DNA of 57,905 nt from Pseudomonadota bacterium (GTDB lineage Bacteria; Pseudomonadota; Alphaproteobacteria; Ferrovibrionales; Ferrovibrionaceae). Under the pieces are notes generated by a model that was given only the letters and a program-made list of their open reading frames with translations, made no database searches and was not told where the DNA came from. Positions 1 to 57,905 of this stretch are shown here, in pieces (positions within the stretch are counted from its first letter, which is position 1; every line of letters begins with the position of its first letter). A program made the position numbers and the translations under genes. The stretch covers positions 1 to 57,905 of the forward strand of contig JAEYTW010000741.1 in the NCBI GenBank assembly GCA_023433835.1. Reading direction: 5' to 3'.

Positions 1-743
1 GGCGGCAAACGTACGGTCGTCGCGCTGGGTAGAGCCGCGCCAGCTGCACTTATGGCAGCGGGCTCGGCCGAGCGAGCCATTGCCGCGTATGCGCGGGCTT
101 TGGCTGCCTGCTCCGCCTTCGCGTGCATCGCGGCCTCGGCGGCTCGTGCCCGCTCGGCTTCCTTGCGGGCCACTTCCTCAGGGTCGATTTTCTTCGCCGC
201 CCCCTCCGCCATAGCGCGCAGCGAAATGCGGATCGGCTTCTCGCCACCGGTGATCACCAGCTCGCCTTTGACGGGGCCGTTCTCGTCCGGCACGCGAAGC
301 GCCACCCGAATGGTGCAGTTGGCGCCGACCGCGATCGGCTCCCCGCGTCGACAGGTGCCGCCGGCGAGCTCGATTGGCCCGACGACGGACACGTCCGGGA
401 CCGGCGGCGCCTCAAGCCCGGTATCGTTGGATAGGACGACCTGGGCTTCGAGGCGGCGGTTCGCCACCACCTTGCCAAAGTCGATGTCGGTTTGAGCCGC
501 TCGGAGAGGCGCCGGCCGGCGGGCGACGGCGACCGCCGGGGCGGCACTCGATTCAGTGAAGCCGGCGCCTGACGCGCCTTTCGGCAATTTGCGGTCCAGG
601 ACAGGTTTTTGATCGCCCGAAGAGAGCCACGGTAGCCAATATTCTGACGTCGCATCGGCCAGCATCGCCGCGCCGAGGACGCCGGCGATATAGAGGCCGA
701 GCCGCCGCCGGCGCGCCTGAGGGTCGGTCTGGGTGTTCGTCAT
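1..743 (-). CDS. T4SS-operon membrane protein in the VirB10 position; 3' end lies outside the window
   Basis: Absent from the ORF track because it has no stop in the window. ATG at 743-741 overlaps the TGA of the virB9-like gene (ATGA), and hand translation stays open to nt 1. Sequence: MTNTQTDPQARRRRLGLYIAGVLGAAMLAD... = basic N-terminus, one TM helix, a beta-rich segment (IDFGKVVANRRLEAQVVLSN...CTIRVALRVPDENGPVKGELVITGG), then an Ala/Lys/Glu coiled coil. No VirB10 barrel is visible in the part present. Confidence 0.5.
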   Translation of the reverse strand, partial: MTNTQTDPQARRRRLGLYIAGVLGAAMLADATSEYWLPWLSSGDQKPVLDRKLPKGASGAGFTESSAAPAVAVARRPAPLRAAQTDIDFGKVVANRRLEAQVVLSNDTGLEAPPVPDVSVVGPIELAGGTCRRGEPIAVGANCTIRVALRVPDENGPVKGELVITGGEKPIRISLRAMAEGAAKKIDPEEVARKEAERARAAEAAMHAKAEQAAKARAYAAMARSAEPAAISAAGAALPSATTVRLP

Positions 744-2041
744 GGCTTGGCGGCCGCCTGCCTGCCCTGAGGGCGGTACAGGATACAGACGATGCGCTGG
801 CCGTGACGAACGGTCATGTCCGACGGCGCACCTGGGATCGCATAGATTGTCCCATCGGCACCCAACCATTCGCCGTAGACCGGTTGGTCACTGTCGTCGA
901 TCACTCGCGCGATCACAGGCTTTGGTCCGAAATCGGCACGGGGCCCGAAGTCAACGAACACGCCGCGTCCATCGTGGAAGACCCGGATCGGCGCGATAGC
1001 TGCGGAGGGCTCGTCGACGGCCTGAACAATAAAATCGCCTGCACGCAAGGTGGCCGGATCGATCGCGAACTCGCGGCGAGGAACGCTCGCCGGCGACGGG
1101 TTTCCAAGAGCTGGTATCGCATCACCAGCTGCCGCAGACCCTCGGGCCGAGGGATAGCCGTTTGACGATCCCCCTCCAAAAAGGCTTTCTAGCCAACCGC
1201 CGGCGTCTCGGGGGGCAGGCTTGGCTTGCACCGATGGGCTGCCCGCGCGGACTGGAGCGACCATCGCAATCCACGCCCAGCGCTCAAGCCCAGCGTCGCC
1301 TAAATCAGCGACGGCGCTGCGCGGCTGCGCGACCTCGACAATCACGCGCGTGTCCGAGGCGACGTCATAGCTCAAGCCTCTTGAGTGCAAAAAGAAAGTG
1401 TACGTCCGGCCTGAGCGGCCGCGGACCCACAAGGGGGTCACCCCGGCCGCGACCTTTGGGAAGACGACAAGGCTCTGGTCGGTGACAAGCCTCGATCCGA
1501 AAGCCGTCGTGTTCCCCAATAGAGCACCTTCAGGACCGTCGATCTGTTCCCAGGCGGGTAGTTCGATAACTGCGGGGACGCTCGGGACCAGGTTCACGGT
1601 AATTGGGGTTTCGTCGAAGAAGACGCGCTTCAATCCAACCGTCGACTGATCCGGCGCCTTTGCGGGCATATTGCTTTTTCCCTTCCCCTGCCACCCCGGC
1701 GGCACGACGTCGATCGGCGCGTCGTCGACATCCATAGGCGGCACCTTCGTCGTGCTCCGCGTCGGGATGTTCTGCCCGGCAGGCGGACGATCCCGGTTGA
1801 CCTGGTCAGGGATCTCGAAGAAACCCCTGTTCTCACCACCGGGTTTCGGTTGGACGGTCTCCTGCGCCGGCGGAGGGGGCGGGTTCATGGGAGAGATGCG
1901 CTCACCTGCGTCAGCCGGCGCGGCCGGATCGAACGCCCCACCAACCTTCGGGAATTGCGGTTGGGCCGGTTGAGCCACCGAATTCGCCCCGCCGCTAGCG
2001 ACAAGGGCGGAGAGCAACAGAGCGGTAGAAGGCCAGCGCAT
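740..2041 (-). CDS. virB9: VirB9/TrbG-like T4SS outer-membrane core protein
   Basis: 433 aa. Signal peptide (MRWPSTALLLSALVASGGANS), Pro-rich spacer, then beta-rich regions resembling VirB9/TrbG domains (TVNLVPSVPAVIELP...VVFPKVAAGVTPLWVRGRSGRTYTFFL; FVDFGP...PVIARVIDDSDQPV). Follows virB8 in the operon. Larger than a typical VirB9. Confidence 0.6.
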   Translation of the reverse strand: MRWPSTALLLSALVASGGANSVAQPAQPQFPKVGGAFDPAAPADAGERISPMNPPPPPAQETVQPKPGGENRGFFEIPDQVNRDRPPAGQNIPTRSTTKVPPMDVDDAPIDVVPPGWQGKGKSNMPAKAPDQSTVGLKRVFFDETPITVNLVPSVPAVIELPAWEQIDGPEGALLGNTTAFGSRLVTDQSLVVFPKVAAGVTPLWVRGRSGRTYTFFLHSRGLSYDVASDTRVIVEVAQPRSAVADLGDAGLERWAWIAMVAPVRAGSPSVQAKPAPRDAGGWLESLFGGGSSNGYPSARGSAAAGDAIPALGNPSPASVPRREFAIDPATLRAGDFIVQAVDEPSAAIAPIRVFHDGRGVFVDFGPRADFGPKPVIARVIDDSDQPVYGEWLGADGTIYAIPGAPSDMTVRHGQRIVCILYRPQGRQAAAKP

Positions 2042-2049
2042 GAGGATTC

Positions 2050-2799
2050 CTAACGTTTCGACGTGTAGGTGAAATCCAAGATTTCGATACCGAGCGGATT
2101 GACGTAGCGGTCCTTGAAGGCCACCTGCCGGGCCCGACCTTCAACAAGGACTCTCGCTGTCCACTGCTGACGACGCTCGTATCCCTTCTCGGTGTCAACG
2201 AGCTCAAAATCGATCGTGTAATAGCCCTCGCTGACTTTGAGCGGATCGCTGACGAAGCGGACGCGCCTAGTCAAGCTCCGCTCGACCGCGCTTTGGATAT
2301 AGCGATACTGCTTGGCCTCCGCGACGAAGGCTTCGTAAAGCTCTTTCGTTTGCATCTGGCGGTAGCGGCTGGTCTCGCCCCAGCGCTCGTCCATCAGCTT
2401 GGCATTTGGGATCAGCTCAAAACGCAGCTGAATGTAGTCGAGAACGGCGCTCTCCAGCGCGAGCTCATAGGCCGTGCTTGAGCGGACCAGCGCCTCGGCG
2501 CGAACGATTTGCCGATCCTGGCTGAACGATTGGAACGCGATCGGCGTCAGCTTTTCGAGCGGCAGCAGAACCGAGAACAGATTGACCAGGCAGATCACCG
2601 CGATGATGGTAGCCAGCAAGGAAATCCCGAGGACCCGAACTACCAGTCGGTCTCCCCGGTAACGGTCCTCATGGTGGTCGCTGCTCCTGTTCGGATATCC
2701 GCCCAGTTTGTCTTTGTGCTCGACCCCTCGGTCCGGTTTTGTGAACCCAGCGAGGCGTTCCCGCAGATTGAAAATTTTCAAGATGTCACCCCGCCGCAC
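2050..2799 (-). CDS. virB8: VirB8-like T4SS inner-membrane protein
   Basis: 249 aa. Single TM helix (VLGISLLATIIAVICLVNLFSVLL), a periplasmic NTF2-like region, and the conserved C-terminal NPLG motif (RYVNPLGIEILDF). Its start overlaps the upstream lipoprotein gene. Confidence 0.75.
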   Translation of the reverse strand: MRRGDILKIFNLRERLAGFTKPDRGVEHKDKLGGYPNRSSDHHEDRYRGDRLVVRVLGISLLATIIAVICLVNLFSVLLPLEKLTPIAFQSFSQDRQIVRAEALVRSSTAYELALESAVLDYIQLRFELIPNAKLMDERWGETSRYRQMQTKELYEAFVAEAKQYRYIQSAVERSLTRRVRFVSDPLKVSEGYYTIDFELVDTEKGYERRQQWTARVLVEGRARQVAFKDRYVNPLGIEILDFTYTSKR

Positions 2800-3001
2800 G
2801 AAGCCGCTCCATCACATCTTGCTCCCATCCTTCGGGATAGGCCTGGTCCACCGGGATGCATGCGCACGGCGATCGCTTCAGAGCATCGGGCGCACGGCCG
2901 ATGCCGACCGGCCGCTCTCCTGGGCCGGGCCCACCGTCACACGCAGCGACGACAACGAGGAGCATGGCGCATCCGATCACGGCCCTAGGGAACAGCATCA
3001 T
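2786..3001 (-). CDS. small lipoprotein in the VirB7 position
   Basis: 71 aa. Lipobox LLVVVAAC followed by DGGPG. 4-nt ATGA overlap with the virB4 stop. Size and position match VirB7-type lipoproteins. Confidence 0.5.
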   Translation of the reverse strand: MMLFPRAVIGCAMLLVVVAACDGGPGPGERPVGIGRAPDALKRSPCACIPVDQAYPEGWEQDVMERLRAAG

Positions 3002-5550
3002 TCCATCTCCTCTTCCTCGTCTTCGTCATCGCTGCTGACCATGTCGTCGAGGTAGGGCACGATCCAATCGGACCCGTGCATATCCATAGCCGCCTGGGCT
3101 GCATCCAAGGCAGACCGGCCGCCGCGGAATATTTTCAGGTAATCCCCGATGACCGGGTTGAGGTCAAAATCGATCAGCACCGACTCCTTGCCGGCCGGTG
3201 TGGTTCTGATGATCAGGAAGTACCGCTTTTTCCCGCGCACCAGAGGATGCTTGCCCTTGATGATCTGGTACTCGGCCGTCGTGATCCCGAGAGGCTTGTA
3301 TTCGTCGACAGAGGCTCGCGTGTTGCGGAAAAATATCAGCGTCGGGCATTGTCCCGCGACGAAATCCAAGAGCCCGAGGTCGAGCAACTTCTTCGGTCGT
3401 TGAAAACTGAGAACCATGATACCGAGCATGCGCCGGTACTCCTGGCCCATGCGTTGGACATCTTTTGCAAAATCGGGGTTTTGCCGAAGCAGACCTTCGA
3501 TCTCGTCGAGCAGCACGCCAAAGGGGCGACGAGCGATAGCGGTGCCACGCTCTATGCGATGAAGCATGTAGTGCACCAGCGCCGCCGAAAGATCGCCGTC
3601 CTTCCAGAAGGCGTCGGTGTCGATGCTGACCAAGCGAGGGAAGCGCGAGACATCGAACGCATCGTGTGCTCCGTTCACCCATCTCCCATATGAAGCGTCC
3701 GCGATCCACGGACGAAGCGAATCCGCCACCGACCAGCCGCCGGTGGACCTGGTGCCATAGTAGGCGGTCAGCAGGGTCTTGAGGGAGCGCTCCTCCTGCG
3801 GCAGCGAGGGCAGAGATTTTTGCGCCCGATCAATCATGCGGCCGATCTCGTCGATCGCCTGAGGCTTCAGCTCTTCGGGGATCTCACCGCACCGCGCCTT
3901 CAACCAGTTCAGAAGAAACCCGCGCTCAATGTCGTCCGGCGAGGATAGGAAAGCCTGTATCGGGTTGAGCAGGACGCCGCTCCGAGCGTCATTGGATTGG
4001 GGCGTCAGATATACGCCGTCATCGCCCATAGCCTTCGTCCAGATCCACTTATCCCGATCGCGATCGAGGACGAACCACTGGACATTCGGGATACGAAGTG
4101 ATGCGGAGATTAGCCACTTCAGCAGAACGGTTTTGCCGGCATTGGTCGGGCCGAACACGGCCATATGGCCGACACTTTCCTCACCAGGATCGACATGAAA
4201 ATTGAATTTGTATGGCGCCCCGTTTATCTGGCGGAACGTAGCGATCGGATGCGGCGCCCAGCATGATCGATCATCACCGCGCGTTGGAGCCTCGAAGTTG
4301 ATCAGGTCTCCAACATTATCGCTTCTGAGGTCGCGCTGGCGGAGCCGAGCCTGGCGGCCGGGCAGGCGCGACCACCAGGCGCGGCTGGACGCGCCAGATC
4401 CATAGACGACGGCCGTCTTGCCCACCGATCGAAGCGCCAACCGCACGTTCTTGATGCCTTCGTCAACCTCGTCACGATGACCGTCGACAAACACGACCGT
4501 GCCGACAGAGAAAAAGGGCAGTTGGTCCGGGTTGTTATCGACGAGACCGGCTTTGGCCGCGGCCGCTTGCTGCGAGATGAAGGAGCCGGGCAGGCGACCC
4601 CACGGCATACCTCGGAGGCGCCGACCGACCTTGTTGCGCGCGGCTGAACGGGAATAGGGCACGACATGCTGGACGACCGTCAACTCCTGCGGGAGGGCAA
4701 GGATGCGCGGCAGTGTCGACTCAAAAACATGGCTGCCGAAGTTCGAGATCCCCAGGGCTGCTGAATAGGTCTCCTGATCGCCATCCCGGAAGATCAGCAG
4801 CCCGTCACTGCCGCGGTTCCGGCCCCCGCCCGATAGGTCCGCCTCGCTCAATCCAGAGAGCTGCTCGGCCAGGCCCGTTTCCGCAAGCCCGATCGTGGTG
4901 AATTCCAACCCCGGGTTCATCAGATCGAACCAGAAGCTCATCAGCGGCGAATACGTGGAATTGCCGGCCTGCAGGACCGCCGCGCCAAACGGCGATAGTT
5001 CCTCCAGTGCCAAATCGGTCACGCGGTTAAGGATGTCCCGCGCGCGATTGGTTTCACCGGCTACGGAGAGCACGAGGTGATGGCTGTTCACGTAGCTTCG
5101 CGTGAACTGCGCGCTGGCTAGATTGAAGATGTCCTGAAGCAGCTGCCGCGGCCACCGCCCGGTCGTGTCAAGCGTGACTTTCCGACGCCGTGAAATGGCT
5201 TTCAGCTCGATACTTGAACTCTCGGCTTCGAGCGCTTCGAAGAAGGCCCGTCGAACAAACCTGGCTCCCTGACGCTCTTCCATCGACAGGCTGGCAGCGT
5301 CGGTCCCGCTGACCGACAGCACACGGACAAGACGACCGTCGTGGCAGCGCAAGGTCAGCCCATCCGCCAGTGGTCGATCGAAAGGAATCATGTCCTGCAT
5401 GCGCGCTTCGGCTATTTCAGGATACAGCCATCGGCGAAATGGAGGGTACGCGAGTGCGCCGAGCACCCCGGCGCCCGCGATTGTCCCGCCGATCCCGATA
5501 CCCATCTGAACGAGGTTCGGGCCGGCTAGTGCCGAGAAAATTTCATCCAT
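2998..5550 (-). CDS. virB4: VirB4/TrbE-family T4SS ATPase
   Basis: 850 aa. Walker A FGPTNAGKTVLL, Walker B-like GVLLDEIEGLL. N-terminal region typical of VirB4 (CHDGRLVRVLSVSGTD...). Follows virB3. Confidence 0.9.
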   Translation of the reverse strand: MDEIFSALAGPNLVQMGIGIGGTIAGAGVLGALAYPPFRRWLYPEIAEARMQDMIPFDRPLADGLTLRCHDGRLVRVLSVSGTDAASLSMEERQGARFVRRAFFEALEAESSSIELKAISRRRKVTLDTTGRWPRQLLQDIFNLASAQFTRSYVNSHHLVLSVAGETNRARDILNRVTDLALEELSPFGAAVLQAGNSTYSPLMSFWFDLMNPGLEFTTIGLAETGLAEQLSGLSEADLSGGGRNRGSDGLLIFRDGDQETYSAALGISNFGSHVFESTLPRILALPQELTVVQHVVPYSRSAARNKVGRRLRGMPWGRLPGSFISQQAAAAKAGLVDNNPDQLPFFSVGTVVFVDGHRDEVDEGIKNVRLALRSVGKTAVVYGSGASSRAWWSRLPGRQARLRQRDLRSDNVGDLINFEAPTRGDDRSCWAPHPIATFRQINGAPYKFNFHVDPGEESVGHMAVFGPTNAGKTVLLKWLISASLRIPNVQWFVLDRDRDKWIWTKAMGDDGVYLTPQSNDARSGVLLNPIQAFLSSPDDIERGFLLNWLKARCGEIPEELKPQAIDEIGRMIDRAQKSLPSLPQEERSLKTLLTAYYGTRSTGGWSVADSLRPWIADASYGRWVNGAHDAFDVSRFPRLVSIDTDAFWKDGDLSAALVHYMLHRIERGTAIARRPFGVLLDEIEGLLRQNPDFAKDVQRMGQEYRRMLGIMVLSFQRPKKLLDLGLLDFVAGQCPTLIFFRNTRASVDEYKPLGITTAEYQIIKGKHPLVRGKKRYFLIIRTTPAGKESVLIDFDLNPVIGDYLKIFRGGRSALDAAQAAMDMHGSDWIVPYLDDMVSSDDEDEEEEME

Positions 5551-5555
5551 AAAGC

Positions 5556-5894
5556 TCAGCCCAGATAGAGTTCGCCGTTATGTGGCGGCTCGCGCAGATT
5601 GTTCTTTGTCCGCGTGCCGAATGGATTCCATCTGCTGGCGGTACTTCGTGCCTCAAGCAGGATTTCAAAGTCGGGTTCGCGAAGGAAAACGCCGGCGAGG
5701 ATGAAGTGGGCCGTTACGCCGACCAGCAGCGCCAGCTCAAGAAGATCGCTGGCGAAATAGAGCACGACGGCGCCGACGAGGTTCAGGACGAACGAGGCCT
5801 CCGGTACACCAAGAATGTGTACCGGGCCCGCGAACGCGGTCAGGACCTCGGACGTCAGCTCGACTTCGAGCTGATCGCTGATGTCGTCGTCCAC
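5556..5894 (-). CDS. virB3: VirB3-like small membrane protein
   Basis: 112 aa. Two hydrophobic helices (FVLNLVGAVVLYFASDLLELALLVGVTAHFILAGVF) followed by REPDFEILLE. Lies between the pilin gene and virB4. Confidence 0.6.
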   Translation of the reverse strand: MDDDISDQLEVELTSEVLTAFAGPVHILGVPEASFVLNLVGAVVLYFASDLLELALLVGVTAHFILAGVFLREPDFEILLEARSTASRWNPFGTRTKNNLREPPHNGELYLG

Positions 5895-5897
5895 AGA

Positions 5898-6356
5898 TCA
5901 CTCCGCCGGCGCGTTGGCCGCCGGTTCAACCTGCACCGGTATACACCAGCGCGGATCGATCGTGCCGGCCGCACAGGCCTCGGCAATGGTTGACGACGCA
6001 GCTGAGGGGGTTGCGAATTTGGCCAGCCTGTCAGCCTGGAAAAATCCGACTGCAGCGGCGGCGAGGATGGCCCATTTGCCGAGCTCCCAGCGCTGGGAGA
6101 AGTACATGTACCCGAGCATACCCGCGGCGACGATGAAGGCGATCACGCGGAAAACGTTCTTCATGAAGCCGAACCAGTCCGTCGCCACCGCCTTCACATC
6201 GGTCTCGATCGACGTGAGCTCGCTGCCGGACGTGCTCGTGTAGGTCGCCGCTTCGGCGACGCCGACGTCAAGGGATGTTGATAAGAGCGCGATCAGTGCT
6301 GCAGCTCTACACGCAACGGCTAGCAACCGGATAAGCCTGCCGAAAAAGTCAGTCAT
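5898..6356 (-). CDS. virB2: VirB2/TrbC-like T4SS pilin precursor
   Basis: 152 aa. Long leader ending VAEA|AT, two hydrophobic helices, first gene of the operon. Good RBS (GAGGGGAATACC before the ATG). Unusual Cys-containing C-terminal tail. Confidence 0.55.
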   Translation of the reverse strand: MTDFFGRLIRLLAVACRAAALIALLSTSLDVGVAEAATYTSTSGSELTSIETDVKAVATDWFGFMKNVFRVIAFIVAAGMLGYMYFSQRWELGKWAILAAAAVGFFQADRLAKFATPSAASSTIAEACAAGTIDPRWCIPVQVEPAANAPAE

Positions 6357-6434
6357 GGTATTCCCCTCATGCGGTCATCAATTGCGGGTCGAAGTCGCCC
6401 CGCCACCCGTCCTTCGACGGCGCGCTATCAATAG

Positions 6435-6534
6435 CAAAAATTAAGTCGATATGCATCAGCGCGGCACTATCTTGCGTCGCGGCTGGCCAGGTGGTTTTCA
6501 ATTCATGCTAACGATGACAAAAATTATGTCGATA
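6435..6534. promoter_or_regulatory. pair of 17-bp direct repeats in the virB2 / 6715 divergent promoter region
   Basis: CAAAAATTAAGTCGATA (6435-6451) and CAAAAATTATGTCGATA (6518-6534) match 16/17, start 83 bp apart, and lie in an AT-rich patch of the 358-bp intergenic region. Confidence 0.4.
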
Positions 6535-6714
6535 GCGGACCCCGTCAACTAATTGATTTTGCGGGAAGATCACGTAACCTGCGACATCGGCAAGACGGTT
6601 GGTCATCGCTGCGTCAGGGACGCACCAAAAATGGGCCCAGCGAAAGACTGTTCGTCGTGACAAGCCGCACCGCCGCACCTGCGGCGCACCGAGAAGTGAA
6701 AGCACTCGCACCGG

Positions 6715-7491
6715 ATGGCCGATACTCGTCGACCTACCCAGAAACAGAAACGCTCTTCGCCACAAGAGGAGATGCCCGCTGAGGTTGCCGCTCTGGCGCC
6801 TCACCGACTACTTTTGACGCTTGGGCGATCAAAAATGACGCCTGCGGAACAGCGTGCGTTGACCGCGGCCGCGGCCCTGCTCGACCCCGAAACACCCGCG
6901 TCACGGACTCGCTTCAGTGCTCGGTTTGAGAGAACTTTGCTTGCGGATTTGCAAGCTGCCAATCCGCTACCCGATATCATCCCGGGTTACATCCAACTCT
7001 CCATGATCCTCGACATCGTCGTCGCGCACCTCGAGCGGCGACTGTCGATGCCCGAGGTCGACTCCGGCATCCCGCTCACGCTCGAACTCGGCGTGCCTGT
7101 GCGGTCGCCGGTGCCGCCGACCAGGCACCATAGCTTCGATATGCCGCCTCAGCTGGTCAGGCGCATCAAAGTGGTGGCCTCAGCGAGCTCGACGAGGATC
7201 GAGGCGTTGATCTGCTCGCTCTTCCACGCCGCGCTGGAAGCGCCAGACGCCGTCGGCTATCGTGGCCTGCCCGTCGACCTGACGAAGGCTCGTGCTTTGG
7301 GTTTGGAAAAGCCCTTGGCGAAGCCCCGCCGGCGGCGTTCGAATGCCGGCGTCGCAGCAGGCGCGACGTCGCCGCAACCTGCCCAGCCGCCAGCAGCGCC
7401 CGAAGGAAAGAAGGGGCGCCGCAAGGCGCCGCCGAAGGCTGCAGCGGCCAAGCGTCCTGAGCGAAAGTATTCACCTCGTCTCAAGAGTTAG
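6715..7491 (+). CDS. hypothetical protein with a strongly basic Lys/Arg/Pro/Ala C-terminal tail
   Basis: 258 aa ORF divergent from the virB operon. Tail: KPRRRRSNAG...GKKGRRKAPPKAAAAKRPERK. No recognisable catalytic motif. Confidence 0.5.
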   Translation: MADTRRPTQKQKRSSPQEEMPAEVAALAPHRLLLTLGRSKMTPAEQRALTAAAALLDPETPASRTRFSARFERTLLADLQAANPLPDIIPGYIQLSMILDIVVAHLERRLSMPEVDSGIPLTLELGVPVRSPVPPTRHHSFDMPPQLVRRIKVVASASSTRIEALICSLFHAALEAPDAVGYRGLPVDLTKARALGLEKPLAKPRRRRSNAGVAAGATSPQPAQPPAAPEGKKGRRKAPPKAAAAKRPERKYSPRLKS

Positions 7492-7499
7492 CCCCGCTG

Positions 7500-8351
7500 A
7501 TGCGTGATCCGATCGTTGCTCCGTCGCATAGTAGTTTTCCATCAGCGCGGCGGCAGGGTGGTGCGCCACGTCTAGAGCTCGTCACGACAATCCCAATTTC
7601 ACTTCGTGCGGGCCGCGAGTGGTTAAGCCCTGGTCTGGAAGCGTTGCGAACGAGGTTGGATACTGCCGATATTTTTGATCAGTGGTCCCCGCGTGAGCTC
7701 AAGAATACTAAATTTTTGCTTGACCCAGACGAGGAAGCCCTTCTCGGCAGGGCGCGGCTCTTGCTTGGGCAGCCCATAAAGGCGGTGCCTCTGGCAAAGA
7801 TGCCAGCAGGCCAACGGGAGCGATGGCGGGCTGAAAACCCGGAGGCGGTCGTTGTCGACCCCGACCATCCCCGACGCCTCTGGCTCAAAGCAGACGCGCC
7901 CGATTTCGCCCGGCTGGCACGCCTTTATGCCGAGCCGGAATTCCGGCTGTTGGAGCCGCATCCCGCATTGCCAGGCCAGTTGGTCAAGCCTGCGCCTCTC
8001 AATCGCACGCTGACCGCCGCCCTCTTTTGCGCCCTCGACGCCCGCGGCTTCTTTGCTTCGCAGGAATCCGAGATCGCGACGCTTATGAACGCAGGGGCCG
8101 ATGCGATGTCGCTGGCCGAGCGTTTCCGCGCAGCTGCCTCGCCGGCCGGCCGTTGGAATTTCGAGCCGATACAATCGCCCGCAGAGTGGCGGTCATGGGC
8201 CCGGGCCCTGCTGGGGCCAGAAGCGGGCGAGGTCGATCCTGGGGTCGAGGACCTGGCGATCGACGTCGACACCAGCGACGACGCGACTCTGGTGCAGGCC
8301 CTTCGGTTGCTCCGACACGACAGAAATTTATCGCTCCCGATCCCCGGCTGA
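7500..8351 (+). CDS. hypothetical protein
   Basis: 283 aa ORF 8 nt after the previous gene. Coding-like composition, no motif recognised. Its 3' end overlaps the convergent relaxase gene. Confidence 0.45.
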   Translation: MRDPIVAPSHSSFPSARRQGGAPRLELVTTIPISLRAGREWLSPGLEALRTRLDTADIFDQWSPRELKNTKFLLDPDEEALLGRARLLLGQPIKAVPLAKMPAGQRERWRAENPEAVVVDPDHPRRLWLKADAPDFARLARLYAEPEFRLLEPHPALPGQLVKPAPLNRTLTAALFCALDARGFFASQESEIATLMNAGADAMSLAERFRAAASPAGRWNFEPIQSPAEWRSWARALLGPEAGEVDPGVEDLAIDVDTSDDATLVQALRLLRHDRNLSLPIPG

Positions 8352-10475
8352 CCTGGACCCTTCCCGCTCAATCGCGCCGATTTCCCTGCGCTTCAGGATT
8401 TCAAGAACCTCGATTTCATCGCTCGCAAGCGATATGGCAGTCGGCACGCCTGAAATGTCGGCCCCTGACCAGGTCATCATGTCGTCGCCCGGCCGCAAGC
8501 TCCATCCGCCGAGCTTTGCCCCATCGCCTCGGCAATCCCACAAATCAAGTCCGCCGGCGCCATCCGGCTGCACCCAGTGGTGCAGACCCTGATCGCGCAC
8601 CACCGCGCGCTCAAGGGCTGCCAGCGAGGCTGCCTGGCGCCCGACAAGCGTGCCGAGCGGGCCGTTACCTTGCCGCCGTTGGTACTCCGCCCCGGCCACC
8701 GTCCAGCTGCCGTCTTCACTTCGCGCAAGCCGGCCTATGAGGCGCGCGCGGCCGGCGCCGTCCAGGTCCCAATCGTCATATACCGGCCGTTCGGACCGCC
8801 GGTCCTGGAGATCTCCTAACCGCAGGCGTGCTGCTTCTGGGCGGGGGCCATCGGCAATATCCGCAGAGATGCTCGCCAGCCTGCGTGCCCTTGCCACGCC
8901 TTCTCTTCCGGTGCGCGGATCGAGAACGGCGAAGAGAGCAAATTTCGCCTGCACGTCTGATAGGGACCCGCAGGCCTCTTCTTCATCTCGGATCGTCCGC
9001 AACAATTGCCGAACTCGCTGCCGGTGATCTTCTTCTTTCAGCTTGCCCTGAGCGACATGCCACACATCGAGAGCAGTATCGGCTAGCGCGGCCGCCAGGT
9101 AGCGACGTCGCATTTCAGCCACCTCACGAGCGGGAGCCCCGCGCTCGACCGCCACCGGGTCACCATGCTTCGCCTGGTGGCCCAGCAGCTCGGCGCGTCG
9201 GCTTAGAGCGAATTCTCGCCCCTGGGATCGTCGCTGCGTCGCTGCTGCTGCGGCAGCGACGGCGATCCCATCCGCGGCAGCGGCGCTCCGACGCCCAAAA
9301 ACTGGCCGCTCTACGGTCAGGTCCCGCGCGGCATCAATTTCTGCCGTCAGGGCCGTTGCCATCTCGCCCCAATATCGAGCGGCGATCCGTTCGCCATTAC
9401 GGAGGACTGCGCCGGTCGCTTTGCCTTGCCGCGCCATCGCAGATCGTCGAGGCCCATGGTGTTCTTGGGCTTCGATATTTAAACCCATCGCCGCATAGCT
9501 TCGGGGGTCATAGCGCCGATCATGGCCCGCCAACGCCAGCTGCTCGTTCATCGCTTCGCAATAGGTCGCGCGTAGTTGCTTCAGCCAGTCTCGACCGCGG
9601 GCGGCGGTGCTGCGGTTTACCGGGGCGCCGGCCTGGCGCCAATCCTCGAGCTCGGCGAGCTGCTGGCGCGCGGCATCGCGCCGGTCGGCCCCGACGCCGT
9701 TATCGGCCACATGCCGGAGCCGCCTTTCGCGTGATTTCGGGGATTCCGTTCCCCAAGGGTAGAGTTCACGCGCCTTGCGCTGGTCGAAGTGCCATAGTCC
9801 ATTTTCATCTCGTTGTCCGGGCCGATCGTAATAAAGGATGTGGGCGTGGAAATTCCGCCCGTCACTCTTTGCTTCGGGAACATGTACGACAGCCCAATAG
9901 GGTAGGTTTCGTTGTTCGAAGGCTTTGCGACAAAAGTCTTCGCATGCCTGCCGGCGCTGGGCAGCCGTGAGTTCATGTGGCATTTCCATGATCAATTGTG
10001 ACTGGACCCTACCGTTAAATCGCTCTCGTGCGGCAATAAGCCGCCAGAAGCCGTCGCGGTCAGCCGCCGAGCTTCCCAACGCGCCGAAGCTCGTCGGCCG
10101 CCCAGCTTCATCGCGCTCGACTGCCTCGGGCCGCGGGGGTTCGCGACCTTCGATATAGCGCTGGCGGCGTTCAGCCTGGTCGGGTGATACACCCTGCAAC
10201 GGCGTTAATTTCCCACGCTTTGACGGCCCCTCGCGCCGCTGTTTCCCGTTGGTTTGGCCTGCATTATTGGCGATGTACGAATGCGACATGTGGAAGGACG
10301 TGAAGGTGCCGTGTAATCGCGGCCGTTCCGACTTCCCGCTATTCTGGTTAAGGCTTCTCCACCAGGGGCGGGCGCGTCGCGCGAGCGTTCTACCTTCCGC
10401 GGCCTCGCCCTCTAGATAGCGTCCTCGCTTCTCGCTATGACCATCCCCGTCGTCTTCTAAATCAAATATTCCCAT
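8328..10475 (-). CDS. MobA/MobL-family (MOBQ-like, TraA-like) conjugative relaxase
   Basis: Motif region LIMEMPHELTAAQRRQACEDFCRKAF...YWAVVHVPEAKSDGRNFHAHILYYDRP (histidine triad HAHIL). Long Ala/Arg-rich helical C-terminus. The track start at 10526 is a TTG inside a palindrome; the first ATG, at 10475, is preferred. Confidence 0.8.
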   Translation of the reverse strand: MGIFDLEDDGDGHSEKRGRYLEGEAAEGRTLARRARPWWRSLNQNSGKSERPRLHGTFTSFHMSHSYIANNAGQTNGKQRREGPSKRGKLTPLQGVSPDQAERRQRYIEGREPPRPEAVERDEAGRPTSFGALGSSAADRDGFWRLIAARERFNGRVQSQLIMEMPHELTAAQRRQACEDFCRKAFEQRNLPYWAVVHVPEAKSDGRNFHAHILYYDRPGQRDENGLWHFDQRKARELYPWGTESPKSRERRLRHVADNGVGADRRDAARQQLAELEDWRQAGAPVNRSTAARGRDWLKQLRATYCEAMNEQLALAGHDRRYDPRSYAAMGLNIEAQEHHGPRRSAMARQGKATGAVLRNGERIAARYWGEMATALTAEIDAARDLTVERPVFGRRSAAAADGIAVAAAAAATQRRSQGREFALSRRAELLGHQAKHGDPVAVERGAPAREVAEMRRRYLAAALADTALDVWHVAQGKLKEEDHRQRVRQLLRTIRDEEEACGSLSDVQAKFALFAVLDPRTGREGVARARRLASISADIADGPRPEAARLRLGDLQDRRSERPVYDDWDLDGAGRARLIGRLARSEDGSWTVAGAEYQRRQGNGPLGTLVGRQAASLAALERAVVRDQGLHHWVQPDGAGGLDLWDCRGDGAKLGGWSLRPGDDMMTWSGADISGVPTAISLASDEIEVLEILKRREIGAIEREGSRSAGDRER

Positions 10476-10524
10476 CTGCTCGCGTCCCGTCGCCGCTCCA
10501 ATCGCAGTGATGCGCGCAATCACC

Positions 10525-10540
10525 AAATGTAATTACATTT
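10525..10540. promoter_or_regulatory. perfect 16-bp palindrome AAATGTAATTACATTT (TGTAATTACA box 1); candidate operator or oriT inverted repeat
   Basis: Read directly. Lies about 50 nt upstream of the relaxase ATG in an AT-rich gap, followed by GGGTTATTGCGCGAG. Confidence 0.6.
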
Positions 10541-10630
10541 GGGTTATTGCGCGAGTAATATAGTTGTAGGTTTTTATTGTGTAACTTGCTGCATATCAAT
10601 GAATAAATTACGCTATCCGGGTCAATAGAA

Positions 10631-10644
10631 AAATGTAATTACAT
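10631..10644. promoter_or_regulatory. TGTAATTACA box 2 (AAATGTAATTACAT)
   Basis: Read directly. 16 nt upstream of the ATG at 10660. Same 14 nt as box 1. Confidence 0.6.
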
Positions 10645-10659
10645 CCGGAATACTCAAAA

Positions 10660-11505
10660 ATGGTCCAGGTGCCCACACGACGGCTGATCTCTCGCCAGCC
10701 TGCCGCGACGGATAATCCTCCGGATGCACAGGCGAAGGATCAGGCCATGCTCACAGCGGCTCACACGTCCCCGCAGCCCGATGAGCCCGATCTTGATTCG
10801 CCACCTCCTGATCTTGAGATCCCGCCCGACGACCAGCAGGTCGAACTCGAGACGCCTGAGGGAGATTGGGCGGTCGCGAACGCCAGCAGCGATCAGGCCC
10901 GCGGCTCCGCACCCCCGGTCACGAATCCGCCCGCCGCCACGGCTGAGCCGCGCCGGAGACGTGGGCGGCCTCCGGGCAGTGCGAACAAACCCAACGCCGA
11001 GAAACTGGAAGGCGGGGCCCGCGTCATTAAGACCGTCGACCACAAGGACCTGCAGCGTGCCAACGCTGCGATTGATCAACTGCGCCCCGTGCTTGATACG
11101 GCGGAGACCATGCTGGCCTCGGTGCCGGCGGGGGCTCACCATGCCGGCCTGCGGAAAGCAGCCAGGGGCGCGGTCGACCAGGCCAAGAAGCAGATTGCGA
11201 CGGCGACAGTTATGCGGGACCAGATCGTCGCGACGCTGGCAGAGCGCGAGCGCGAGCGCGAACGCGATCGGGTCGAGCGTGAGCGGGCCCGCAGACTGCC
11301 ACTCTTCACCGCTATCGGGGAAAAGGCGGTGGACCGCTTCGGGTTCACCCGCGAACTCGTCGATGAGATTGAGAAGCTTCTCGGCGATCTTTCACCCGAG
11401 CAATGCGCCGATTTCATCCGACGCGCGCTACTCGCTGCGGACTCGAATATCGCAGGTGCCGGGCTTATGGCTGCCGCGCCGTCGGGCGCCGACCCAACAG
11501 CCTGA
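10660..11505 (+). CDS. Pro-rich protein with an AT-hook-like motif and a charged coiled coil
   Basis: 281 aa. PRRRRGRPPGSANKP matches the AT-hook core R-G-R-P. Also contains an ERERERERDRVERERARR stretch. First gene of the plus-strand operon. Alternative ATG at 10747. Confidence 0.55.
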   Translation: MVQVPTRRLISRQPAATDNPPDAQAKDQAMLTAAHTSPQPDEPDLDSPPPDLEIPPDDQQVELETPEGDWAVANASSDQARGSAPPVTNPPAATAEPRRRRGRPPGSANKPNAEKLEGGARVIKTVDHKDLQRANAAIDQLRPVLDTAETMLASVPAGAHHAGLRKAARGAVDQAKKQIATATVMRDQIVATLAERERERERDRVERERARRLPLFTAIGEKAVDRFGFTRELVDEIEKLLGDLSPEQCADFIRRALLAADSNIAGAGLMAAAPSGADPTA

Positions 11506-11517
11506 TAGGAGTTGGCG

Positions 11518-11745
11518 ATGCCAATGCCGACGATCGAATGGTTGCTGCAGGTCGGGGTGTATGTGCTCCTCGGCGTCGGCGCTCTGTGGGCGCTTCAAAA
11601 ACTGAATTCGCTCCGACCCCAGGAATTTGATCCCGAGGAAGATCCGGGCCGCGACGAGGCCGATCGCGACGACACAGCCTCTCGGGATGAGCGTGACTCC
11701 GATGCCGCTGATCACCAGCCGGCGAGGCCCAGGAGGGACCCATGA
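11518..11745 (+). CDS. small membrane protein with an acidic tail
   Basis: 75 aa from the ATG at 11518 (RBS TAGGAG 7 nt upstream). One TM helix (LLQVGVYVLLGVGALWAL). Its stop overlaps the virB6-like start (ATGA). Confidence 0.5.
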   Translation: MPMPTIEWLLQVGVYVLLGVGALWALQKLNSLRPQEFDPEEDPGRDEADRDDTASRDERDSDAADHQPARPRRDP

Positions 11746-13268
11746 GCGAATGCCATATCTGCTCTTTCATCGCTCAACTCGAGGCGAAAGCAGATGTCTT
11801 CACGGCAGAAGTTGTTCGTGAGCTATCCGTATTTGCCGTGAATATCTGGCGCCCGATATTGGTGCTTTGGTTCGCGTCGGTCTGTGTTTTCATCTACTTC
11901 GGGCTGAAAAAATATGAGCCCGCAAAAATTGGCAATCGCGTGTTCCTGGCGGTCATCCTGTCGGCCTTGATCAGCTCGACGGCCGCGGGGACGGCGCAAA
12001 ATGACCCGACCCACAGCATCTACTGGAAGATGACACACGAGCTCTACAAGAAGGTCTCGGCGGGGGTGTCCTCCGCGATCCTTTCGATGGGCGGTGGCAT
12101 CGAAATTCCGGATCAATCAGCTGCGTTGGCTGGGGCGCCAGCGGTCTCGCTGTCGACCAATTCCTACCCGTTCACCAGGGTGTTCGGGGCGATGGAAAAC
12201 AGCGTCTGGAACATCATTGTGACTGGCATTGGGGCGATCTGGTCGAACCCTTCGGCCGCCACCAATACGGCTAACCAAAGCTGGTTCGTGAAGATGCTTG
12301 GCCTCCCCGGCATCCAGCAGGTGGTAAACGTCATCCAATCGATTTTGCTGCTTCTGCCCTACGTTTTTGTGATCGGGCTCTTCACCGCCTATATCGTGGA
12401 GAGCCTATTCATGTATCTCGCGACCACAATGGTCGCGCCGTTCCTTATGATCTGCGCCTTTTTCGATCCCCTGCGGCAAATCTTCATCACGGGGCTTCGG
12501 ATCTACGCTTCAGCCGCCCTGACCATCATTTTTGCGGCCATGGCGATGGGCTTCACGCTGTCCGTGTCGGCTGGATATTTTAGCGAGATCCAGTGTCTCA
12601 TCGTCAAGGAACCGACCATCACGCTCGCGAGCGGGAAAACAGCAACATGTTCGTCGGCGACGATCGCCCGCACCGACCCGGTCATCCTCAGCTACGAATA
12701 CTGGTCTGCGGTGCTGATCGGGTTTGCGTCCATTCTGCTGCACATCAAAGCCAAGACCCTCGCATCGAATTTTTCTGGTGCGTCTGATGGAGCTGGGCCC
12801 GCCGCCGCGGTCGTCGCCGCGACCAAGCTGGCGGTCGGCGGCGCGCTGGCAGCCGGGCTGAGCGCAGCGCGCCAACTGCCCGGCAATGCCCGAGACGCGG
12901 CTGGCCTCGGGATGCAGGCCGTGGGTGCCGCCACCGGCCGCCCCAACCTCATTTCCGCCGGCCGAGCGATCACGTCGACCAACCGCCAGAACTCGGTCGA
13001 CAATGTCGCCGCCCGAGCGATGGTCGCGCGCGGCAAATCCCCGACCGTCGCGGCGGCGATGTCGGATCTCCAGACGCCAGGCCGGTACGACACGTCGGCG
13101 GGGCGCGGTCGAACCGGTAATAGCGGGACGGCCGGCGCCGGAGGCGAGCCGGCCCAGCCGGGCGGTCAACGGCCTGCCCAAGACCAGCCCACAAGACGCC
13201 AGACGACGAACCAGGCGTACGAGGATCTCCGCGGAAACCGCGGGTCCGACGGATCTTATAGAACCTGA
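11742..13268 (+). CDS. virB6: VirB6/TrbL-like polytopic T4SS membrane protein
   Basis: 508 aa. At least 6 hydrophobic helices, then a long Gly/Ala/Gln/Pro-rich disordered C-terminal tail as in TrbL. Operon context with a VirB5-like gene. Confidence 0.65.
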   Translation: MSECHICSFIAQLEAKADVFTAEVVRELSVFAVNIWRPILVLWFASVCVFIYFGLKKYEPAKIGNRVFLAVILSALISSTAAGTAQNDPTHSIYWKMTHELYKKVSAGVSSAILSMGGGIEIPDQSAALAGAPAVSLSTNSYPFTRVFGAMENSVWNIIVTGIGAIWSNPSAATNTANQSWFVKMLGLPGIQQVVNVIQSILLLLPYVFVIGLFTAYIVESLFMYLATTMVAPFLMICAFFDPLRQIFITGLRIYASAALTIIFAAMAMGFTLSVSAGYFSEIQCLIVKEPTITLASGKTATCSSATIARTDPVILSYEYWSAVLIGFASILLHIKAKTLASNFSGASDGAGPAAAVVAATKLAVGGALAAGLSAARQLPGNARDAAGLGMQAVGAATGRPNLISAGRAITSTNRQNSVDNVAARAMVARGKSPTVAAAMSDLQTPGRYDTSAGRGRTGNSGTAGAGGEPAQPGGQRPAQDQPTRRQTTNQAYEDLRGNRGSDGSYRT

Positions 13269-13281
13269 ATAGGAGCCCGAC

Positions 13282-14013
13282 ATGTTGAAATATGTTCTGG
13301 CGGCCGTGTTGTGGCTCGCCGGCGCTACCGCCGCGGCGGCCCAAGGCTGCCCCGTCTTGGACCAGGCCAACTACGACAAGAACCTCGCGATTAGCGGCTT
13401 GGTCGATGACCAGTTGAAGAGCCTGCGGAACCAGCTGCTGTCGACGGAGAACATCGAGAAGGCGATCGGCGCCGCCGGCGCCGGCAAACTCAGCGGGATG
13501 ATATCGAGCCTGCCCGGCGTCGCTTCCGCCTGGTCTAAGCAAAACGCGAACGGTGTGATCGGCGGACTGCCGATCGACACGACCCGCTTGTCCTCGATCA
13601 CCCATCCGAGCATTCCAGCGGTGCCGGCCGCGAACTACGATTCGGCGGACCAGGCTGCAGCCTGGCTCAGGCAAGCGGTCTTTCTCACCCAGCGGAACGA
13701 CGCATATCCCGAGGCTGCGACGTCAGCAGTGGCCCGTCGGCGCGTCGCCGCGGTCGAGACCGCTGCCCGGGACGGCTATGCGGTGGCGGTTGCCGCCCGC
13801 AAGACGCAGGCCGAGACCGCGACACAACTCGCCAATGACCTGGGCGCCGCCGGCGATTTGGCGGTCAACGAGCGCGACCAGATCGCGGCACTGACCTTGG
13901 CTATGCTTGCCCTGCAGCGTGATATGGCCCAGGTGAAGCTCCTGCGGGCACACCAGCTCGAGATCGAAGCCGCCCGCGCCCTCGCGAGTTTGCCTCCGGG
14001 GGCTTCGCCATGA
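13282..14013 (+). CDS. VirB5/TrbJ-like secreted helical protein
   Basis: 243 aa. Signal peptide. The mature N-terminus CPVLDQANYDKNLAISGLVDDQLKSLRNQLL resembles the TrbJ/VirB5 start (V-x-D-x-A-N then a Gln/Leu-rich helix). Ala-rich helical remainder. RBS AGGAG. Confidence 0.5.
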   Translation: MLKYVLAAVLWLAGATAAAAQGCPVLDQANYDKNLAISGLVDDQLKSLRNQLLSTENIEKAIGAAGAGKLSGMISSLPGVASAWSKQNANGVIGGLPIDTTRLSSITHPSIPAVPAANYDSADQAAAWLRQAVFLTQRNDAYPEAATSAVARRRVAAVETAARDGYAVAVAARKTQAETATQLANDLGAAGDLAVNERDQIAALTLAMLALQRDMAQVKLLRAHQLEIEAARALASLPPGASP

Positions 14014-14780
14014 AGAAGTTGATCACGATGCTGCTGCTGGGGCTTGCCGCGTTGCCGCCGGACGCCGCCAACGCAGCATCTCAGGGCTGGTGCCAAGCGA
14101 CTTCGGCCGGGTCGGCTTCCGCGGTGTGCGACCAATCACCCGCCGCGGCTCCTCGCTGGTCGACACCTTTGGGCGAACAGCCTGACGACGGCTTTCGAGG
14201 CCTGCTGCTGCTGGCGGCCAAGTGCTACTGCCCGGGCACCACGCACGACGGCATGAATCTGGCGCAAGCCGGTGCGCAAGTGATATCGCGCAATGCGATC
14301 GGCCAGGCGAGCCGTACGCTCGAAACAGTGCTCGACCGGATCCGGATCACAGTCGGTACGCCCGGAGGCCATGGCGGCGCCTTTGCAAGCCTTGCGGCGA
14401 ACCCTTTGGCGATCGCCATGTCGTCGACCAGGCTGCCATCAACGGCTGTCGGCTGGCCACAGCCTCAGCAGCTCCTCGGCGCCCAGACGGAGTCAGCCGC
14501 CCGACAAGAAGTTGAGCGCCGCCAATCCCTGCGCGGCCGCGCAGCTCTTGACGCCCAGGCCCTCGCCTTGACCACCAGGCGCCAGGCTAAGCAGAGCGGC
14601 GGCCAGCGGCAGGCCCAGGTCGACCAGCTGGTGGACGCGGTTTCCAACCGTCGTGCAGACTGGCTTGCGCTCAACGCTGTTGTCTTGATGGCCCACGACG
14701 ATGCGACGGGCCTGGTCGGCCTCGAGGCTGCCGCGCTGGCGCTAACCGCGGCCAACGCCTTAGGCGAGGGCCGCCCATGA
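14010..14780 (+). CDS. secreted Ala-rich helical protein (possible VirB5 paralogue)
   Basis: 256 aa. Signal peptide MKKLITMLLLGLAALPPDAANA. Four Cys near the N-terminus, helical Ala/Gln/Arg-rich C-half. ATGA overlap with the upstream gene. Confidence 0.45.
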   Translation: MKKLITMLLLGLAALPPDAANAASQGWCQATSAGSASAVCDQSPAAAPRWSTPLGEQPDDGFRGLLLLAAKCYCPGTTHDGMNLAQAGAQVISRNAIGQASRTLETVLDRIRITVGTPGGHGGAFASLAANPLAIAMSSTRLPSTAVGWPQPQQLLGAQTESAARQEVERRQSLRGRAALDAQALALTTRRQAKQSGGQRQAQVDQLVDAVSNRRADWLALNAVVLMAHDDATGLVGLEAAALALTAANALGEGRP

Positions 14781-15403
14781 CCAGGACCATCACAGTCGGC
14801 TTGGCGCTCGCATTGCTGACCGCAGCGTCGCCCGCCAATGCATGCACGTGCTGCTTTTATGCGATCAACGATGGTGCGAACATCGCCGAACACGGCATCA
14901 CCATCGGTCATCTGACCAGCTTGGGACCTGTTCTTGACGGACTGGGAGACCGGCTCGTCGGGTGGAACATATCGCAGGGAGCAGCCTTCAAGGCGACCTG
15001 GTCCAGTGCCTTAGGCCAGGCAGTCTCCAAGATATCCAGCCTGAATCCGTCGACGCCGCTCGCCGCCTCGGCGTCGACGGTGCCGCAGATGCGCGACAAT
15101 GTTTCAAAGGAAGTTTTGGCAGGGTCATCGGCACCGTCGCCGCCGGCGGCGCCTGCTGCAGCTCAATTACGCATTGCCGCTATGGATGGCCAGGCGCTGG
15201 CGTTAGCCGTCCGGTCCGCCGCGGCGATGTCGCCGGCGGCCGTGACGGCGGCCGCGGGTGCGAACGACCCCGTGGTCGAAGACAGATCGGCGGCATTGGC
15301 GCGGCTGGGGGCCGCGATCATGGCCGCACGCGCCGAATTGTCAAGCGTCGTTGCTGTCGAAAGCGCCATCACGGAAATTCGAGCTCTACGCGCACTGCAA
15401 TGA
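14777..15403 (+). CDS. secreted Ala-rich helical protein (possible VirB5 paralogue)
   Basis: 208 aa. Signal peptide ending PANA|CTCC. FYAINDGANIAEH resembles the VirB5/TrbJ N-terminal motif. ATGA overlaps at both ends. Confidence 0.45.
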   Translation: MTRTITVGLALALLTAASPANACTCCFYAINDGANIAEHGITIGHLTSLGPVLDGLGDRLVGWNISQGAAFKATWSSALGQAVSKISSLNPSTPLAASASTVPQMRDNVSKEVLAGSSAPSPPAAPAAAQLRIAAMDGQALALAVRSAAAMSPAAVTAAAGANDPVVEDRSAALARLGAAIMAARAELSSVVAVESAITEIRALRALQ

Positions 15404-16962
15404 GATATCTCAGCCGCCTATTTCGGCCTGGTACTGCGCTTGGCGACGTTCGGCTAGCCGTCACTGCTCCACTTCACGACGCATCTGTTCGGGCCACGGC
15501 TCAGGCCCGCATCCTCCGAGGGCGCCTTAGCGTCTCGATCGCCTGGGGCGTGGTGAGCTCGGCGATAATGATGGACCTTGCCGCCGGATGGTGGCGGCTC
15601 CACCTCTGGCGGCCGAGCCACTGGCAATACATGTTGGAGCTCTGGCGCGGGGCTGGCATCCCCCACGAGGTATTTGTTTTCGTGCTGGCCTTCATCCTCC
15701 TGGTGTTCGGCGGCATGGTTATCCTGATGTTCGTGCCGAGCGAAAAAATCGCCTCGCACCTTCTTGGCTCCGACGATCCCCTGCTGGCCCTCGCGGAGCG
15801 GCTGAGGTCTTTCCGGAAAAAAGAAGGATCTGTCGGTCAGAATGTCCATGGGCATAGTCCCGGCGGCAAGATCGCCGGCAAGGCTGTGCCAGGCACCCAG
15901 CAATCGCCGGCATTGACCACGCCTCCGCCAGCCCCACCTCCGCAATCCTCGATCGCCGCCTCGGCGATAGCTGTTCCAGCTGCCCAGGCAGCGGCCGCGC
16001 CGCCACCAATTTCGCAACCGCCGATCAACTCGACAAAATCGCCCCAGCCTGCGCCACCGCCTCCGGCCGAACAGGCGCAGTCGCAGCAGATCACCGCTAC
16101 TTCAGGCCCGACTGGCAGCGAACTCGGGCTGGCAAGCATCCCTGAAATTGAACTGGAGGTCCCGCCCGACGGCCCAGACGAACTGGAACCGGAGGAGGTC
16201 GAACTGGAACCTCCGCCGGCTGCCGATTTCATGGAAAAATCGCCCGCCGCGCCGCCATTGGCACCGGTTGCCGCTGGAGACAGCGACGTGGAGCGCCGCG
16301 GCGATGTGGTGGCCGCGGTGAAAGATATGATCGGGGCAGCGGCCGAAGGAATGTTCGCCGGCGCACGCTGGATTTTCAGCACGCCGGCTTCTCGCTCCAT
16401 ATGTGGCACGCTTCAGGTGGATTATGTTCTGGCCTGCGACGATAACGAGGCGGGCGCCATCGTATTCTATCTCGTCATTCCGGTGGTCGGTGCCGGCGCG
16501 CTGCAGCGGCGGCCCTCGGTGCAACTCGTGCCTCGGGATGATTCGGAATGGTACCGCGGCGATTGGCGAATAATCCGGGCGGGCCAACCGACGCGACATC
16601 TCGGCGAAATCGAACTGGCCAGCGTCACCATGGCCAACGAATTCGCTGACTTGGTCGATGGGCGCCTGGGTGATCGTGTCGTCGCCGTGATGCCTCTGAT
16701 AATCATCGCCGACGCGGCGTTATCATCATCCGAGCGGCCGCTTCCCGAGATCGAGAAGGAGGGGCTGGGCGTTTTCCTCTTGTCTCAACCCGATAGCGAG
16801 GTCGACGTCCTCCGCCTCGAGGATTGGGTCGCGTCAACCTTTGGTGATAGCCCAGATATAATCTCGGCGCCGGCCGACGACGTGCTGCGCGACTGGACCT
16901 CGCGGGACGGTATCGAGTGGGAGGTTCTTGCCGGTCCGATATTCGAGGGCTGGCAGCCTTAG
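15400..16962 (+). CDS. membrane protein with a Pro-rich linker and an unknown C-terminal domain
   Basis: The track ORF 14962..16962 overlaps the previous gene. The ATG at 15400 overlaps that gene's TGA (ATGA) and gives 520 aa: two TM helices, a PPPAPPP.../PQPAPPPP linker, an acidic stretch, and a globular C-terminus (ICGTLQVDYVLACDDNEAGAIVFYLVIP...). Confidence 0.55.
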   Translation: MRYLSRLFRPGTALGDVRLAVTAPLHDASVRATAQARILRGRLSVSIAWGVVSSAIMMDLAAGWWRLHLWRPSHWQYMLELWRGAGIPHEVFVFVLAFILLVFGGMVILMFVPSEKIASHLLGSDDPLLALAERLRSFRKKEGSVGQNVHGHSPGGKIAGKAVPGTQQSPALTTPPPAPPPQSSIAASAIAVPAAQAAAAPPPISQPPINSTKSPQPAPPPPAEQAQSQQITATSGPTGSELGLASIPEIELEVPPDGPDELEPEEVELEPPPAADFMEKSPAAPPLAPVAAGDSDVERRGDVVAAVKDMIGAAAEGMFAGARWIFSTPASRSICGTLQVDYVLACDDNEAGAIVFYLVIPVVGAGALQRRPSVQLVPRDDSEWYRGDWRIIRAGQPTRHLGEIELASVTMANEFADLVDGRLGDRVVAVMPLIIIADAALSSSERPLPEIEKEGLGVFLLSQPDSEVDVLRLEDWVASTFGDSPDIISAPADDVLRDWTSRDGIEWEVLAGPIFEGWQP

Positions 16963-17696
16963 CGCTGCACGGCAGGCAGGTGCTGAAAATCGGCATACCG
17001 GTCGGCGACGCTGGCCATATAGGGAATCGCTCGCGAGGGGTCGGACGAGTGATATCGACCGACCGCCTTTTGCCACGACCCAGTTTCGCGCGCCAGCTGG
17101 CGCAGAAATGCCCCGGCATAATCGGCATTCCAGGCCGGATCGAACAGTTCGACCAGGCTTGGCAGCGATTGCCGATGCCAGGGGATGCTGATCTGCATGC
17201 AGCCACCATCGATCGACCTGGCCCCAGAAGCGGCTGCAGCGTGAACCCGTTTCGCGGCGCTGAGGAGATCAACGGGGAATTCGGCTCGGCCGTCAATATT
17301 TAGAGCATAGGGATGACCTGCCTCGACGCCGGCGATCGCTAATAGGAGGCCGGCCGGAATCCCGTGCTTCAGCTCGGCGGCATTCACCGCCTTCCGACAT
17401 GAAGCCGAGATGGCTGTCCGCTCGATCATTGTGCCAGTCGCGCGCCTGGCGCTCGTCCGCGTCGGCGCCGGGGGTGATGGGGATGGCCGTTCGGCCCGAC
17501 GCCTGGCGTGCTGATCTTCGAGCCTGGGGGCGGTAGCGGTATCCACAAACCCCGGCTCGCCAAAGATCGTCCTCGATGAGCGTGAATCTGCTCTCACAGG
17601 TCCTATAGCCATTGCAATGGGGGTCATAAGACCGATAACAGCGCCGAAGCGCCATAGCAGATCCCAGATCCCCCATTGAGACTTCGTCAACGCCAT
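16959..17696 (-). CDS. virB1: VirB1-like lytic transglycosylase (SLT domain)
   Basis: 245 aa. Signal/TM N-terminus. SLT motifs GLLLAIAGVEAG, GGCMQISIPWH and AVGRYHS. Confidence 0.75.
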   Translation of the reverse strand: MALTKSQWGIWDLLWRFGAVIGLMTPIAMAIGPVRADSRSSRTIFGEPGFVDTATAPRLEDQHARRRAERPSPSPPAPTRTSARRATGTMIERTAISASCRKAVNAAELKHGIPAGLLLAIAGVEAGHPYALNIDGRAEFPVDLLSAAKRVHAAAASGARSIDGGCMQISIPWHRQSLPSLVELFDPAWNADYAGAFLRQLARETGSWQKAVGRYHSSDPSRAIPYMASVADRYADFQHLPAVQR

Positions 17697-17883
17697 ATGC
17701 CCGTCTACCTACCCCGTGAGGCCCCTTGTCTACGATGCCACGGCCCCCGTCTACCGTCGATGTCGCTCATATTTGGACATTTCTACCGCGAAACCCCACC
17801 CCGAACGCAACTTTTCACCGATGCATCTAATCCAACCCATTGATGCTGCTACATAACCTAATCACTAGATGGAGGCAGGATAC

Positions 17884-17905
17884 GCGATTTGTAATTACAA
17901 ATCGC
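17884..17905. promoter_or_regulatory. perfect 22-bp palindrome GCGATTTGTAATTACAAATCGC (TGTAATTACA box 3)
   Basis: Read directly. Lies in the AT-rich part of the 333-bp gap between virB1-like (divergent) and mobC. Confidence 0.6.
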
Positions 17906-18029
17906 CACATTGCCGGTGACAGGATAGCAACAAGTTGTAGACTATAGTTCAGCACCATGGATCGACCCGCATTGAGGCGCTGATAGAGAACCGCCACGAC
18001 GCCTAGGGGTAGCCGGTTCAAGAATAGGG

Positions 18030-18419
18030 GTGGGGACGGTGCCGGCGGCACGAAGAGCACAAATCTTTCAGATGAGGGTGACGCCGGCGGAGCGGGTCGC
18101 TTTCAAAGCCCAAGCTCGGGCCGAAGGCCTAGCCACCTCGGCCTGGATCCGGTCGCTCGCGGTCGCGCGGTGCAACGGCCTGACCGCGCTGTCGAAGGAC
18201 GAAAAATCTGCGCTCAACAGCGCCACAACAGAGCTGAACAAGGCTGGCGTTAATCTGAATGCCCTGCTTCACGAGGCGCGGCTCGCGGCGATCGACGGCA
18301 AGGCATTGCCTTGGCAGATGCGCGAGCAATACGAGAAGGTCCTCGTCGAGCTTCGTGATGCCGTCGCTGGCGTGCGGGCCACCGTTGGCACCATTTCGAA
18401 GCGTCGCCGAAATGGCTGA
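18030..18419 (+). CDS. mobC: MobC-family relaxosome accessory protein
   Basis: 129 aa. RHH-like FQMRVTPAERVAFKAQARAEGLATSAWIRSLA, then TELNKAGVNLNALLHEARL (equivalent of the GNNLNQ motif). 8-nt overlap with the relaxase start. GTG start is uncertain. Confidence 0.75.
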   Translation: MGTVPAARRAQIFQMRVTPAERVAFKAQARAEGLATSAWIRSLAVARCNGLTALSKDEKSALNSATTELNKAGVNLNALLHEARLAAIDGKALPWQMREQYEKVLVELRDAVAGVRATVGTISKRRRNG

Positions 18420-20076
18420 CGGCGACGCCCAAGATCGTGACGAAGAACGGTCGCGGCGGCGCCTACGCCGCAACCGGGATGACGAACGCGCCCTGACCGC
18501 GCTCGTGAGACGTTCCCGCATAATTATTGGCCGGTCATCATCTGATCATGGCCTTCGGCCAGGCGGGTACGCTCGCGGCGGCAATAGGCCGATATCCTCT
18601 CCAGCCCAGCAGTCGTCAAGCTCAAGGCCAGGGGGAAGCCGGGAAACTGTCGTCAAGGCCCTGAGCTGGACGAAATCTCGCCGCGGCGCGCGGCAGCTGC
18701 TGCGTTATCTCGCCCGCGAGCGCGACAGCGACCGCGAAGCGGGGACGAGGCCTGTAATGCTTCGCGATGCCCTTGGGCGCTCATTCTCGTGCAGCCGGGC
18801 TTTGTCCCTTGTCGATCAGGAATATCAGCTCCTGGATGACAAGGACAATATCGCGAAGCGGCATCGGGATAAATCGCCGGCAGAGCTGCGAGCGCTACCG
18901 GAAAAGGACCGGCTCGCGCGTCGGCAGGCGGCACACCTGGCAGTTTCCATCAAAGCGACCAGTCCCGAGGATTTTGGGCGGTTGGAAATTGCCGTGGGTG
19001 AGTGCGTCGCCTCGGAATTCGCTTCGACAGAAGGCCGCTTCGCCGGTTTTCCCGTTTTCTGGGCCTTGCACGACGACCACGGTGCGCGACCTCACGCGCA
19101 TCTGGTGGTCGGCACGTCGCAACTGCCTGGCTTCGCGAACGGTGGTCGGGCTCGGTCTCTTCGGCTTGGGCCGGATGACCTCGAATTTCTGCGTCAGGAA
19201 ATTACGACACGTCTCGTCTCTATGGGCGTCGACGTCATCGCGACCCGGAAGTGCGACAGACCTGAATGGCGGCGCGATTTAATCGACGGCCGCGTGGCGG
19301 AACTCGAATCTTCCGAGCGGGTAAAAAAGGGCAGGCAGCGTGATTCCGCGGGGGTGGTCGCGCCCGGTCTGGACCGATTGATCGTTAAACGCGCGCCGAA
19401 ATATGCAGCGAAATATGCCGACGAGATGTTGCTCCGCGAATATCGAACGCGGGTCGATGGCCCAGATATTGGCAACCCAAAAAAGCAAACTGTGGCGCCC
19501 AGTAATCCGCCCAACAGACTTCTTGGCGGCGATGATCTGGTGCGCGCTTTATACGGCGATGAGGCACCTGCCGCGCGAGCACGAATTGTCGAGCTGGCGT
19601 CCGAAGCCGACGACGAGCTAGCGCTCTGGTTGATGAGAAATCGGCCGAAGGTCTTTGGCCGGCCGGTTGGGGACCCCGCCGAAATTGTGCCGGAGCGTGC
19701 CGGCCGGCGACCGCGTCGCCTGGTCTGGTCGGAGACAATGACCGAAACCGACGATGCGGTGATCCTGAGCCCGGCCGACCGGGACCGGATCACCGCCCAG
19801 GTACGTCGCATCGGCCTCGATCGGCGCCGCGAGGCACTGGTCGACCGGACGGCCGTTGAACTTGAACGGGTAGCAACCCGGGTGGCAAACGAAGCCGACG
19901 ACGAATACGTCGAGCTGGCGGGCGGCGTCCGGTCCGTCAAACAGCGATTCTTGGAATCTGCGATGCAGGGGCAGCGCGCTGCTCCAGTCGCCGGCCTGCC
20001 CGCGGCCGGCGGAAATCAGCGCATCGTCGATAACCCGCGCGAGAGAGACGCGGGGCAGCGGGATCGAGAGCGGTAA
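18412..20076 (+). CDS. relaxase/mobilisation nuclease (VirD2/MOBP-like histidine motif)
   Basis: The ATG at 18412 overlaps the mobC stop; the track start at 18259 lies inside mobC. Motif WALHDDHGARPHAHLVVG = HxDx(5)HxH. About 554 aa with an Arg-rich C-terminus. Confidence 0.75.
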   Translation: MADGDAQDRDEERSRRRLRRNRDDERALTALVRRSRIIIGRSSSDHGLRPGGYARGGNRPISSPAQQSSSSRPGGSRETVVKALSWTKSRRGARQLLRYLARERDSDREAGTRPVMLRDALGRSFSCSRALSLVDQEYQLLDDKDNIAKRHRDKSPAELRALPEKDRLARRQAAHLAVSIKATSPEDFGRLEIAVGECVASEFASTEGRFAGFPVFWALHDDHGARPHAHLVVGTSQLPGFANGGRARSLRLGPDDLEFLRQEITTRLVSMGVDVIATRKCDRPEWRRDLIDGRVAELESSERVKKGRQRDSAGVVAPGLDRLIVKRAPKYAAKYADEMLLREYRTRVDGPDIGNPKKQTVAPSNPPNRLLGGDDLVRALYGDEAPAARARIVELASEADDELALWLMRNRPKVFGRPVGDPAEIVPERAGRRPRRLVWSETMTETDDAVILSPADRDRITAQVRRIGLDRRREALVDRTAVELERVATRVANEADDEYVELAGGVRSVKQRFLESAMQGQRAAPVAGLPAAGGNQRIVDNPRERDAGQRDRER

Positions 20077-20097
20077 TGACTAGAACAGTCAGCGTGC

Positions 20098-20124
20098 CGG
20101 CGGTGGTGGCCGCCGCGCATTTTT
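20098..20124 (+). terminator. putative intrinsic terminator after the relaxase gene
   Basis: Stem CGGCGG / CCGCCG with a 6-nt loop, followed by CGCATTTTT. Confidence 0.45.
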
Positions 20125-20182
20125 CAGACAGATAGCAACGCGGCGAGAAGCATGCCGCGGCCGTATTAGCGAGGGGGCTAGG

Positions 20183-20665
20183 ATGGTGCATCGAATTATC
20201 GTGGTCGGGTACCACCTCGATCAGGGGGTGGCGAGTACCGACGTGCTCGAGGTGTCGAGCCTCAAGCCGACCACGGTGCTCGAGGTGGTCAATAAGTATC
20301 GTCTGCCGCGGGAAGCGGACGGCGACTGGATGTGCGTTGCGGCAATGAACATCGCTGAAAATGTGAATGTGCTGTTCCGGCTCGGCCACAATCCCAACGC
20401 GCCACCCGCGACCTTGAACAAAGTTCTGACCGACCCGCGCTTAGCAGCCCACGGCCGCTGGGTGCTGGTCGGCTATCTGGAATCGACCCGGGAGGAAGAC
20501 ATCCAGGAGGGAACGGCCCGCAGGCCGGAGCTCGCGATCGACCAGGCGAACAAGAAAGCTCGGGAGCTGATGCGCTTCGGCGATTACGTCCCCCTCACGG
20601 TCATCTACGTCACCCGGAAATCGACAGTGCAGTTCAGCTTGGCGTCGATGTCAGACCGTCGTTGA
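20183..20665 (+). CDS. hypothetical protein
   Basis: 160 aa ORF with coding-like composition. No motif recognised. Confidence 0.45.
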   Translation: MVHRIIVVGYHLDQGVASTDVLEVSSLKPTTVLEVVNKYRLPREADGDWMCVAAMNIAENVNVLFRLGHNPNAPPATLNKVLTDPRLAAHGRWVLVGYLESTREEDIQEGTARRPELAIDQANKKARELMRFGDYVPLTVIYVTRKSTVQFSLASMSDRR

Positions 20666-20682
20666 TCAGAGGAGAACACGAC

Positions 20683-21357
20683 ATGGGATTTGCGAAGCAG
20701 CCAAAGGGCCGGAATGGTGGTTCTGGGCGATCTGGTGGAGGGCGTGACGGCAGGACCGGTCAGGCTGCCCAGCCGAAGCCCTGGCAGGAACTCGGGTTGT
20801 TCGTGACCGAACAGGACGGAAAATGGTGGGTCACCGGCCAGACGAAGCCGGCGGCGCGCCAGCTGCGCGCCATGGGCGGCGAATGGGTGGCGAAGCGCGA
20901 GGCCTGGACCTTCAGCAGCGATCCGGCGAAGCTGCCGGTGCCGACGGCCGAGCAGATGGAGGCGGCCGCGCCTAAGGACCCCACCCCCGAACAGATGGCG
21001 GTGATGGGCGCGGCGCATGAAGTCGTGGGTATCCTTGCCAGTTACGAGGAGGATGAGCGTCCCTCAAGGTCGAAACCCGGTACGAGCTATGTCCTCGGCA
21101 TCGCGCGCCTGCGCGTCTACAAGCCGAATCCTAAGGGCGACGGCGAGCGCCCGCTCTACGACGACTATGAGGTCAGCGCGCTCGATGAGCCTGTCCGCCA
21201 GGCGCTGGCAGCGTTGCCGCGTGGTGCACTTGTGGCCGTACAGGGTGAAATCAACGCGCGTCGGGCATCCGGGAGCGACGACGGGGAGAAGCGCATCTTC
21301 TATTCCCTGCAGGCGACCGATCCCGCCGCGATCAGCGTCCGAGATCAGGCCGCTTGA
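20683..21357 (+). CDS. SSB-like OB-fold protein with an N-terminal WxVxG..LRxxGGxW module
   Basis: ATG at 20683 with RBS AGAGGAGAA 6 nt upstream. Gly/Arg-rich N-terminus. The C-half (VVGILASYEED...YVLGIARLRVYKPN...LPRGALVAVQGEINARR...GEKRIFYSLQA) has the pattern of an SSB OB fold. Confidence 0.5.
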   Translation: MGFAKQPKGRNGGSGRSGGGRDGRTGQAAQPKPWQELGLFVTEQDGKWWVTGQTKPAARQLRAMGGEWVAKREAWTFSSDPAKLPVPTAEQMEAAAPKDPTPEQMAVMGAAHEVVGILASYEEDERPSRSKPGTSYVLGIARLRVYKPNPKGDGERPLYDDYEVSALDEPVRQALAALPRGALVAVQGEINARRASGSDDGEKRIFYSLQATDPAAISVRDQAA

Positions 21358-21385
21358 TCACGGCCGGCAGGTAGAGGAAGCACCG

Positions 21386-22288
21386 ATGCGCCATGCGTCA
21401 GCTCGAACCGCCCCTCGGTTGGCGGCATTGGCCCTGTGCGCGTCGGTGTTCTTCGCTGGACCTGGCACTTCCAGCGCGCAATCACAGCCTGCAGCCGACG
21501 GCCAGGCACCAGCGCTACCGTCGCCCCAAGCCTCAGGGGCAACCGTCCCGTCGCCAAGGCCTCCCCCGGCAAGGCCGGCCGGGCAGGCCATCGACGAACG
21601 CTACCGGGGCTGCGTGGCGACGATCGCGCGCGATCCAGACGCCGCTGTGAGGGCTGGCCAAGCCTGGGTTACGGAGACCGCGACGCTTGGCCTCGATCGC
21701 GCCCCCCTGCTGGCCCGGGCGTGCATTGCCCGTGCGCGGGCCGCCAAACAGGAGTGGGCGCCGGCGGCCTCCGGCTACGACGAGATCTCCATCGCGGCAG
21801 CACCGACCGAGCCATCGCTCGCCGCCGGCGCCGCGCGCGCGGCGGGCAGGCTTTGGTTGCTCGCGGGCGACCCGACCAGGTCGGCGCGTGCTTTCGCCCT
21901 GGCCACACGCCTGGCAGCCCAGGATGTCGATATCCACGTCGACCGGGGCCTCGCCATGTTGGCCGCTGGCAATTACATCGGCGCGGTCGATGCCCTGAAC
22001 CAGGCAGCGTCGATGATCGAGCCCGGCGACCTGGCTGCCTACGACGTGCGGCTCGGCCGCGCGATGGTCTATCGGCGTATCGGTGATGCCGGTACGGCGC
22101 TGACCGAAGCAGAAGGTGCGCTGTCTGTCCGGCCGAACGATCCGCCGGCCCTCCTCGAGCGGGGGCGGATTAGGGCCCTGGCAGGGGATCGGGCAGGGGC
22201 GCGCGCGGACTGGCAATTGGTGGTGCTGCTGGCGCCGGCTACCGCGGCTGGCGTCGATGCTCAGCGCCTGCTCGCTGGCCAGCCATAG
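21386..22288 (+). CDS. secreted TPR-repeat protein
   Basis: ATG at 21386 with RBS AGAGGAAG; the track start at 21017 overlaps the previous gene. Signal peptide LAALALCASVFFAGPGTSSA. TPR-like helices (GNYIGAVDALNQAASM..., GDAGTALTEAEGALSVRPNDPPALLERG). Confidence 0.65.
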   Translation: MRHASARTAPRLAALALCASVFFAGPGTSSAQSQPAADGQAPALPSPQASGATVPSPRPPPARPAGQAIDERYRGCVATIARDPDAAVRAGQAWVTETATLGLDRAPLLARACIARARAAKQEWAPAASGYDEISIAAAPTEPSLAAGAARAAGRLWLLAGDPTRSARAFALATRLAAQDVDIHVDRGLAMLAAGNYIGAVDALNQAASMIEPGDLAAYDVRLGRAMVYRRIGDAGTALTEAEGALSVRPNDPPALLERGRIRALAGDRAGARADWQLVVLLAPATAAGVDAQRLLAGQP

Positions 22289-22291
22289 TCA

Positions 22292-25228
22292 ATGCGCCCT
22301 GGGCGGCGCATGGCGCGGGCCGGCCGGCTTGTCCGATGGGTGCCGCTTGGCGCCTTGGCTCTGGTGCTCATCGCCGAGGCGGCCAGCCTGCAGAGGAGCC
22401 GGTCGGAGGGGCAGGCGACCGTTCGGCGAACGACCGCGCTCATCGCGGCCCGCGTTCTTGGGACCCAATCCGAGCTGATTGCGCTGACCGGCCGCGCCAG
22501 CGACCTCGTGCGCCGCCGCCCATCCGAGGCCAGTTTGATCGAGGGCTTGGCCACGAGGCGTGCCGCGGTGCCGGCCGCCGCTGCGATTGGCATCTACGAC
22601 AAGTCCGGCAGCCTGAAGGTGCAATCGCTCGCTGCAGCAGGACCTCGCCAGCTGCCGGCGAATCTTCTAGCCGATCCTTTCGGCCGGGCGATGATGGCCC
22701 AGGCCGGCGAGGACGCCATTTTCGGTCCGCCTTTGCAGACCACGGGCGGCGCTGTCCACTACCTTCCATTCGGCCGCCCGATCCCGGGCCCTGATGGAAT
22801 TGACGGCTACGTTCTCGGATTGGCGGAAACATCGTCGCTCCTGCCGACCGTGGACGAGACGATGATCACCTCTGTTACGGCGCGGGCCGCCGGTGCGCGG
22901 AGTGATGCTGTGCTTCTGGCCCTGGGCGGCAACAGCGCGGCGTGGAACCCTGTGACCCCGTTCATAGGCCAGGTTGTGCCGCGGCCGGATCTCGTCGCCA
23001 GCTGGGCCGAGAGTGCTGGCGTAGGGGTTCTGGCGGAACTGTTCGGCCCGCTGGTCGCCGTCGACCATGCTGGGGCGATGACGATTGCAACGGCGATCGG
23101 GTTTCGAGACTGGGGATCCGGCTGGGTGCAGGAGGCAGTGCTGCTGGTCAGCGCGGCCTCGCTTATCGCGTGGATGCTGATGCGCCAGGCCGGCCGGCTT
23201 GCCCGCACGGCACGGCGGGCCGAGCGCCGCGGCGCCGAGCTGCAGGCACTGGTCGACGCACTACCGGCGGCCGTCGTCTATCGCGATGGTGACGGCAGGA
23301 TCGTCTTTGCAAACCACGAATTCCTGACCGCACTTGGTGCCGTGCGGCCTGGTGCGGCAGATCCTGCAGGGATCACGGGCTTGACGTTCGACGATATGGC
23401 GCAGGATCTGCATCTGAAGCCGGCGGACCGCAGGCTGGTCGACGAGAGCGACGCGGCGATTGCAAAGGCGCGATCGGCTCTTGGCCCCAGGGAAGGCCGC
23501 CGGCTCGAGCACGGTGCGCCGCATCCGGTGCCGTGGTTTCCTGCCGGCTTGCTGATGCGCCATGTAACGGCCCTCGTACCTGCGATTGATCCGAGCCGCG
23601 GTCCCCATGACCTCATAGATCTCTACCTGGACGAAACGACGCTGACGCGATCGCGGCAGCAGATGCGGGCACACCGCGATACGCTCCTCACTGTCATCGA
23701 CGCCATGCCGGCCGTCGTCGTGGCGATCGACGATCTTGGCCGTGTCGTTCTCGCCAACAGGCGCTTGGCGGACCTGGTAGGGCGGGCGGTGCATGAAGTC
23801 GCGGGTCGCAGCCTGCCTGAGTTGGCGGCGGCCGCGGCTGACCCGGCCGCGGCCGCGCTCTTTCCCGCCGACGGTTCGATGCGGCCGATGGTGACGTCCA
23901 GACGGGCGATCGCCGGCCGTACTGTCGAGACCAGCTGGATGTTGCAGGTCTTTCCATTGGACACAGGATTGGCGCGCTGGATGCCGGCTGATGATTCCGC
24001 GATCATCCTCGCTGGCCCGTCTCGTTTGCTCGTGGCGGTTGACGTAAGTGACCTGGCATCCGCGCAGCAGCGCCTGAAGGTGTCCGAACAGCGATACCGC
24101 GACGTCGTCGATCACATCGGTGAAGCCGTCCTGACGGTCGAGCCGGGAGACCTGGTCGTGAGCATGGGGAATGCCCCGGCCTTCGAGATGTTCGGCGGAC
24201 CCGACGAGATCGTCGGCACCAATCTGCTCGAGGTGCTGGGCACGCCCCAGGGCCTGGCCTATCTGGCCCAGTCATGGAAGCCTGGCGAGGCTGTGGCGGG
24301 CCGAGCGGTCGCCGGCGTGCCGCCGCGTCCGCTGACCGTGACGGCGCTCGTCCATGGGGACGGCACGCAGGCCACGGTCGTCCTTCGCGACCTGTCGGCC
24401 GACCTGGCGCTGGAATCTGAGCGCCGAGCCGTCAGGCAGCGCCTAGAGGCTGAAGTGGCCGCGGCGACGCTGCAGGCCCGGGCGGCGAATGAACAGCTTC
24501 AGCAATTGCTCGAGGGCGAGCGTCTGATTACGCGAAAGGCCACTGATTTCCTCGCGATTGTGGCCCATGAGCTGAAGAACCCGCTGGCGAGCATCGCGAT
24601 GATCGGCAGGACCCTCGAACGGCATGGGGACCGGTTGACGCCGGCGGACATTCGGAGCCGCGGCGAAAATCTGCTGGCGATGGTGGTAAGGCTCGAGCGT
24701 CTGATGGCAACGACGGCAATGGGCCTGCAGGCGGAAGCGCAGAGCATCACCGCGAAGGCAGTCGCCGTCGAGCTCGACGAGTTGCTCGACGAATGCCGGC
24801 AGGAGCAGCTCCTGATCTCGCCCGGCCGGCGAATTCTCATCGGCGGCGAACCTGGGCTATGCGTCGTCAGCGATCGCGACTTGCTCCGGCATATCGTGGC
24901 CAATCTGCTGTCAAACGCGATCAAGTACAGCCAGGACGACATCGACCTGGTCACCGTCGACAACGGCTCGCATATCGGGGTCCTCGTCGTTGACCGCGGT
25001 ATCGGCCTAGACGAGGCCGAGACCGGCCGCATCTGGGAGCGGCACTGGCGATCGGAGAAGGCGAAGGCGGCCGGGATCTCCGGCCTTGGCGTCGGCTTGG
25101 CACTGGTTGCCGAATTTGCGCGCTTGATCGGCGCGTCGATCGAGGTTGCCAGCAAGGCGGGCGAGGGGACCACGATGACAATCTGGCTGCAGGCGAAAGC
25201 AGGTAAGGAAGATCACCATGAACGATAG
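22292..25228 (+). CDS. membrane sensor histidine kinase with a periplasmic domain and multiple PAS domains
   Basis: 978 aa. TM helix, Cache-like periplasmic region, second TM helix, about three PAS-like segments. H-box FLAIVAHELKNPLASI, N-box LSNAIKYS, G-box GISGLGVGLALV. Confidence 0.85.
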   Translation: MRPGRRMARAGRLVRWVPLGALALVLIAEAASLQRSRSEGQATVRRTTALIAARVLGTQSELIALTGRASDLVRRRPSEASLIEGLATRRAAVPAAAAIGIYDKSGSLKVQSLAAAGPRQLPANLLADPFGRAMMAQAGEDAIFGPPLQTTGGAVHYLPFGRPIPGPDGIDGYVLGLAETSSLLPTVDETMITSVTARAAGARSDAVLLALGGNSAAWNPVTPFIGQVVPRPDLVASWAESAGVGVLAELFGPLVAVDHAGAMTIATAIGFRDWGSGWVQEAVLLVSAASLIAWMLMRQAGRLARTARRAERRGAELQALVDALPAAVVYRDGDGRIVFANHEFLTALGAVRPGAADPAGITGLTFDDMAQDLHLKPADRRLVDESDAAIAKARSALGPREGRRLEHGAPHPVPWFPAGLLMRHVTALVPAIDPSRGPHDLIDLYLDETTLTRSRQQMRAHRDTLLTVIDAMPAVVVAIDDLGRVVLANRRLADLVGRAVHEVAGRSLPELAAAAADPAAAALFPADGSMRPMVTSRRAIAGRTVETSWMLQVFPLDTGLARWMPADDSAIILAGPSRLLVAVDVSDLASAQQRLKVSEQRYRDVVDHIGEAVLTVEPGDLVVSMGNAPAFEMFGGPDEIVGTNLLEVLGTPQGLAYLAQSWKPGEAVAGRAVAGVPPRPLTVTALVHGDGTQATVVLRDLSADLALESERRAVRQRLEAEVAAATLQARAANEQLQQLLEGERLITRKATDFLAIVAHELKNPLASIAMIGRTLERHGDRLTPADIRSRGENLLAMVVRLERLMATTAMGLQAEAQSITAKAVAVELDELLDECRQEQLLISPGRRILIGGEPGLCVVSDRDLLRHIVANLLSNAIKYSQDDIDLVTVDNGSHIGVLVVDRGIGLDEAETGRIWERHWRSEKAKAAGISGLGVGLALVAEFARLIGASIEVASKAGEGTTMTIWLQAKAGKEDHHER

Positions 25229-25667
25229 CTTGAAGATCTTGCTGGTCGAGGACGAGGACGTGCTCCGCGAAGAGCTTGCGCTCAACCTGCGACTGGAAGG
25301 CTTTGAAGTCCTGCAGGCGTCGTCGGCCGACGAGGGCTTGCGCATGGCGAAGGCGCACGAGCCGGCCGCGGTGGTCACGGACATCCGCATGCCTCGCAAG
25401 CCCGGAGATGCCGAAGATGGGCCGGTCGGAGGCTACGAGCTGATTCAGCACCTTCGGATGGCTGTCGGACCGTTGGGCATGTTGATGCCCGTCATCGTCC
25501 TGTCGGCATACGGCGACACGTCCGACCGCATCAGCGCGCTCGAGCACGGTGCGGACGGCCATGTGACGAAGGCCAGCGGCGCTGAGATCGAACTGGTCAC
25601 CGCCTACGTCAGGGCCACGCTGGCCAGGTTCTCTGAGATCCGCGCCGCGCTCGCGAGCGCCGGCTAA
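25218..25667 (+). CDS. single-domain response regulator (receiver only)
   Basis: 149 aa. KILLVEDEDVLRE, phospho-acceptor context AVVTDIRMP, and VIVLSAYGD...GADGHVTK. 11-nt overlap with the kinase gene. Unusual insertion (RKPGDAEDGPVGG) after the acceptor Asp. Confidence 0.8.
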   Translation: MNDSLKILLVEDEDVLREELALNLRLEGFEVLQASSADEGLRMAKAHEPAAVVTDIRMPRKPGDAEDGPVGGYELIQHLRMAVGPLGMLMPVIVLSAYGDTSDRISALEHGADGHVTKASGAEIELVTAYVRATLARFSEIRAALASAG

Positions 25668-25676
25668 AGGGGGCGG

Positions 25677-26258
25677 ATGATGAGGGCATCAGCTGGCAAC
25701 GGCGCTATGACGCCACCGCGCGCGACGCGATTTGAGTTCGAGAATGAAGCGGAAGATCTGCGGATGAGCATCGTAGCATTTCTCGATGTGCTGGCGCGAT
25801 TGCCTGGCGGGGCATGCCGAACCGACGTACTCGACAGGTTGCTCGATGCTTGTGCGGACGCCCTGGCCTGGTGCGACCAGAACAGGGGGCTGACTTGGAA
25901 CCAGGCAACTGTTCGGGTCGCCGAACCGGCGCCGGCGGGCCTTGGAGATTTCTCCTCGTTCGCCGGCGTCCTGGCTGAGGGCGCGGGCATCACTTGGCGT
26001 GATCACGATGGGGTTTCTCTGGGCTATCGCCTCGGCCGGGCCGATGTGCTCGTCTACCAGGGCGAGGGTGGCTGGTATTGGTATGATCTTACCAGCCCGG
26101 GCCCCTATGGCGGAGGTCTTGCGCCGGGGCCGTGGCCGAATCAGGAAAGCGCAAAAGCAAAAGGCTGCTTTCGGTTTATCGCGCTCGAAGACGCGCCGGT
26201 CGAAGCAAGGCAAGCCGCGATAGCAGCATGCCCTGTCTCGTTGCCTGATACTGTGTGA
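25677..26258 (+). CDS. hypothetical protein
   Basis: 193 aa ORF. No motif recognised. Confidence 0.4.
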   Translation: MMRASAGNGAMTPPRATRFEFENEAEDLRMSIVAFLDVLARLPGGACRTDVLDRLLDACADALAWCDQNRGLTWNQATVRVAEPAPAGLGDFSSFAGVLAEGAGITWRDHDGVSLGYRLGRADVLVYQGEGGWYWYDLTSPGPYGGGLAPGPWPNQESAKAKGCFRFIALEDAPVEARQAAIAACPVSLPDTV

Positions 26259-26314
26259 CTAGCCGATATTTTCTTATCCCGTGATCTTGTCGCTGGTGGC
26301 GGGCCCGAAGATGG

Positions 26315-26334
26315 ATTATATCGTACGATATAAT
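26315..26334. promoter_or_regulatory. perfect 20-bp palindrome ATTATATCGTACGATATAAT upstream of the sprT-like gene
   Basis: Read directly. Ends 17 nt before the ATG at 26351. AT-rich island in GC-rich DNA. Confidence 0.55.
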
Positions 26335-26350
26335 TTTCAGCCGGGACCGG

Positions 26351-27049
26351 ATGGCAATGCCCACCCACAACGATCGACTGACCCAGGCCGCCTATACGCG
26401 ACTGCAGGCCGCCTACGACGACATGAACGACACCCTGTTCGCCGGCGAGCTGCCGCCGTGCCTGATGACCTGGCAGCGCGGCCGCTCGTTCACCGGGTAC
26501 TTCTCGGCGAACCGCTTTTCGCACCGGCATAGGCCGGAGACCAGCACCCACGAGATCGCGCTCAATCCTGATCACTTCAGCAGCGACATCGAGGTCATGC
26601 AGACCCTGGTGCACGAGATGGTGCACCTCTGGCAGCATGTCCTGGGAAATCCTTCCCAGCGCACCTATCACAACAAGGAGTGGGCCGCGAAGATGGAAGC
26701 GGTTGGGCTTATGCCGAGCAGCACGGGCAAGCCTGGTGGCGCGAAGACCGGTCAGAAGATCTCGGACTATCCGATCGCAGGTGGGCCGTTCGAGAAGGCT
26801 GCAGCCGAGTTTCTGGCGACGGGCCCGGTGGTCGACTGGAGGTCGCGGCCTTCGGCTTCAGCCGCCGGCGGCGCGGCAGCCGGGGCAGGGGGGCAGGGCA
26901 CCAAGGATGATGGTGATGAAGCGGCCCCCGTCGACCCGAAGCGGAAGATCAAGTACAGCTGCTTGAGCTGCGGCACCAATGTATGGGGTAAGCCGGGCCT
27001 AAACTTGGTTTGCGGCGAGGATGGCGCCGCTTTTGAGATTAGAGCCTAG
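26351..27049 (+). CDS. SprT-like zinc metalloprotease domain protein
   Basis: 232 aa. HEMVHLWQH (HExxH) in an SprT-like context (YTRLQAAYDDMNDTLFAGELP...). C-terminal zinc-ribbon-like YSCLSCGTNVWGKPGLNLVCGEDG. Confidence 0.8.
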   Translation: MAMPTHNDRLTQAAYTRLQAAYDDMNDTLFAGELPPCLMTWQRGRSFTGYFSANRFSHRHRPETSTHEIALNPDHFSSDIEVMQTLVHEMVHLWQHVLGNPSQRTYHNKEWAAKMEAVGLMPSSTGKPGGAKTGQKISDYPIAGGPFEKAAAEFLATGPVVDWRSRPSASAAGGAAAGAGGQGTKDDGDEAAPVDPKRKIKYSCLSCGTNVWGKPGLNLVCGEDGAAFEIRA

Positions 27050-27144
27050 TAGTCAGGCATCCGGTCATCCCGGCAGATCAATAGGCAGATGAAACTGAAC
27101 TAATTCTGCTACTGTTCATTTTTCAAAATCGGAACCTCTGGCCC

Positions 27145-27570
27145 ATGAACCTGACGTCTCTTTCCGCCGCCATTGTCACGGCCTATGTCAGCACCCACAC
27201 CGTGCCAGCCGACCAGCTGCCCGGGTTGATTGCCACCGTGCATGCGGCGCTCGCCGGCGAGGGCGGGACGGGGCTCGCCGTCGCCGCGCCGCCGGCGAAG
27301 CTGGAGCCCGCTGTGCCCGTCCGCAAGTCGATCACGCCCGAGTACATCGTCTGCCTCGAGGACGGGCGGCGCCTGAAGATGCTGAAGCGCTATCTGCGCA
27401 CCAATTTCAACCTGACGCCGGACCAATACCGCGAAAAGTGGGGCCTGCCAGCCGATTACCCGATGGTGGCGCCTGCTTATGCGCAGTCGCGATCGGACTG
27501 GGCCAAGAAGTCCGGCCTGGGCCTCGGTTCGCGCGGCCGGGCGAAGGCAGGGGTAAGCAGGAAGGGTTGA
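27145..27570 (+). CDS. Ros/MucR-family transcriptional regulator (variant lacking most zinc ligands)
   Basis: 141 aa. Hallmark C-terminus TPEYIVCLEDGRRLKMLKRYLRTNFNLTPDQYREKWGLPADYPMVAPAYAQSRSDWAKKSGLG. Confidence 0.85.
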   Translation: MNLTSLSAAIVTAYVSTHTVPADQLPGLIATVHAALAGEGGTGLAVAAPPAKLEPAVPVRKSITPEYIVCLEDGRRLKMLKRYLRTNFNLTPDQYREKWGLPADYPMVAPAYAQSRSDWAKKSGLGLGSRGRAKAGVSRKG

Positions 27571-27583
27571 GAGCCACCAGATT

Positions 27584-28861
27584 TTAGGTGGCCTTGATGA
27601 CCGGCAGCTCGTCAAACCTCGTCGTCCAGCGCGGCGATCGCCGTTCGGCCTGCTGCTGCCAGGTCCGACGCAGCCCGGTCGAAGCGATCCTGATCGTCTC
27701 TCTCCCCCAGTCCCGGTTGATGCGGTCGATCGCTGACATCAGAGCTGCCGATCGTGGTCGATCGCGGTCGACCAGCAGCGAACGCTGTTCACGCCCGGCC
27801 GGCACCAAGTCGGTCATCATGACACCCGCCTTGGAATATCGATGTCCGTCGCGCCAGCAGCTGGCGCCGGCGGCGACGGCCGCGGCGACCAGATCGCGAC
27901 TGTCGGCGCAGGCTTCCGGCAGGGTCATGGTCCTGCTCGCGGAATAGGGCGCATCGTACGGGCGGAATCGCGAAGTGTGCATGAAAACGGTCATCGCCGC
28001 ACCGACGACCCCATGACGACGCATCCGTTCGGCCGCGCGCATGGCGTAGCTGGCCAGCGCCTCGCGCATCGTTGGCCAGTCGGTAACGGGCCGGCCGAAC
28101 GACCTGGTCACCGCGGTCCCCTGGCGCGTCGGCGCGACGTGCTCGAGGGCCAGGCAGGACTGGCCGCGAAGCTCCATAGCGATCCTCGCGCCGACGATTG
28201 TCAGGACCTGCCGGGCGCGGTTGATGTCCAGGCCGGCCAGGTCGGCCGCGGTGCGCACGCCCAGCAGCTGGAGCTGGGCCGCGTAGGCCGGCCCGACACC
28301 CCAGACGTCACCGACGTCGATCGTGGGCAAGATCTCTGCCCGGGCTGCCGGATCGCGCAGATCGCAGACGCCGGCGAGCTCCGGCCGCCGTTTCGCAACG
28401 CGGTTGGCGACCTTGCTCAGCACCTTGGTCGGCCCGATGCCAATGCAGGTCGGTATGCCCACCCACTGCCGCACCTGGGCCCGTATCTCGCGGGCCCGGG
28501 CTACCAGGTCGCCGGGGACGTCGGTGAAGTCTAGAAAGCTCTCATCGATCGAATACTCCTCGACCGCCGGCGCCATGTCGCGCAGCACCGCCAGCACCCG
28601 GCGGCTCAGGTCGCCGTAGAGCTCATAGTTCGACGACATCACCACTACCTTGTGGGCGCGGCAGAGGTCACGAATCTGGAATAGCGGCGCCCCCATCTGG
28701 ATGCCCAATGCCTTGGCCTCGGCCGAGCGCGCGACCGCGCAGCCATCGTTGTTGCTCAAGACGATGACCGGTCGGCCTTCCAGGCGAGGCTGAAATACTC
28801 GTTCGCACGAAACATAGAAGTTGTTGCCGTCGCAGAGGGCGAAGACCGGCGCGCCCATCAT
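27584..28861 (-). CDS. umuC: Y-family translesion DNA polymerase UmuC
   Basis: 425 aa. [48 protein letters not shown]. 4-nt overlap with umuD. Confidence 0.9.
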
Positions 28862-29295
28862 CCGGCCTGGCGCAGCGAATGGATGACGTGGACGACGACA
28901 CCCCAGATCGTCAACTCGGCCCCCTCGGTCAGCGCGATCGGCTTGCCGGCCGGCGGATCGGACTGCAGCAGGATCTGGGGCCCGCGGCGAACCAGGCGTT
29001 TGCAGACCAGGTCGCCGTCAAGGATCGCTACAACGACGTCACCATTTCCCGGGCGCATCGACCGGTCAACGACGCCAAGATCTCCCTCGTGGATGCCAGC
29101 CCCCACCATGGATGAGCCGGCAAAGCGTACATAGAACGTCGCAGCGGGGCGCCGCACCAGGTGCTCCGACAGGTCGAGCGGCACTTCCTCGTACTCGGCC
29201 GCCGGCGACGGAAACCCGCAGGCGACGACGGCGCTGTAGCAGGGTAGCGCCGGCAGGTCTTCGAGCGGGTCGGTGATCAGAACGACGCGGCACAT
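28858..29295 (-). CDS. umuD: UmuD (LexA-like S24 peptidase)
   Basis: 145 aa. [28 protein letters not shown] (catalytic Ser), VCKRL (Lys). Confidence 0.85.
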
Positions 29296-29319
29296 GCTGG
29301 ACTCTCCCGCCGATTTGAT

Positions 29320-29334
29320 GTTCTTATTTTGTTC
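29320..29334. promoter_or_regulatory. alphaproteobacterial-type LexA (SOS) box GTTC-N7-GTTC
   Basis: GTTCTTATTTTGTTC lies 25-39 nt upstream of the umuD start, in the umuD / 29406 divergent region. Confidence 0.65.
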
Positions 29335-29405
29335 TAAGCGATGCGGCCGGCTCTTGTCGACGACGAACAGACCGCCCCATCCACCAGCTGAACGGAGAAC
29401 CGCAG

Positions 29406-29666
29406 ATGAGCTTGATCAGCAACGATCAAGCCGCCCAGGTGCTGCGCTGGGCGGTCATGCTTTCTGACTTCGACGAGGCCGTCGCCGCGGCGATCGCTAA
29501 CCATCTTGGCGACCAGGTGCCCTCGGTCGACTACGACATCATCGACGTCGAGCGCGGGGCAGGCGGCATCGCCGCCGAGTTCCGCTTTCGCAAGCGCGAC
29601 CAGGCCGAGGCCTTCGGCACGGCATTCGGCGGTCAGGCGCGCACGGCAGCGACAGGCGCATCTTGA
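29406..29666 (+). CDS. hypothetical protein
   Basis: 86 aa ORF divergent from umuD. No motif. Confidence 0.4.
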   Translation: MSLISNDQAAQVLRWAVMLSDFDEAVAAAIANHLGDQVPSVDYDIIDVERGAGGIAAEFRFRKRDQAEAFGTAFGGQARTAATGAS

Positions 29667-29678
29667 AGGAGCCGTCTG

Positions 29679-29960
29679 ATGGCTGAACTTCCAGCGCTGC
29701 CGCACGACGGCGTCGACTATATCGGCGGCACTTTCTACAAGGGCGAGCCGAGTGGCAGGCCGGTCTTCTGCGCCTTCAAGATCCTGGGGGCAACGGATCG
29801 CTGGGTGGCCGGCTTGTTCGATGAGCCCGCCGGAGGCGGCTCGCCCCTAGAAACCCTCCGGCATCATTTCCAGGGATTACACCCGCTGCCGCAAATCACC
29901 GGCGAGCACATCCTGCGCGGTGCCTATCAGGTTGTGGGCAAGAAGGTGGTCAAGGTGTAG
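29679..29960 (+). CDS. hypothetical protein
   Basis: 93 aa ORF 12 nt after the previous one. Confidence 0.4.
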   Translation: MAELPALPHDGVDYIGGTFYKGEPSGRPVFCAFKILGATDRWVAGLFDEPAGGGSPLETLRHHFQGLHPLPQITGEHILRGAYQVVGKKVVKV

Positions 29961-29967
29961 TTGGCAG

Positions 29968-30294
29968 TTACCGCGCGCCGCCGGCGCGAGCGCGCCCAGG
30001 CGGGATCACTTCGTCAATCAGCTCGGGCCGCCACAGCGCGACGATCGCATTGAATGCCGCCTCGTAGCCGAGCGTGTCGGGGTAGATCTTGTTGCGCGAC
30101 AGCCAGGCGAACACGGTCACCATGTCCTCGGCGATCGCGTCGTCGACCCCCCAAAGCGTTGTCAGTTCGAAACCACCGCACTGGGCAGCATTCCACCAGG
30201 CCAGCAGGAAATCTGCAGCACGCCGGGATTGGTCGGTATCAGACATCGCATGGGCGATCAGGCGCTCGAGGGCTTGCTTCTCGGTCTCGGTCAC
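29968..30294 (-). CDS. conserved-looking hypothetical protein
   Basis: 108 aa. QSRRAADFLLAWWNAAQCGGFELTTLWGVDDAIAEDM. I recall similar small proteins on ICEs and plasmids but cannot name the family. Confidence 0.5.
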   Translation of the reverse strand: MTETEKQALERLIAHAMSDTDQSRRAADFLLAWWNAAQCGGFELTTLWGVDDAIAEDMVTVFAWLSRNKIYPDTLGYEAAFNAIVALWRPELIDEVIPPGRARAGGAR

Positions 30295-30485
30295 GTTGCA
30301 ATCCCAGTGCAGAGGAAATCGTCATGATCATCGCTCAATGGCTGTGATGATTCCAGCCTCGGTGACAGGGCCGCCAATCAAATTCGCCGTTGGCAGCGGG
30401 TCCGGCCGCATGCAGCCTTATCCATGCTCCATCGGATCTGCCAGGCCGTCTGGAAGGCCAACTTGTAACTATTCCTCACAAGTTC

Positions 30486-30514
30486 AAAAAGCGAGGGGCG
30501 CCCGAAGGCGCCCC
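30486..30514 (-). terminator. intrinsic terminator of the secreted repeat-protein gene
   Basis: Perfect stem GGGGCGCC-CGAA-GGCGCCCC, followed on the minus strand by a T-run (GCTTTTTG), 27 nt past the stop at 30541. A second hairpin AACTTGT/ACAAGTT is adjacent. Confidence 0.7.
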
Positions 30515-30540
30515 CCTATGCACGCTGGTCAGCGGCTGCC

Positions 30541-32385
30541 TCAGGGCACAGCGAACCGTGTGATCGCGACGCTGCGGCCGTTGGGCAACCTGATGCTGCC
30601 CGTGGTAGCCGAGGTGAACTGGATGGTCGCCATCCCGCGCCCGCCGGCGACGACCAGCCCAGTACCGGCGCCGCCCGACAGCGGCGGGCCGCCGCTGAAC
30701 TCGGTCAGGGTGGCTTCGAACAGAGGGATGCTCCCGCCGAAAGTCCCGACGCTCGTGTACAGGCCTTGCGCGATGTACCAGACAGGCCGGCCGGTGGTCT
30801 CGTACATGTAGCCGGCGACGAACGCCTGGCCATAGGTTGTGCCCGACTGGACGACCGAGTTCTGCGTTTCCACGAACCAGCCGCGGCCGCCTTCGTCGGC
30901 AGACCACCACCAGCCCGCCTGCGGGGCAAAGGCGGGGGGAGCTGAAATCGACGTGCCATTGATGGCATACCGCTGGATTGAGAAGCTCGGCCGACCCGTC
31001 ACCGTGACCGTCGCGGTTGTGGACGACGTGAAGGCGACGCTCATCGTGCCGCCGGCGCCCGGCGTGGCCGTCGGCGCTTGATAGGCGCCGCCGAGCGAGA
31101 TCCCGTTTCGATACTCGTCGATCGGTCCCGTGCACGTGTTCGAGGTGGTCAGCGCGCAGCTCGTCACGTACCAGATGGCCTGGCCAGCGGTATTGTAGGT
31201 GAAGTCGCCGATGAAGCAGCGGCCGTTTGAGCTGCTGCATTCGATCGAGAAGCCCGTTCCGCCGTTGGCGGGTTCCCACCACCACCCGACTTCAGGGGTT
31301 GCCAATCGCCGAACAGCAGGCACAGCGGCGACCGTCGTGATAGCCGCATCCGATGTCGCCTGCCGGGACGAGAGCGTTCCGCTCGCGAGCGACCAGGTGC
31401 CGACGGTAGATGCCGGTAGACCACCGATCGGTCCGGCAGTGTAGAGGACGTCCCCGGCAGCGGACACACTGGCACTGGTCACCTGGCCGTCGACGTAGTC
31501 GTTGGTCACGGTGCCGCTGGCCAGCGAGATCCTCTGCGCTTTGGTGCCGGTCGCGGCGAAGGCGACAGTGCCGTCCTGGCTGAGCGAAAGGGTATTCACG
31601 CCAGGGGCGGCAACGCTTTTCGTCACGATGCCGTCGGCGGAGACGACCATCACGGTCCCGCCCTTGTTCCAGATGACATAATTAGCGGCGCCGGCGGAGC
31701 CTGTGTCGGCGATTCCGTGCAGCGCCCAAGGCCCGTATAGGCGGGTGCCATCAGCCGCTTTGAGCGGCACCGACTTCGTTATGGCGCCGTTGGAAAGGTC
31801 GACCGTCGCGATCAAGTAGGGGATCTTTCCCTGGAAAATCGCGGAGGTGTCCGACACGTCCATGGCGAGCAGGCTGGCCGTCGCCGACGAGGGCGACACG
31901 GCTACAGCGTACGTTTCGAGACCGAGCGATGCGATATCCGCGCCGGTCTGCAGGTTGACGATCTTAGCCCCCTGGACATTGGAGCCATTGAGGGTCACCA
32001 GCGAGCTCGACACGAGCCGCTTGCCGTCCTGGCTGACGTCCCAGCCATAGGGCATGCTCAAGGCGGTCGAGACTGCTCCAACAAGCGCCTTCGTGCTCGC
32101 GTTGATGCAATACGCGCCTGCACTGTCGGCGGTGCAGACCAGCGATCCGTCAGGAATCTGGCGGATCGGGCGCGGCGCGGCCCAACCTGTGACATTGCCT
32201 CGAACGGCCGCCCCGAATGCGGTAGTCGCGCCTGTCGACGTGTCGAAGCTGTAAAGCGCCGACGGGCTCCCCAAGATGACCGTTTCGGCACTGACCGGCG
32301 ATGCGGCGAAGGCGGCCGCGGTCGCGAGGCTTGCCAGGAGCGCTCCCCCACGGTCGCGCCAGCCTGATGATAAGGAAAACTGCAT
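30541..32385 (-). CDS. secreted protein: beta-propeller-like N-half plus duplicated GWWW C-terminal domain
   Basis: ATG at 32385 with RBS AAGAGGA 7 nt upstream (614 aa). Signal peptide ...AAAFAASPVSA|ET. The N-half is Ser/Thr/Gly/Val-rich with repeated D-G-(S/T/K) beta-strand motifs. The C-half carries two domains of about 110-125 aa starting GWWWEPANGGTGFSIE and GWWWSADEGGRGWFVE. Confidence 0.7.
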   Translation of the reverse strand: MQFSLSSGWRDRGGALLASLATAAAFAASPVSAETVILGSPSALYSFDTSTGATTAFGAAVRGNVTGWAAPRPIRQIPDGSLVCTADSAGAYCINASTKALVGAVSTALSMPYGWDVSQDGKRLVSSSLVTLNGSNVQGAKIVNLQTGADIASLGLETYAVAVSPSSATASLLAMDVSDTSAIFQGKIPYLIATVDLSNGAITKSVPLKAADGTRLYGPWALHGIADTGSAGAANYVIWNKGGTVMVVSADGIVTKSVAAPGVNTLSLSQDGTVAFAATGTKAQRISLASGTVTNDYVDGQVTSASVSAAGDVLYTAGPIGGLPASTVGTWSLASGTLSSRQATSDAAITTVAAVPAVRRLATPEVGWWWEPANGGTGFSIECSSSNGRCFIGDFTYNTAGQAIWYVTSCALTTSNTCTGPIDEYRNGISLGGAYQAPTATPGAGGTMSVAFTSSTTATVTVTGRPSFSIQRYAINGTSISAPPAFAPQAGWWWSADEGGRGWFVETQNSVVQSGTTYGQAFVAGYMYETTGRPVWYIAQGLYTSVGTFGGSIPLFEATLTEFSGGPPLSGGAGTGLVVAGGRGMATIQFTSATTGSIRLPNGRSVAITRFAVP

Positions 32386-32741
32386 AACGGTCCTCTTTCT
32401 ACGCATGTGTTTGAAAGGTTCTGGTTGGTCTTGCGGGGGTGCCTGTGGCTGTCGAGGGCAACGAGCCTGGCCAGTGTGCCAGTAGCCCCGCCGCCCCAGC
32501 TCAGCGACTGTGTCGCCGGCTGCCCACCTGGTCGGCAGGCGGCCGAGCCAGGTCGTGTTCATGCCGCCGCGGTTCGAGCCTGCCGTCGGCGAAAATGCGC
32601 CCGGCTCGCCAAGCCGGTGACAACTCCAAAACGCTGATCATGCTCGCCCCTTCCCTTACGGCGCTGGATTGTACAATGGTAAAGTCGTACTGCCGCAAAA
32701 AATTGCGGTCGTTCGTCCTTCCAGGGAGGGCTTGGGATCGC

Positions 32742-33080
32742 TTAGGGGTCTTTGCGTTTGGCTTTCGAGCGTGCCAAGCGGACACCAACGCCGCCGGCAT
32801 GGTCGTCAACCAAGAACTGCAGCCCTTCGCGCTCCATCGTCTCCTGGATTGCTGCCAAATTGGTCGCCCGCAGCCGCGGTACGCCGTCGGCACGCGCAGC
32901 GCGCGTGACGGTTGCCTCCCCCAGCCCGCACGCTTCGGCGAGCTGCTGGTGGGTCCAACCGAGGGCAACCAACCCCATGCGGATATGCAGTCCAGTGAGC
33001 ATGCGCGCACTGTGCCCGAATGACTGGCGCGGCGCCACTGCCGATTGCCTACCCCGCATATGTGATCGTCCATCCATCAT
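32742..33080 (-). CDS. HTH (XRE-like) DNA-binding protein
   Basis: 112 aa. GWTHQQLAEACGLGEATVTRAARADG. The C-terminal EREGLQF..GVGVRL resembles the ORF at 36179. Preferred over the overlapping 32501..33073 ORF. Confidence 0.6.
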   Translation of the reverse strand: MMDGRSHMRGRQSAVAPRQSFGHSARMLTGLHIRMGLVALGWTHQQLAEACGLGEATVTRAARADGVPRLRATNLAAIQETMEREGLQFLVDDHAGGVGVRLARSKAKRKDP

Positions 33081-33118
33081 TCGACGTTGCAGACTAATTC
33101 AGAACTGATATCCTGGCA

Positions 33119-33130
33119 ATCATTAATGAT
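33119..33130. promoter_or_regulatory. 12-bp palindrome ATCATTAATGAT in the divergent promoter region
   Basis: Read directly. Lies between the HTH gene (minus strand) and the 33183 gene (plus strand). Confidence 0.35.
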
Positions 33131-33182
33131 CATCCAAGAGGGTATAGATGATCGCCGGGGCGTCAACGGTATTTCTGGGTAG

Positions 33183-33479
33183 GTGATGGACCGTCTGCAC
33201 ATGGTTGCGACCAAGCTGCCAAGCATGACGGTCGCGGTAGGCTGGGATGCGTCTCTCGGGACGTTCTTCGCCCAGGTGCTCCGCGCCAGGGTCGACTTCT
33301 CGGGCGGGAGTGACGATCGACTGATCGTTCGCTTGGGAACCCGGCCGGGCGAGATTCCAGCCCCGGAACACCTCGTCGAACCGCTCAAGCCCTATGCGGT
33401 GATCACGCCGGAAATCATCGCGCTTTTGCGATCAGACCAGGCCGGCCGCGCTGAAGCTGCTGGGGAGGGTCGCCGATGA
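33183..33479 (+). CDS. hypothetical protein
   Basis: 98 aa. MTVAVGWDASLGTFFAQV... An internal start is possible. Confidence 0.4.
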   Translation: MMDRLHMVATKLPSMTVAVGWDASLGTFFAQVLRARVDFSGGSDDRLIVRLGTRPGEIPAPEHLVEPLKPYAVITPEIIALLRSDQAGRAEAAGEGRR

Positions 33480-33593
33480 GGTCCGTTATGCTCGCCGGCG
33501 CCGAGCTCGAGGACCAGGACGCCTACGCCGTCCGCTGCGGCGGCTTTCGCTGGCGCCAGCTACGGCCAGGTCCATAACTCAGCTTGTTGGCAC

Positions 33594-34157
33594 ATGAGGA
33601 AGATGATGAAGAAGTCGATGGCATGCTTCGCCCTTGCAGCAGCGACAGCCTGGGGATGGTTCATGTGGCACTGCGAGCACGTCCTGGCCCAGGCAGCATT
33701 TCAGCCGGGGGCAACCTACCAGACATGTTTTACCCCGCAGGACGATTGCGAAAGCATGATCGTTGGCGCCATCGGCGCAGCGCAGCAACAGATCCTCGTG
33801 CAGGCCTATAGCTTTACGTCGCGCCGCATCGCCGCCGCGCTTGTGAGCGCGAAGCAGCGGGGCCTAGACGTTGCGGTGCTGCTCGATGACGGTCAGCGGA
33901 CGGACCGCTATTCCCAGGCCAGCACGTTGCGGAAAGCGAACATCCCAATTCTGGTCGACGACGGCACCTCCAATGGTCATGCCCATTCCAAGGTGATGGT
34001 TCTCGACAATGCCGTGCTGACCGGGTCGTACAACTTCTCGGCCTCGGCACAGCGCCGCAACAATGAGAACATCATCCTGATCAAGGGGGATGACAGACTC
34101 ACAGCGCAGTTCACGGCGAATTGGAAAGCTCGCCGCGAAGTCTCGAGGCCCTATTGA
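33594..34157 (+). CDS. nuc: phospholipase D-family periplasmic endonuclease (Nuc-like)
   Basis: 187 aa. Signal peptide. HKD motif GHAHSKVMVLDNAVLTGSYNFSASAQRRNNEN. Size and architecture match plasmid Nuc (pKM101 type). Confidence 0.85.
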   Translation: MRKMMKKSMACFALAAATAWGWFMWHCEHVLAQAAFQPGATYQTCFTPQDDCESMIVGAIGAAQQQILVQAYSFTSRRIAAALVSAKQRGLDVAVLLDDGQRTDRYSQASTLRKANIPILVDDGTSNGHAHSKVMVLDNAVLTGSYNFSASAQRRNNENIILIKGDDRLTAQFTANWKARREVSRPY

Positions 34158-34537
34158 TGCCTGCAGGACCCATCATCATGTCAGAGCGGAAAACAGTCGA
34201 CCCGATAGTTACCTGGCGGGAGCTGACAGAGGATCAGAAAGAGAAGATCGGGACCGCGTGTATCGCGTTGGTCTTGGGGTTGCTCGGCACCATGCAGCAG
34301 ATGGCGCCGCGTCAGGGATTTTTTGCTGCCGAGGTCGAAGGGCTTCAGCTCGCCGCGGACGCGCTGGCCGAGGCTGCGCCTAGCGCCTTCGTCGAAGGGG
34401 CTGCACGGCTACCGGATCTTGGTGTGCTGGGGGTTCGTGCCTGCCGTGAATGCGGCTGTACCGACCAGTGCGGTTGCGACGTCCAATGTCATTGGGTTGC
34501 CGACGACCTTTGCTCAAGTTGCAGGGGAGCAGGATAG
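34157..34537 (+). CDS. small Cys-rich (putative zinc-binding) protein
   Basis: The ATG at 34157 overlaps the nuc TGA (TGATG). C-terminus CRECGCTDQCGCDVQCHWVADDLCSSC. Confidence 0.5.
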   Translation: MPAGPIIMSERKTVDPIVTWRELTEDQKEKIGTACIALVLGLLGTMQQMAPRQGFFAAEVEGLQLAADALAEAAPSAFVEGAARLPDLGVLGVRACRECGCTDQCGCDVQCHWVADDLCSSCRGAG

Positions 34538-34576
34538 AACCTTGCCGTCGGCTCGTTCGCAGGCTGACGGTGTGGC

Positions 34577-34768
34577 TCACCAGGCCTGGAAGTATGACCT
34601 GCCCTGGCGGGCACGATGCCGAGCCACCGCAGCGTCGAATTCAGGCGAATGCCTACCGGGGGTCGCCGCCGGATTGGTTTTGCGCGCCTTGATTTCGGCA
34701 AGGAGTTTCTCGGCTTCCGCCTTGAACGGATTGACCTGAGAGGCAGTCTCGTTCGAATTCATGGTCAT
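34577..34768 (-). CDS. small hypothetical protein
   Basis: About 63 aa from the ATG at 34768 (GGAGCG 5 nt upstream). Helical KAEAEKLLAEIKARK. Weak evidence. Confidence 0.3.
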   Translation of the reverse strand: MTMNSNETASQVNPFKAEAEKLLAEIKARKTNPAATPGRHSPEFDAAVARHRARQGRSYFQAW

Positions 34769-34836
34769 TGATCGCTCCGACATCGTCAGATCCTTGATTC
34801 TATCCAACGGAGAATCCACCTCCAACTAAAATCAGA

Positions 34837-34863
34837 CCAATGATAGGATTTTCATCCTATTGG
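34837..34863. repeat. imperfect hairpin in a low-GC patch at the ligase truncation boundary
   Basis: CCAATGATAGGAT-TTTC-ATCCTATTGG with one bulged base. Confidence 0.35.
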
Positions 34864-35026
34864 TGAATTTCAATTTGTCTCTTCGAATTTTGCTCGAGTA
34901 GAGGTCCGTCGGACCGACCACCAGCGGATAGGAACACGCTTTAGGAGCTGGGAACCGTCAGTCGAAATACCAGTTGAATCGCCGCTTTTGCGGAGGCCTA
35001 CGACATGAGAAAGAAGATCAAGGCCG

Positions 35027-35746
35027 ATGCCACGACGCCGGCTATGGACACAAGGCATCAGCAGGATGTCGTTGCTGAAGGAGGCGCTCCAAGAGCCCGA
35101 TCCGACGCAGATCATCGGCCAGTGTTTCGACCTGTTATGGCTTAACGGGGAAGATCTTCGGCCCAAGCCCCTGGTCGAGCGGCGAACGGCGTTGCAGCGG
35201 CTTATCGGACCCGACCGGCCGCGCATCCGCTTCAGCCACGCGCTCGAGACGAACACCTCGGCCGAGATGTTCGCGAAAGCCTGCGAAATGGGTCTCGAAG
35301 GCATCATGGTCAAGAACGAGGCCTCGCCCTATCGGTCAGGTCGGCAGAAGTCCTGGTGCAAGGTGCGGTGCCAAGAAGCCCTGGATTTCATCGTCGTTGG
35401 CTATTTCCTGGCTGCGAACGACCCGAGTGCGGTCGGATCGCTTATACTCGCCGCTTACGACGATGTCGGCATGCTGCGCCGCGTCGGCAGCGTGGGCACG
35501 GGGAGGACACCGGAAGCAGCGAGAGATCTACGCCGGCGCCTGGAAAATCGGAAGACCAGCCGGAACCCGTTCCGTGAGCTGCCGCGGGATCGCGGCGTCC
35601 AGTACCTCGAGACGGTGACAGTGGCAGAGGTGGCGACGCGGGGGTGGCTCGGCGGTGAGCTGCGACATGCATCGTTCCGCGGTTTGCGGGACGATAGGCC
35701 GGCGCGCCAGGTGCTTTTGGAACGGCCGGGCGATCGCCGGCGCTGA
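35027..35746 (+). pseudogene. 5'-truncated ATP-dependent DNA ligase (LigD ligase-domain remnant)
   Basis: Contains motifs FDLLWLNGEDLRPKPLVERR, GLEGIMVKNEASPYRSGR, SWCKVRC and the OB-domain part (FIVVGY...GSLILAAY). The adenylation lysine motif (KxDG) and everything N-terminal to it are missing. In-frame stop at 35006-35008. Confidence 0.6.
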
Positions 35747-35760
35747 CCATTGCCGGCGGC

Positions 35761-36120
35761 CTACCGGGCCAGAGCTTGGCGATCGATCGGGCCAGGCGCA
35801 GCGGTGGGTGTCGGCAGGACATGCTTACGGATCAGCACCTCGAGCTCGTCGAGGGCGGCGGTGTAGGCGGCCTGGTAGTGCTCTGCAGGGCTGTCGCCCT
35901 CGTTGATGGCCATCTGGGCCAGGCACAGTGCGATCGCCGCGCGGCCGACGGCCTCTTGCGTTTGCGATGTCAGGCCGCGCCAGCTATCTGCGATTGGAAT
36001 CGGGGCGGGCGCGTCACAGGGTGAGCCAACTGAAATATTCTTTTTAGGTCTCATGACAGCGATTATATAGCCGGTAGCATTCATATTCGATCTTAAGAGC
36101 TTCAAAATCGCTAATGGCAT
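35761..36120 (-). CDS. hypothetical protein
   Basis: 119 aa ORF divergent from the HTH gene. A shorter start (MRPKK) is possible. Confidence 0.35.
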   Translation of the reverse strand: MPLAILKLLRSNMNATGYIIAVMRPKKNISVGSPCDAPAPIPIADSWRGLTSQTQEAVGRAAIALCLAQMAINEGDSPAEHYQAAYTAALDELEVLIRKHVLPTPTAAPGPIDRQALAR

Positions 36121-36178
36121 GATCTTGCTGGAGAAATCGGCCGTTGCTTGAACGAACTTCGGTCGCTAAAGCCGCCCG

Positions 36179-36439
36179 ATGCGGGGACCACAGGTCAGGG
36201 CGGCGAGGGAGTTGCTGGGTATGAGCCAGCAGGACCTGGCTGCACGCGCCGACGTGTCGGTGTCGACGGTGCGAGACATCGAGAACGGCACGGGAGACCC
36301 GCGGCGTTCCAGCATCGAGGCGATCGAGGATTTCCTGATCAGCCAGGGAATTCGGTTCGTCCAGACGCCGGGTGTCATCGGAATGCCGTTGACCACTCCC
36401 CGAGGTCAGGCTTCATCGATCGACGACCGGGACGACTAG
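36179..36439 (+). CDS. XRE-family HTH regulator
   Basis: 86 aa. LRGPQVRAARELLGMSQQDLAARADVSVSTVRDIENG. Convergent 4-nt overlap with the recombinase gene. Confidence 0.75.
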   Translation: MRGPQVRAARELLGMSQQDLAARADVSVSTVRDIENGTGDPRRSSIEAIEDFLISQGIRFVQTPGVIGMPLTTPRGQASSIDDRDD

Positions 36440-37440
36440 GCGCGGCCCTGCAGCCGGGCCAGGTCGGCCATTGCCGACCGTTCGATCTCGATGTCCTCGA
36501 GATAGGGATGGAGAGAATCGGCGTGCTTGCGCCTCTGCGCCTGCAGCACGCCGGCAAGGTTCATGTTGTTGGCGACCATCTCTTGCGCAGCGCCCACCCG
36601 AAACGAATGGCCGCTATAGCCGTCCCCCAACTCGGCGGCCGCGGCCAGGCGCTTGGCCGTGTAGGAAAGCCCGCGCGAGCTTAGCCGTGGCCCGACATTC
36701 CCCCACCGGTCGATCGACCGGAACAGAGCACCGTCGACCAGCTTCGCTGCTTGGCACCAGGCGTCGATCGCGACCATGGTGTCTCGCGCGATGAAAACGC
36801 GCTCTCTTCGTCCGAACTGGTCAGTCTTGCTCTGCGCAATCAACGCGCTTCCGTTGCCGTTCGCTGCCGGCGAAATGTCATCGATGTCGAGCGCCATCAG
36901 CTCTGATTGCCGAGCGGATAGGTCGTAGGCGAGTAGCGTCATTGCCCGATCGCGAAGGCCTCGCAGGGACGTGTCAGTTGTCCCGTGCATCAAGGTGATG
37001 TGGTTGAGCCAGGCGCCCCGTGCATGCCGCTTTCGTTTGCCCAGCGCGCGGGCAACTCGCTTCATTGCCAGGCCGACGTCGGCAATTGAAGTCGGCGACG
37101 GCAATTTTGCGGCCAGGTGGAGCCGGGCGATCGCCCACACTCGCGTCTGGATCGTCGTAAAGCGGTGCTGGGTGGCCAGGTGGTCGATGTAGTCGACCAC
37201 AACCTCCCAGCGCGCCGGCACCGCCGGCGCCTGCCTCGTGGCAGCGAACGAGATCCATCGTTTTAATCCGGTGATCCACGCGGCCAGTGTGTTGCCCGCG
37301 GCGACACCGCGCGACGCCACAAGGTATTGCGCGTATCGGGCGCAGAGCTCCTGATCGCCGCCAGCGGCGATGTTCAGCAATCGGCGCAACACCTCGGCCG
37401 GGTCTTTGGCAACCTGCTTATGTTCACTTTCAGCGGTCAC
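36436..37440 (-). CDS. rci: tyrosine site-specific recombinase, predicted shufflon recombinase (Rci-like)
   Basis: 334 aa. Catalytic-region motifs LSARQSELMALDIDDI (Arg), GHSFRVGAAQEM (HxxR), and a C-terminal LHPYL Tyr. Immediately adjacent to the inverted-repeat cassettes at the pilV 3' end. The tyrosine recombinase call is firm (0.9); the Rci role is inference. Confidence 0.8.
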   Translation of the reverse strand: MTAESEHKQVAKDPAEVLRRLLNIAAGGDQELCARYAQYLVASRGVAAGNTLAAWITGLKRWISFAATRQAPAVPARWEVVVDYIDHLATQHRFTTIQTRVWAIARLHLAAKLPSPTSIADVGLAMKRVARALGKRKRHARGAWLNHITLMHGTTDTSLRGLRDRAMTLLAYDLSARQSELMALDIDDISPAANGNGSALIAQSKTDQFGRRERVFIARDTMVAIDAWCQAAKLVDGALFRSIDRWGNVGPRLSSRGLSYTAKRLAAAAELGDGYSGHSFRVGAAQEMVANNMNLAGVLQAQRRKHADSLHPYLEDIEIERSAMADLARLQGRA

Positions 37441-37453
37441 CGATGAACCGACT

Positions 37454-37463
37454 TGTAATTACA
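37454..37463. promoter_or_regulatory. TGTAATTACA box 4, just upstream of the recombinase start
   Basis: Read directly. Lies 14-23 nt upstream of the start at 37440. The flank TGTAATTACATAATCGC resembles box 3 (TGTAATTACAAATCGC). Confidence 0.55.
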
Positions 37464-37618
37464 TAATCGCGGTCATGTACGCCGAATTCGCGGCATAGAC
37501 CACCCTAAACAGGGTCCGGCTCGGCCTTGCCCCCCGATCGCAGGCCGATAACGCCCGTCCTCGGGCGCCAGGGGGCTGGCCCGCGGTGCGCCGCTATTCC
37601 AGGAGGCAGGATCAGAGA

Positions 37619-37637
37619 TAAACCGCTTTATTGCGAT
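37619..37637 (+). repeat. shufflon crossover repeat, copy 1 (TAAACCGCTTTATTGCGAT)
   Basis: Identical 19-mer to copy 2. Encodes KPLYCD in frame with cassette C. Confidence 0.8.
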
Positions 37638-37850
37638 AGAGCATCAAGCACATTCTCGACTATGGCTAGTCGAGCAACGATCAGTTTTGCGGTAAAAACA
37701 TGGGCACAGAACGGCTGGACAAGTCAGGCACCAGCCTGCCCAGTAGATAGTTTCGAGGCGACCCCTTCATATATTTCGGAAGTAATATACGATCCCGCGA
37801 CAGGGTGGCTTATTCACTATACACGGTGGTGCTGGAAGTACGTTAATTAG
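37638..37850 (+). other. silent alternative PilV C-terminal cassette C
   Basis: The frame continues from the repeat: (KPLYCD)RASSTFSTMASRATISFAVKTWAQNGWTSQAPACPVDSF...YTRWCWKYVN, stop at 37848-37850. No independent RBS or start at the repeat. Low GC. Confidence 0.7.
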
Positions 37851-37898
37851 CCAATGAATCCAATTCTCGAGATTTCGGTTTCATTATACCATTTTCGG

Positions 37899-37917
37899 TA
37901 AACCGCTTTATTGCGAT
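37899..37917 (+). repeat. shufflon crossover repeat, copy 2
   Basis: TAAACCGCTTTATTGCGAT. With flanks, 37897-37916 is a 20/20 inverted match to 38462-38481. Confidence 0.8.
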
Positions 37918-38220
37918 TCAGGAAGTTCAACCTTCCAGCAGGTGGCAGGAGGTGGCGGAACGTTCCCCCATACTTGCCATGAGGCTTTCCCGTCAGGCTT
38001 CTTGCAGTTCTTACCTGCATATTCGGATCCGGCGATTGCCACGGCTGGCCCCGACGGGTTCTATAGCTCATGGGGCTTCACTACCTGCAATCCGCCGGCT
38101 TGCCCGACCGGAACAACCCAAAGGGCGCCGAAAACCTGCCAAGGTGTTTCGATTATGAATACCCCTGGCAACTATTATCCCACCTATTCGTCCTATCAGT
38201 GCACAATATGGTGCGGATAA
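37918..38220 (+). other. silent alternative PilV C-terminal cassette B
   Basis: (GKPLYCD)SGSSTFQQVAGGGGTFPHTCHEA...CNPPACPTGTTQRAPKTCQGV...YQCTIWCG, stop at 38218-38220. This is 3 nt from the convergent stop of the expressed segment. Paralogous to expressed segment A. Confidence 0.75.
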
Positions 38221-38223
38221 AGC

Positions 38224-39342
38224 TTAGCCGCTGCACCAGCGTTCACAGGTAGCGACATACGTCCAGCAGCCGGAACCGCAGGTGTCATATCGCCAGGCCC
38301 ACGAACATTTCTGCGGACCGCGCTGCGTTTCCGTGGCGTCGCACGCGGGCGGCGTACACATATTATCGAATACGATTCCCATCGCGTTTCCTTCGGCGGT
38401 GCACATGGTTCGACGGGTATAACCGCCGCCGGCGATCGCCTTGAATGTGGCAGACCCTGAGTCGCAATAAAGCGGTTTACCGTCGGCGTCCTGGACCAGG
38501 CCGCCGACGTCGGTCGCGGCGACGCAACTGTCGCCAGCCGCCTTGACCGCCGTTGATCTTAGGTACCCCGCGGTGGTCACATTGCCGCCGCTCAGAATCT
38601 TTCCCGTGGTCGTCACCTGGTTGATGTCAGCGATGCTGTTTCCGCCCAGGGACAGGTCGTGCTGCATGGTGTACGCGGTGGCAGGCATGCCTGGCGTGCG
38701 GTAGAGGTAGTTCGACATGGTTTGCCCCTGTGTGAGGCTGCCATAGACGACCGGCTGCCGCGTCGCCCAAGTGACGCCGGCGCCGGCGAAGTTCGCGGTC
38801 TGAAGGCCCTGGCCTCCTACGATGGTCGCGACGGCCGAGCTGCTGGCTGGGGTATAGCCGCCGCGCGCGCCAACCCGCTTCACGAACTCACCAAGATCGG
38901 CCTCTGGCAGTGCCAGGCCCCCGACAACCGTCGTCACCCATTCCAACTGGCCGGCAGCCGGGCGACGAACCACGGAAACGATCGAGCCTCCATTGATGCC
39001 GGTGACCGGGTCGGAGGCTCCGAGGAGGCTGACGGTCTGCAGCATGGCCGGCGTGATGACGGCCGGAGATCCGCCGGCGCTGGCGATCGCCGCTTCGATC
39101 ACGGAGAAATAGTTCTTCACATACTCGGCCGTTGCGTCCGCCACAATCGATGCCTGCTCGCCCAGAACACGCGCTTCGGACACGCGATCGCTGCGGTCGG
39201 TGCTGCTGATCCCGCTCGTTGCGAGGATGGCGATGACCAGCAGCATCCCGAGCATCTCCATAACGGTTAGCCCGGCTTCCGCTACGCGGCGTGCTCGCTT
39301 GTGGAGAGGGCGACGAGTTTGATCAGGACCTTGTTTCATCAC
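38224..39342 (-). CDS. pilV: PilV-like type IVb minor pilin / tip adhesin with a switchable C-terminus
   Basis: 372 aa. Prepilin leader ...RRVAEAG|LTVMEMLGMLLVIAILA (Glu at +5). Cys-rich C-terminal segment. Last gene of the pil operon. The start (GTG 39342 or ATG 39339) overlaps the pilM-like stop. Confidence 0.8.
   Translation of the reverse strand: MMKQGPDQTRRPLHKRARRVAEAGLTVMEMLGMLLVIAILATSGISSTDRSDRVSEARVLGEQASIVADATAEYVKNYFSVIEAAIASAGGSPAVITPAMLQTVSLLGASDPVTGINGGSIVSVVRRPAAGQLEWVTTVVGGLALPEADLGEFVKRVGARGGYTPASSSAVATIVGGQGLQTANFAGAGVTWATRQPVVYGSLTQGQTMSNYLYRTPGMPATAYTMQHDLSLGGNSIADINQVTTTGKILSGGNVTTAGYLRSTAVKAAGDSCVAATDVGGLVQDADGKPLYCDSGSATFKAIAGGGYTRRTMCTAEGNAMGIVFDNMCTPPACDATETQRGPQKCSWAWRYDTCGSGCWTYVATCERWCSG
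38462..38479 (-). repeat. shufflon crossover repeat, copy 3 (inverted, inside pilV)
   Basis: TCGCAATAAAGCGGTTTA is the reverse complement of TAAACCGCTTTATTGCGA. It encodes GKPLYCD of the expressed PilV, 79 codons before its stop. Confidence 0.8.
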
Positions 39343-39845
39343 GCACCCGTGTAGGAGAGCAGGACGGCAACGCCATCCGGCACTACGATTGGAAGGACGA
39401 TAGGGGTTGTTCCTGCAGCGGCCCGAATGGGCATCACCGTGCCTGCTCTGGCGATGCCAAATGCCATGTCAGCGCCGCCGGCCTCATAGATCGCCGATCC
39501 CAGCCAGCCCGATCCGGCTCCACCGGGTAGGGCGCCGCCCACATAGGTGACGACCGCCCGGCCAGGCCCGGACGACCCGGATACGATCGAAATCCACGGC
39601 CCCATCTTGACGAAGGATGCTGCGTAAGGCGCCACCATCCCAGCCGCGGCCTCCGCATCGGTCGCGGTCCCGGAAAACGAGGCCTGGCCTGATGACTGGG
39701 CGAAGGCGAGCACGCCCTGGTGATAGAGCAACATGTTCACGGCCAGGGAGCCGATCTCGGCCCGAGGCGACCACGCCATCGTCGTCTCTTGAGGGACGCC
39801 CGTCATGTTCAGGAAATAGGCCAGCACCAGACCGATTAAGTACAT
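39339..39845 (-). CDS. PilM-like (R64-type) pilus biogenesis protein
   Basis: 168 aa. N-terminal TM helix, Gly/Ala-rich body ending TPIVLPIVVPDGVAVLL, as I recall for R64/ICE PilM. Position is next to pilV. Confidence 0.45.
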   Translation of the reverse strand: MYLIGLVLAYFLNMTGVPQETTMAWSPRAEIGSLAVNMLLYHQGVLAFAQSSGQASFSGTATDAEAAAGMVAPYAASFVKMGPWISIVSGSSGPGRAVVTYVGGALPGGAGSGWLGSAIYEAGGADMAFGIARAGTVMPIRAAAGTTPIVLPIVVPDGVAVLLSYTGA

Positions 39846-39849
39846 ATCC

Positions 39850-40938
39850 TCACCTCACCATCAGCTTGGTGCCGTTGCGCAGCGACGACGTCCATTTCTG
39901 GACCATCGCCGGAAGCAGTTCCAGCCGGCCCGACCGGATCGTCGACCTGATGGGGCAGTCGGGAGTCAAGCTGCATTCGATGGCCTCAACGATTTCGATC
40001 GCCAGGCTTTCACCAGCTCCCTGAGGCGCCAGCCGCGTCATGACCGCCGCTCGCAACGATATCGCCAGTAGATCAAGCGCCGCGTGCCCACGATGCTCGC
40101 CGGCAAGCCGTGCGACCTTCGAAAGACCAGCGGTCAGGTCAAGTCCGTGGCCTGTGGCCAACACAAGGGGGCCATTTGCACCGCAAGTCAGCGTAGCGTT
40201 CGCTGTCGCCGGCGTGCGGTATTCACCGATCAGGACATGTCGGACGCCAGACCGCATGACCCGCTGGATCTGCCCCGGGAATTCATCCTCGTCGGAAAGG
40301 TCACATTGGAGGATGCGAGCTTCGCTCGTCGCTTTCCGCCGAGCATCGTCGGCCATAGCGACCTTACCACCGAAGGTCCCCCAGCTCGGTCTCGCTTCAT
40401 GGCCGGCCGATAGATCCAGGACATTTTCGACGGGCGCTTCCAAGGTCTGAGCTGCAAGTCCAGACATGCCGACCCAAGACATCAGCATTGCCCCTGCAAG
40501 GGTGGTCTTCCCGCTACCCATGTCACCCAGAACAAGGACGAGGCCGGTACTGGCCGCGCCGTCCGGCGATGGTTGGGCCAGGCCAGCCAGCCAGGTCTGC
40601 CAAACCGGCGGAACGCCGATTTGGTCGAGCCGCAATGCTGGCTGCCGCGAACGCCGCAGGTACAACGCGTGACCGTCGATGTTCTCGAACAGCGTGATGC
40701 GATATCGCTGGCCATCGTGACCAACAGCATATTCCCGGCGCAGGTCCGACTGTGGGGGCAAGGCCGCGACGAGCTTGGCTAGATCCGGCAAAGCTGCAGC
40801 TGGCAGCTCCCGATCGCGAAACCGACCTCCCGAGGAATCTCGCGCAGTGGGCGCCCAGCGATCGGATAATCGCCAGGCGCCCCCAACGAGATCAAGAGGA
40901 AGAGTGAGCGATGTCAGCTCACTGTCTGCCAGCCGCAT
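39850..40938 (-). CDS. PilT/BfpF-like secretion ATPase (second ATPase of the pilus operon)
   Basis: 362 aa. Walker A LVLGDMGSGKTT. RYRITLFENIDGHALYLRR (PilT-like N-domain). VLIGEYRTPATANATL...GPLVLATGHG (Asp/His-box region). Confidence 0.65.
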   Translation of the reverse strand: MRLADSELTSLTLPLDLVGGAWRLSDRWAPTARDSSGGRFRDRELPAAALPDLAKLVAALPPQSDLRREYAVGHDGQRYRITLFENIDGHALYLRRSRQPALRLDQIGVPPVWQTWLAGLAQPSPDGAASTGLVLVLGDMGSGKTTLAGAMLMSWVGMSGLAAQTLEAPVENVLDLSAGHEARPSWGTFGGKVAMADDARRKATSEARILQCDLSDEDEFPGQIQRVMRSGVRHVLIGEYRTPATANATLTCGANGPLVLATGHGLDLTAGLSKVARLAGEHRGHAALDLLAISLRAAVMTRLAPQGAGESLAIEIVEAIECSLTPDCPIRSTIRSGRLELLPAMVQKWTSSLRNGTKLMVR

Positions 40939-40941
40939 GGT

Positions 40942-41505
40942 TCATTTCGCGGTGAGACGAATTGCATTGAGAGCCGTGGCGCACGCGCCGTCGGCGGTCG
41001 TCAGGCTGACTGGTACCGCAGTCGAAGTCGCACTGGCCACCGAAGCTTGCGTCGCGGCTACCTGGACCGCACTCGTGAACGATCCGGAGCTCAGTTTCGT
41101 CAGAATGGCGATGCAAGATTCCTTGGGAATATTATCTCCGTCGACGTAGAAAGTGCTGTTGGCGCCAGTAACGACGTACTGGCCGGAGAATGGGTTGACG
41201 AGCGACGTTCCGCTGATCGCCCCGTCCGGCGCCGCTTTTGCGTTGATGAGGGACGACGAGCTGATAACGGCAGTGCCATATCGTGTATTTGCCGGCTGCG
41301 ACCGATACTGCGATTTGACGCCCGAGATGATGTACTTGACGTCATCCATATAGCGCGTCTCGTCGAGCCATTCGGTGAGCTTGGAAAAACCGTAGGCGCC
41401 CATCGTGCCCAGGATGCCGACGACGATTAGGACACCCAGCATCTCCATGACGGTAACACCGGCCTCATTGGCGAGCGTACGGCGGAGGCTCTTGTTCATG
41501 AGCAT
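40942..41505 (-). CDS. pilS: type IVb major prepilin (PilS-like)
   Basis: 187 aa. Long leader MLMNKSLRRTLANEAG|VTVMEMLGVLIVVGILG with Glu at +5. C-terminal Cys pair. Confidence 0.8.
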   Translation of the reverse strand: MLMNKSLRRTLANEAGVTVMEMLGVLIVVGILGTMGAYGFSKLTEWLDETRYMDDVKYIISGVKSQYRSQPANTRYGTAVISSSSLINAKAAPDGAISGTSLVNPFSGQYVVTGANSTFYVDGDNIPKESCIAILTKLSSGSFTSAVQVAATQASVASATSTAVPVSLTTADGACATALNAIRLTAK

Positions 41506-41517
41506 GTCAATTTTCCT

Positions 41518-42672
41518 TTACCGGATTGAATTGTTTGCGGCCATTACGACTGCGACGCTGCCGATCACCTGCAGGATGAACATGAGCATCATCAGTGCCT
41601 CGGCGAAGAGCGCGACGCGCGTGGCGCCGCGTTCAATGTCGGCCAGCGCCTGCTTCGCTTTGTCATCGGCGATGGAGTGCAAGGTTTCCACGAAGGCGTC
41701 ACCGCCGCGGTCGGCTGCCAACCCGATCGGCATCGCCGATGTCGGAGAGAGCAAATAGATGTTGGTATGTTCGAGCCCCTCTCTGACGCCGGCGCCGTCG
41801 ACCTGGTCAGCATATGCCTTGAGCCTGATTCTTGTGTACCGGCCGGCCGTGTCGGCCACAGCGCGCAGGGCGTCAACATTGTTCACGCCAAGTCCTGCTA
41901 GCATCGCCCAGCCGCGTAGGAATGTGATCTCGCCCAAAGCGCGCTGGATCGAGAATGGCGGAAGCCAGAAATCGACGAGCACGCGTGATCGGCCATTCCA
42001 GACCTGGATGACGAGCCATAGCAATCCGAGCAACAGGAGCGGCGCCAGCAGCACCAGCAGCCAATGATCCTGCACGAATTGCAGGCTGCTGATGTATCCG
42101 CGCGCAGCTGCTGACCCTTCGATGCGCGCATAGAGGCTCGGCTTCGTATAGGTCGGAACCACCTTGCCCGCCGTGTACACTGTCGAGCCGAGCATCATCA
42201 GCGAGTAGAAGACGGTCTTTCCGAGGGGCTTGATGCCCTCGGAGAGTGCCCTCGCGCGTTCACGGCCGTCTTTCGCTATCGTGCGGAGCACGGTGGCGAG
42301 AGTGGCAGTGCCTCGAGATTCCGCAAGGCTGATTGAGCCCAGTTCTGACTTCGGTATCAAGCCGGCAAGTGCTGGCGGCCGCCCGCCCGCGTCCATGCGT
42401 GCCAGGAACGAGCCATCCTCAAGCCTTTTCGCGATAAGATCCGCGACCGATGCCAGGTGCGACTGCCGGAGGATCCACGGTCCACTCTGGGCGGCCGTTG
42501 CCAGGTGGCGAGCCGTCGTCGCCGGGTCGGCGCCGGCCAGAAGGGCCGACGCCAGCTCATTGTAGACCATGTATCTGGTGGACCGGCCGAGGCGGCCAAA
42601 TGAGGCTTTGGAGGCCGCGGCCAGCAGGCTCCGCCGGGGCCTCAGGAGTTCGATATCCGCTCGCGTTGTCAT
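41518..42672 (-). CDS. pilR: GspF/PilC-family platform protein (PilR-like)
   Basis: About 384 aa from the ATG at 42672 (1 nt after the ATPase stop). Polytopic with three hydrophobic segments and a cytoplasmic helical domain. Canonical position after the ATPase. Confidence 0.6.
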   Translation of the reverse strand: MTTRADIELLRPRRSLLAAASKASFGRLGRSTRYMVYNELASALLAGADPATTARHLATAAQSGPWILRQSHLASVADLIAKRLEDGSFLARMDAGGRPPALAGLIPKSELGSISLAESRGTATLATVLRTIAKDGRERARALSEGIKPLGKTVFYSLMMLGSTVYTAGKVVPTYTKPSLYARIEGSAAARGYISSLQFVQDHWLLVLLAPLLLLGLLWLVIQVWNGRSRVLVDFWLPPFSIQRALGEITFLRGWAMLAGLGVNNVDALRAVADTAGRYTRIRLKAYADQVDGAGVREGLEHTNIYLLSPTSAMPIGLAADRGGDAFVETLHSIADDKAKQALADIERGATRVALFAEALMMLMFILQVIGSVAVVMAANNSIR

Positions 42673-42673
42673 C

Positions 42674-44353
42674 TCAGCCCACCTTCGCGGTTGCGATGAA
42701 CGGCGCCCGTGGCGTCCGCCAGAAGGGGACAGGTGCAATCGATGCCGCGTCCAGCGGGTCGATCATGCCGGCGTTCGCCTTCTCCCACGCGTGGTCGAGC
42801 AGCCGCATCTTGCTGGCGGGTACGTCCGATCGGCTTTCGACATATTGGTATAGCTCTTGGGCCTGGCTCGGGCCGGCGGCGATCAGCTCGAGGACTCGCG
42901 CGTCCGTCAGGACCATCTCGGCGACGAGTTCCCGGCGGACCGTTCCGGTACCGCCGCAGGTCGTGCACGGTTCCGAACTATTTTGCTCGACAGTCCCGTG
43001 GGCCCCGCGAACGAAGATCTTGTTGCGGTCGAGCTCGGCCGCGATCGCGGGCCCATAGGCTTCGATCGCCCTCTCGATGCGAGCAACATCCCGGTGGTTT
43101 CGCCGGCGGATATCGACCAATGGGACGCGGCAGTCCGGACAGAGCCGCGGCAGCAACGCCTGGCCCCCCAACAGGCGAGTGAGGCGACGGTCGTAGACCA
43201 GGCCGGGATCGACACCGAGATCGTTCGTTAGCCGACGGGGAATCTGAAGTGGTTCGTCGCTATGGATCGAGCCCACAACCCAGATGCCGGACACACCCGT
43301 CCGGTAGACCATCGACCCGGTCGACTGATTGCGGGTTTCACCCACCATGACCTTGTGCGGCCGGCCGCGCAGAACTTCGCGAAGACGCTCTGCGAACCCA
43401 AGGCGCAACGCGGGGTCTGCATCCTCGTTGGCGACCAGGCGGCGAGCGCCCTTGATCGGTATTTCCGGGGGATCTTCCACCATGTACTGGTGCTTGCGCC
43501 AGCCGTAGTGTTCCTGGATCGCGCGCATGACCGCGGCCAGCGTGACGGTTTTGCCGCTACCCGTCTGGCCCGTGAGCCATATGACCGCCGAACGCCAGTG
43601 GATGGCCTCAAGCCAGATCGCCAGGTGGTCGGGGTGAAGGCCCAGCTTATCGATGCTATGAGCCCAGTCCGAGCGAACCAGCCGTATCACGACGCTCAAA
43701 GCGTCGGCTTCGCTGAAGAACTGGCACCTGATGGCTTCGAGCTTCTTGAAGGCCGCCCGGGTCTGGTCGCCATGGGCGTGCTTCATCAGCTGGCTATGGC
43801 TGGCGGTGGCCGTCGGATTGCTGATTTCGTCGAGCGATCCGAATTTCTGATCGCAAATTGCATTCCATAACAGATTGCGCCACGTGCTTGCGGTTCGTCG
43901 GTCGAGCGGCTTCGGATCGGTCAGTTCATCTGCAATGCAGAACTGATAGGCGGCATCCTGCCCGTTTCTCGTGAGAACGAGAATGATCTCCTCGGCGTCG
44001 CTCGTGACAGCGGTGACGAACAGGTTGATCAATTGCTCGAGCTCGGTGCTCTGCCGGCTCACGCGATCGAGTGCACCACCGTAGAGTGCCGCGACCTGGT
44101 TGGGGTCGACCTTGATGAGAGCACTGGATATAAGCCCCGCGTTGGAGACCTTCGAGCGGATCGATGTCAGGAGGGACGGCGGTGCCGAGCTCGACTGGAC
44201 GATGATGACGTTCAGTGTGCCGGGCGAGCCGGCTTCGGCCGGCCTAATGACTGCAAAATGCGTGCGTTCGTCCGCCGACAGCGAAATGCTTCCGCCCGCG
44301 GCCGTCAGCAGGTCCCCTTCAGGCAGAATGCTCGAGGTCGCGAACTGATTCAC
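42674..44353 (-). CDS. pilQ: GspE/PilB-family pilus assembly ATPase (PilQ-like)
   Basis: 559 aa. Walker A LTGQTGSGKTVT. VMVGETRNQSTG, WVVGSIHSD. Tetracysteine motif CPDC...CTTCGGTG. GTG start overlaps the pilP stop. Confidence 0.85.
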   Translation of the reverse strand: MNQFATSSILPEGDLLTAAGGSISLSADERTHFAVIRPAEAGSPGTLNVIIVQSSSAPPSLLTSIRSKVSNAGLISSALIKVDPNQVAALYGGALDRVSRQSTELEQLINLFVTAVTSDAEEIILVLTRNGQDAAYQFCIADELTDPKPLDRRTASTWRNLLWNAICDQKFGSLDEISNPTATASHSQLMKHAHGDQTRAAFKKLEAIRCQFFSEADALSVVIRLVRSDWAHSIDKLGLHPDHLAIWLEAIHWRSAVIWLTGQTGSGKTVTLAAVMRAIQEHYGWRKHQYMVEDPPEIPIKGARRLVANEDADPALRLGFAERLREVLRGRPHKVMVGETRNQSTGSMVYRTGVSGIWVVGSIHSDEPLQIPRRLTNDLGVDPGLVYDRRLTRLLGGQALLPRLCPDCRVPLVDIRRRNHRDVARIERAIEAYGPAIAAELDRNKIFVRGAHGTVEQNSSEPCTTCGGTGTVRRELVAEMVLTDARVLELIAAGPSQAQELYQYVESRSDVPASKMRLLDHAWEKANAGMIDPLDAASIAPVPFWRTPRAPFIATAKVG

Positions 44354-45114
44354 AAGCGGTCTCCCCAGCGAACCAGCTTCGTTACTTTTCCCGGTTGCGT
44401 GACAGTGACGCCTGCTCGGTCGATCGCGGACACGCGACGACCGCCAGGCAGGACCTCACCGATTGCGAAGAGGGCTTCCCGAGCATCCACGTAGAGCCTC
44501 GCACGGAGCCCGCGTACCTCCGGTGCCCCGGAGTAGCCCAAGGCGATCACGATCGGTTCTGCTGGGGGTGCAGCCGGCGCCGTGGGGGCGGATTTGACCT
44601 GGTCCTTCGGCGTGGCAATGCCTGCCGTGATCCGCACCGATGACAACTTCGCTGCGTAGCGCCGATCCGCCCACTGCTCGAGCCTGACGAGCATCGATCC
44701 GGCCGGCGGTAACATCAGGTCGGCCGGCGGCGGCGGCACTGGCTGCGGCGCGGTGTTTTCGGCGTTCGCCGCCGGCCTTTCGGTCCCGATTGTCTCCTGG
44801 GGCAGTTTCTGTTCGATTGGCTGGCTAGGTGGAGCCGCCGATGGTGACAAGGGCCAGATGTCCGGCGGTGGGGGTGGTGCTGCCGCTGTCTGCGGCGCAA
44901 CCGCCGGCGTTGCCGGCGGCGGCGCGAACGACGCGCCTATCGGCGGTGCATTTGCGCCAGTTGGCGATACCGGAATTCCGAGCATGGGAGGTGGCAGAAG
45001 CGAACGGGGTTCCCCCGCCGAGCTCGTCGGGCCAAAAGACGGCATGTCGCCCGCGAGCGCCGGAGACACGGTCATGATGATCGTCGCACCGACGAGAAGG
45101 GCTTTAGCGGTCAT
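44350..45114 (-). CDS. PilP-like pilus biogenesis protein
   Basis: Signal/TM MTAKALLVGATIIMTVSPALA. Long Pro/Ala-rich spacer. C-terminal beta domain ARLYVDAREALFAIGEVLPGGRRVSAIDRAGVTVTQPGKVTKL. Confidence 0.55.
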   Translation of the reverse strand: MTAKALLVGATIIMTVSPALAGDMPSFGPTSSAGEPRSLLPPPMLGIPVSPTGANAPPIGASFAPPPATPAVAPQTAAAPPPPPDIWPLSPSAAPPSQPIEQKLPQETIGTERPAANAENTAPQPVPPPPADLMLPPAGSMLVRLEQWADRRYAAKLSSVRITAGIATPKDQVKSAPTAPAAPPAEPIVIALGYSGAPEVRGLRARLYVDAREALFAIGEVLPGGRRVSAIDRAGVTVTQPGKVTKLVRWGDRL

Positions 45115-46657
45115 TGACGGAGCCCTTAATGCCCCAGGCGACATCCTGGCCTCGACGATCCATGGTCAGGTCCGTGATGGCGGTGCCAGGCACAGCCAGC
45201 AGGCGTGCCCGCCATGCCTCGGGACCGATCGGCGAATTATCGATGCTGAAATCCATTGATTGCTCTGCGGGCCCCTGAGCTGCTGGCGTGGCCCCCGGGA
45301 GAACAGCTGCTGGAATGGCAGCGGATGTGCCGCCTCCGACCGGAATTGCTGCGCGGAGGCCGTCCTGGAGTATCCGCTGCCTGCGGGCAACGACAGGCGC
45401 GAGATCGGCAAGCCGATCGTCGGCGGCAGCGGACGAAGTTGCCCGCGGGAGTCGTGATCGAGCACCTATCGACGCCGACCGCCCGTCTGGGCTCCACGAC
45501 ACGAAGCGGTCAGCGCCAATCACATCCCTGGGGCGAGCCGCCGGCGGCGTAGCGTCCGCAACGGAGGCGATGGCCCGGGCGAGCACCTCTGGAAAGATCC
45601 GGCCGTCGGTTGTGGCTTGCGCCTGCCACTCGATCGACCATTCGAAGCCGTCCTCAAGGTCGTCGAAATCCGCCCGAGGTATGACCTGACACGTGGCTCT
45701 CTGCCATTGCCACCCTGCGGCCATCGTCGCGGATCCTGGCACGGCGATGTCGAGCCAAGGCGCCCAAGCAGACCTGCAACGGTCGATAACCCAGCCTGGC
45801 GCTGGCCAGCGGGCGCCGCCGACGGGAACCGGCTTGGGCGGCGGCGGCGGCTCGACAGCCACCACTTCCACGGGCTTCGGCTGGAATAGCCGGAACGTCT
45901 TAAGAACGACCGGTGTCGTGATGACGGCCCCGACCACCAGCGCCGCGATGCTCACGGCGGCGACCAGGCGCTTCGCGGGGAGGGCTGGAGACACCACGGC
46001 GCCGCGGCCGAGAACGAGCCGTGCGGCGCGCTCTGTGATGGGATCGCGGCTGTCGATCTCCGTGAGGAGCGGTAGCAGATCGACCCGGGTGAAGCCAGGC
46101 CAGTCCCATGCACAAAGCCGTTTTGCCTGAGCGCCGACGGATAGGAAGGCTTCGTCGAACTTCAATTTCAGGAATTCGAGCCAGGCCGCGTCAGTCATGT
46201 CGGCCGTGCGGCGGAGCACCACGTCTTCAATGACGATGCCGCCACCCACGACAATCAAAACCGCGCGCCCTGGCAACACTGCGGCGTCGGCCATCCCTGC
46301 AACTCGAGGCTGATCGTCCGGGAGCGGCCATATCCCGGCAAATGAATATGCCATCTCACGGGCGAGCATCGCAGCGCCCGCCAGCCACTGGCTACCGGGT
46401 GGCGTAGACCTGGGCCCATCGACCTTGGCCACGCCATAGCCGCCCACGGCACCGGCCCGGTACCAGGCCATCGCCGACGCTCGCGTGCTGCGCGCGGCCG
46501 CAGCCGCTTCACGGCGCGCTTTGCCGGCCGCGCTCTCGCTGGCCCAGCGCAGCCCGAACACGACCTCGATCGGCTTCCTGGCCTTTAACCGGACGATGGT
46601 GAGGGCTGGGAGGTCGGCGTTGGGCTCTATCGCTGGCCGGAGGGCCTTGGCCAGCAT
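45104..46657 (-). CDS. PilO-like (type 4b PilO2) pilus biogenesis protein
   Basis: ATG at 46657, 1 nt after the secretin stop. N-terminus TIVRLKARKPIEVVFGLRWAS fits my recollection of PilO2. One central TM helix (LVAAVSIAALVVGAVITTPVVL). Confidence 0.5.
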   Translation of the reverse strand: MLAKALRPAIEPNADLPALTIVRLKARKPIEVVFGLRWASESAAGKARREAAAAARSTRASAMAWYRAGAVGGYGVAKVDGPRSTPPGSQWLAGAAMLAREMAYSFAGIWPLPDDQPRVAGMADAAVLPGRAVLIVVGGGIVIEDVVLRRTADMTDAAWLEFLKLKFDEAFLSVGAQAKRLCAWDWPGFTRVDLLPLLTEIDSRDPITERAARLVLGRGAVVSPALPAKRLVAAVSIAALVVGAVITTPVVLKTFRLFQPKPVEVVAVEPPPPPKPVPVGGARWPAPGWVIDRCRSAWAPWLDIAVPGSATMAAGWQWQRATCQVIPRADFDDLEDGFEWSIEWQAQATTDGRIFPEVLARAIASVADATPPAARPRDVIGADRFVSWSPDGRSASIGARSRLPRATSSAAADDRLADLAPVVARRQRILQDGLRAAIPVGGGTSAAIPAAVLPGATPAAQGPAEQSMDFSIDNSPIGPEAWRARLLAVPGTAITDLTMDRRGQDVAWGIKGSVNDR

Positions 46658-46658
46658 G

Positions 46659-48542
46659 TCAGCCGCCGCCTCCTTGGGCCGTCGCGTCCGTTGCAACCCT
46701 CGCGGCCGAACCACTCGCCGGCTCGTCGTCGACCTGTAGCGGTGTAACGAGCAGGGCGAACCGTTGGCGCTTGCGCATGGCGTTCTCGCCACCGCCGAGG
46801 ATCCAGTTCCAGAACCAACCGACGCCTGACTCGTTGAGCACCCGGCGATCTTGTGCGAAGCCCGTGATCACGAAGGTGTCACCCGACCGCACAACCGGAA
46901 ACTGCCCGGTGGCCTGATTCGTCTGATCCGGGCTCTGCAGCGTGATGCTGCCGGCGCCCTGCCCGGAAGTCACGGGGACGAAGGTAGCGTCGCTGGCATT
47001 CGAATAGCCCAGGGCCAGCGAAATCCGCCCGTCATCCAGGACGCGCGGGATCGCGATCATGGTGTAGCCGCTCAGCGCGAAAGACAGGCTGGCGCCGCCG
47101 GACAATGTGGCGGTGCCAGTGCTCGTTGCGCCCGTGACGCTTCCGAGATAGCCCTGGCTTCGGGCGTTGGTCAGGGACACCGGTGTGTTCGACAAGGTCG
47201 TCACAGCGGTCGAGTATTCTACCGACAATCGGTTGTTCGCACTGAGGGCCTGCAGCGCCGCTTTCGTGCCGGCCCATTTCTGGGCTGCGGACGATGCGTT
47301 CGAGGGCGGCGGTGAGATGAAGCCTGTGCTGTAGGAGCCAGTCCCGGTCACATTTGAGAGTGCCGACGGCCCGGTGAACGCCACCTGAAATCCGGCGTCC
47401 TGGAAAGTCGCCGCCAGGTCGAGCGCATATGCATCCTGCTGATCGGATTCATAGGAGACGATCGCCAAGTTGACCGTCACCTGGCGGCTGGCGACGGCGC
47501 GAAGCTTCGAGACGATCGGTTCAACTCGATCCATCACATCGCGCGGCGCGGTGATGATCACGTCGCCAGTTGAGGGCATGAGCGCAAAGTCGCCTTCCGG
47601 CACCATGCTCTCGAGGGCCTTCTGCAGATCAGCCCACATCTTCGTCGAGGCCTCTGCCGTCATCTGCTGCAGAGACGACCCGCCGCTTGAGCTGCTGCGG
47701 GAACCGCTACCCGAGCTACCAGACCCTCCGGATGATGAAGAACCGGAATTACTTGAACCGGACCCGCCTGACGACCCGCCCGCCATCGAGCCCCCGCCGG
47801 TCGTGCCGATGAGCGTAGTCGCCTCGACAGACTGGGCGGGGAAGGTCCAACTCCGGGTCACATACCGAGACAGCCGAATTGCACCCCGATTGAATTCCCA
47901 GCTGCACCCAAATGCCGCGGCGAGGTAATCGGCATATCCTGACGCCGGACCGACGTAAGACGGCACGATGGCATTGGCCTGGCCATATGAGGTTACCGGC
48001 GCGCCTGGTAAGGCGGGGCCAGCACCAGGTGGCGCGAGCGGGTTCCCGGCATAGGCACCAAAGGCCTGCGGCAGACCTGCTGCGACGGGCCCCAGCGGTG
48101 CCGCCGCTGTCCCCGGCGTCGCGGCGGCCGTAGTCGTTGCGGCCAGGCCGCGCCGTGCCGCCGGCGGAGAACCGCACCCGTCGACAAGCCGCATCGCGAT
48201 TCCAGTTTCTGCCGTGAAGCGGCTCGCGAGCTGCTGCAGCGAGAACGGGGACGTTTCCCCGATCTGGTATCCCTTCTGGGTCTCGACCTTCTCCGGGAGC
48301 TTCGGCCGGATCGTCTCGCGAATAACAACGCCGCCGCCATACGGGCGGTCCACCCGGCGCATGACCGGGTTCACCGCCCGGTCGATGTTCTTCGCGGCCT
48401 GAACGGCTGCGTCGGCCTTCTTCATGTCGCCTGGCAAGGCTTCCTGATTGGATTTGTAGGTTTCGCAGGAGACCAGGCCCAGGGCTGCGACGGCGGCAAC
48501 CGCGGCCCTGAGGCGCGCGCGATTATTCATCGACCGGGACAT
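46659..48542 (-). CDS. pilN: lipoprotein secretin (PilN-like)
   Basis: Lipobox AALGLVSC. C-terminal secretin domain (...FPVVRSGDTFVITGFAQDRRVLNESGV...RFALLVTPLQV). Ser/Gly low-complexity insert. Start at 48542 or 48530; the track start at 48611 overlaps pilL by 89 nt. Confidence 0.8.
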   Translation of the reverse strand: MSRSMNNRARLRAAVAAVAALGLVSCETYKSNQEALPGDMKKADAAVQAAKNIDRAVNPVMRRVDRPYGGGVVIRETIRPKLPEKVETQKGYQIGETSPFSLQQLASRFTAETGIAMRLVDGCGSPPAARRGLAATTTAAATPGTAAAPLGPVAAGLPQAFGAYAGNPLAPPGAGPALPGAPVTSYGQANAIVPSYVGPASGYADYLAAAFGCSWEFNRGAIRLSRYVTRSWTFPAQSVEATTLIGTTGGGSMAGGSSGGSGSSNSGSSSSGGSGSSGSGSRSSSSGGSSLQQMTAEASTKMWADLQKALESMVPEGDFALMPSTGDVIITAPRDVMDRVEPIVSKLRAVASRQVTVNLAIVSYESDQQDAYALDLAATFQDAGFQVAFTGPSALSNVTGTGSYSTGFISPPPSNASSAAQKWAGTKAALQALSANNRLSVEYSTAVTTLSNTPVSLTNARSQGYLGSVTGATSTGTATLSGGASLSFALSGYTMIAIPRVLDDGRISLALGYSNASDATFVPVTSGQGAGSITLQSPDQTNQATGQFPVVRSGDTFVITGFAQDRRVLNESGVGWFWNWILGGGENAMRKRQRFALLVTPLQVDDEPASGSAARVATDATAQGGGG

Positions 48543-49317
48543 CAGATCCTCCGACGGCGCTGATCGCCAATGTGTTGGTATAAAGCGTCCCGATCGGGCG
48601 AGCCGGGACATCGGCCCAGCCCGACAGCAGGTATGGCACCGCGTCGGTGAAATAGCCTTCGCAGCGAATGGTCGCCTTCAGGGGATAGCGCAGTCCTCGA
48701 GCGTGCCAAGCGAGGTCAAAGAGCTCGGGATCGCCGAGATCCTGCTTGATGGCATCCACCCACGACGCCAGTGACGAATGCAGGTCAGATCCTTGACGCG
48801 CGCTCCACACCCGCCAGCGGCCGATCGGCCGAGGATCTTCCTCGCCAGGTCGGGCGCACAGCGTCATACGATTGTCGGCCGACGCGGGCTCGGCCGCCGC
48901 CGAAGCCGGGGGCGGTTGGACAGCGGCAGACGCGACCGCTGCGACCAGTGGCTGGTTGGGGACAGCTGGAACAGAGCCGGCAGGGGCTTGATCGGCTGGC
49001 CCGATCCACAGCATGCCGGCGGCGCCTTCGACCGCGGCCAAGCCAGCGGGCGAGAGCATTGCGGCCAGGCTTCGCCGCCAGCTCGGGCCACCGCGCCACG
49101 AGACCTTCAATTTGCGGTCAACCACCGCGCTGATCTCGACCGCTACTGCGGGGGGTACGATCTGGTAGACGGCCAGCTCGAGCGGGACACCAGAGGCGAA
49201 GCCCGCAACCGGCCCATCCGTTGCAGCTTGGTTGGCCGAGCGTGCTGCCGGCTGATGCAGAGCAACGGACAGAACAATGCCGAATGCGACGGCTTTAGCG
49301 GACATTGGTCGCACCAA
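48523..49317 (-). CDS. PilL/TcpQ-like pilus biogenesis protein
   Basis: 264 aa. Signal peptide. C-terminal region QGSDLHSSLASWVDAIKQ...WHARGLRYPLKATIRCEGYFTDAVPYLLSG resembles the TcpQ/PilL domain. Confidence 0.5.
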   Translation of the reverse strand: MVRPMSAKAVAFGIVLSVALHQPAARSANQAATDGPVAGFASGVPLELAVYQIVPPAVAVEISAVVDRKLKVSWRGGPSWRRSLAAMLSPAGLAAVEGAAGMLWIGPADQAPAGSVPAVPNQPLVAAVASAAVQPPPASAAAEPASADNRMTLCARPGEEDPRPIGRWRVWSARQGSDLHSSLASWVDAIKQDLGDPELFDLAWHARGLRYPLKATIRCEGYFTDAVPYLLSGWADVPARPIGTLYTNTLAISAVGGSDVPVDE

Positions 49318-49447
49318 AAAGTTTCGGTTTCGGCATGTACCAGCTGTCGATCGGGTCGAGATCCCGTTCCCGGCCTGAACCGAGCAGACCGAGTAACGCG
49401 ATAATCGCCGTGATGACGGCGACCTGTTTCCAGGTGACGTTTCCCAT
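49295..49447 (-). CDS. small single-TM protein (50 aa), below the ORF-track size cutoff
   Basis: Hand translation: MGNVTWKQVAVITAIIALLGLLGSGRERDLDPIDSWYMPKPKLFGATNVR. AGGGAAA 6 nt upstream. Fills the gap between two pil-operon genes. Confidence 0.35.
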   Translation of the reverse strand: MGNVTWKQVAVITAIIALLGLLGSGRERDLDPIDSWYMPKPKLFGATNVR

Positions 49448-49457
49448 GATCGTTTCC

Positions 49458-50429
49458 CTAGCTCACGATCTCGCCGCGATCGCAGGCGACGACGTAGCTG
49501 GCGCCCCGCATTTGGATCGCTTTGACCCGGCCGTAGCCTGGGATCGTGTCGCCGACGGCGACTTGACGAAGGTCGCCGTCGGGCCCTTTGGAAATCCAGG
49601 CCCTGTTGCCTGCAACAGCGCGCAGCACCTGCCGCGCACCGGCTGACGGAGCCTTGCCCGCGTCCGGTGCCGGCGGAATCGGTTGCGCGCTGATCGGTTT
49701 GGTCAGCGCCGCCGGCGCTGCCGGTGTGGGTGCGGGCGCCGGCGCAAATACCGAGGTCGACTCAGTCGGGGGCACCAGATTGCGCGGCGTCGACGCTGCC
49801 GGCGGTGCCAAGGCGGCGACGGTGACACCGATAGGGCTCGGTGCGGCCGCCGCGGTCTGTACAGGAGAAGATGGCTGCGCGAAGGAAACCAAACTCGTGG
49901 CTTGGCTTTGCGACGCCGGGGGGATTACGGCACTGACCGCGGCGCCGATCGGCGTCGGTGGCGGCAATGCGCCGGCGGAGACGATGGGAACCGGTTGCGA
50001 TGCCGACGTCGCCAACGCATCAGGCGCATTCGACACGATGGCGTTGGACCGGGCCTCAAACTTCGCCATTCGGGTTTCGAGAAGTGCGATGCGGCCGGTC
50101 GACGCGTCGACCAACTGCCACAAGCGGCGCAGCTGGTCGGCAACCTGCAGGCTGATATCTGGATAGGCACCCGCCACGGGCGAGGGGGCGGCCGTGGCGG
50201 GTGCCACTGGCGACGGTAGGCCGCCAGACCACAAAACGCAGGACATCGCGATCGCCGCAAAACCGCAGATGATCGGTCGAGGGTCGCGGACCATCACCAG
50301 CCGGATTTCGGCCGCAAAAATGCGAGCCGTCCGCCTGGTTCCGGTCCACATCCAATAGGGTCCGGCCGCGCCGGTGCTGCGCCGGAGCTTCCCGGTTCCG
50401 CCGGGTGGCGACGTCGTCATGCCCGTCAT
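49458..50429 (-). CDS. first gene of the pilus operon: bitopic protein with coiled coil, Pro/Ala-rich spacer and PilP-like C-terminal beta domain
   Basis: ATG at 50429 with RBS GAGGGGGA; the longer track ORF to 51011 overlaps the divergent LysM gene. TM helix PIICGFAAIAMSCVLW. C-terminus NRAWISKGPDGDLRQVAVGDTIPGYGRVKAIQMRG. Confidence 0.55.
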   Translation of the reverse strand: MTGMTTSPPGGTGKLRRSTGAAGPYWMWTGTRRTARIFAAEIRLVMVRDPRPIICGFAAIAMSCVLWSGGLPSPVAPATAAPSPVAGAYPDISLQVADQLRRLWQLVDASTGRIALLETRMAKFEARSNAIVSNAPDALATSASQPVPIVSAGALPPPTPIGAAVSAVIPPASQSQATSLVSFAQPSSPVQTAAAAPSPIGVTVAALAPPAASTPRNLVPPTESTSVFAPAPAPTPAAPAALTKPISAQPIPPAPDAGKAPSAGARQVLRAVAGNRAWISKGPDGDLRQVAVGDTIPGYGRVKAIQMRGASYVVACDRGEIVS

Positions 50430-50526
50430 GGATATCCCCCTCGTGATCGCGTGATCGAGATACTTTTTGCTATCGATCGACGGCCAGACTAACGTCCGAG
50501 TACCAAGTCGGCAAGAGATACGGGGC

Positions 50527-51552
50527 ATGAGTGAGGGGATGGGTGGTTCACCGGTGACCACCGGTGATGTTGACGAGCCGGGGCGGCGCCGGCGCCGGGG
50601 CCAGCAGCCCGGCAATGATTCCGCAGGGACGGATGGTGCGCGGAGCACAAAGCGGGGTGCTGCGGCCGACAACGTCGCGCCCTCGACAAAGCGGATGCGT
50701 GAAAAGCGTGCCATCCAGCGCGCAGCAGGGATTGAGCGGGCCGAGTACCTGGTCACCCCGGCCGAGCGTGTTGCGCTCGACATGGCACTCCAGCAATTTC
50801 GACAACCGCCGGAATCCACCGCCGCCCGTGGGAATGCTCCCGAAGCGGAAGCGACCGCTGCGGCCGAGGTCGCGCGACTCAGAATTGCAAATGACGAAAC
50901 TGCCCTACGGGAGGAGGCCGGCGTCCCAGCACGCCCCATCGCCGGCGTATCTCGTCTAATCCCGCGGTCAACCGAGGCGCGCCAGGCGTGGTTGATGCTG
51001 TTCGTATGCATTGCTGCTTTGGCCGGTGTCTTTGGATCCGCGGTGTCAAGTGCGGGTCCTGCTGCCCTATTTCTCGCCTGGATCTTCTACGGCCAGATGT
51101 CTGCCTCGGCGCCTGGTCGTGTCGGCGGGAGCCTGTTCATGCTGGGCCTGGCCCTCGCTGTCTATACGCTAGGCATGCTGTCCGTGCGTGGCGATGCCGC
51201 CCAGGCCCCGATCGACGACTGGCGGACAACAGGCCTATCCTTGCTGTGGAGCGAGCCGGGGGCGTTCAATAGCGCCGCGGGTCGCCATAATGGCGAGGGA
51301 ACTGCCGATGAAGCTCGCCTTCTCATGCTGGGAGGGCAGCTGGCCGAAATCTCGTCGCTGGTAGGCGCGGATATTCGGCCGGACCGAATAGCGCGCCTCA
51401 TCATGCTCGACAAAGCGGTGTCGCTAGAGGACTTGGCCGGGTGGGCCGGGACGAACGTCGATCGCATCGTGGCGCTGAACCCGACGGCGGAACAAACCGT
51501 CCCCGCAGGCGCCGTTGTCGCCATCCCTTTCATATCGAGCAGCAGGAGGTAG
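50527..51552 (+). CDS. membrane protein with a C-terminal LysM-like domain
   Basis: About 341 aa (alternative TTG at 50467). Basic N-terminus, four hydrophobic helices. C-terminus SLEDLAGWAGTNVDRIVALNPTAEQTVPAGAVVAIPF is LysM-like. Confidence 0.55.
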   Translation: MSEGMGGSPVTTGDVDEPGRRRRRGQQPGNDSAGTDGARSTKRGAAADNVAPSTKRMREKRAIQRAAGIERAEYLVTPAERVALDMALQQFRQPPESTAARGNAPEAEATAAAEVARLRIANDETALREEAGVPARPIAGVSRLIPRSTEARQAWLMLFVCIAALAGVFGSAVSSAGPAALFLAWIFYGQMSASAPGRVGGSLFMLGLALAVYTLGMLSVRGDAAQAPIDDWRTTGLSLLWSEPGAFNSAAGRHNGEGTADEARLLMLGGQLAEISSLVGADIRPDRIARLIMLDKAVSLEDLAGWAGTNVDRIVALNPTAEQTVPAGAVVAIPFISSSRR

Positions 51553-51554
51553 AG

Positions 51555-52016
51555 ATGTCCCGGAAGCAGCACGCATTCAATGTGCACGTGGCGCGTAAAG
51601 TTCAGGAGCGACGGCGTGTCATGGGATTATCCCAGCGCCAGCTGGCGGACGCCATCGGCGTTACTTTCCAGCAGGTTCAGAAATATGAGAACGGTTCGAA
51701 CCGTATGGACGCGGCGCGGCTGGTCATGGTGGCGGCCGCGCTCGCAGTTCCGCCGCAGTGGTTTTTCGAAGGTTATGATGCTGACGGCACCGCCGCGGCC
51801 GTGCTGCAGCAATTCGATGAAGACAATCTGTTCGAGCACCGCGAGGCGCTGACATTGGTCCGAGCCTTTCGCCGCGTCGGGAGCCAGGACCTGCGCGACC
51901 GTATCGTCCACCTCGCTGCCGCGGTTGCAGATTCAGAGAGCGGTCATGACCATTTCCAGATCATACGCGCGGCGGAATCGAGCTCGATGAGCCTCCCGGC
52001 CGAGGCGGCCGAATAG
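51555..52016 (+). CDS. XRE-family HTH regulator
   Basis: ATG at 51555 with RBS AGGAGG. VARKVQERRRVMGLSQRQLADAIGVTFQQVQKYENGSNRM. Confidence 0.8.
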   Translation: MSRKQHAFNVHVARKVQERRRVMGLSQRQLADAIGVTFQQVQKYENGSNRMDAARLVMVAAALAVPPQWFFEGYDADGTAAAVLQQFDEDNLFEHREALTLVRAFRRVGSQDLRDRIVHLAAAVADSESGHDHFQIIRAAESSSMSLPAEAAE

Positions 52017-52018
52017 GC

Positions 52019-52723
52019 TCATCCGAGGCAAGCCTCAAGAGCCTGCCGGATTAGATCGAGCGCCGATCGATCGGGTGCATCTGATCCAAGGCGCAGTCGG
52101 CCGACTTGCCTCGGCGCCCGGCCGAGGATATCGAGCGCATCAGCAACGCCGCGGTCGGTTGCCAACCAGACCAAACGCGTGGCGGCTTGCTTAGGGCCGG
52201 CGTAGAGGTCGGCCAACATCCCGGCCAGGTCCGCCCGTGCCCTCGCCCTATCGTCTGGTTCCCGACCGCCTTGGCTCGCCCAGGACGGCCGGCAGAAGCT
52301 GTCAGCCAGGAATTGCAGGGCTGCATCTGCCTGCTTCACGACGCTGTCGGCAGCCGCCGCAGCTGATCGCGCGCCAGGTGCTACGGCTTTTGAGCGTGCG
52401 ACATCCGCCGCTTCTCGGCGGCGGACACGGGTGCGTTCGACAAGGGCCACGATCTCGGCGTCATCGGCCGCAAAGGCCGTCAGGATAGCGGCCAGGGGTG
52501 CAAGAAGCTCTGCAGGGGTGTCTGGAGGCAGCAGCAAGGGGCCCAGAACCTGCTGATCAGCCGCGGCGTCGTGGAGTTGATCCAGCACAGTTGCGGCGGC
52601 CTGCAGCGCCCCCTTCAGCCCTGCGAGGTGCTCCGCATCCTTTGCCGCATATGCATCGCGGCGGCGCTGCAGCCCAGCACGGCGCAGTCTGAATAGCTCG
52701 GACTGGCCGTCCAGATCAGCCAC
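52019..52723 (-). CDS. hypothetical Ala-rich helical protein
   Basis: 234 aa. 8-nt overlap with the topoisomerase gene stop, so probably co-transcribed. Confidence 0.45.
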   Translation of the reverse strand: MADLDGQSELFRLRRAGLQRRRDAYAAKDAEHLAGLKGALQAAATVLDQLHDAAADQQVLGPLLLPPDTPAELLAPLAAILTAFAADDAEIVALVERTRVRRREAADVARSKAVAPGARSAAAAADSVVKQADAALQFLADSFCRPSWASQGGREPDDRARARADLAGMLADLYAGPKQAATRLVWLATDRGVADALDILGRAPRQVGRLRLGSDAPDRSALDLIRQALEACLG

Positions 52724-55097
52724 GTCGACGGCCCCTCCCAGAAGACGGCCCGCTGCGTTTCGCCCCCGAGCCGGATGCCTTCGGGGCCAACTTCGCGATT
52801 TCCGCCGAGAGCACCTGCGCCGACGTCAACGCCTCGTCAGGCAGCGTCACGCCGGCGGCCGCGGCGAGGGATTTGGCATAGGCGATTTGCTTTTCGCTTG
52901 GTGCAGCGGCTGCCCAGATTTCGCGGGCTCGGGACATATGCTCGTCGATCCAGGCCCCGAGGTCGGCACGAGACGCCAGCGCCGTATCCGGTATGGGCAA
53001 TCCTATCGCTCGCGAGACCGATTCGGCTGTCTTTCGCTGGTCGACAGTCACCTGGCCGGCGGTCGCCGCAGCCGCGGCAGCCTCCGGGCCAAATGCAGAT
53101 GGATCTAGCATCGGCGCCGCTGCGAACCTCGTCCTGATTTTGTTGATCCAGGATTCGACTTTACCGACGTAGCCGTCGATCGTCTGTTTCCCTGTCCGCA
53201 CCGCTCGCGCCTCGAGCTCGATCACAGCTGACAGAACCGGGTCTACCAGCTCCGGTGCATGCTGCTCGAACGCTTCGACTTGCGTCAGTCCGATCGTGGT
53301 GATGTCGATCCGCCCTTTTTTGTCGGAACTAATCATGTGGGTTTCGATCAGTTCGGTCACAAGCCCGGGCTGTGATGCCTGGGTGCCTATGCCGCCGACT
53401 TCGGCCAGCACCCTGGCTGAGCGTTGATCGGTGGCCTGTAGCTCGCGGTGCACGCTGCTCATCGCCTCGATCAGCGTTGCTGCGGTATACGGCTTCGGGG
53501 GTTCAGTCTTGCCTTCCTTGATGGTGGCAGAAGTCGTGTGCGCGCGTCCGCCGGCGGCGGCGAAGCCCGCGAGTTGAGCCTGCCGATCTCCAACGTCTTG
53601 CTCCACCTGGTCGTCATCGCCGACAAGCGATGACGCTGCGGCAGTCCAGCCGGCATCCTTGATCAGTTCAGTCCGCGCACGGAAAACCCGTTCGATCCCG
53701 TCGACGATGATCGGCACCTCGATCAGGATCTCGTCGTAGACTTGGTCGGGCCAGAACTGCAGCAGGTAGCGCTCCGCTGCTTCTCTAAACACGTCCCGCT
53801 CAAGCGGCCCTGCCTCGCGCAGGCGTTCGGCGTAATTGCCGGCCGACTTCGGGTTCGGCACGATTGCGTCATGGGATGCTTTGGCCAGATCCGCGTCGCT
53901 GAATGTTTGTCCCTTGCCACGGCGAATGACCGGCAGACCAGATGGCACGAGCCGAGCTAGCCCTTCAACATCCTTCAGAGCTGCAAGGACCTGCGGTACA
54001 TGCTCGATCGCACTTTCAGCCAGGCAGGTGCCTGAGCTTCGGGGATAGGTGAGGATCCCGAGCGGGCTATAGCAATTGTTCCTGGCAGTCTCTGCTTGAG
54101 CCAGCGACACCCGAGAGCGGCGTGTGATCGCCGCGACAAGTGCTGATCCCGAGAACAGCTTGGGTGGAGGTCTTCTTTTTTCCGTCCTCGATATGCGGGC
54201 ATGCCCTTCCCAGTTTGCAGCCGCATGTCTCACCTTCTCGGCGAGTTCAGCATTGAAAATTCTCAAGTCACCGCTCGGCGCGTGCTCAACGAGGATGGCT
54301 CCCGAGGTGGCGCCGCCGGCCGCAATCACCATCTGAACCGTGAAGAATTTTTGCGGTCGGAAATCTCTGATTTCCCGATGTCGACGGGCAACCAGCCATT
54401 GCACGACACATTTGACGCGACCGACGCGAAACGTGATGCCCCGCATGGCGGACGGAACGAACGTCTGCTGCGCGGCGGCAGACAGCAACATGCCGATCTT
54501 CCAATCCGCCTCCGCGCGCGCTCGAGCAGCAAGCGCCCGCGGCCTCGTCTTGTCCCCGGCAACCGGATTGCGGACTGCTGTCGCGATAGACTTCGGATCG
54601 ACGGCGACGAAGACGGCCCTCTGGACCGGTCCTTTGAACTGAAGGTGTTCAACGAGGTCCCAGCCGATCGCCTCGCCCTCGTCGTCATCATCGGTGGCGA
54701 TGATGATGCTGTCGGCGCGCTTCACGAGGTCCTTGAGCACGCCGAACTGCCGCCTGGCATTCGCTTCGGTACGAGGTTTGGCCACGAGGCGCCTGCCAAA
54801 GACCGCGTCGGTAAATTGAGCCAACGCGTCAGCGCTTCGCCAGTGCAGATATTCCAATGCAGCCCGGTCTGCGGCGACTGTTTTGGCCGCTGGCACGTCC
54901 GCCAGGTAGGTGGCTGGCGGTGGCAGTTCGAGCATGTGGCCGTATGCCCAGGTCACGACCAGGCCGGCGGGACAAGATATCGATCCCTGCCGCCGCTCGG
55001 ACCTTGCGCGCATCGCGGGCACGCCAAGGCCGATCGCCCCGATCTCGCCGGCGTCCGGCTTCTCGAAAAGGACCAAGGTTGGTATACGATCGGCCAT
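52716..55097 (-). CDS. topB: type IA DNA topoisomerase (topoisomerase III-like, plasmid TraE/TopB type)
   Basis: 793 aa. N-terminal Toprim (LVLFEKPDAG...WAYGHMLEL; IIIATDDDDEGEAIGW). Active-site context GILTYPRSSG. C-terminal basic tail. Confidence 0.85.
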   Translation of the reverse strand: MADRIPTLVLFEKPDAGEIGAIGLGVPAMRARSERRQGSISCPAGLVVTWAYGHMLELPPPATYLADVPAAKTVAADRAALEYLHWRSADALAQFTDAVFGRRLVAKPRTEANARRQFGVLKDLVKRADSIIIATDDDDEGEAIGWDLVEHLQFKGPVQRAVFVAVDPKSIATAVRNPVAGDKTRPRALAARARAEADWKIGMLLSAAAQQTFVPSAMRGITFRVGRVKCVVQWLVARRHREIRDFRPQKFFTVQMVIAAGGATSGAILVEHAPSGDLRIFNAELAEKVRHAAANWEGHARISRTEKRRPPPKLFSGSALVAAITRRSRVSLAQAETARNNCYSPLGILTYPRSSGTCLAESAIEHVPQVLAALKDVEGLARLVPSGLPVIRRGKGQTFSDADLAKASHDAIVPNPKSAGNYAERLREAGPLERDVFREAAERYLLQFWPDQVYDEILIEVPIIVDGIERVFRARTELIKDAGWTAAASSLVGDDDQVEQDVGDRQAQLAGFAAAGGRAHTTSATIKEGKTEPPKPYTAATLIEAMSSVHRELQATDQRSARVLAEVGGIGTQASQPGLVTELIETHMISSDKKGRIDITTIGLTQVEAFEQHAPELVDPVLSAVIELEARAVRTGKQTIDGYVGKVESWINKIRTRFAAAPMLDPSAFGPEAAAAAATAGQVTVDQRKTAESVSRAIGLPIPDTALASRADLGAWIDEHMSRAREIWAAAAPSEKQIAYAKSLAAAAGVTLPDEALTSAQVLSAEIAKLAPKASGSGAKRSGPSSGRGRRRG

Positions 55098-55109
55098 TTT
55101 CTGGACCTA

Positions 55110-57905
55110 TCAACGAGAGAAGTCGGAACCCTTGTCCCGGCCCTTGCCGGCCGGATCCTGGATCATGCCGCGCTGCTTGCGCTGCTCTTCCAGCACCTCG
55201 AGACCGTTCCAAATTCTCTGGGCAGCATCGGGGTTAGAATCGCGCTGATCGACCATCGCCTGCAGCGTCTCGGCGTACATCGTTTGGATGTCGCGATCCG
55301 ACCGCTGAGATAGGGCCTGGCTTGTTTTGAGCTTTTCGTCGTCGGTGATGCTCAGTGCGCCGATCGGCATTTTCTCGGCTGCCTTCGAGATCTCGACCTG
55401 GGCTGAAATGACTCTTGCCACGTCGGCCGAGGTGGGCAGGCGATCTTGCGTCAGCGGTAGCGGCTTGGCGTCGATCACCGCCAACGGCCCGATCGGCCGC
55501 CGGTCTTCGCGGACGGCAAAGACGACGAGGCCCCGACCTTCACGAGCGGGAACAACGTTCCCAACCCACTTGCTCTTTCCCGAACCGTCGCGCTCGCTGG
55601 TGTCGTAGACGAAGTAGTTGCCCGCCTTTTCGCGATGCGGCAGGACTCGGAAGCGATCGGTGCTCGCGGGCGGCGCCTGGTTGGCCTGCTCGTGGCTTTC
55701 TTTGGTCGGGCCGACGGCGATCTCCGGGGCTCGGGGTGATGCCGCACGGCCGGCACTGGTTGCCTGGGCGGCAATCAGCTGCCGGCGGAATCCGGAGGGA
55801 CCGTCCGCCATGTCGAACGGACGGTTCTCGAGCGCCTGCAGCGGACTTGCGCCGAGGCTTGCCGGAATGTGCATGTAGTGCTTGTCGCCCCCCTTGGAGT
55901 CGGGGTCGAGATAGGCAACGGTCGCCGGCGCCATCTTCTTCTTGCCGTCGCTGGTCTCGATCTGCGCGAGGGTATTGCGGTCGACCACCGCATAGTGCCC
56001 CGGCTTGCCGCGCATCTCTTGGGCGACGAACCGTTCCTGACGCAATTCGTTTGCCACGGCGCGCTGGCCGACCCTGTCGAGAGCCTTGGCGGCCAACTCG
56101 ACCGCTATAGGTTCGCGCGGGTCGATGATCGCATTGTTGATGGCGGCGAGCGGCCCATGCCCCCGGCTCAACTTCCCGTCCGTGAGCCCAACGGCCCCCA
56201 GCTGCCACTGTCCCTCCCGTCCGGCGGCCTGGTTGACGAAAGCGACCAGCGTAGGTTTCCCCTTATCGTCGAGAACGGACTGGTCGAAAATGCGATACGC
56301 CTGCTTGTTGTCGGGGCCGTCGATGCTGAAGCGCCGGGTGGAATCCAGGCTCGCCAGCTCAGCGGTCTCCGTCAGCGCATTGGGGTTTGTCGTCATCGCC
56401 CAAACTTTGGCCCGGGTGTCGAACTTTGCCCCCATCTCGCGTAGCTCGGCCGTGAAAGACCTGGTCTCGCCGGCGATGACGAACTCGCGGCGCATCCGGG
56501 TTTCTCCCGCCGGCGCGTAGGGATCTTGCACCTCTCGCTGCGTCACCGTGAGCTTGCCGCCGGCGATTGCTTCTTCAATCTTCGCTGCGGTGGCCAGCAG
56601 GCCCTGCTGGCGCTCATCCTCGATGTCAGGCTGGTTGTCGATCGTCGGGGCCGGCCTGGCCGCTGACTGCTCGGCTTTGTGTTGCCTTGACGCATCTGCG
56701 GCCGGCAAAGCGACGCCCTCGGTCAAAACTTTCGGATCAGTTTGGCGGGCATCGGACATGACATTCGAGGCAATGCCTTGCGCAAGCCGCGCAGCTTTTT
56801 CCGTCGCATAGGCGGCCGCTTCCTGCGCGGCCTGATCTTTCATATCGGGTGTGAGCCAACGGCCGGCCTGGGCCCGGACCTGGTCCGGCGCGCCGGGCGG
56901 CAAAAACCACTGGCCGGCGCCCGCGTCGAATTTCACGCCAGGAAGTTCGGCTTTTGCCTCATCCTTCAGCGAGATCGGAACGTGCAGGTAGAATCGACCA
57001 GCCTTCTCAAGGGCTGCGGCGGCTTCCGCTGCCTTTCCTCGCTCGGACTGGGCCCCGTACCGAGCCTCAAGGTTCACAGCGTTTGGGTGGTCGCGATCGA
57101 CCCGCCAGCCATGGTTGTAGGAGAGCCCGTCGAATTCCGGTGCCGCCGCGGCGCGCGCTTCTTTTGAGGCTCGCGCCTCGGCCACCGTGAACCCGGGCAG
57201 TTCGATCATTTCCTTCATGGCTTTCCCTCTCAGGTCCAGTTCGCCAGCAGCTTCGAGCGCGGCCGCCGTCCGCGTACTATCGTAATTGTAGTTTTGATCG
57301 ACAAGTTTTTCGCCTATATCGGCGAAGATCGCTTGCGCTGCCACCAAACGCCGATGATCTGGTACGAGCTCGGCCAGTCGCATTTCGAGCTCAGCAATCC
57401 GACGCTGCAGCGCCTCCAGTTCGAGATCGCGCGACGCCCCGATCGCAGCCTGCTCTTGGCGTCCGTGACCCTGATCGGCAAGCTTCGGCCCGATAGCCGC
57501 TTGGATGCCTGATGTCGGGTCCGCGTCGAACGCCCAGGCCTGCAGGGGCCGCTGCCAGCGGCCTCCCAGGGCGCGAAGCGCTTCCCGGTGGGCATAGGTA
57601 TTGCCTCGCACATGCCACGCCTCGAACGGCCCATCGGCGCCGAGCACCTGATGGCGATCGACCCGCAGACCAGCGCGGTCGAGCACCGAGATCGACCCTG
57701 ACCCTCGAGTATCGCCCACAGGATCAACCGCGTGACCTGAATTGGCCAATGGCCGCTCGGGGACCGCTTCGGTCTGCCTCGCCGTCGACAGCGAGTCGAC
57801 CGCAGTCGCGAGGCCGCGATCGCCCGTGAAGCCTGCCTGCTGTCCGGCCGGGCGATCACCGAGGTCACCCGGGAGCCCGGGAGACCGGCCGGGGCCCGGC
57901 CGGGG
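55110..57905 (-). CDS. large multi-module plasmid protein, 5' end probably outside the window
   Basis: The track gives 55110..57749 from a TTG, but hand translation shows the frame stays open through the remaining 52 codons to nt 57905. The first ATG is about 178 codons in. Contains short WxVxG..LRxxGxxW modules, a DUF5710-like module (FYLHVPISLKDEAKAELPGVKFDAGAGQWFLPPGAP) and three Y-x-[VI]-x-D repeats. No enzymatic motif recognised. Confidence 0.6.
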   Translation of the reverse strand, partial: PRPGPGRSPGLPGDLGDRPAGQQAGFTGDRGLATAVDSLSTARQTEAVPERPLANSGHAVDPVGDTRGSGSISVLDRAGLRVDRHQVLGADGPFEAWHVRGNTYAHREALRALGGRWQRPLQAWAFDADPTSGIQAAIGPKLADQGHGRQEQAAIGASRDLELEALQRRIAELEMRLAELVPDHRRLVAAQAIFADIGEKLVDQNYNYDSTRTAAALEAAGELDLRGKAMKEMIELPGFTVAEARASKEARAAAAPEFDGLSYNHGWRVDRDHPNAVNLEARYGAQSERGKAAEAAAALEKAGRFYLHVPISLKDEAKAELPGVKFDAGAGQWFLPPGAPDQVRAQAGRWLTPDMKDQAAQEAAAYATEKAARLAQGIASNVMSDARQTDPKVLTEGVALPAADASRQHKAEQSAARPAPTIDNQPDIEDERQQGLLATAAKIEEAIAGGKLTVTQREVQDPYAPAGETRMRREFVIAGETRSFTAELREMGAKFDTRAKVWAMTTNPNALTETAELASLDSTRRFSIDGPDNKQAYRIFDQSVLDDKGKPTLVAFVNQAAGREGQWQLGAVGLTDGKLSRGHGPLAAINNAIIDPREPIAVELAAKALDRVGQRAVANELRQERFVAQEMRGKPGHYAVVDRNTLAQIETSDGKKKMAPATVAYLDPDSKGGDKHYMHIPASLGASPLQALENRPFDMADGPSGFRRQLIAAQATSAGRAASPRAPEIAVGPTKESHEQANQAPPASTDRFRVLPHREKAGNYFVYDTSERDGSGKSKWVGNVVPAREGRGLVVFAVREDRRPIGPLAVIDAKPLPLTQDRLPTSADVARVISAQVEISKAAEKMPIGALSITDDEKLKTSQALSQRSDRDIQTMYAETLQAMVDQRDSNPDAAQRIWNGLEVLEEQRKQRGMIQDPAGKGRDKGSDFSR

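Follow-up and report, generated by a model that had tools for sequence, protein, structure and literature searches.

A 10-base palindrome, TGTAATTACA, is present in four exact copies in the window, by which is meant the whole 57,905-nucleotide stretch of conjugative plasmid DNA analysed here, and it is predicted to be the binding box of one plasmid-encoded, sequence-specific protein, most likely a NikA-like one, with roles both at origins of transfer (oriT) and in front of genes. The probability of this reading is put at about one half. Shuffles that preserve dinucleotide composition give an expectation of 0.01 copies, and all four of the copies detected are intergenic:

10528-10537, no strand assigned: box 1
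10634-10643, no strand assigned: box 2, bare and located 16 nt before the ATG (10660) of the operon encoding an AT-hook protein and a VirB6-like protein
17890-17899, no strand assigned: box 3
37454-37463, no strand assigned: box 4, likewise bare and 13 nt before the GTG (37440) of an Rci-like recombinase gene

No copy with one mismatch occurs in the window, and a two-mismatch copy is present just once, within coding DNA, as expected by chance. TGTAATTACA is the sole A+T-rich 10-mer repeated in the window, as well as the sole repeated motif across its approximately 4.5 kb of intergenic DNA. All eight half-sites of the boxes read WTGTAA, and isolated WTGTAAT half-sites outside the boxes are not enriched (1 found, about 2.4 expected). 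The flanks of the four 10-mers are unrelated to one another. Four identical and sharply defined palindromes are hard to explain other than by one protein reading all of them. A preliminary description of this DNA had already located the palindrome at four positions, stating that it was confined to intergenic regions and unlikely to be due to chance, and both statements hold. A wider scatter of the motif, coding DNA included, had been considered there as well; no exact copy lies in coding DNA, and no fifth copy was present in the 7.2 kb that follow the window, a search which covered all but about 6 kb of the source scaffold of 71 kb and none of the DNA peculiar to a sister contig of 78.6 kb.

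Candidate origins of transfer at boxes 1 and 3

Box 3 is the core of a perfect 22-mer palindrome, as had been described, and this palindrome is probably the inverted repeat of an oriT of the MOBP/IncI1 type, judging from the sequence around it. The features involved are:

17884-17905, no strand assigned: perfect 22-mer palindrome GCGATTTGTAATTACAAATCGC, containing the box 3 core
17875-17882, minus strand: nick region TATCCTG|C, predicted to be cut between 17876 and 17875
18039-18419, plus strand: NikA-like ribbon-helix-helix (RHH) relaxosome accessory protein, 126 aa, Pfam PF21983
18757-20076, plus strand: MOBP-like relaxase, 439 aa as called, whose true start may be 18412

The minus-strand sequence TATCCTGC (17882-17875) fits the MOBP nick consensus, (C/T)ATCCTG(C/T) (PMC3772185), and the predicted cut falls 8 nt 3' of the inverted repeat (G plus TATCCTG), a spacing that is also 8 nt in R64. 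As single-stranded DNA, the minus strand forms a hairpin of -9.0 kcal/mol (z = -4.25). The layout GGCAGGATA-C-[inverted repeat] has been found at the R64 oriT as well as upstream of the NikA-like genes of L003 and L030, which are the two nearest relaxase relatives. Since the nick would be on the minus strand, upstream of the plus-strand nikA-like (18039) and relaxase (18757) genes, these genes would be transferred last, an arrangement common to R64, L003 and L030. The relaxase itself has no Pfam match at E <= 0.001, its few homologues, the only ones, bear PF03432 Relaxase, and a histidine motif, HDDHGARPHAH, can be read in its translation.

Box 1 is predicted to belong to an oriT of a different type, MOBQ-like, on account of the following features:

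8328-10475, minus strand: MobA/MobL (MOBQ) relaxase, Pfam PF03389, E = 1e-21
10513-10553, plus strand: extended inverted repeat around box 1, with a perfect 20-mer core and imperfect outer arms
10543-10552, plus strand: putative MOBQ nick region GTTATTGCG|C, predicted to be cut after 10551

The palindrome reported earlier at this position is real and longer than the perfect 16-mer then recognized, as it comprises a perfect 20-mer, CCAAATGTAATTACATTTGG (10523-10542), with imperfect arms out to 10513-10553. The plus strand, as single-stranded DNA, folds at -16.3 kcal/mol (z = -6.0). The putative nick region shares 8 of its 10 bases with GTAAGTGCG|C, which lies at an equal offset from the inverted repeat that precedes traA in pAgK84, and it is also 8/10 identical, at the same offset, to the nick region of RSF1010, the nick site of which was taken from the literature (PMC4814116). 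As in RSF1010/Ti-type origins, ..T.TGCG|C stands 8-9 nt past the inverted repeat beside a MobA/MobL gene, the product of which is about 27% identical to Ti-type TraA, and the orientation is one that would send the relaxase gene into the recipient last, mobA lying left of the repeat on the minus strand and the nick-like motif on the plus strand. The MOBQ nick cores compared read ..AAGTGCG|CCCT or TAATTGCG|CCCT, 8-9 nt after the inverted repeat, whereas the bases 3' of the predicted cut here are CGAG, without the CCCT of known MOBQ origins. A further difference is that the nick-like motif sits inside the outer stem, with ATTGCGCG mirrored on the minus strand at 10513-10520, so that the nick-like sequence is present on both strands as part of a larger palindrome. 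The presence at boxes 1 and 3 of a hairpin-forming inverted repeat with a relaxase nick motif at 8-9 nt makes it probable that both are oriT.

Boxes before genes and their conservation in variants

The four boxes fall into two classes, with a stable hairpin in the predicted transferred strand at boxes 1 and 3 only; none is formed at box 2 (z = 0.02) or box 4 (z = 0.57). The genes downstream of the boxes are mobA, the AT-hook operon, nikA and rci. At only 16 and 13 nt from their start codons, boxes 2 and 4 must overlap either the core promoter or a leader that is very short. The first of these distances is the one given in the preliminary description, which had also placed box 4 correctly just before the Rci-like start, at 14 nt rather than 13. 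A scan for consensus promoters placed none at boxes 2 and 4, and the variants no longer have its sole match near box 1.

All four boxes are identical in variant plasmids which share approximately 92.7% identity overall. Variation affects 41 of 704 intergenic positions and none of the 40 box positions (P = 0.084), an invariance consistent with constraint and statistically marginal alone. At box 1, the core is unchanged in L010 and L011, and the variants show no change in a 78-nt block around it (10503-10579), as against 14 varying positions in the flanking intergenic DNA. Box 2 is unchanged through to its ATG, with three substitutions at most 7 nt to its left, and box 4 is unchanged in L012 and L013 despite a substitution 5 nt away. 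The AATCGC extension said to be common to boxes 3 and 4 is indeed present in the window, but the variants change it at 37468 and 17886.

Candidate readers of the box

The NikA-like protein encoded next to box 3 is the most likely candidate for the reader of the boxes and the best-supported one, and it was left out of the binders listed in the preliminary description. It matches PF21983 with E = 4e-9 and 36.8 bits, against a curated cut-off of 27, and has a weak VirD1 match as well. It is the only RHH protein found by Pfam in the window, its RHH segment (a beta-strand and two helices) aligns with R64 NikA, and it bears LNKAGVNLNALL, which fits the motif described for the MobC/NikA clade (PMC4175270); a single-sequence structure model was of too poor a quality for use. 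At the same place relative to the nick, the R64 oriT repeat reads GCAATTGTAATA and the window GCGATTTGTAAT, a correspondence that concerns box 3 only. According to Furuya and Komano, NikA reportedly binds the R64 oriT repeat. The NikA site marked on the R64 oriT (PMC4743918) has TTGTAAT at the equivalent position relative to the nick site. The arms of the oriT repeat are kept in the relatives, as GCG[A/T]TTTGT ... ACAAATCGC, and its central four bases are AATT in the window, GGCC in L030 and GGGT in L003. A DNA-facing residue of the NikA beta-strand, two before the invariant Arg, is Lys where the centre begins with GG and Gln or Thr where it begins with AA (n = 4). Precedents exist among proteins of this fold: E. 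coli RelB, an RHH protein, binds [A/T]TGT[A/C]A hexads that include the perfect palindrome TTGTAATTACAA (PMC2812701), and RA3 MobC, which accompanies a MOBP relaxase as its RHH accessory protein, also acts on a palindrome to repress its own promoter (PMC4175270). Nonetheless, boxes 1, 2 and 4 are without the GCGATT arms conserved at the oriT of the relatives, which indicates that the NikA-like protein may need more than the 10-mer. A search of R64 found the NikA repeat at oriT only, so that NikA sites at additional promoters would be unprecedented in this model plasmid.

The AATT centre of the box would also suit the AT-hook protein encoded beside box 2:

10660-11505, plus strand: AT-hook protein, 281 aa, first gene downstream of box 2, with the AT-hook RRRRGRPPGS

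This protein could itself be the binder, dimerizing through a helical hairpin and placing its hooks in the narrow minor groove of AATT, in which case it would regulate its own operon via box 2 and serve both origins and rci as an architectural factor, possibly together with the NikA-like protein. Such a reading is considered improbable, though it ranks first among the alternatives. The hook is canonical, and it is conserved along with the helical C-terminal part while the N-terminal part drifts. In the structure model, the N-terminus is disordered and a long hairpin of helices is present. The position of the gene, beginning 16 nt past box 2, is the usual one for self-regulation. Accessory genes occupy the place beside the MOBQ oriT in the Ti and RSF1010 plasmids, and the AT-hook gene sits in the same way beside the predicted MOBQ oriT. 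Both the protein and the AATT centre of the oriT repeat are also lineage-specific. An AT-hook alone, however, recognizes A/T tracts with little specificity and does not account for the invariant TGT...ACA flanks, and no DNA-binding fold beyond the hook is predicted in the protein. As a search among 1.84 billion representative proteins matched only the protein itself, it has no detectable homologues through which a comparison would be possible.

Less probable again is another regulator, either a host factor or one of the helix-turn-helix or zinc-finger proteins encoded in the window:

32742-33059: XRE helix-turn-helix protein
36221-36439: XRE helix-turn-helix protein
51555-52016: XRE helix-turn-helix protein
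27145-27570: MucR/Ros zinc-finger protein

The XRE gene at 36221 abuts rci. The Agrobacterium Ros box contains TTGTAATATA, and MucR prefers A/T-rich DNA. Against these candidates, the half-site centres are 5 bp apart, a poor fit to a helix-turn-helix dimer, and MucR/Ros targets are degenerate A/T-rich stretches rather than four identical 10-mers. None of the XRE or MucR/Ros genes adjoins a box, and comparative support is absent.

It is unlikely that the boxes have no common binder at all and are A/T-rich palindromes that serve melting or cruciform formation at the origins, having been copied elsewhere by chance or recombination. In favour of such a role, AATT would be a mere hairpin loop in the transferred strand at boxes 1 and 3, and other loop sequences serve in the relatives; the lack of a hairpin at boxes 2 and 4 argues against it. 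Identical 10-mers with unrelated flanks, without degenerate copies and unchanged in the variants, are furthermore not what would be expected of a structural need.

The last alternative, put forward in the preliminary description, is that the boxes are core sites of a tyrosine recombinase of the Rci type, and concerns the following features:

36436-37440, minus strand: Rci-like tyrosine recombinase, Pfam PF00589, downstream of the shufflon
37619-38479, no strand assigned: shufflon, with 19-nt repeats TAAACCGCTTTATTGCGAT (37619-37637, 37899-37917) plus a copy in inverted orientation at approximately 38460-38479, within the pilV-like gene at its 3' end

An 8-6-8 layout fits the 22-mer and the Rci-like gene does follow box 4, but this reading is rejected as extremely improbable, since the shufflon repeats, which the Rci-like recombinase would be expected to use, are a different sequence, arms are absent at boxes 2 and 4 and present only at boxes 1 and 3, box 3 is fully accounted for as a predicted oriT of the IncI1/MOBP type, and the loss of the AATCGC extension in the variants speaks against it. 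No rearrangement between boxes was seen in the variants, and the inversion that did occur, of segment 37896-38479 in L012, a variant from a metagenome-assembled genome (MAG), when compared with the window, uses the shufflon repeats and not the boxes.

Relation to known systems and proposed role

There is a close likeness to R64, where nick motif, nick-proximal repeat with TTGTAAT, nikA and relaxase gene come in the same order, with the same 8-nt spacing between repeat and cut and an accessory protein of the NikA RHH family (the relaxase being NikB). An R64-like thin-pilus gene set is also present, and pilV, shufflon and rci follow it in the R64 order. However, the repeat arms are 16 bp apart in R64 and abut here in a perfect 22-mer, the repeat is restricted to oriT in R64 while here its core recurs at a MOBQ-type origin and before two genes, and the mating channel is Dot/Icm-like in R64 and VirB-like here. 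Genes for small RHH proteins adjoin oriT in other plasmids as well, namely those of RA3 MobC, R388 TrwA and F TraY. TraY and TrwA are RHH accessory proteins that bind both oriT and a promoter. By binding a palindrome or repeat at oriT and also a promoter, an RHH accessory protein couples DNA processing to transfer-gene expression (PMC4175270, PMC6514445). RA3 MobC, TrwA and TraY differ from the present case in that each is known to regulate either its own operon or the main tra promoter. We know of no RHH accessory protein with identical boxes in two origins whose relaxases belong to different families or before a shufflon recombinase gene.

The E. coli relBE operator, relO, is similar in that the same 12-mer, TTGTAATTACAA, is recognized there by an RHH protein in the form of two inverted [A/T]TGT[A/C]A hexads (PMC2812701), and different in being the operator of a toxin-antitoxin operon; the likeness is one of what an RHH protein can read, and not homology. 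A relBE-type operator was not retained as a reading, Pfam having identified no RelB/RelE-like family among the ORFs scanned in the window. In IncP plasmids, KorA and KorB offer a parallel for one short palindrome at several promoters of a conjugative plasmid, with one protein coordinating functions. The window has just four sites, of which two are within predicted origins, and no KorA, KorB or ParB-like proteins were identified.

For a NikA-like reader, the mechanism proposed is that two dimers would bind each box, one per inverted WTGTAA hexad. The box would form the centre of the inverted repeat in two oriTs, one of the MOBP/IncI1 type associated with nikA and its relaxase and one of the MOBQ type associated with mobA, and at both the bound protein would help relaxosome assembly. 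At boxes 2 and 4 it would lie on the core promoter or transcript start and most likely repress, a direction of regulation that we infer. The single regulator of the preliminary description still fits insofar as one protein may connect the processing of DNA with part of the type IV secretion system (T4SS) and with the shufflon recombinase, but boxes 1 and 3, as oriT repeats, would be more than promoter operators. In a fuller and more tentative version, which is possible though rather doubtful, one accessory protein would read one box in the loops of two origins, whose relaxases are of the MOBQ and MOBP families, and at two promoters, those of part of the mating channel and of the shufflon recombinase; one form of it has the NikA-like protein in the TGT/ACA major grooves and the AT-hook protein in the central AATT minor groove. 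The two predicted origins point towards each other with a 7.3-kb operon between them, so that this operon would enter the recipient first, whichever relaxase fires. The link to rci and a core common to two relaxase families would be unusual and, if true, relaxosome occupancy would set both the expression of the mating channel and the rate at which the pilus-tip adhesin is switched.

A recurrent palindrome on a conjugative plasmid-like replicon

The 10-base palindrome TGTAATTACA is found in four copies in the 57.9-kb window (boxes 1 to 4, at 10528, 10634, 17890 and 37454), against 0.01 expected from dinucleotide-preserving shuffles, in agreement with the four copies previously described. No copy with a single mismatch was detected in the window, and the one copy with two mismatches lies in coding DNA and is within chance. 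Among A+T-rich 10-mers, only this sequence recurs in the window, and it is the sole repeated motif in its approximately 4.5 kb of intergenic DNA. Each of the eight half-sites is WTGTAA, and single half-sites show no enrichment in the window, which indicates that the whole palindrome is the functional unit. Neither the flank motif TAATCGCGG nor, across the window as a whole, ATTGCGCG is enriched, and the pattern GCAGGATAN{1,8}TTGTAATTACAA gave 15 matches in genome_contigs, all in unrelated A/T-rich taxa and at about chance level.

The element carrying the boxes is a conjugative plasmid-like replicon, with the following features:

In the window: VirB-like channel genes
8328-10475, - strand: MobA/MobL relaxase (mobA)
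18039-20076: NikA-like gene, then a MOBP-like relaxase
Thin-pilus cluster, R64-like, ending in pilV, the shufflon and rci
In the window: MucR, umuDC, histidine kinase and response regulator, topoisomerase III, 4122-residue methylase-helicase

The 4122-residue open reading frame has N6-methyltransferase and helicase domains, runs off the window end (55110-57905 and beyond; locus L004, 1-9988) and adjoins the topoisomerase III gene (52716-55097). Region 22292-29295 encodes a PAS histidine kinase with a stand-alone receiver protein, an SprT-like metalloprotease, a full-length MucR/Ros regulator (27145-27570) and umuDC. Between the leading-side genes and rci (33594-35746), where gene content is not the same across variants, there is a PLD-family nuclease gene, as is also carried by the R64 transfer region, and a short ATP-dependent DNA ligase frame of 239 aa in the window and 330 aa in variants L012 and L013.

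The window is identical to a 71-kb ENA metagenome scaffold over the stretches compared (~43 kb), and a variant ~93% identical to it belongs to a deposited MAG of the alphaproteobacterium Aliihoeflea sp. Otherwise, public data hold almost no relatives of the element. Megablast of 8000-20500 against PLSDB gave no match, and tblastn recovered only MobC matches for the NikA-like protein (~28%), only TraA matches for MobA (~27%) and none for the AT-hook protein encoded after box 2. Protein scans of genome_contigs with the relaxase and of metagenome_contigs with MobA were likewise negative. A word-indexed protein search returned five matches for the relaxase and only a 99% variant for the NikA-like protein. 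The comparative evidence therefore consists of the variants ~93% identical and three distant origins. All four boxes are unchanged in variants with 92.7% overall identity, and none of the 41 variable positions among 704 intergenic ones falls inside a box (P = 0.084), a conservation that supports their importance weakly. The variants do disrupt the perfect 22-mer around box 3 (at 17886) and the AATCGC extension at box 4 (at 37468), so that these extras are dispensable, and the extension proposed as common to boxes 3 and 4 is not a conserved feature.

Two candidate origins of transfer facing each other

Box 3 is probably an origin of transfer (oriT) of the MOBP/IncI1 type, displaying the sequence features of R64/MOBP-type origins, relaxase class apart. 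Along the - strand, a single G separates the 22-mer from TATCCTG|CC, which places the cut 8 nt beyond the repeat, the predicted nick being at GCGATTTGTAATTACAAATCGCGTATCCTG|CCTCC; this motif matches the MOBP nick consensus (C/T)ATCCTG(C/T) (PMC3772185). In the plasmid record of R64, the IncI1 model plasmid, the oriT upstream of nikA reads GACAGGATG-T-GCAATTGTAATA...TATTACAATTGC, with the same order of elements, the same 8-nt spacing between repeat and cut, and TTGTAAT of the repeat at the position it has in the window. The box 3 layout also occurs upstream of the NikA-like genes of the two nearest relaxase relatives, found in other metagenomes at 34-40% identity:

L030: GACAGGATAC-GCGTTTTGT-GGCC-ACAAATCGC
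L003: GGCAGGATAT-GGCGTTTGT-GGGT-ACAAACGCC

This common layout indicates that the repeat arms are a family feature, with the central four bases free to vary. An AATT centre, which is what creates the box, is present only in this plasmid. A search of 13.8 kb of L003 brought up no convincing further copy of the L003 oriT core. The nicked strand has a further TATCCTG at 17920-17926 (- strand), 14 nt to the 5' side of the repeat, which puts the box 3 repeat between two direct copies of the nick motif. The variants keep both, and TATCCTG is over-represented in the window (9 versus 3 expected). Downstream, a G+C-rich gap of 337 bp (18420-18756) between the nikA-like gene and the called relaxase start is in frame with the relaxase. 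Starting the relaxase at 18412 instead would give it a low-complexity N-terminus rich in Arg and Ser, and the called gene may be too short.

Box 1 is probably a second oriT, of the MOBQ type. Its perfect palindrome proved to be a 20-mer rather than the 16-mer of the preliminary description, with imperfect arms out to 10513-10553; the other palindromes were found as claimed. On the + strand, the 20-mer is followed by GTTATTGCG|C, with the predicted nick at CCAAATGTAATTACATTTGGGTTATTGCG|CGAGTA. A comparable arrangement is seen in pAgK84, where a repeat upstream of traA precedes GTAAGTGCG|C, and the RSF1010 nick site has been given as TAAGTGCG/CCCT (PMC4814116). Eight of 10 bases agree with the pAgK84/RSF1010 nick regions at the same offset, although the CCCT that lies 3' of the cut in RSF1010 is absent at box 1. 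The nick-like ATTGCGCG is located within the outer palindrome arms (10513-10520 and 10546-10553), which form the outer stem, and is thus mirrored on the opposite strand, so that nicking of either strand is possible. With the predicted orientation, mobA would be transferred last. The variants differ at 14 positions of the 184-nt spacer, none of them in the 78-nt block that surrounds box 1. The missing CCCT, the mirrored motif and the distance of the mobA relaxase from characterised relaxases call for caution. The start of the relaxase gene (8328-10526) is uncertain: in the 715-residue call, no similarity to TraA is seen before about residue 115. Were translation to begin at MSHSY (10292) instead, the spacer with boxes 1 and 2 would measure 367 bp and not 184 bp.

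When the predicted transferred strands were folded as single-stranded DNA, stable hairpins were obtained at box 3 (-9.0 kcal/mol, z = -4.25) and box 1 (-16.3 kcal/mol, z = -6.0). The two predicted origins would be nicked on opposite strands and point towards each other, which would make the 7.3-kb AT-hook/VirB6-like operon between them (10552-17875) the leading region with either relaxase.

Bare boxes, the shufflon and candidate binding proteins

Boxes 2 and 4 gave no hairpin on folding (z about 0), and their flanks are unrelated. Box 2 lies 16 nt ahead of the ATG of the AT-hook-protein/VirB6-like operon, as described, and box 4 is 13 nt, not 14, ahead of the GTG of rci. A protein bound at either would have to overlap the core promoter or a very short leader, making repression the simplest reading. 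Consensus promoter scans placed no promoter at boxes 2 and 4, and near box 1 gave one weak match, which is destroyed in the variants.

Beyond box 4 (37619-38479), there are 19-nt repeats TAAACCGCTTTATTGCGAT in two direct copies and one inverted copy, the last within the 3' end of the pilV-like gene, with alternative pilV C-terminal reading frames on the + strand at 37527-37850 and 37942-38220. Compared with the window, the Aliihoeflea MAG variant (8952-9534 of locus L012) has segment 37896-38479 in the opposite orientation. This is a working shufflon outside Enterobacteriaceae. The earlier alternative that the boxes are tyrosine-recombinase core sites is rejected, given that the shufflon's own 19-nt repeats differ in sequence and that the sole inversion between variants runs through these repeats and not through boxes.

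The best-supported candidate for binding the boxes is the NikA-like ribbon-helix-helix (RHH) protein, the only RHH protein found by Pfam in the window. Its beta-strand and two helices align with R64 NikA, the clade motif reported with RA3 MobC (PMC4175270) is present in it, and the box falls inside its expected oriT site. The DNA-facing residue two before the invariant Arg is Lys in the two elements whose repeat centre starts with GG (L030, L003) and Gln or Thr in the two where it starts with AA (the window, R64), as would be expected if this residue reads the central bases, four sequences being few. Escherichia coli RelB demonstrates that precisely TTGTAATTACAA can be recognised by RHH dimers, in the form of two inverted hexads (PMC2812701), and the RelB operator was the only relevant match in a literature search for the 10-mer, a DriD paper having used it only as an arbitrary oligonucleotide. 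RHH accessory proteins also serve as repressors (PMC4175270; PMC6514445), and the NikA-like protein would resemble them in combining oriT binding with transfer-gene regulation. Against this candidate, the conserved GCGATT arms are missing from boxes 1, 2 and 4, and R64 offers no precedent for additional NikA sites, its 12-mer oriT repeat occurring only once in the 81 kb examined. A PDB sequence search did not recover NikA, and a single-sequence AlphaFold model of the NikA-like protein, with pLDDT of ~50 over the RHH part, was left out of the evidence.

The main rival as binder is the AT-hook protein encoded directly after box 2, whose AT-hook and helical domain are conserved and whose preferred target would be the central AATT; alone, it leaves the TGT/ACA flanks unexplained. 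This 281-residue protein (10660-11505) has a variable, acidic, proline-rich N-terminus and a canonical AT-hook (RRRRGRPPGS), and is modelled as disorder apart from a long helical hairpin predicted with confidence. Relatives were not detected: an exhaustive HMMER search of 1.84 billion representative proteins returned only the protein itself. The XRE proteins, MucR or a host factor are possible binders, for which there is no specific support.

Implications for transfer control

Even when read conservatively, the results add two origins of transfer to the annotation of the window and document a working shufflon from beyond the Enterobacteriaceae. What is new is that one box would form the core of two origins, each with a relaxase of a different family, that further copies stand ahead of a channel operon and a shufflon recombinase gene, and that the origins face each other, so that transfer from either would begin with the operon between them. 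Should a single accessory protein serve two unrelated relaxases and gate both part of the channel and the shufflon recombinase, this would constitute a compact circuit undescribed in model plasmids. Such a circuit would couple the start of transfer to recipient choice through pilus-tip switching, and would illustrate how two origins can stay compatible on a single plasmid. For this uncultured alphaproteobacterial plasmid, assigned to the Aliihoeflea sp. MAG, the analysis makes precise predictions for both nicks, for binding at four sites and for one swappable residue/base pairing, of Gln with AA and Lys with GG.

What the first reader, a model, noticed from the sequence alone, without database searches (positions are those of the whole stretch)
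36436..39342. Shufflon-like multiple-inversion switch giving three alternative C-termini for the PilV-like tip adhesin, next to an Rci-like recombinase
A 19-bp sequence, TAAACCGCTTTATTGCGAT, occurs three times.
- Two copies lie on the plus strand, at 37619-37637 and 37899-37917.
- The third is inverted, at 38462-38479, inside the pilV-like gene, where it encodes GKPLYCD. It matches 18/19. With flanks, 37897-37916 and 38462-38481 are a perfect 20-bp inverted repeat.

After each plus-strand copy the reading frame set by the repeat continues to a stop (37850 and 38220) with no start codon or RBS of its own.

The three segments look paralogous.
- A (expressed): ...DSGSATFKAIAGGG...CTPPACDATETQRGPQKC...CERWCSG
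- B: ...DSGSSTFQQVAGGG...CNPPACPTGTTQRAPKTC...CTIWCG
- C: ...DRASSTF...ACPVDSF...RWCWKYVN

The stops of A and B face each other 3 nt apart (38224 and 38220). This is the geometry of IncI (R64) shufflon segments.

A tyrosine recombinase gene (36436-37440) sits directly beside the repeats, as rci does in R64. GC content drops across 37600-38220.

Inversion between copy 3 and copy 2, or copy 3 and copy 1, would fuse the constant PilV N-terminal region to B or C. Shufflons are established for IncI/IncK/IncZ plasmids and Salmonella SPI-7. Here the host replicon is high-GC and alphaproteobacterial-type and carries a VirB T4SS. As far as I can recall, the repeat is also unrelated to the R64 sfx sequence. 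It may therefore be an undescribed lineage of this switch.
Basis: partly seen in the sequence, partly recalled or inferred. Interest (0 to 1): 0.9.

Follow-up and report, generated by a model that had tools for sequence, protein, structure and literature searches.

The report
PilV shufflon with Cre-like invertase
This is a real DNA-inversion switch that lets a conjugative plasmid-like element of Alphaproteobacteria swap the tip of its mating-pilus adhesin among three versions. It is built like the classic R64 "shufflon" but uses a different, Cre-related recombinase and a different 18-bp crossover site.

Summary
An 18/19-bp repeat (TAAACCGCTTTATTGCGA[Y]) occurs once inside pilV and twice in the opposite orientation downstream. 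Each downstream copy is followed by an in-frame, start-less alternative C-terminal cassette, and a tyrosine recombinase gene lies directly beside them.

Related elements show that the switch works:
- A sister element occurs in two assemblies with 100% identical flanks and the 852-bp repeat-to-repeat segment exactly inverted. The chimeric PilV I predicted for that isomer exists verbatim in public data.
- The nearest relative of this window (an Aliihoeflea MAG) has the A/B segment inverted, with breakpoints at the repeats, and expresses cassette B.
- Other relatives express cassette C.
- Cassettes are under strong purifying selection (dN/dS 0.05–0.25), including pairs that are silent in both elements.
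- Six short-read contigs break at the first 31-mer that reaches past a repeat.

The recombinase is not an Rci homologue (hhalign probability 0.2%). It is Cre-like (probability 98%, full length) and lacks Rci's C-terminal domain. The site is unrelated to sfx and has no lox-like symmetry.

Switching in this window's own population is not shown; all four assemblies of it are in state A.

Verdict: a new variant of a known kind, and rare (4–5 protein clusters among 1.84 billion representatives).

The parts
38224..39342 (-). pilV-like gene in its assembled state (PilV-A, 372 aa). The type IVb prepilin leader reads ...RRVAEAG|LTVMEML. The constant region is codons 1-294 (38461-39342). Cassette A is 78 codons (38227-38460) plus the stop at 38224-38226.
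   Evidence: ORF. tblastn matches annotated 'shufflon system ... tip adhesin PilV' genes at 25-32% identity, E down to 5e-15. The near-identical P0002 and the relatives match PF04917 Shufflon_N, best E 4.4e-16. The junction aligns with the R64 PilV junction.
38461..38479 (-). Recombination site R1, inside pilV in the sense orientation. It encodes (G)KPLYCD.
   Evidence: Homology between the window and L002 breaks and inverts exactly here.
37899..37917 (+). Recombination site R2, inverted relative to R1. It heads silent cassette B.
37918..38220 (+). Silent cassette B: 100 codons plus stop, ending ...YQCTIWCG. It would be expressed after an R1xR2 inversion of 37899-38479.
   Evidence: The orthologous cassette is the expressed PilV C-terminus in L002 and L015. 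dN/dS is 0.05-0.09.
37619..37637 (+). Recombination site R3, inverted relative to R1. It heads silent cassette C and lies about 180 bp from the recombinase start.
   Evidence: Backbone homology to L002 resumes exactly here.
37638..37850 (+). Silent cassette C: 70 codons plus stop, ending ...RWCWKYVN. It would be expressed after an R1xR3 inversion of 37619-38479.
   Evidence: C-type cassettes are the expressed PilV C-terminus in L013, L023, L027 and L029.
36436..37440 (-). Cre-like tyrosine recombinase (334 aa), the presumed shufflon invertase. By alignment to Cre, the catalytic residues are R177, K205, H278, R281 and Y313, with R304 at the position of Cre W315.
   Evidence: PF00589. The PDB sequence search returns only Cre/Tre, E 5e-12 to 9e-9, over query 43-327. 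hhalign against Cre gives 98% probability over 280 columns; against Rci it gives 0.2%. Homologues at 61-66% identity, wherever the upstream DNA is present, sit beside a pilV cassette array.
36179..36439 (+). XRE-family HTH gene that converges on the recombinase gene and overlaps its stop by 4 nt. It is a candidate regulator (inference only).
   Evidence: PF01381, E 3e-13. It is conserved next to the recombinase in L001, L002, L006-L012, L015, L027 and L028.
39339..48611 (-). Upstream type IVb pilus operon that supplies transcription and the pilus machinery: PilM-like 39339-39845, PilT/U-like ATPase 39850-40938, PilS major pilin 40942-41505, PilR-like platform 41518-42738, PilQ-like ATPase 42674-44353, PilN-like secretin 46659-48611.
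   Evidence: Pfam hits PF07419, PF00437, PF08805, PF00482, PF07655 and PF00263.

Best explanation
This is a three-cassette shufflon on a conjugative element of Alphaproteobacteria.

Layout. The pil operon on the minus strand ends in pilV. The last 78 codons of pilV (cassette A) lie inside an invertible region. Three copies of an asymmetric 18-bp site, TAAACCGCTTTATTGCGA, define that region. R1 lies in pilV in the sense orientation and encodes KPLYCD. R2 and R3 lie in the opposite orientation, and each heads a promoter-less, start-less cassette (B and C).

Mechanism. The adjacent Cre-like tyrosine recombinase carries out conservative crossover within the 18 bp.
- R1xR2 inverts 581 bp (37899-38479) and gives PilV-B.
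- R1xR3 inverts 861 bp (37619-38479) and gives PilV-C, leaving R1 and R2 as direct repeats.
In total there are four arrangements and three expressed adhesins.

Function. By analogy with R64, the alternative C-termini should change which recipient surfaces the thin pilus binds during mating.

Shown: the sites; the in-frame cassettes; selection on the cassettes; inversion exactly at these sites in sister and related elements; the Cre-like identity of the enzyme.

Inferred: that this enzyme is the catalyst; that this particular copy is switching now; the adhesin and recipient-specificity role.
For: 1. Sites and cassettes are real and non-random.

2. Exact isomers in a sister element. L006 (NCBI) and L027 (JGI, 136-kb contig) are 100.000% identical over 4815 nt and 2168 nt of flank. 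The 852-nt R1..R3 segment is inverted at 99.88% identity. My in-silico chimera of the L006 constant region plus its silent C cassette is present verbatim in the protein collection as P0273. Base 19 moves with the cassette and the outer GG/GA stays in place, so the crossover lies inside the 18 bp.

3. Own lineage. The window and L002 share a collinear backbone at 92-95% identity up to R1 and from R3 onward. The A/B segment is inverted, and B is fused to PilV as P0002.

4. Every cassette type is seen in the expressed position somewhere: A in the window and L006; B in L002, L015 and L028; C in L013, L023, L027 and L029.

5. dN/dS is 0.05-0.25, including pairs that are silent in both elements (D cassettes of L002 and L015: 0.10). 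The silent C cassettes of the window and L006 keep 73% amino-acid identity at 67% nucleotide identity.

6. Six Logan contigs (k=31, PMC12424806) start at exactly the first 31-mer that reaches past a repeat, as expected from graph branches caused by alternative junctions.

7. All three copies in L006 carry the same two synonymous changes (TAAGCCCC). Elements that have lost the recombinase have decayed repeats.

8. Recombinase homologues at 61-66% identity, wherever the upstream DNA is present, lie next to pilV arrays.

9. The window has no other copy of the site.
Against: No reads are available, so switching in this window's own population is not demonstrated. All four assemblies that carry P0001/P0003 are contiguous across the region and in state A. 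The exact chimeras predicted for this element are not in the collection.

Catalysis by this recombinase is inferred from linkage only. The residue at the Cre W315 position is Arg, which is non-canonical. The sites lack the dyad symmetry of lox or dif sites, so how a Cre-like enzyme binds them is unknown.

The contig-end argument could also arise from co-resident variants that carry different arrays.

PilV function and recipient specificity rest on analogy with R64. The window's own PilV does not itself reach a Pfam Shufflon_N hit.
Confidence: 0.85

Rival explanations
1. The locus is a genuine shufflon by descent, but this particular copy is now locked: either the recombinase is silent or inactive, or the inversion rate is negligible. 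The B and C cassettes would then be relics.
For: All four assemblies of this element are in state A with no contig break. Locked derivatives do exist in the family: L013, L023 and L029.
Against: The locked relatives have lost the recombinase and have decayed or lost repeats. Here the recombinase ORF is intact with its catalytic residues, all three sites are perfect over 18 bp, and both silent cassettes are intact and conserved.
Confidence: 0.1
2. The inversions arise by general (RecA-dependent) homologous recombination between the short repeats and the homologous cassette starts. The neighbouring recombinase would serve another purpose, such as multimer resolution (as Cre does for P1) or integration.
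For: Cre's natural role is dimer resolution, and the enzyme is Cre-like. Cassettes A and B share about 75% identity over 60 nt beyond the repeat.
Against: The breakpoints fall inside an 18-bp identity. That is shorter than the roughly 25 bp that, from general knowledge, RecA-dependent recombination needs to work efficiently. R1 and R3 share nothing beyond the 18/19 bp, yet the L006/L027 isomer is an R1xR3 event. The recombinase gene is linked to the arrays in divergent elements, and in L013 and L029 it was lost together with the repeats. There is no other copy of the site or lox-like site in the window. There is no tRNA or att context; the ARAGORN tRNA call has no Rfam support.
Confidence: 0.04
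3. B and C are independent small genes, or pseudogene duplicates of the pilV 3' end, and are not switchable cassettes.
For: A mechanical ORF with a TTG start (37527-37850) covers cassette C.
Against: B has an in-frame stop 14 codons upstream of its repeat and no start before its conserved part. The sequence upstream of C is not conserved between elements. Identical cassettes are found fused to PilV in relatives. Purifying selection begins right at the repeat.
Confidence: 0.01

Closest known systems
R64 / IncI1 shufflon (pilV, seven sfx sites, Rci)
   Same: - The target is the 3' end of pilV in a type IVb thin-pilus operon on a conjugative element.
- The gene order is pilV, then cassettes, then a recombinase on the same strand.
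- Short repeats lie in the reading frame at the constant/variable junction, and silent cassettes face each other.
- The site sits at the same place in the protein: the R64 sfx covers S-C-Q-S-G, which aligns with Y-C-D-S-G here.
- The site is asymmetric rather than palindromic.
   Different: - The recombinase is not an Rci homologue: BLASTP E 1.9, hhalign probability 0.2%.
- It lacks the Rci C-terminal domain. It is 334 aa and aligns to the end of Cre.
- The site sequence is unrelated to GTGCCAATCCGGT.
- The conserved part lies on the constant-region side of the Cys codon; in R64 it lies on the cassette side.
- There are 3 sites and 3 C-termini, against 7 and 7 in R64.
- The hosts are high-GC Alphaproteobacteria.
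Rci-homologue 'shufflon invertases' of Gamma- and Betaproteobacteria (Katalinic et al. 2025, PMC11852207); the Salmonella SPI-7 and IncI2 variants from my own knowledge
   Same: Small pilV shufflons with a few cassettes and an adjacent tyrosine recombinase. The Rci homologues were found by the same signature of repeats close to the recombinase gene.
   Different: Those were all found by homology to Rci, and all carry the extra C-terminal domain that is absent from Cre (PMC11852207). This enzyme would not be found by that search.
Cre/loxP of phage P1
   Same: Cre is the closest characterised relative of the enzyme. Identity is 24% over both domains; hhalign gives 98% probability and E 2.4e-13. 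The R, K, H, R and Y catalytic residues are conserved.
   Different: loxP has perfect 13-bp inverted arms around an 8-bp spacer, and Cre deletes or inverts according to site orientation. Here the site is 18 bp with no dyad symmetry above chance, is embedded in a coding frame, and occurs in three copies. Arg replaces Cre W315.
Phage tail-fibre inversion switches (Gin, Cin, Min; serine invertases), from my own knowledge
   Same: The C-terminus of a receptor-binding protein is swapped by DNA inversion.
   Different: Those use serine recombinases, an enhancer and Fis, and different sites, and they act on phage tail fibres rather than a conjugative pilus.

Membership tests
PilV shufflon (multiple-inversion system of conjugative type IVb pili) | The target is pilV, the minor pilin / tip adhesin with the Shufflon_N constant region, within a type IVb pil operon. 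| tested here: met
   tblastn matches annotated PilV genes at E down to 5e-15. PF04917 is matched by 5 of 8 family members, best E 4.4e-16, though not by the window protein itself. PilS, PilM, PilQ, PilR and PilN domains lie upstream.
PilV shufflon (multiple-inversion system of conjugative type IVb pili) | Three or more short repeats, some of them inverted, at the constant/variable junction, each followed by an in-frame alternative C-terminal segment. | tested here: met
PilV shufflon (multiple-inversion system of conjugative type IVb pili) | Inversion isomers with breakpoints at the repeats. | tested here: met
   Met for the family. L006 and L027 are isomers with 100% identical flanks, and the predicted chimera is found verbatim. 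The window and L002 differ by an inverted A/B segment. Not shown within this window's own population.
PilV shufflon (multiple-inversion system of conjugative type IVb pili) | A dedicated site-specific recombinase is encoded next to the cassettes. | tested here: met
   A PF00589 ORF lies about 180 bp from R3. The linkage is conserved in L002, L006, L015, L027 and L028.
PilV shufflon (multiple-inversion system of conjugative type IVb pili) | Inversion only: no deletion between directly repeated sites. | not testable with these tools
   Arrangements with direct repeats flanking a cassette do persist (L027, L026). Two-cassette arrays also exist (L028). Deciding this needs an in vivo assay.
Rci / sfx system in the strict sense | The recombinase is homologous to Rci and carries its extra C-terminal domain. 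| tested here: not met
   BLASTP E 1.9. hhalign probability 0.2%. The protein ends 7 residues after the region that aligns to the end of Cre.
Rci / sfx system in the strict sense | The sites match the sfx core and right arm (GTGCCAATCCGGTNNNTGG). | tested here: not met
   The 13-mer occurs 7 times in R64. In the window there are only chance-level matches with 2 mismatches, none in the locus.
Cre-like tyrosine recombinases | Full-length homology to Cre (core-binding and catalytic domains) and the catalytic R-K-H-R-(W/H)-Y residues. | tested here: met
   phmmer against PDB returns only Cre/Tre, covering query 43-327. hhalign gives 98% probability over 280 columns. R177, K205, H278, R281 and Y313 align; Arg304 replaces Cre W315.
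Cre-like tyrosine recombinases | A lox-type site: two perfect or near-perfect inverted arms around a 6-8 bp spacer. | tested here: not met
   The best arm complementarity is 6-7 of 11, equal to the mean for shuffled sequence (6.7). loxP scores 11 of 11.

The most novel reading that the evidence does not exclude
A Cre-family recombinase was recruited independently of Rci as a multi-site 'shufflase'. It would work on an asymmetric 18-bp, in-frame site and tolerate directly repeated sites without deleting the cassette between them. It would also mediate exchange of whole cassette arrays between co-resident elements through the two outermost sites, a natural form of recombinase-mediated cassette exchange. 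That would explain why backbones 92-99% identical carry unrelated arrays whose homology breaks fall exactly at the repeats.
Probability: 0.35. Interest if true: 0.75.

Novelty: new variant of a known kind. Interest (0 to 1): 0.62.

Why it matters
Shufflons are the textbook case of programmed multi-inversion. As far as the papers I read show (PMC11852207, PMC9881135), the described pilV shufflons are in Gamma- and Betaproteobacteria, and those whose recombinase is characterised use Rci-family enzymes.

This locus shows the same solution at the same codon of PilV, but with a different recombinase lineage and a different site, in Alphaproteobacteria (Hyphomicrobiales and Sphingomonadales elements). 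That raises a question: was the recombinase replaced in an old shufflon, or did the switch evolve convergently at a natural domain boundary?

It also offers a compact Cre relative with a short asymmetric site. That enzyme could be an orthogonal tool for in vivo sequence shuffling or barcoding. Homology searches seeded with Rci cannot find it.

The cassette diversity (at least five types) and the array swapping suggest that recipient-range determinants circulate among environmental conjugative elements.

Tried and rejected
- Megablast of 36000-40000 against PLSDB plasmids found no match, so no close annotated relative exists there.
- A scan of JGI metagenome contigs for GGTAARCCSCTTTATTGCGA gave 7 loci. 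All were single copies without cassettes, i.e. chance hits.
- The GTDB genome scan with the recombinase alignment gave only one locus, L015.
- The word-indexed protein search with a PilV alignment that included in-silico chimeras gave only 4 hits.
- Exact look-up of this window's own predicted PilV-B and PilV-C, with two alternative start codons, found nothing.
- NCBIfam has no specific model for either protein.
- The best plasmid relative of the recombinase (Methylobacterium pVL1_3, 35.6% identity) has no pil context, so only the clade at 61% identity or more is shufflon-linked.
- ICE integrase next to a tRNA: ARAGORN calls a 98-nt tRNA-Asp at 35856-35953, but it lies inside a conserved ORF and has no Rfam match. 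I rejected it.
- The promoter and terminator scan was uninformative, at chance level.
- I looked for lox-like dyad symmetry and found none above chance.
- I did not run structure prediction, because the sequence-level result (Cre yes, Rci no) was unambiguous.


Full report
**1.

The 19-mer TAAACCGCTTTATTGCGAT occurs exactly at 37619-37637 (+) and 37899-37917 (+). It occurs with one mismatch (last base C) at 38461-38479 (-). No other copy exists in the window even with three mismatches allowed, and none of 100 shuffles gives three matches. With flanks, the middle copy and the pilV copy form a perfect 21-bp inverted repeat.

The minus-strand copy lies in the 372-codon ORF 38224-39342 and encodes KPLYCD. 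After each plus-strand copy the same frame continues for 70 codons (cassette C, stop 37848-37850) or 100 codons (cassette B, stop 38218-38220). B has an in-frame stop 14 codons before its repeat, and neither cassette has a credible start of its own. The stops of A and B face each other 3 nt apart. GC drops to 0.47-0.57 over the cassettes. A PF00589 tyrosine recombinase ORF (36436-37440, minus strand) begins about 180 bp from the last repeat.

**2. Context**

Upstream on the same strand are:
- a PilM-like gene;
- a PilT/U-like ATPase;
- a PilS type IVb major pilin (PF08805);
- a PilR-like platform protein;
- a PilQ-like ATPase;
- a PilN-like secretin.

The window also carries a MobA/MobL relaxase, a CagX/VirB9-like protein, topoisomerase III and a UmuC-like polymerase. 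It is therefore a conjugative plasmid or ICE.

[quoted passage not shown] Family members match PF04917 Shufflon_N with best E 4.4e-16, although the window's own sequence misses it. It has a type IVb prepilin leader (G|LTVME).

**3. Relatives show the switch in action**

The protein is rare. A full HMMER scan of 1.84 billion representative proteins finds only 4-5 clusters of this subfamily, out of 453 PilV-like hits. Fetching their loci gave these arrangements:

| Element | Source | Expressed | Silent / notes |
|---|---|---|---|
| Window = L001 | this window | A | B, C |
| L002 | Aliihoeflea MAG; recombinase 99% identical | B | A, D |
| L006 | recombinase 62% identical | A | B, C; site variant TAAGCCCCTTTATTGCGA in all three copies |
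| L015 | Rhizorhabdus MAG | B | A, D |
| L013 | – | C | silent A truncated; recombinase half-deleted |
| L023 | – | C | no recombinase, no silent cassettes; repeat DNA mutated at a synonymous position |
| L029 | – | C | recombinase reduced to a remnant; repeat remnant decayed |
| L026 | – | fifth type (E) | a direct repeat heading B, then an inverted D |

BLASTN of the window against L002 shows a collinear backbone at 92-95% identity. It stops at R1 and resumes at R3. The segment 38479..37896 matches in inverted orientation, and C is replaced by the unrelated D.

The decisive case is L006 against L027, a 136-kb JGI contig. The flanks of 4815 nt and 2168 nt are 100.000% identical, and the 852-nt R1..R3 segment is exactly inverted. 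I had predicted the resulting protein in silico, as the L006 constant region plus its silent C cassette. An exact-sequence look-up found it verbatim as P0273. In that isomer base 19 (C/T) moved with the cassette while the outer GG/GA stayed, which places the crossover inside the 18 bp.

**4. Further support**

- Selection. dN/dS for orthologous cassettes is 0.05-0.25 wherever dS is not saturated. This includes the D cassettes, which are silent in both L002 and L015 (0.10). The silent C cassettes of the window and L006 keep 73% amino-acid identity at 67% nucleotide identity.
- Contig ends. Six Logan contigs carrying the recombinase begin at precisely the first 31-mer that includes a base distinguishing one flank or cassette from another. 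Logan assemblies are k=31 de Bruijn graphs (PMC12424806), and the repeats (18-27 bp) are too short to branch such a graph by themselves. So alternative junctions were present in those samples. The caveat is that co-resident variants with other arrays could give the same picture.
- Site variant. The three sites within L006 share two synonymous changes relative to the other elements.
- Decay. Sites decay where the recombinase is lost.

Both of the last two points indicate DNA-level constraint on the sites, not only protein-level constraint.

**5. The recombinase is Cre-like, not Rci-like**

- Against R64 Rci (fetched from NC_005014), BLASTP gives E 1.9. A family profile gives hhalign probability 0.2%.
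- Against P1 Cre, the profile gives 98% probability, E 2.4e-13, over 280 aligned columns.
- A sequence search of all PDB chains returns only Cre/Tre, covering residues 43-327 of 334.
- The phage and plasmid tblastn hits in E. coli are cre.

There is therefore no room for the extra C-terminal domain that all known shufflon invertases share and Cre lacks (PMC11852207). R177, K205, H278, R281 and Y313 align with Cre's catalytic residues, and Arg304 replaces W315.

The site is unrelated to sfx and has no dyad symmetry above chance: best 6-7 of 11, against a null mean of 6.7 and 11 of 11 for loxP. It does sit at the same place in the protein as in R64. The R64 sfx in pilV covers codons S357-C-Q-S-G361, which BLASTP aligns with Y-C-D-S-G here. 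Here the conserved bases extend toward the constant region; in R64 they extend into the cassette.

**6. Mechanism**

The best explanation is that the Cre-like enzyme recombines R1 with R2 or with R3.
- R1xR2 inverts 581 bp and fuses the 294-codon constant region to B.
- R1xR3 inverts 861 bp and fuses it to C.

Enumerating inversions between inverted sites gives four arrangements and three expressed proteins. The arrangement predicted after R1xR3 (R1+ C> R2+ B> <A R3-) is exactly that of L027.

Not shown: that this enzyme is the catalyst, that the copy in this window is switching now, and the functional effect. All four assemblies of this element are in state A, and the effect on recipient recognition is inferred from R64.

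Rivals, with my probabilities:
- a locked copy, about 0.1;
- RecA-mediated inversion with the recombinase serving another role, about 0.04;
- independent small genes, about 0.01.

**7. Novelty**

PilV shufflons are well known, and systematic screens list PilV among inversion targets (PMC9881135). Searches for new shufflon invertases were seeded with Rci (PMC11852207). My literature searches turned up no paper describing a shufflon in an alphaproteobacterium or one driven by a Cre-like enzyme; none of the top-ranked papers from the search pairing 'shufflon' with alphaproteobacterial genus names contained the word. I rate this a new variant of a known kind: the same logic and the same target codon, but a non-orthologous recombinase, a new site and a new host class.

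An additional observation is unexplained. Whole cassette arrays differ between backbones that are 92-99% identical, and the homology breaks fall exactly at the outermost repeats. This suggests site-specific exchange of arrays between elements.

Noticed in passing
window 37619-38479 vs L002 10768-11635; L006 5074-5925 vs L028 4795-5440: Whole cassette arrays differ between near-identical backbones, and the homology breaks fall exactly at the outermost repeats. In window vs L002 the backbone is 92-95% identical, the A/B segment only 84%, and C is replaced by the unrelated D. In L006 vs L028 the backbone is 99% identical and A/B/C is replaced by B'/D. This looks like site-specific exchange of arrays between elements.
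   Followed up: partly
L013 5380-6100; L023 5862-6369; L029 4244-4820: These are locked derivatives of the shufflon. The recombinase is truncated or deleted, silent cassettes are lost or truncated, and the repeat DNA has decayed (CTTTACTG; TAGCTCCCCTATTGCGAC) while the protein motif KPLYCD is kept in pilV. All three are fixed on a C-type cassette.
   Followed up: partly
window 36179-36439 (+): An XRE-family HTH gene converges on the recombinase gene and overlaps its stop by 4 nt. It is conserved beside the recombinase wherever the downstream DNA is available, and is a possible regulator of switching.
   Followed up: no
window 35856-35953 (+): ARAGORN calls a 98-nt tRNA-Asp here. It lies inside the conserved 119-aa ORF 35761-36120 (-) and has no Rfam match at E<=1, so it is most likely a false positive. 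No att or tRNA context for an integrase is evident.
   Followed up: yes
window 35027-35746 (+): The ATP-dependent DNA ligase gene appears 5'-truncated. It is 239 aa and only the last third of the adenylation domain matches, whereas the orthologue in L002 is 330 aa.
   Followed up: no
window 33594-34157 (+): A PLD-family (nuclease-like) gene lies near the pil and recombinase region. R64 also carries a phospholipase D family gene in its transfer region (L005 10431-10982).
   Followed up: no
L027 7534-9032: A tandem array of a 115-nt unit (about 13 copies, 85% matches) lies downstream of the recombinase/HTH module in the sister element. The corresponding part of the window has no such array.
   Followed up: partly
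L026 1-954: A fifth cassette type (E, ...WYWECERWCFKD) is expressed on a short Logan contig. It is followed by a directly oriented repeat heading a B-type cassette and then an inverted D-type cassette. The family therefore holds at least five cassette types, and direct-repeat arrangements persist.
   Followed up: partly
window 37600-38300: The silent cassettes have clearly lower GC (0.47-0.57) than the backbone (0.60-0.70). This fits cassettes that circulate among hosts or elements of different composition.
   Followed up: no

Follow-up and report, generated by a model that had tools for sequence, protein, structure and literature searches.

What kind of pilus is encoded by a run of genes that shares its contig with a VirB-type mating channel, and how far does it depart from pili already described? 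The window analysed here is the whole of that contig, 57,905 nucleotides from the fragmented assembly of an uncultured alphaproteobacterium, a metagenome bin with 89.7% completeness and 6.3% contamination. Twelve tightly packed minus-strand ORFs occupy positions 38224-50429, and each was found in the window's ORF list where an earlier note on this DNA had placed it. Given plausible starts, neighbouring genes lie 1-12 nt apart or share 4-23 nt, and thus appear to form one operon. By analogy with characterised systems, I estimate at roughly 85% the probability that this cluster specifies a type IVb 'thin' pilus for conjugation, of the pil2 type seen in PAPI-1 and pA506, and that the plasmid-like conjugative element carrying it transfers DNA through a divergent VirB/Trb-type (MPF_T-like) T4SS.

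On sequence grounds, eight of the twelve genes can be placed firmly in a type IVb pilus: PilL/TcpQ, PilN, PilQ, PilR, PilS, the PilT/BfpF-like ATPase, PilV and PilM. In addition to curated families, I ran my own small profiles, built from plasmid homologues, against the 370 ORFs of the window. The PilL/TcpQ-like protein (48523-49317) ranked first of 370 with its own profile (E 1.6e-10) and matched Bosea TcpQ (phmmer 6.8e-13); Pfam TcpQ gave 16.9 bits, under its cutoff. The PilN-family lipoprotein secretin (46659-48611), which likely starts 70-80 nt inside its ORF, has the lipobox LVSC and Secretin and Secretin_N_2 domains that exceed their cutoffs; its best match, TIGR02520 (186 bits), lies below the equivalog cutoff of 287.65 bits, and it is 24-29% identical to plasmid PilN proteins. 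PilQ (42674-44353) is an assembly ATPase of the PilB/GspE class (T2SSE 114 bits) that carries the four-Cys motifs CPDC and CTTC and also matches GspE, PilB and other families. The T2SSF-family platform protein PilR (41518-42672), at 21.2 bits under the T2SSF cutoff, ranked first of 370 with its own profile (E 3.6e-20), and a relative has a 384-aa gene called at this position. PilS (40942-41505) is a type IVb major prepilin (PF08805 42.4 bits, cutoff 22), 33% identical to PilS of Azospirillum p5. The PilM2-like small membrane protein (39339-39845) scores 25.2 bits for PF07419 against a cutoff of 25; a 96%-identical relative is also annotated PF07419, and the protein in the window has a C-terminal LP..VP.G..V motif in common with pA506 PilM2 and the Azospirillum counterpart. 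Finally, the minor prepilin and adhesin PilV (38224-39342) was first of 370 with its own profile (E 3.3e-26) and found pA506 PilV2 (7e-16), Azospirillum PilV (6e-15) and IncI2 PilV (3e-7) by phmmer. The leaders of both pilins are of class III and have the G|xTxxE form reported before, ending G|VTVME in PilS and G|LTVME in PilV. Compared with a metagenomic relative that shares the gene order, dN/dS was 0.04-0.14 for five pil genes (PilS 0.04, PilR 0.05, the ATPase at the pilT position 0.07, PilQ 0.13 and the PilM-like gene 0.14). These family assignments uphold the claim of a conjugative-type type IVb pilus operon.

Two further genes, judged by sequence, can be named PilO and PilP only weakly. 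The bitopic protein at the PilO2 position (45104-46657) ranked first with its own PilO2 profile (E 1.7e-4, collinear matches), and a language-model search places it among PF06864 PilO clusters only (score 0.95). No Pfam or NCBIfam family matched it, an exhaustive phmmer search against 1.84 billion representatives retrieved only the protein itself, and its AlphaFold model was too poor to use (pLDDT 38.7). The PilP-position protein (44350-45144), with a signal peptide, a Pro-rich linker and a C-terminal PilP-like domain, matched no curated family in Pfam or NCBIfam; it ranked first with its own PilP profile (E 5e-5), and its C-terminus resembles those of the Azospirillum and Bosea PilP-position proteins (z 5.5-5.9). 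Together these divergent proteins may form an inner-membrane alignment complex. A second PilP-like C-terminal domain had been proposed in the first gene of the operon (49458-50429), and here the claim weakens to a short motif (z 3.4-4.2). Read from an inner ATG, that gene encodes 323 aa; the protein is bitopic, with a Pro/Ala-rich linker and a single TM helix that spans residues 246-266 in the numbering of the long ORF. The codon-position GC signal agrees with the frame only to about 50430. Pfam gave no match to it and an atlas search yielded no named family; there was a weak C-terminal match to IcmG/DotF (E 0.005). The gene after it (49295-49447), for a 50-aa single-TM protein with a hydrophobic segment at residues 4-27, matched no family, and in the Bosea, Azospirillum and Cupriavidus plasmids nothing equivalent to it precedes the TcpQ gene.

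In R64, pilT encodes a transglycosylase and pilU a peptidase. Here the pilT position (39850-40938) holds a PilT2/BfpF-like hexameric ATPase, as had been proposed: PilT_fam matches at 60.8 bits, and identity to BfpF is 27% over 81% of the length (E 9e-15). Bosea (2e-24) and pA506 PilT2 (7e-19) are found by phmmer, and the best solved structures are of PilT. Such an ATPase would be expected to retract the pilus. Might it instead be an auxiliary for pilus building, or a catalytically weakened enzyme, and not a retraction motor? I consider this rather unlikely. Its Asp box reads EAP, not EDP, and 25 aa are inserted in the protein, which leaves its activity in some doubt; yet the Walker A and B motifs and the His box are intact, and a dN/dS of 0.07 indicates strong purifying selection. 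In PAPI-1, insertion in any of ten pil2 genes, including pilT2, greatly lowers transfer (PMC5297154), which fits a role in biogenesis as well as one in retraction; losing retraction would likewise reduce transfer. Moreover, every one of the best-matching solved structures is a PilT/PilU retraction ATPase, and BfpF carries a retraction ATPase annotation. Retraction thus remains the preferred reading.

The reported absence of a prepilin peptidase from the operon and the window holds, as no frame for an A24 peptidase was found in either the window or contig C626. The earlier note had called for a search of the rest of the genome, and this found a single PilD-type A24 peptidase, on contig C10. PAPI-1 is without pilU2 and uses the chromosomal PilD instead (PMC3984277, PMC8565334), which matures PilS2 (PMC8565334). 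The PilS and PilV prepilins here may similarly be cut by the host's one PilD-type enzyme. The operon can therefore be called 'complete', as it was in the earlier note, only when that host peptidase is counted; the window itself has none. As the assembly is a metagenome bin, the placement of C10 and C626 in the same cell or replicon as the window is putative, and unassembled DNA could still encode a peptidase or a second channel.

The Cys-rich C-terminus of PilV is switchable. A shufflon at 37619-38479 comprises three 19-bp recombination sites (37619-37637 and 37899-37917 on the plus strand, and 38461-38479, which lies within pilV in inverted orientation). It also holds two alternative C-termini for PilV, both silent and on the plus strand; the C-terminus thus has a silent paralogue on the strand opposite to pilV. 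Variants A, B and C all translate in frame, and other public runs yielded contigs in which the shufflon segment is inverted, or which break exactly at the three sites. This three-way inversion switch is working. Beside it, at 36436-37440 on the minus strand, lies a tyrosine recombinase (Phage_integrase 40.6 bits), the candidate invertase, with a palindrome, TGTAATTACA, just upstream (37454-37463). It would invert DNA at the three sites and so exchange the three PilV C-termini, and the one in use may decide which recipients are recognised; in R64 and IncI2 plasmids the shufflon does select recipients (PMC9045228). The recombinase has no detectable pairwise similarity to IncI2 Rci (BLASTP E 0.36). 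One could therefore suppose that it is the integrase of a chromosomal integrative conjugative element of which the contig is a part; PAPI-1-type pil2 operons are typical of such elements, and ARAGORN makes a tRNA-Asp-like call at 35856-35953. However, this 98-nt call is putative and overlaps an ORF, 180 nt separate the recombinase from the outermost inversion site and inversions are observed, the recombinase's nearest relatives are plasmid-borne (Roseomonas and Methylobacterium recombinases, 35-36%), and ParA/ParB and a coupling protein are found on an equally low-GC contig. An integrative element is thus unlikely, and a plasmid-like element with a shufflon invertase is favoured.

The VirB-type mating-pair genes reported for the window are indeed on the pil contig, as a VirB4/VirB9/VirB6/VirB2 set, along with two relaxases. 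A minus-strand block (740-6356) encodes a VirB2-like protein, a VirB3-position protein, VirB4, two small proteins and VirB9/CagX, and a VirB6/TrbL-like channel protein lies at 11742-13268 on the plus strand (Pfam TrbL 20.3 bits, below cutoff). The assembly has no VirB4 other than this one (TIGR00929 277 bits), whose nearest plasmid relatives, from Alphaproteobacteria, are 25-28% identical; CagX (37.2 bits) is above its cutoff and the TrbC/VirB2 match is weak. The rest of the channel is probably on contig C626, which carries T4CP, a T2SSE (VirB11-like) ATPase, ParA/ParB and UvrD and has a GC of 0.614 (window 0.639, genome 0.68). No Dot/Icm-type (MPF_I) markers were found in the assembly; the best TraJ/DotB-type match, not near its cutoff, is on a contig whose GC resembles that of the chromosome. 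An Xre-type HTH protein (51441-52016, plus strand; HTH_3 45.8 bits), encoded upstream of the pil operon and divergent from it, is a possible regulator. Further on, at 52716-55097 on the minus strand, is a TopB-like type IA topoisomerase (Topoisom_bac 170.9 bits, plus Toprim). This backbone gene is shared with IncI2 plasmids and pA506: both pHNSHP45 and pA506 have an annotated TopB gene, and the IncI2 enzyme is 24% identical to the one here (E 6e-29).

What would such a pilus do? By analogy, its role would be conjugative: it may capture recipients and stabilise mating pairs in liquid. All ten PAPI-1 pil2 genes are required for transfer (PMC5297154), and IncI2 plasmids depend on their pilus to mate, both in liquid and in the gut (PMC7508951, PMC9045228). 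Pili such as BFP, TCP and the Salmonella Typhi PilS pilus suggest another role, in which the pilus serves mainly adhesion, aggregation or colonisation and rides on the element, dispensable for DNA transfer. The T-position ATPase resembles BfpF, from the bundle-forming pilus, as closely as it resembles PilT2, E. coli plasmids carry related PilN/PilO2/ATPase operons that lack a shufflon and include a peptidase of their own, and for R64-type pili a link with biofilm formation has been described (PMC3984277). Nevertheless, the operon is surrounded by transfer genes, PilV shares homology with the PilV/PilV2 adhesins of conjugative systems, the closest plasmid operons belong to conjugative plasmids typed MPF_T, and a shufflon, the selector of recipients in R64 and IncI2 plasmids (PMC9045228), is present. 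A pilus given over mainly to adhesion is therefore very improbable, and the conjugative reading is retained.

The earlier note had called the operon R64-like and had presented three of its features as departures from R64, and the VirB-type channel as an unusual partner for the pilus. Because IncI2, pA506, Azospirillum p5 and PAPI-1 between them already show such features, R64 is the wrong nearest neighbour. R64 (pilI to pilV, shufflon, rci) has the same class of machine and the same logic of PilV C-terminus switching, but is typed MPF_I and has its pilM between pilL and pilN, whereas pA506 and p5 are MPF_T and without a peptidase. The best plasmid matches come from Azospirillum argentinense p5 (NZ_CP032326; PilN 28%, PilS 33%, PilV 32%, T-position protein 29%). 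It has the same order of TcpQ/PilL, PilN, PilO2, PilP-position, PilQ, PilR, PilS, T-position, M-position and PilV, is typed MPF_T, lacks an A24 peptidase in the operon and has an ATPase homologue at the pilT position. However, overall identity is only 25-33%, the first two genes have no counterparts, and p5 has neither shufflon-type inverted repeats at its pilV nor an adjoining recombinase. Pseudomonas fluorescens pA506 (MPF_T, pilL2N2O2P2Q2R2S2T2V2M2, TopB) likewise has an ATPase as pilT2 and no A24 peptidase, and the type IVb pil2 operon of P. aeruginosa PAPI-1 has the PilT2 ATPase at the pilT position, no pilU peptidase and a reliance on host PilD. In both, pilV2 precedes pilM2, whereas M precedes V here, and I found no shufflon annotated or described for their pil2 operons in the sources consulted. 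PAPI-1 also differs in its genomic-island-type channel (GI-T4SS), and pA506 in the lytic transglycosylase after pilM2, none being found in the window. The IncI2 plasmids pHNSHP45, TP114 and R721 combine an MPF_T channel with thin-pilus genes from PilN to PilV, and they too have a PilV shufflon with a tyrosine recombinase adjacent to it, as well as a type IA topoisomerase; pHNSHP45, typed MPF_T, thus already shows the pairing of this pilus with a VirB-type channel. Unlike the present operon, they encode both a lytic transglycosylase and an A24 peptidase in the interval from pilS to pilV and have no second ATPase, their proteins are 23-25% identical to those here, and their Rci is not detectably similar to this recombinase in pairwise comparison.

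The operon fits best among the 'pil2' operons of PAPI-1 and pA506, and every feature first thought unusual is already known from a sequenced plasmid or island. The pil proteins are less than 35% identical to any in plasmids or sampled genomes, so that transfer of function from the nearest plasmid homologues is approximate. What is unusual here is this strong divergence, together with a PilO-position protein that is an orphan at the sequence level and a three-way PilV shufflon beside a recombinase unlike Rci.

All twelve minus-strand reading frames that an earlier note had claimed between 38224 and 50429 are present, and with plausible starts neighbouring frames share 4-23 nt or lie 1-12 nt apart. 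Curated profiles identified six of them, namely the secretin, the T2SSE ATPase, the T2SSF platform, PilS, a PilT-family ATPase and PilM. The secretin gene contains Secretin domains above cutoff and an LVSC lipobox, and its top match is TIGR02520 PilN at 186 bits, which lies below the equivalog cutoff of 287.65 bits; it encodes a PilN-family lipoprotein secretin of the kind found in R64/IncI-type thin pili. The PilQ assembly ATPase matches T2SSE at 114 bits and carries CPDC and CTTC motifs, the T2SSF match of the PilR platform is weak, and the pilin matches PF08805 at 42.4 bits. The leaders of PilS (G↓VTVME) and PilV (G↓LTVME) both fit the class III pattern G↓xTxxE, and the two proteins are the major type IVb pilin and its minor pilin partner. 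PilM matches PF07419 of Pfam at 25.2 bits (cutoff 25), and a small PilM profile built here had no significant match among the window ORFs; the assignment is based on that threshold-level score together with a shared C-terminal motif. Alternative assignments to the Tad, T2SS or T4a families were dropped, since the secretin, the pilin and the minor pilin each find their best match in a type IVb protein (PilN, PilS and PilV).

Small profiles built from six annotated plasmid operons were then searched against all 370 ORFs of the window, and the expected gene ranked first for PilV (E 3.3e-26), PilR (E 3.6e-20), PilL/TcpQ (E 1.6e-10), PilP (44350-45144; a weak E of 5e-5) and PilO2 (45104-46657; a weak E of 1.7e-4, with collinear matches). 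Neither the PilO- nor the PilP-position protein matches any curated family. When the PilO-position protein was run exhaustively with phmmer against 1.84 billion representatives, nothing but the query itself came back, and by sequence it is an orphan. A language-model search placed it next to PF06864 PilO clusters (score 0.95), and its AlphaFold model, computed from a single sequence, has a pLDDT of 38.7, too low to use. For the PilP-position gene and the first gene of the operon (49458-50429), an atlas search gave only unnamed clusters or T2SS-C/B hints under a useful score.

The two leading genes, the second of which (49295-49447) encodes 50 aa, have no family, and both are unrelated to the proteins encoded upstream of the Bosea, Azospirillum and Cupriavidus operons. 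The first gene had been proposed to carry a second PilP-like domain. Its C-terminus has only a short motif in common with PilP proteins (z 3.4-4.2); a second PilP-like domain is therefore plausible but weak. A scan for promoters and terminators upstream of the operon gave nothing useful. Five pil genes compared with those of a metagenomic relative (93-98% identical, with the same gene order) have dN/dS values of 0.04-0.14, indicating that these genes are live.

The gene at the pilT position (39850-40938), directly after PilS as in the pil2 type of PAPI-1 and pA506, encodes a PilT2-like ATPase, where the earlier note had recognized a PilT/BfpF-like one. It matches PilT_fam at 60.8 bits and is homologous to a Bosea protein (E 2e-24), pA506 PilT2 (E 7e-19 by phmmer) and BfpF (E 9e-15), and among solved structures it is closest to PilT. 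The Walker A and Walker B motifs are conserved, as is the His box, the Asp box reads EAP, and there is a 25-aa insertion. No SLT transglycosylase domain was found on the window contig. The reported absence of a prepilin peptidase from the window was also confirmed, with no A24 frame recovered by Pfam or by a profile of my own, either there or in C626, a 12.3-kb contig of the same assembly. The operon thus appears to lack the combination of a transglycosylase PilT and a peptidase PilU that marks the R64 type. A genome-wide search for the PilD/PilU family, which the earlier note had called for, recovered a single peptidase in the bin, on contig C10; it is of the two-domain PilD type (A24_N_bact plus Peptidase_A24), with its nearest named relatives (about 50%) in Rhizomicrobium. 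An operon devoid of a peptidase gene, in a host with PilD at hand, is what the pil2 type would predict, and cleavage of the prepilins by this enzyme is putative. In PAPI-1 and B. pseudomallei Tfp7, pilU2 is likewise missing and PilD matures PilS2 (PMC3984277, PMC8565334).

The mating genes of the window are VirB-like (MPF_T), as had been noted, with a VirB4 matching TIGR00929 at 277 bits (the only VirB4 in the assembly), a VirB9/CagX above cutoff, and weak VirB6 and VirB2 matches. VirB4 is 25-28% identical to its best plasmid matches, all of which are alphaproteobacterial. C626 (positions 1-12305, GC 0.614) encodes ParB, ParA, a T2SSE ATPase of VirB11 size, a UvrD helicase, a 932-aa coupling protein and Fic, and is probably a part of this element that the window lacks; its sequence was not found to overlap the window ends. 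With the VirB11-like ATPase and the coupling protein of C626 included, the predicted channel is of the MPF_T type. A model for TraJ/DotB, the Dot/Icm marker, found nothing near cutoff in this incomplete assembly, in which the MPF_I partner channel peculiar to IncI1 would accordingly be lacking. Contig C805 has another PilL/PilN pair (11839-14338), with 68% and 78% identity to that of the window. No PilO to PilV genes follow this orphan secretin pair, its neighbours are a hybrid histidine kinase and a GAF-PucR regulator, and the GC of the contig, 0.671, is like that of the chromosome.

How unusual is this arrangement? R64 is typed MPF_I. The IncI2 plasmid pHNSHP45 is typed MPF_T, with VirB4, VirB9, VirB10, VirB11 and a VirD4-family coupling protein adjoining PilN through PilV, and also has a shufflon integrase and a type IA topoisomerase. 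Pseudomonas pA506, again MPF_T, carries pilL2N2O2P2Q2R2S2T2V2M2, in which the annotated product of pilT2 is an ATPase; it has TopB but lacks a peptidase. The order in pA506 and the window operon is identical through T2, after which M precedes V here, as in the MPF_T plasmid p5 of Azospirillum, which matches the window operon in its entire gene order and provides the best plasmid matches; a Bosea plasmid has the same gene set, second ATPase included. In PAPI-1, insertion in any of the ten pil2 genes lowers transfer (PMC5297154). Given the IncI2, pA506, p5 and PAPI-1 precedents, the three differences from R64 that the earlier note had held to be unusual are standard for pil2 operons, and combination with a VirB channel has already been recorded in IncI2 pHNSHP45, pA506 and p5. 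The gene identities it proposed stand, and the claim of an unusual arrangement does not.

What does set the operon apart is its divergence. Megablast of the operon against plasmids gave no match, and a PilQ-based search for related loci among genome contigs found no relative. A word-based protein search with PilQ recovered one relative at 98%, the rest being partial alignments at no more than 34% identity. No plasmid PilN exceeds 29% identity to the one here, which in 400 sampled genomes of the same class found a match in 45, with a best identity of 34%, and in none of the three same-family genomes of that sample; one unpublished genome, G040, is part of the tally, but no claim depends on it. 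Near relatives come only from metagenome assemblies (wastewater, rhizosphere and other samples). The bin has no rpoB from which to place the host, and hints of its taxonomy come only from the nearest named homologues, which are in Rhizomicrobium for PilD and in Roseomonas, Methylobacterium, Azospirillum and Sphingosinicella for genes on the element.

The plus strand has a 19-bp repeat at 37619-37637 and again at 37899-37917, and an inverted copy lies within pilV at 38461-38479. Behind each plus-strand copy an open frame extends the PilV frame from a shared KPLYCD, resulting in three alternative Cys-rich PilV C-termini. The state of this three-site shufflon was read from contigs of four other public runs, 90-99% alike. 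One 20-kb contig has segment 37936-38479 inverted, a contig from another run joins 37637 to 38460 on opposite strands, and in the remaining two runs contigs end exactly at the three repeat sites; the switch is therefore active in nature. The adjacent tyrosine recombinase (36436-37440, minus strand) has a Phage_integrase match but no detectable pairwise similarity to the IncI2 Rci (E 0.36), and is closest, at 35-36%, to recombinases on plasmids of Roseomonas and Methylobacterium. At pilV of the Azospirillum and Bosea relatives, repeats of this type are absent. The window contains four copies of the palindrome TGTAATTACA (0.2 expected by chance), one directly upstream of the recombinase gene (37454-37463) and the others at 10528-10537, 10634-10643 and 17890-17899; there is no copy upstream of the pil operon.

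Elsewhere the element carries two relaxase candidates, one at 8328-10475 (minus strand; MobA/MobL, 78 bits) and one at 18259-20076 (plus strand) with weak MobP1 and TraA_Ti matches. Between the transfer modules are cargo or maintenance genes for a Y-family polymerase with IMS domains and a small upstream partner (27584-29295, minus), a PLD-like nuclease (33594-34157, plus), an ATP-dependent DNA ligase without the N-terminal region (35027-35746, plus) and a SprT-like protease (26351-27049, plus). ARAGORN calls an unusually long, 98-nt tRNA-Asp(GTC) at 35856-35953, overlapping a minus-strand ORF (35761-36120); it could be spurious, or what is left of an attachment site. The gene immediately upstream of that for the topoisomerase (55110-57749, minus), which reaches near the contig end, encodes an 879-aa protein in which DUF5710 is the sole recognizable part. 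The window comprises all of contig C483 (57,905 bp), which is the longest of 824 contigs in a 7.87-Mb assembly (89.7% complete, 6.3% contaminated), and its GC of 0.639, below the 0.68 of the genome, fits a mobile element. As it is one contig with unreadable replicon ends, the absences reported here are valid for the assembled DNA only.

Judged by its genes, the cluster is a new and very divergent conjugative type IVb pilus of the pil2 type on a VirB-type element, and no new kind of system is revealed. Of some interest are the PilT-like ATPase together with an active shufflon, the non-Rci-like recombinase and the two lineage-specific leading genes. A tentative reading, to which I give a probability of about 0.4, is that this lineage unites features so far found apart: a pil2 pilus, with a PilT-like and probably retraction ATPase and dependent on a host peptidase, and an active IncI-style PilV shufflon driven by a tyrosine recombinase whose recruitment was independent of Rci, to which would be added a second PilP-like membrane protein of its own, heading the operon, and a PilO diverged past sequence recognition. 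The cluster extends the conjugative type IVb pilus family to a deep, uncultured alphaproteobacterial lineage of wastewater and rhizosphere metagenomes, and shows that outside enterobacteria such a pilus is commonly paired with a VirB-type channel. It is also a natural system in which to ask whether conjugative thin pili retract, and whether switching of recipient choice can evolve with a recombinase that is not Rci.
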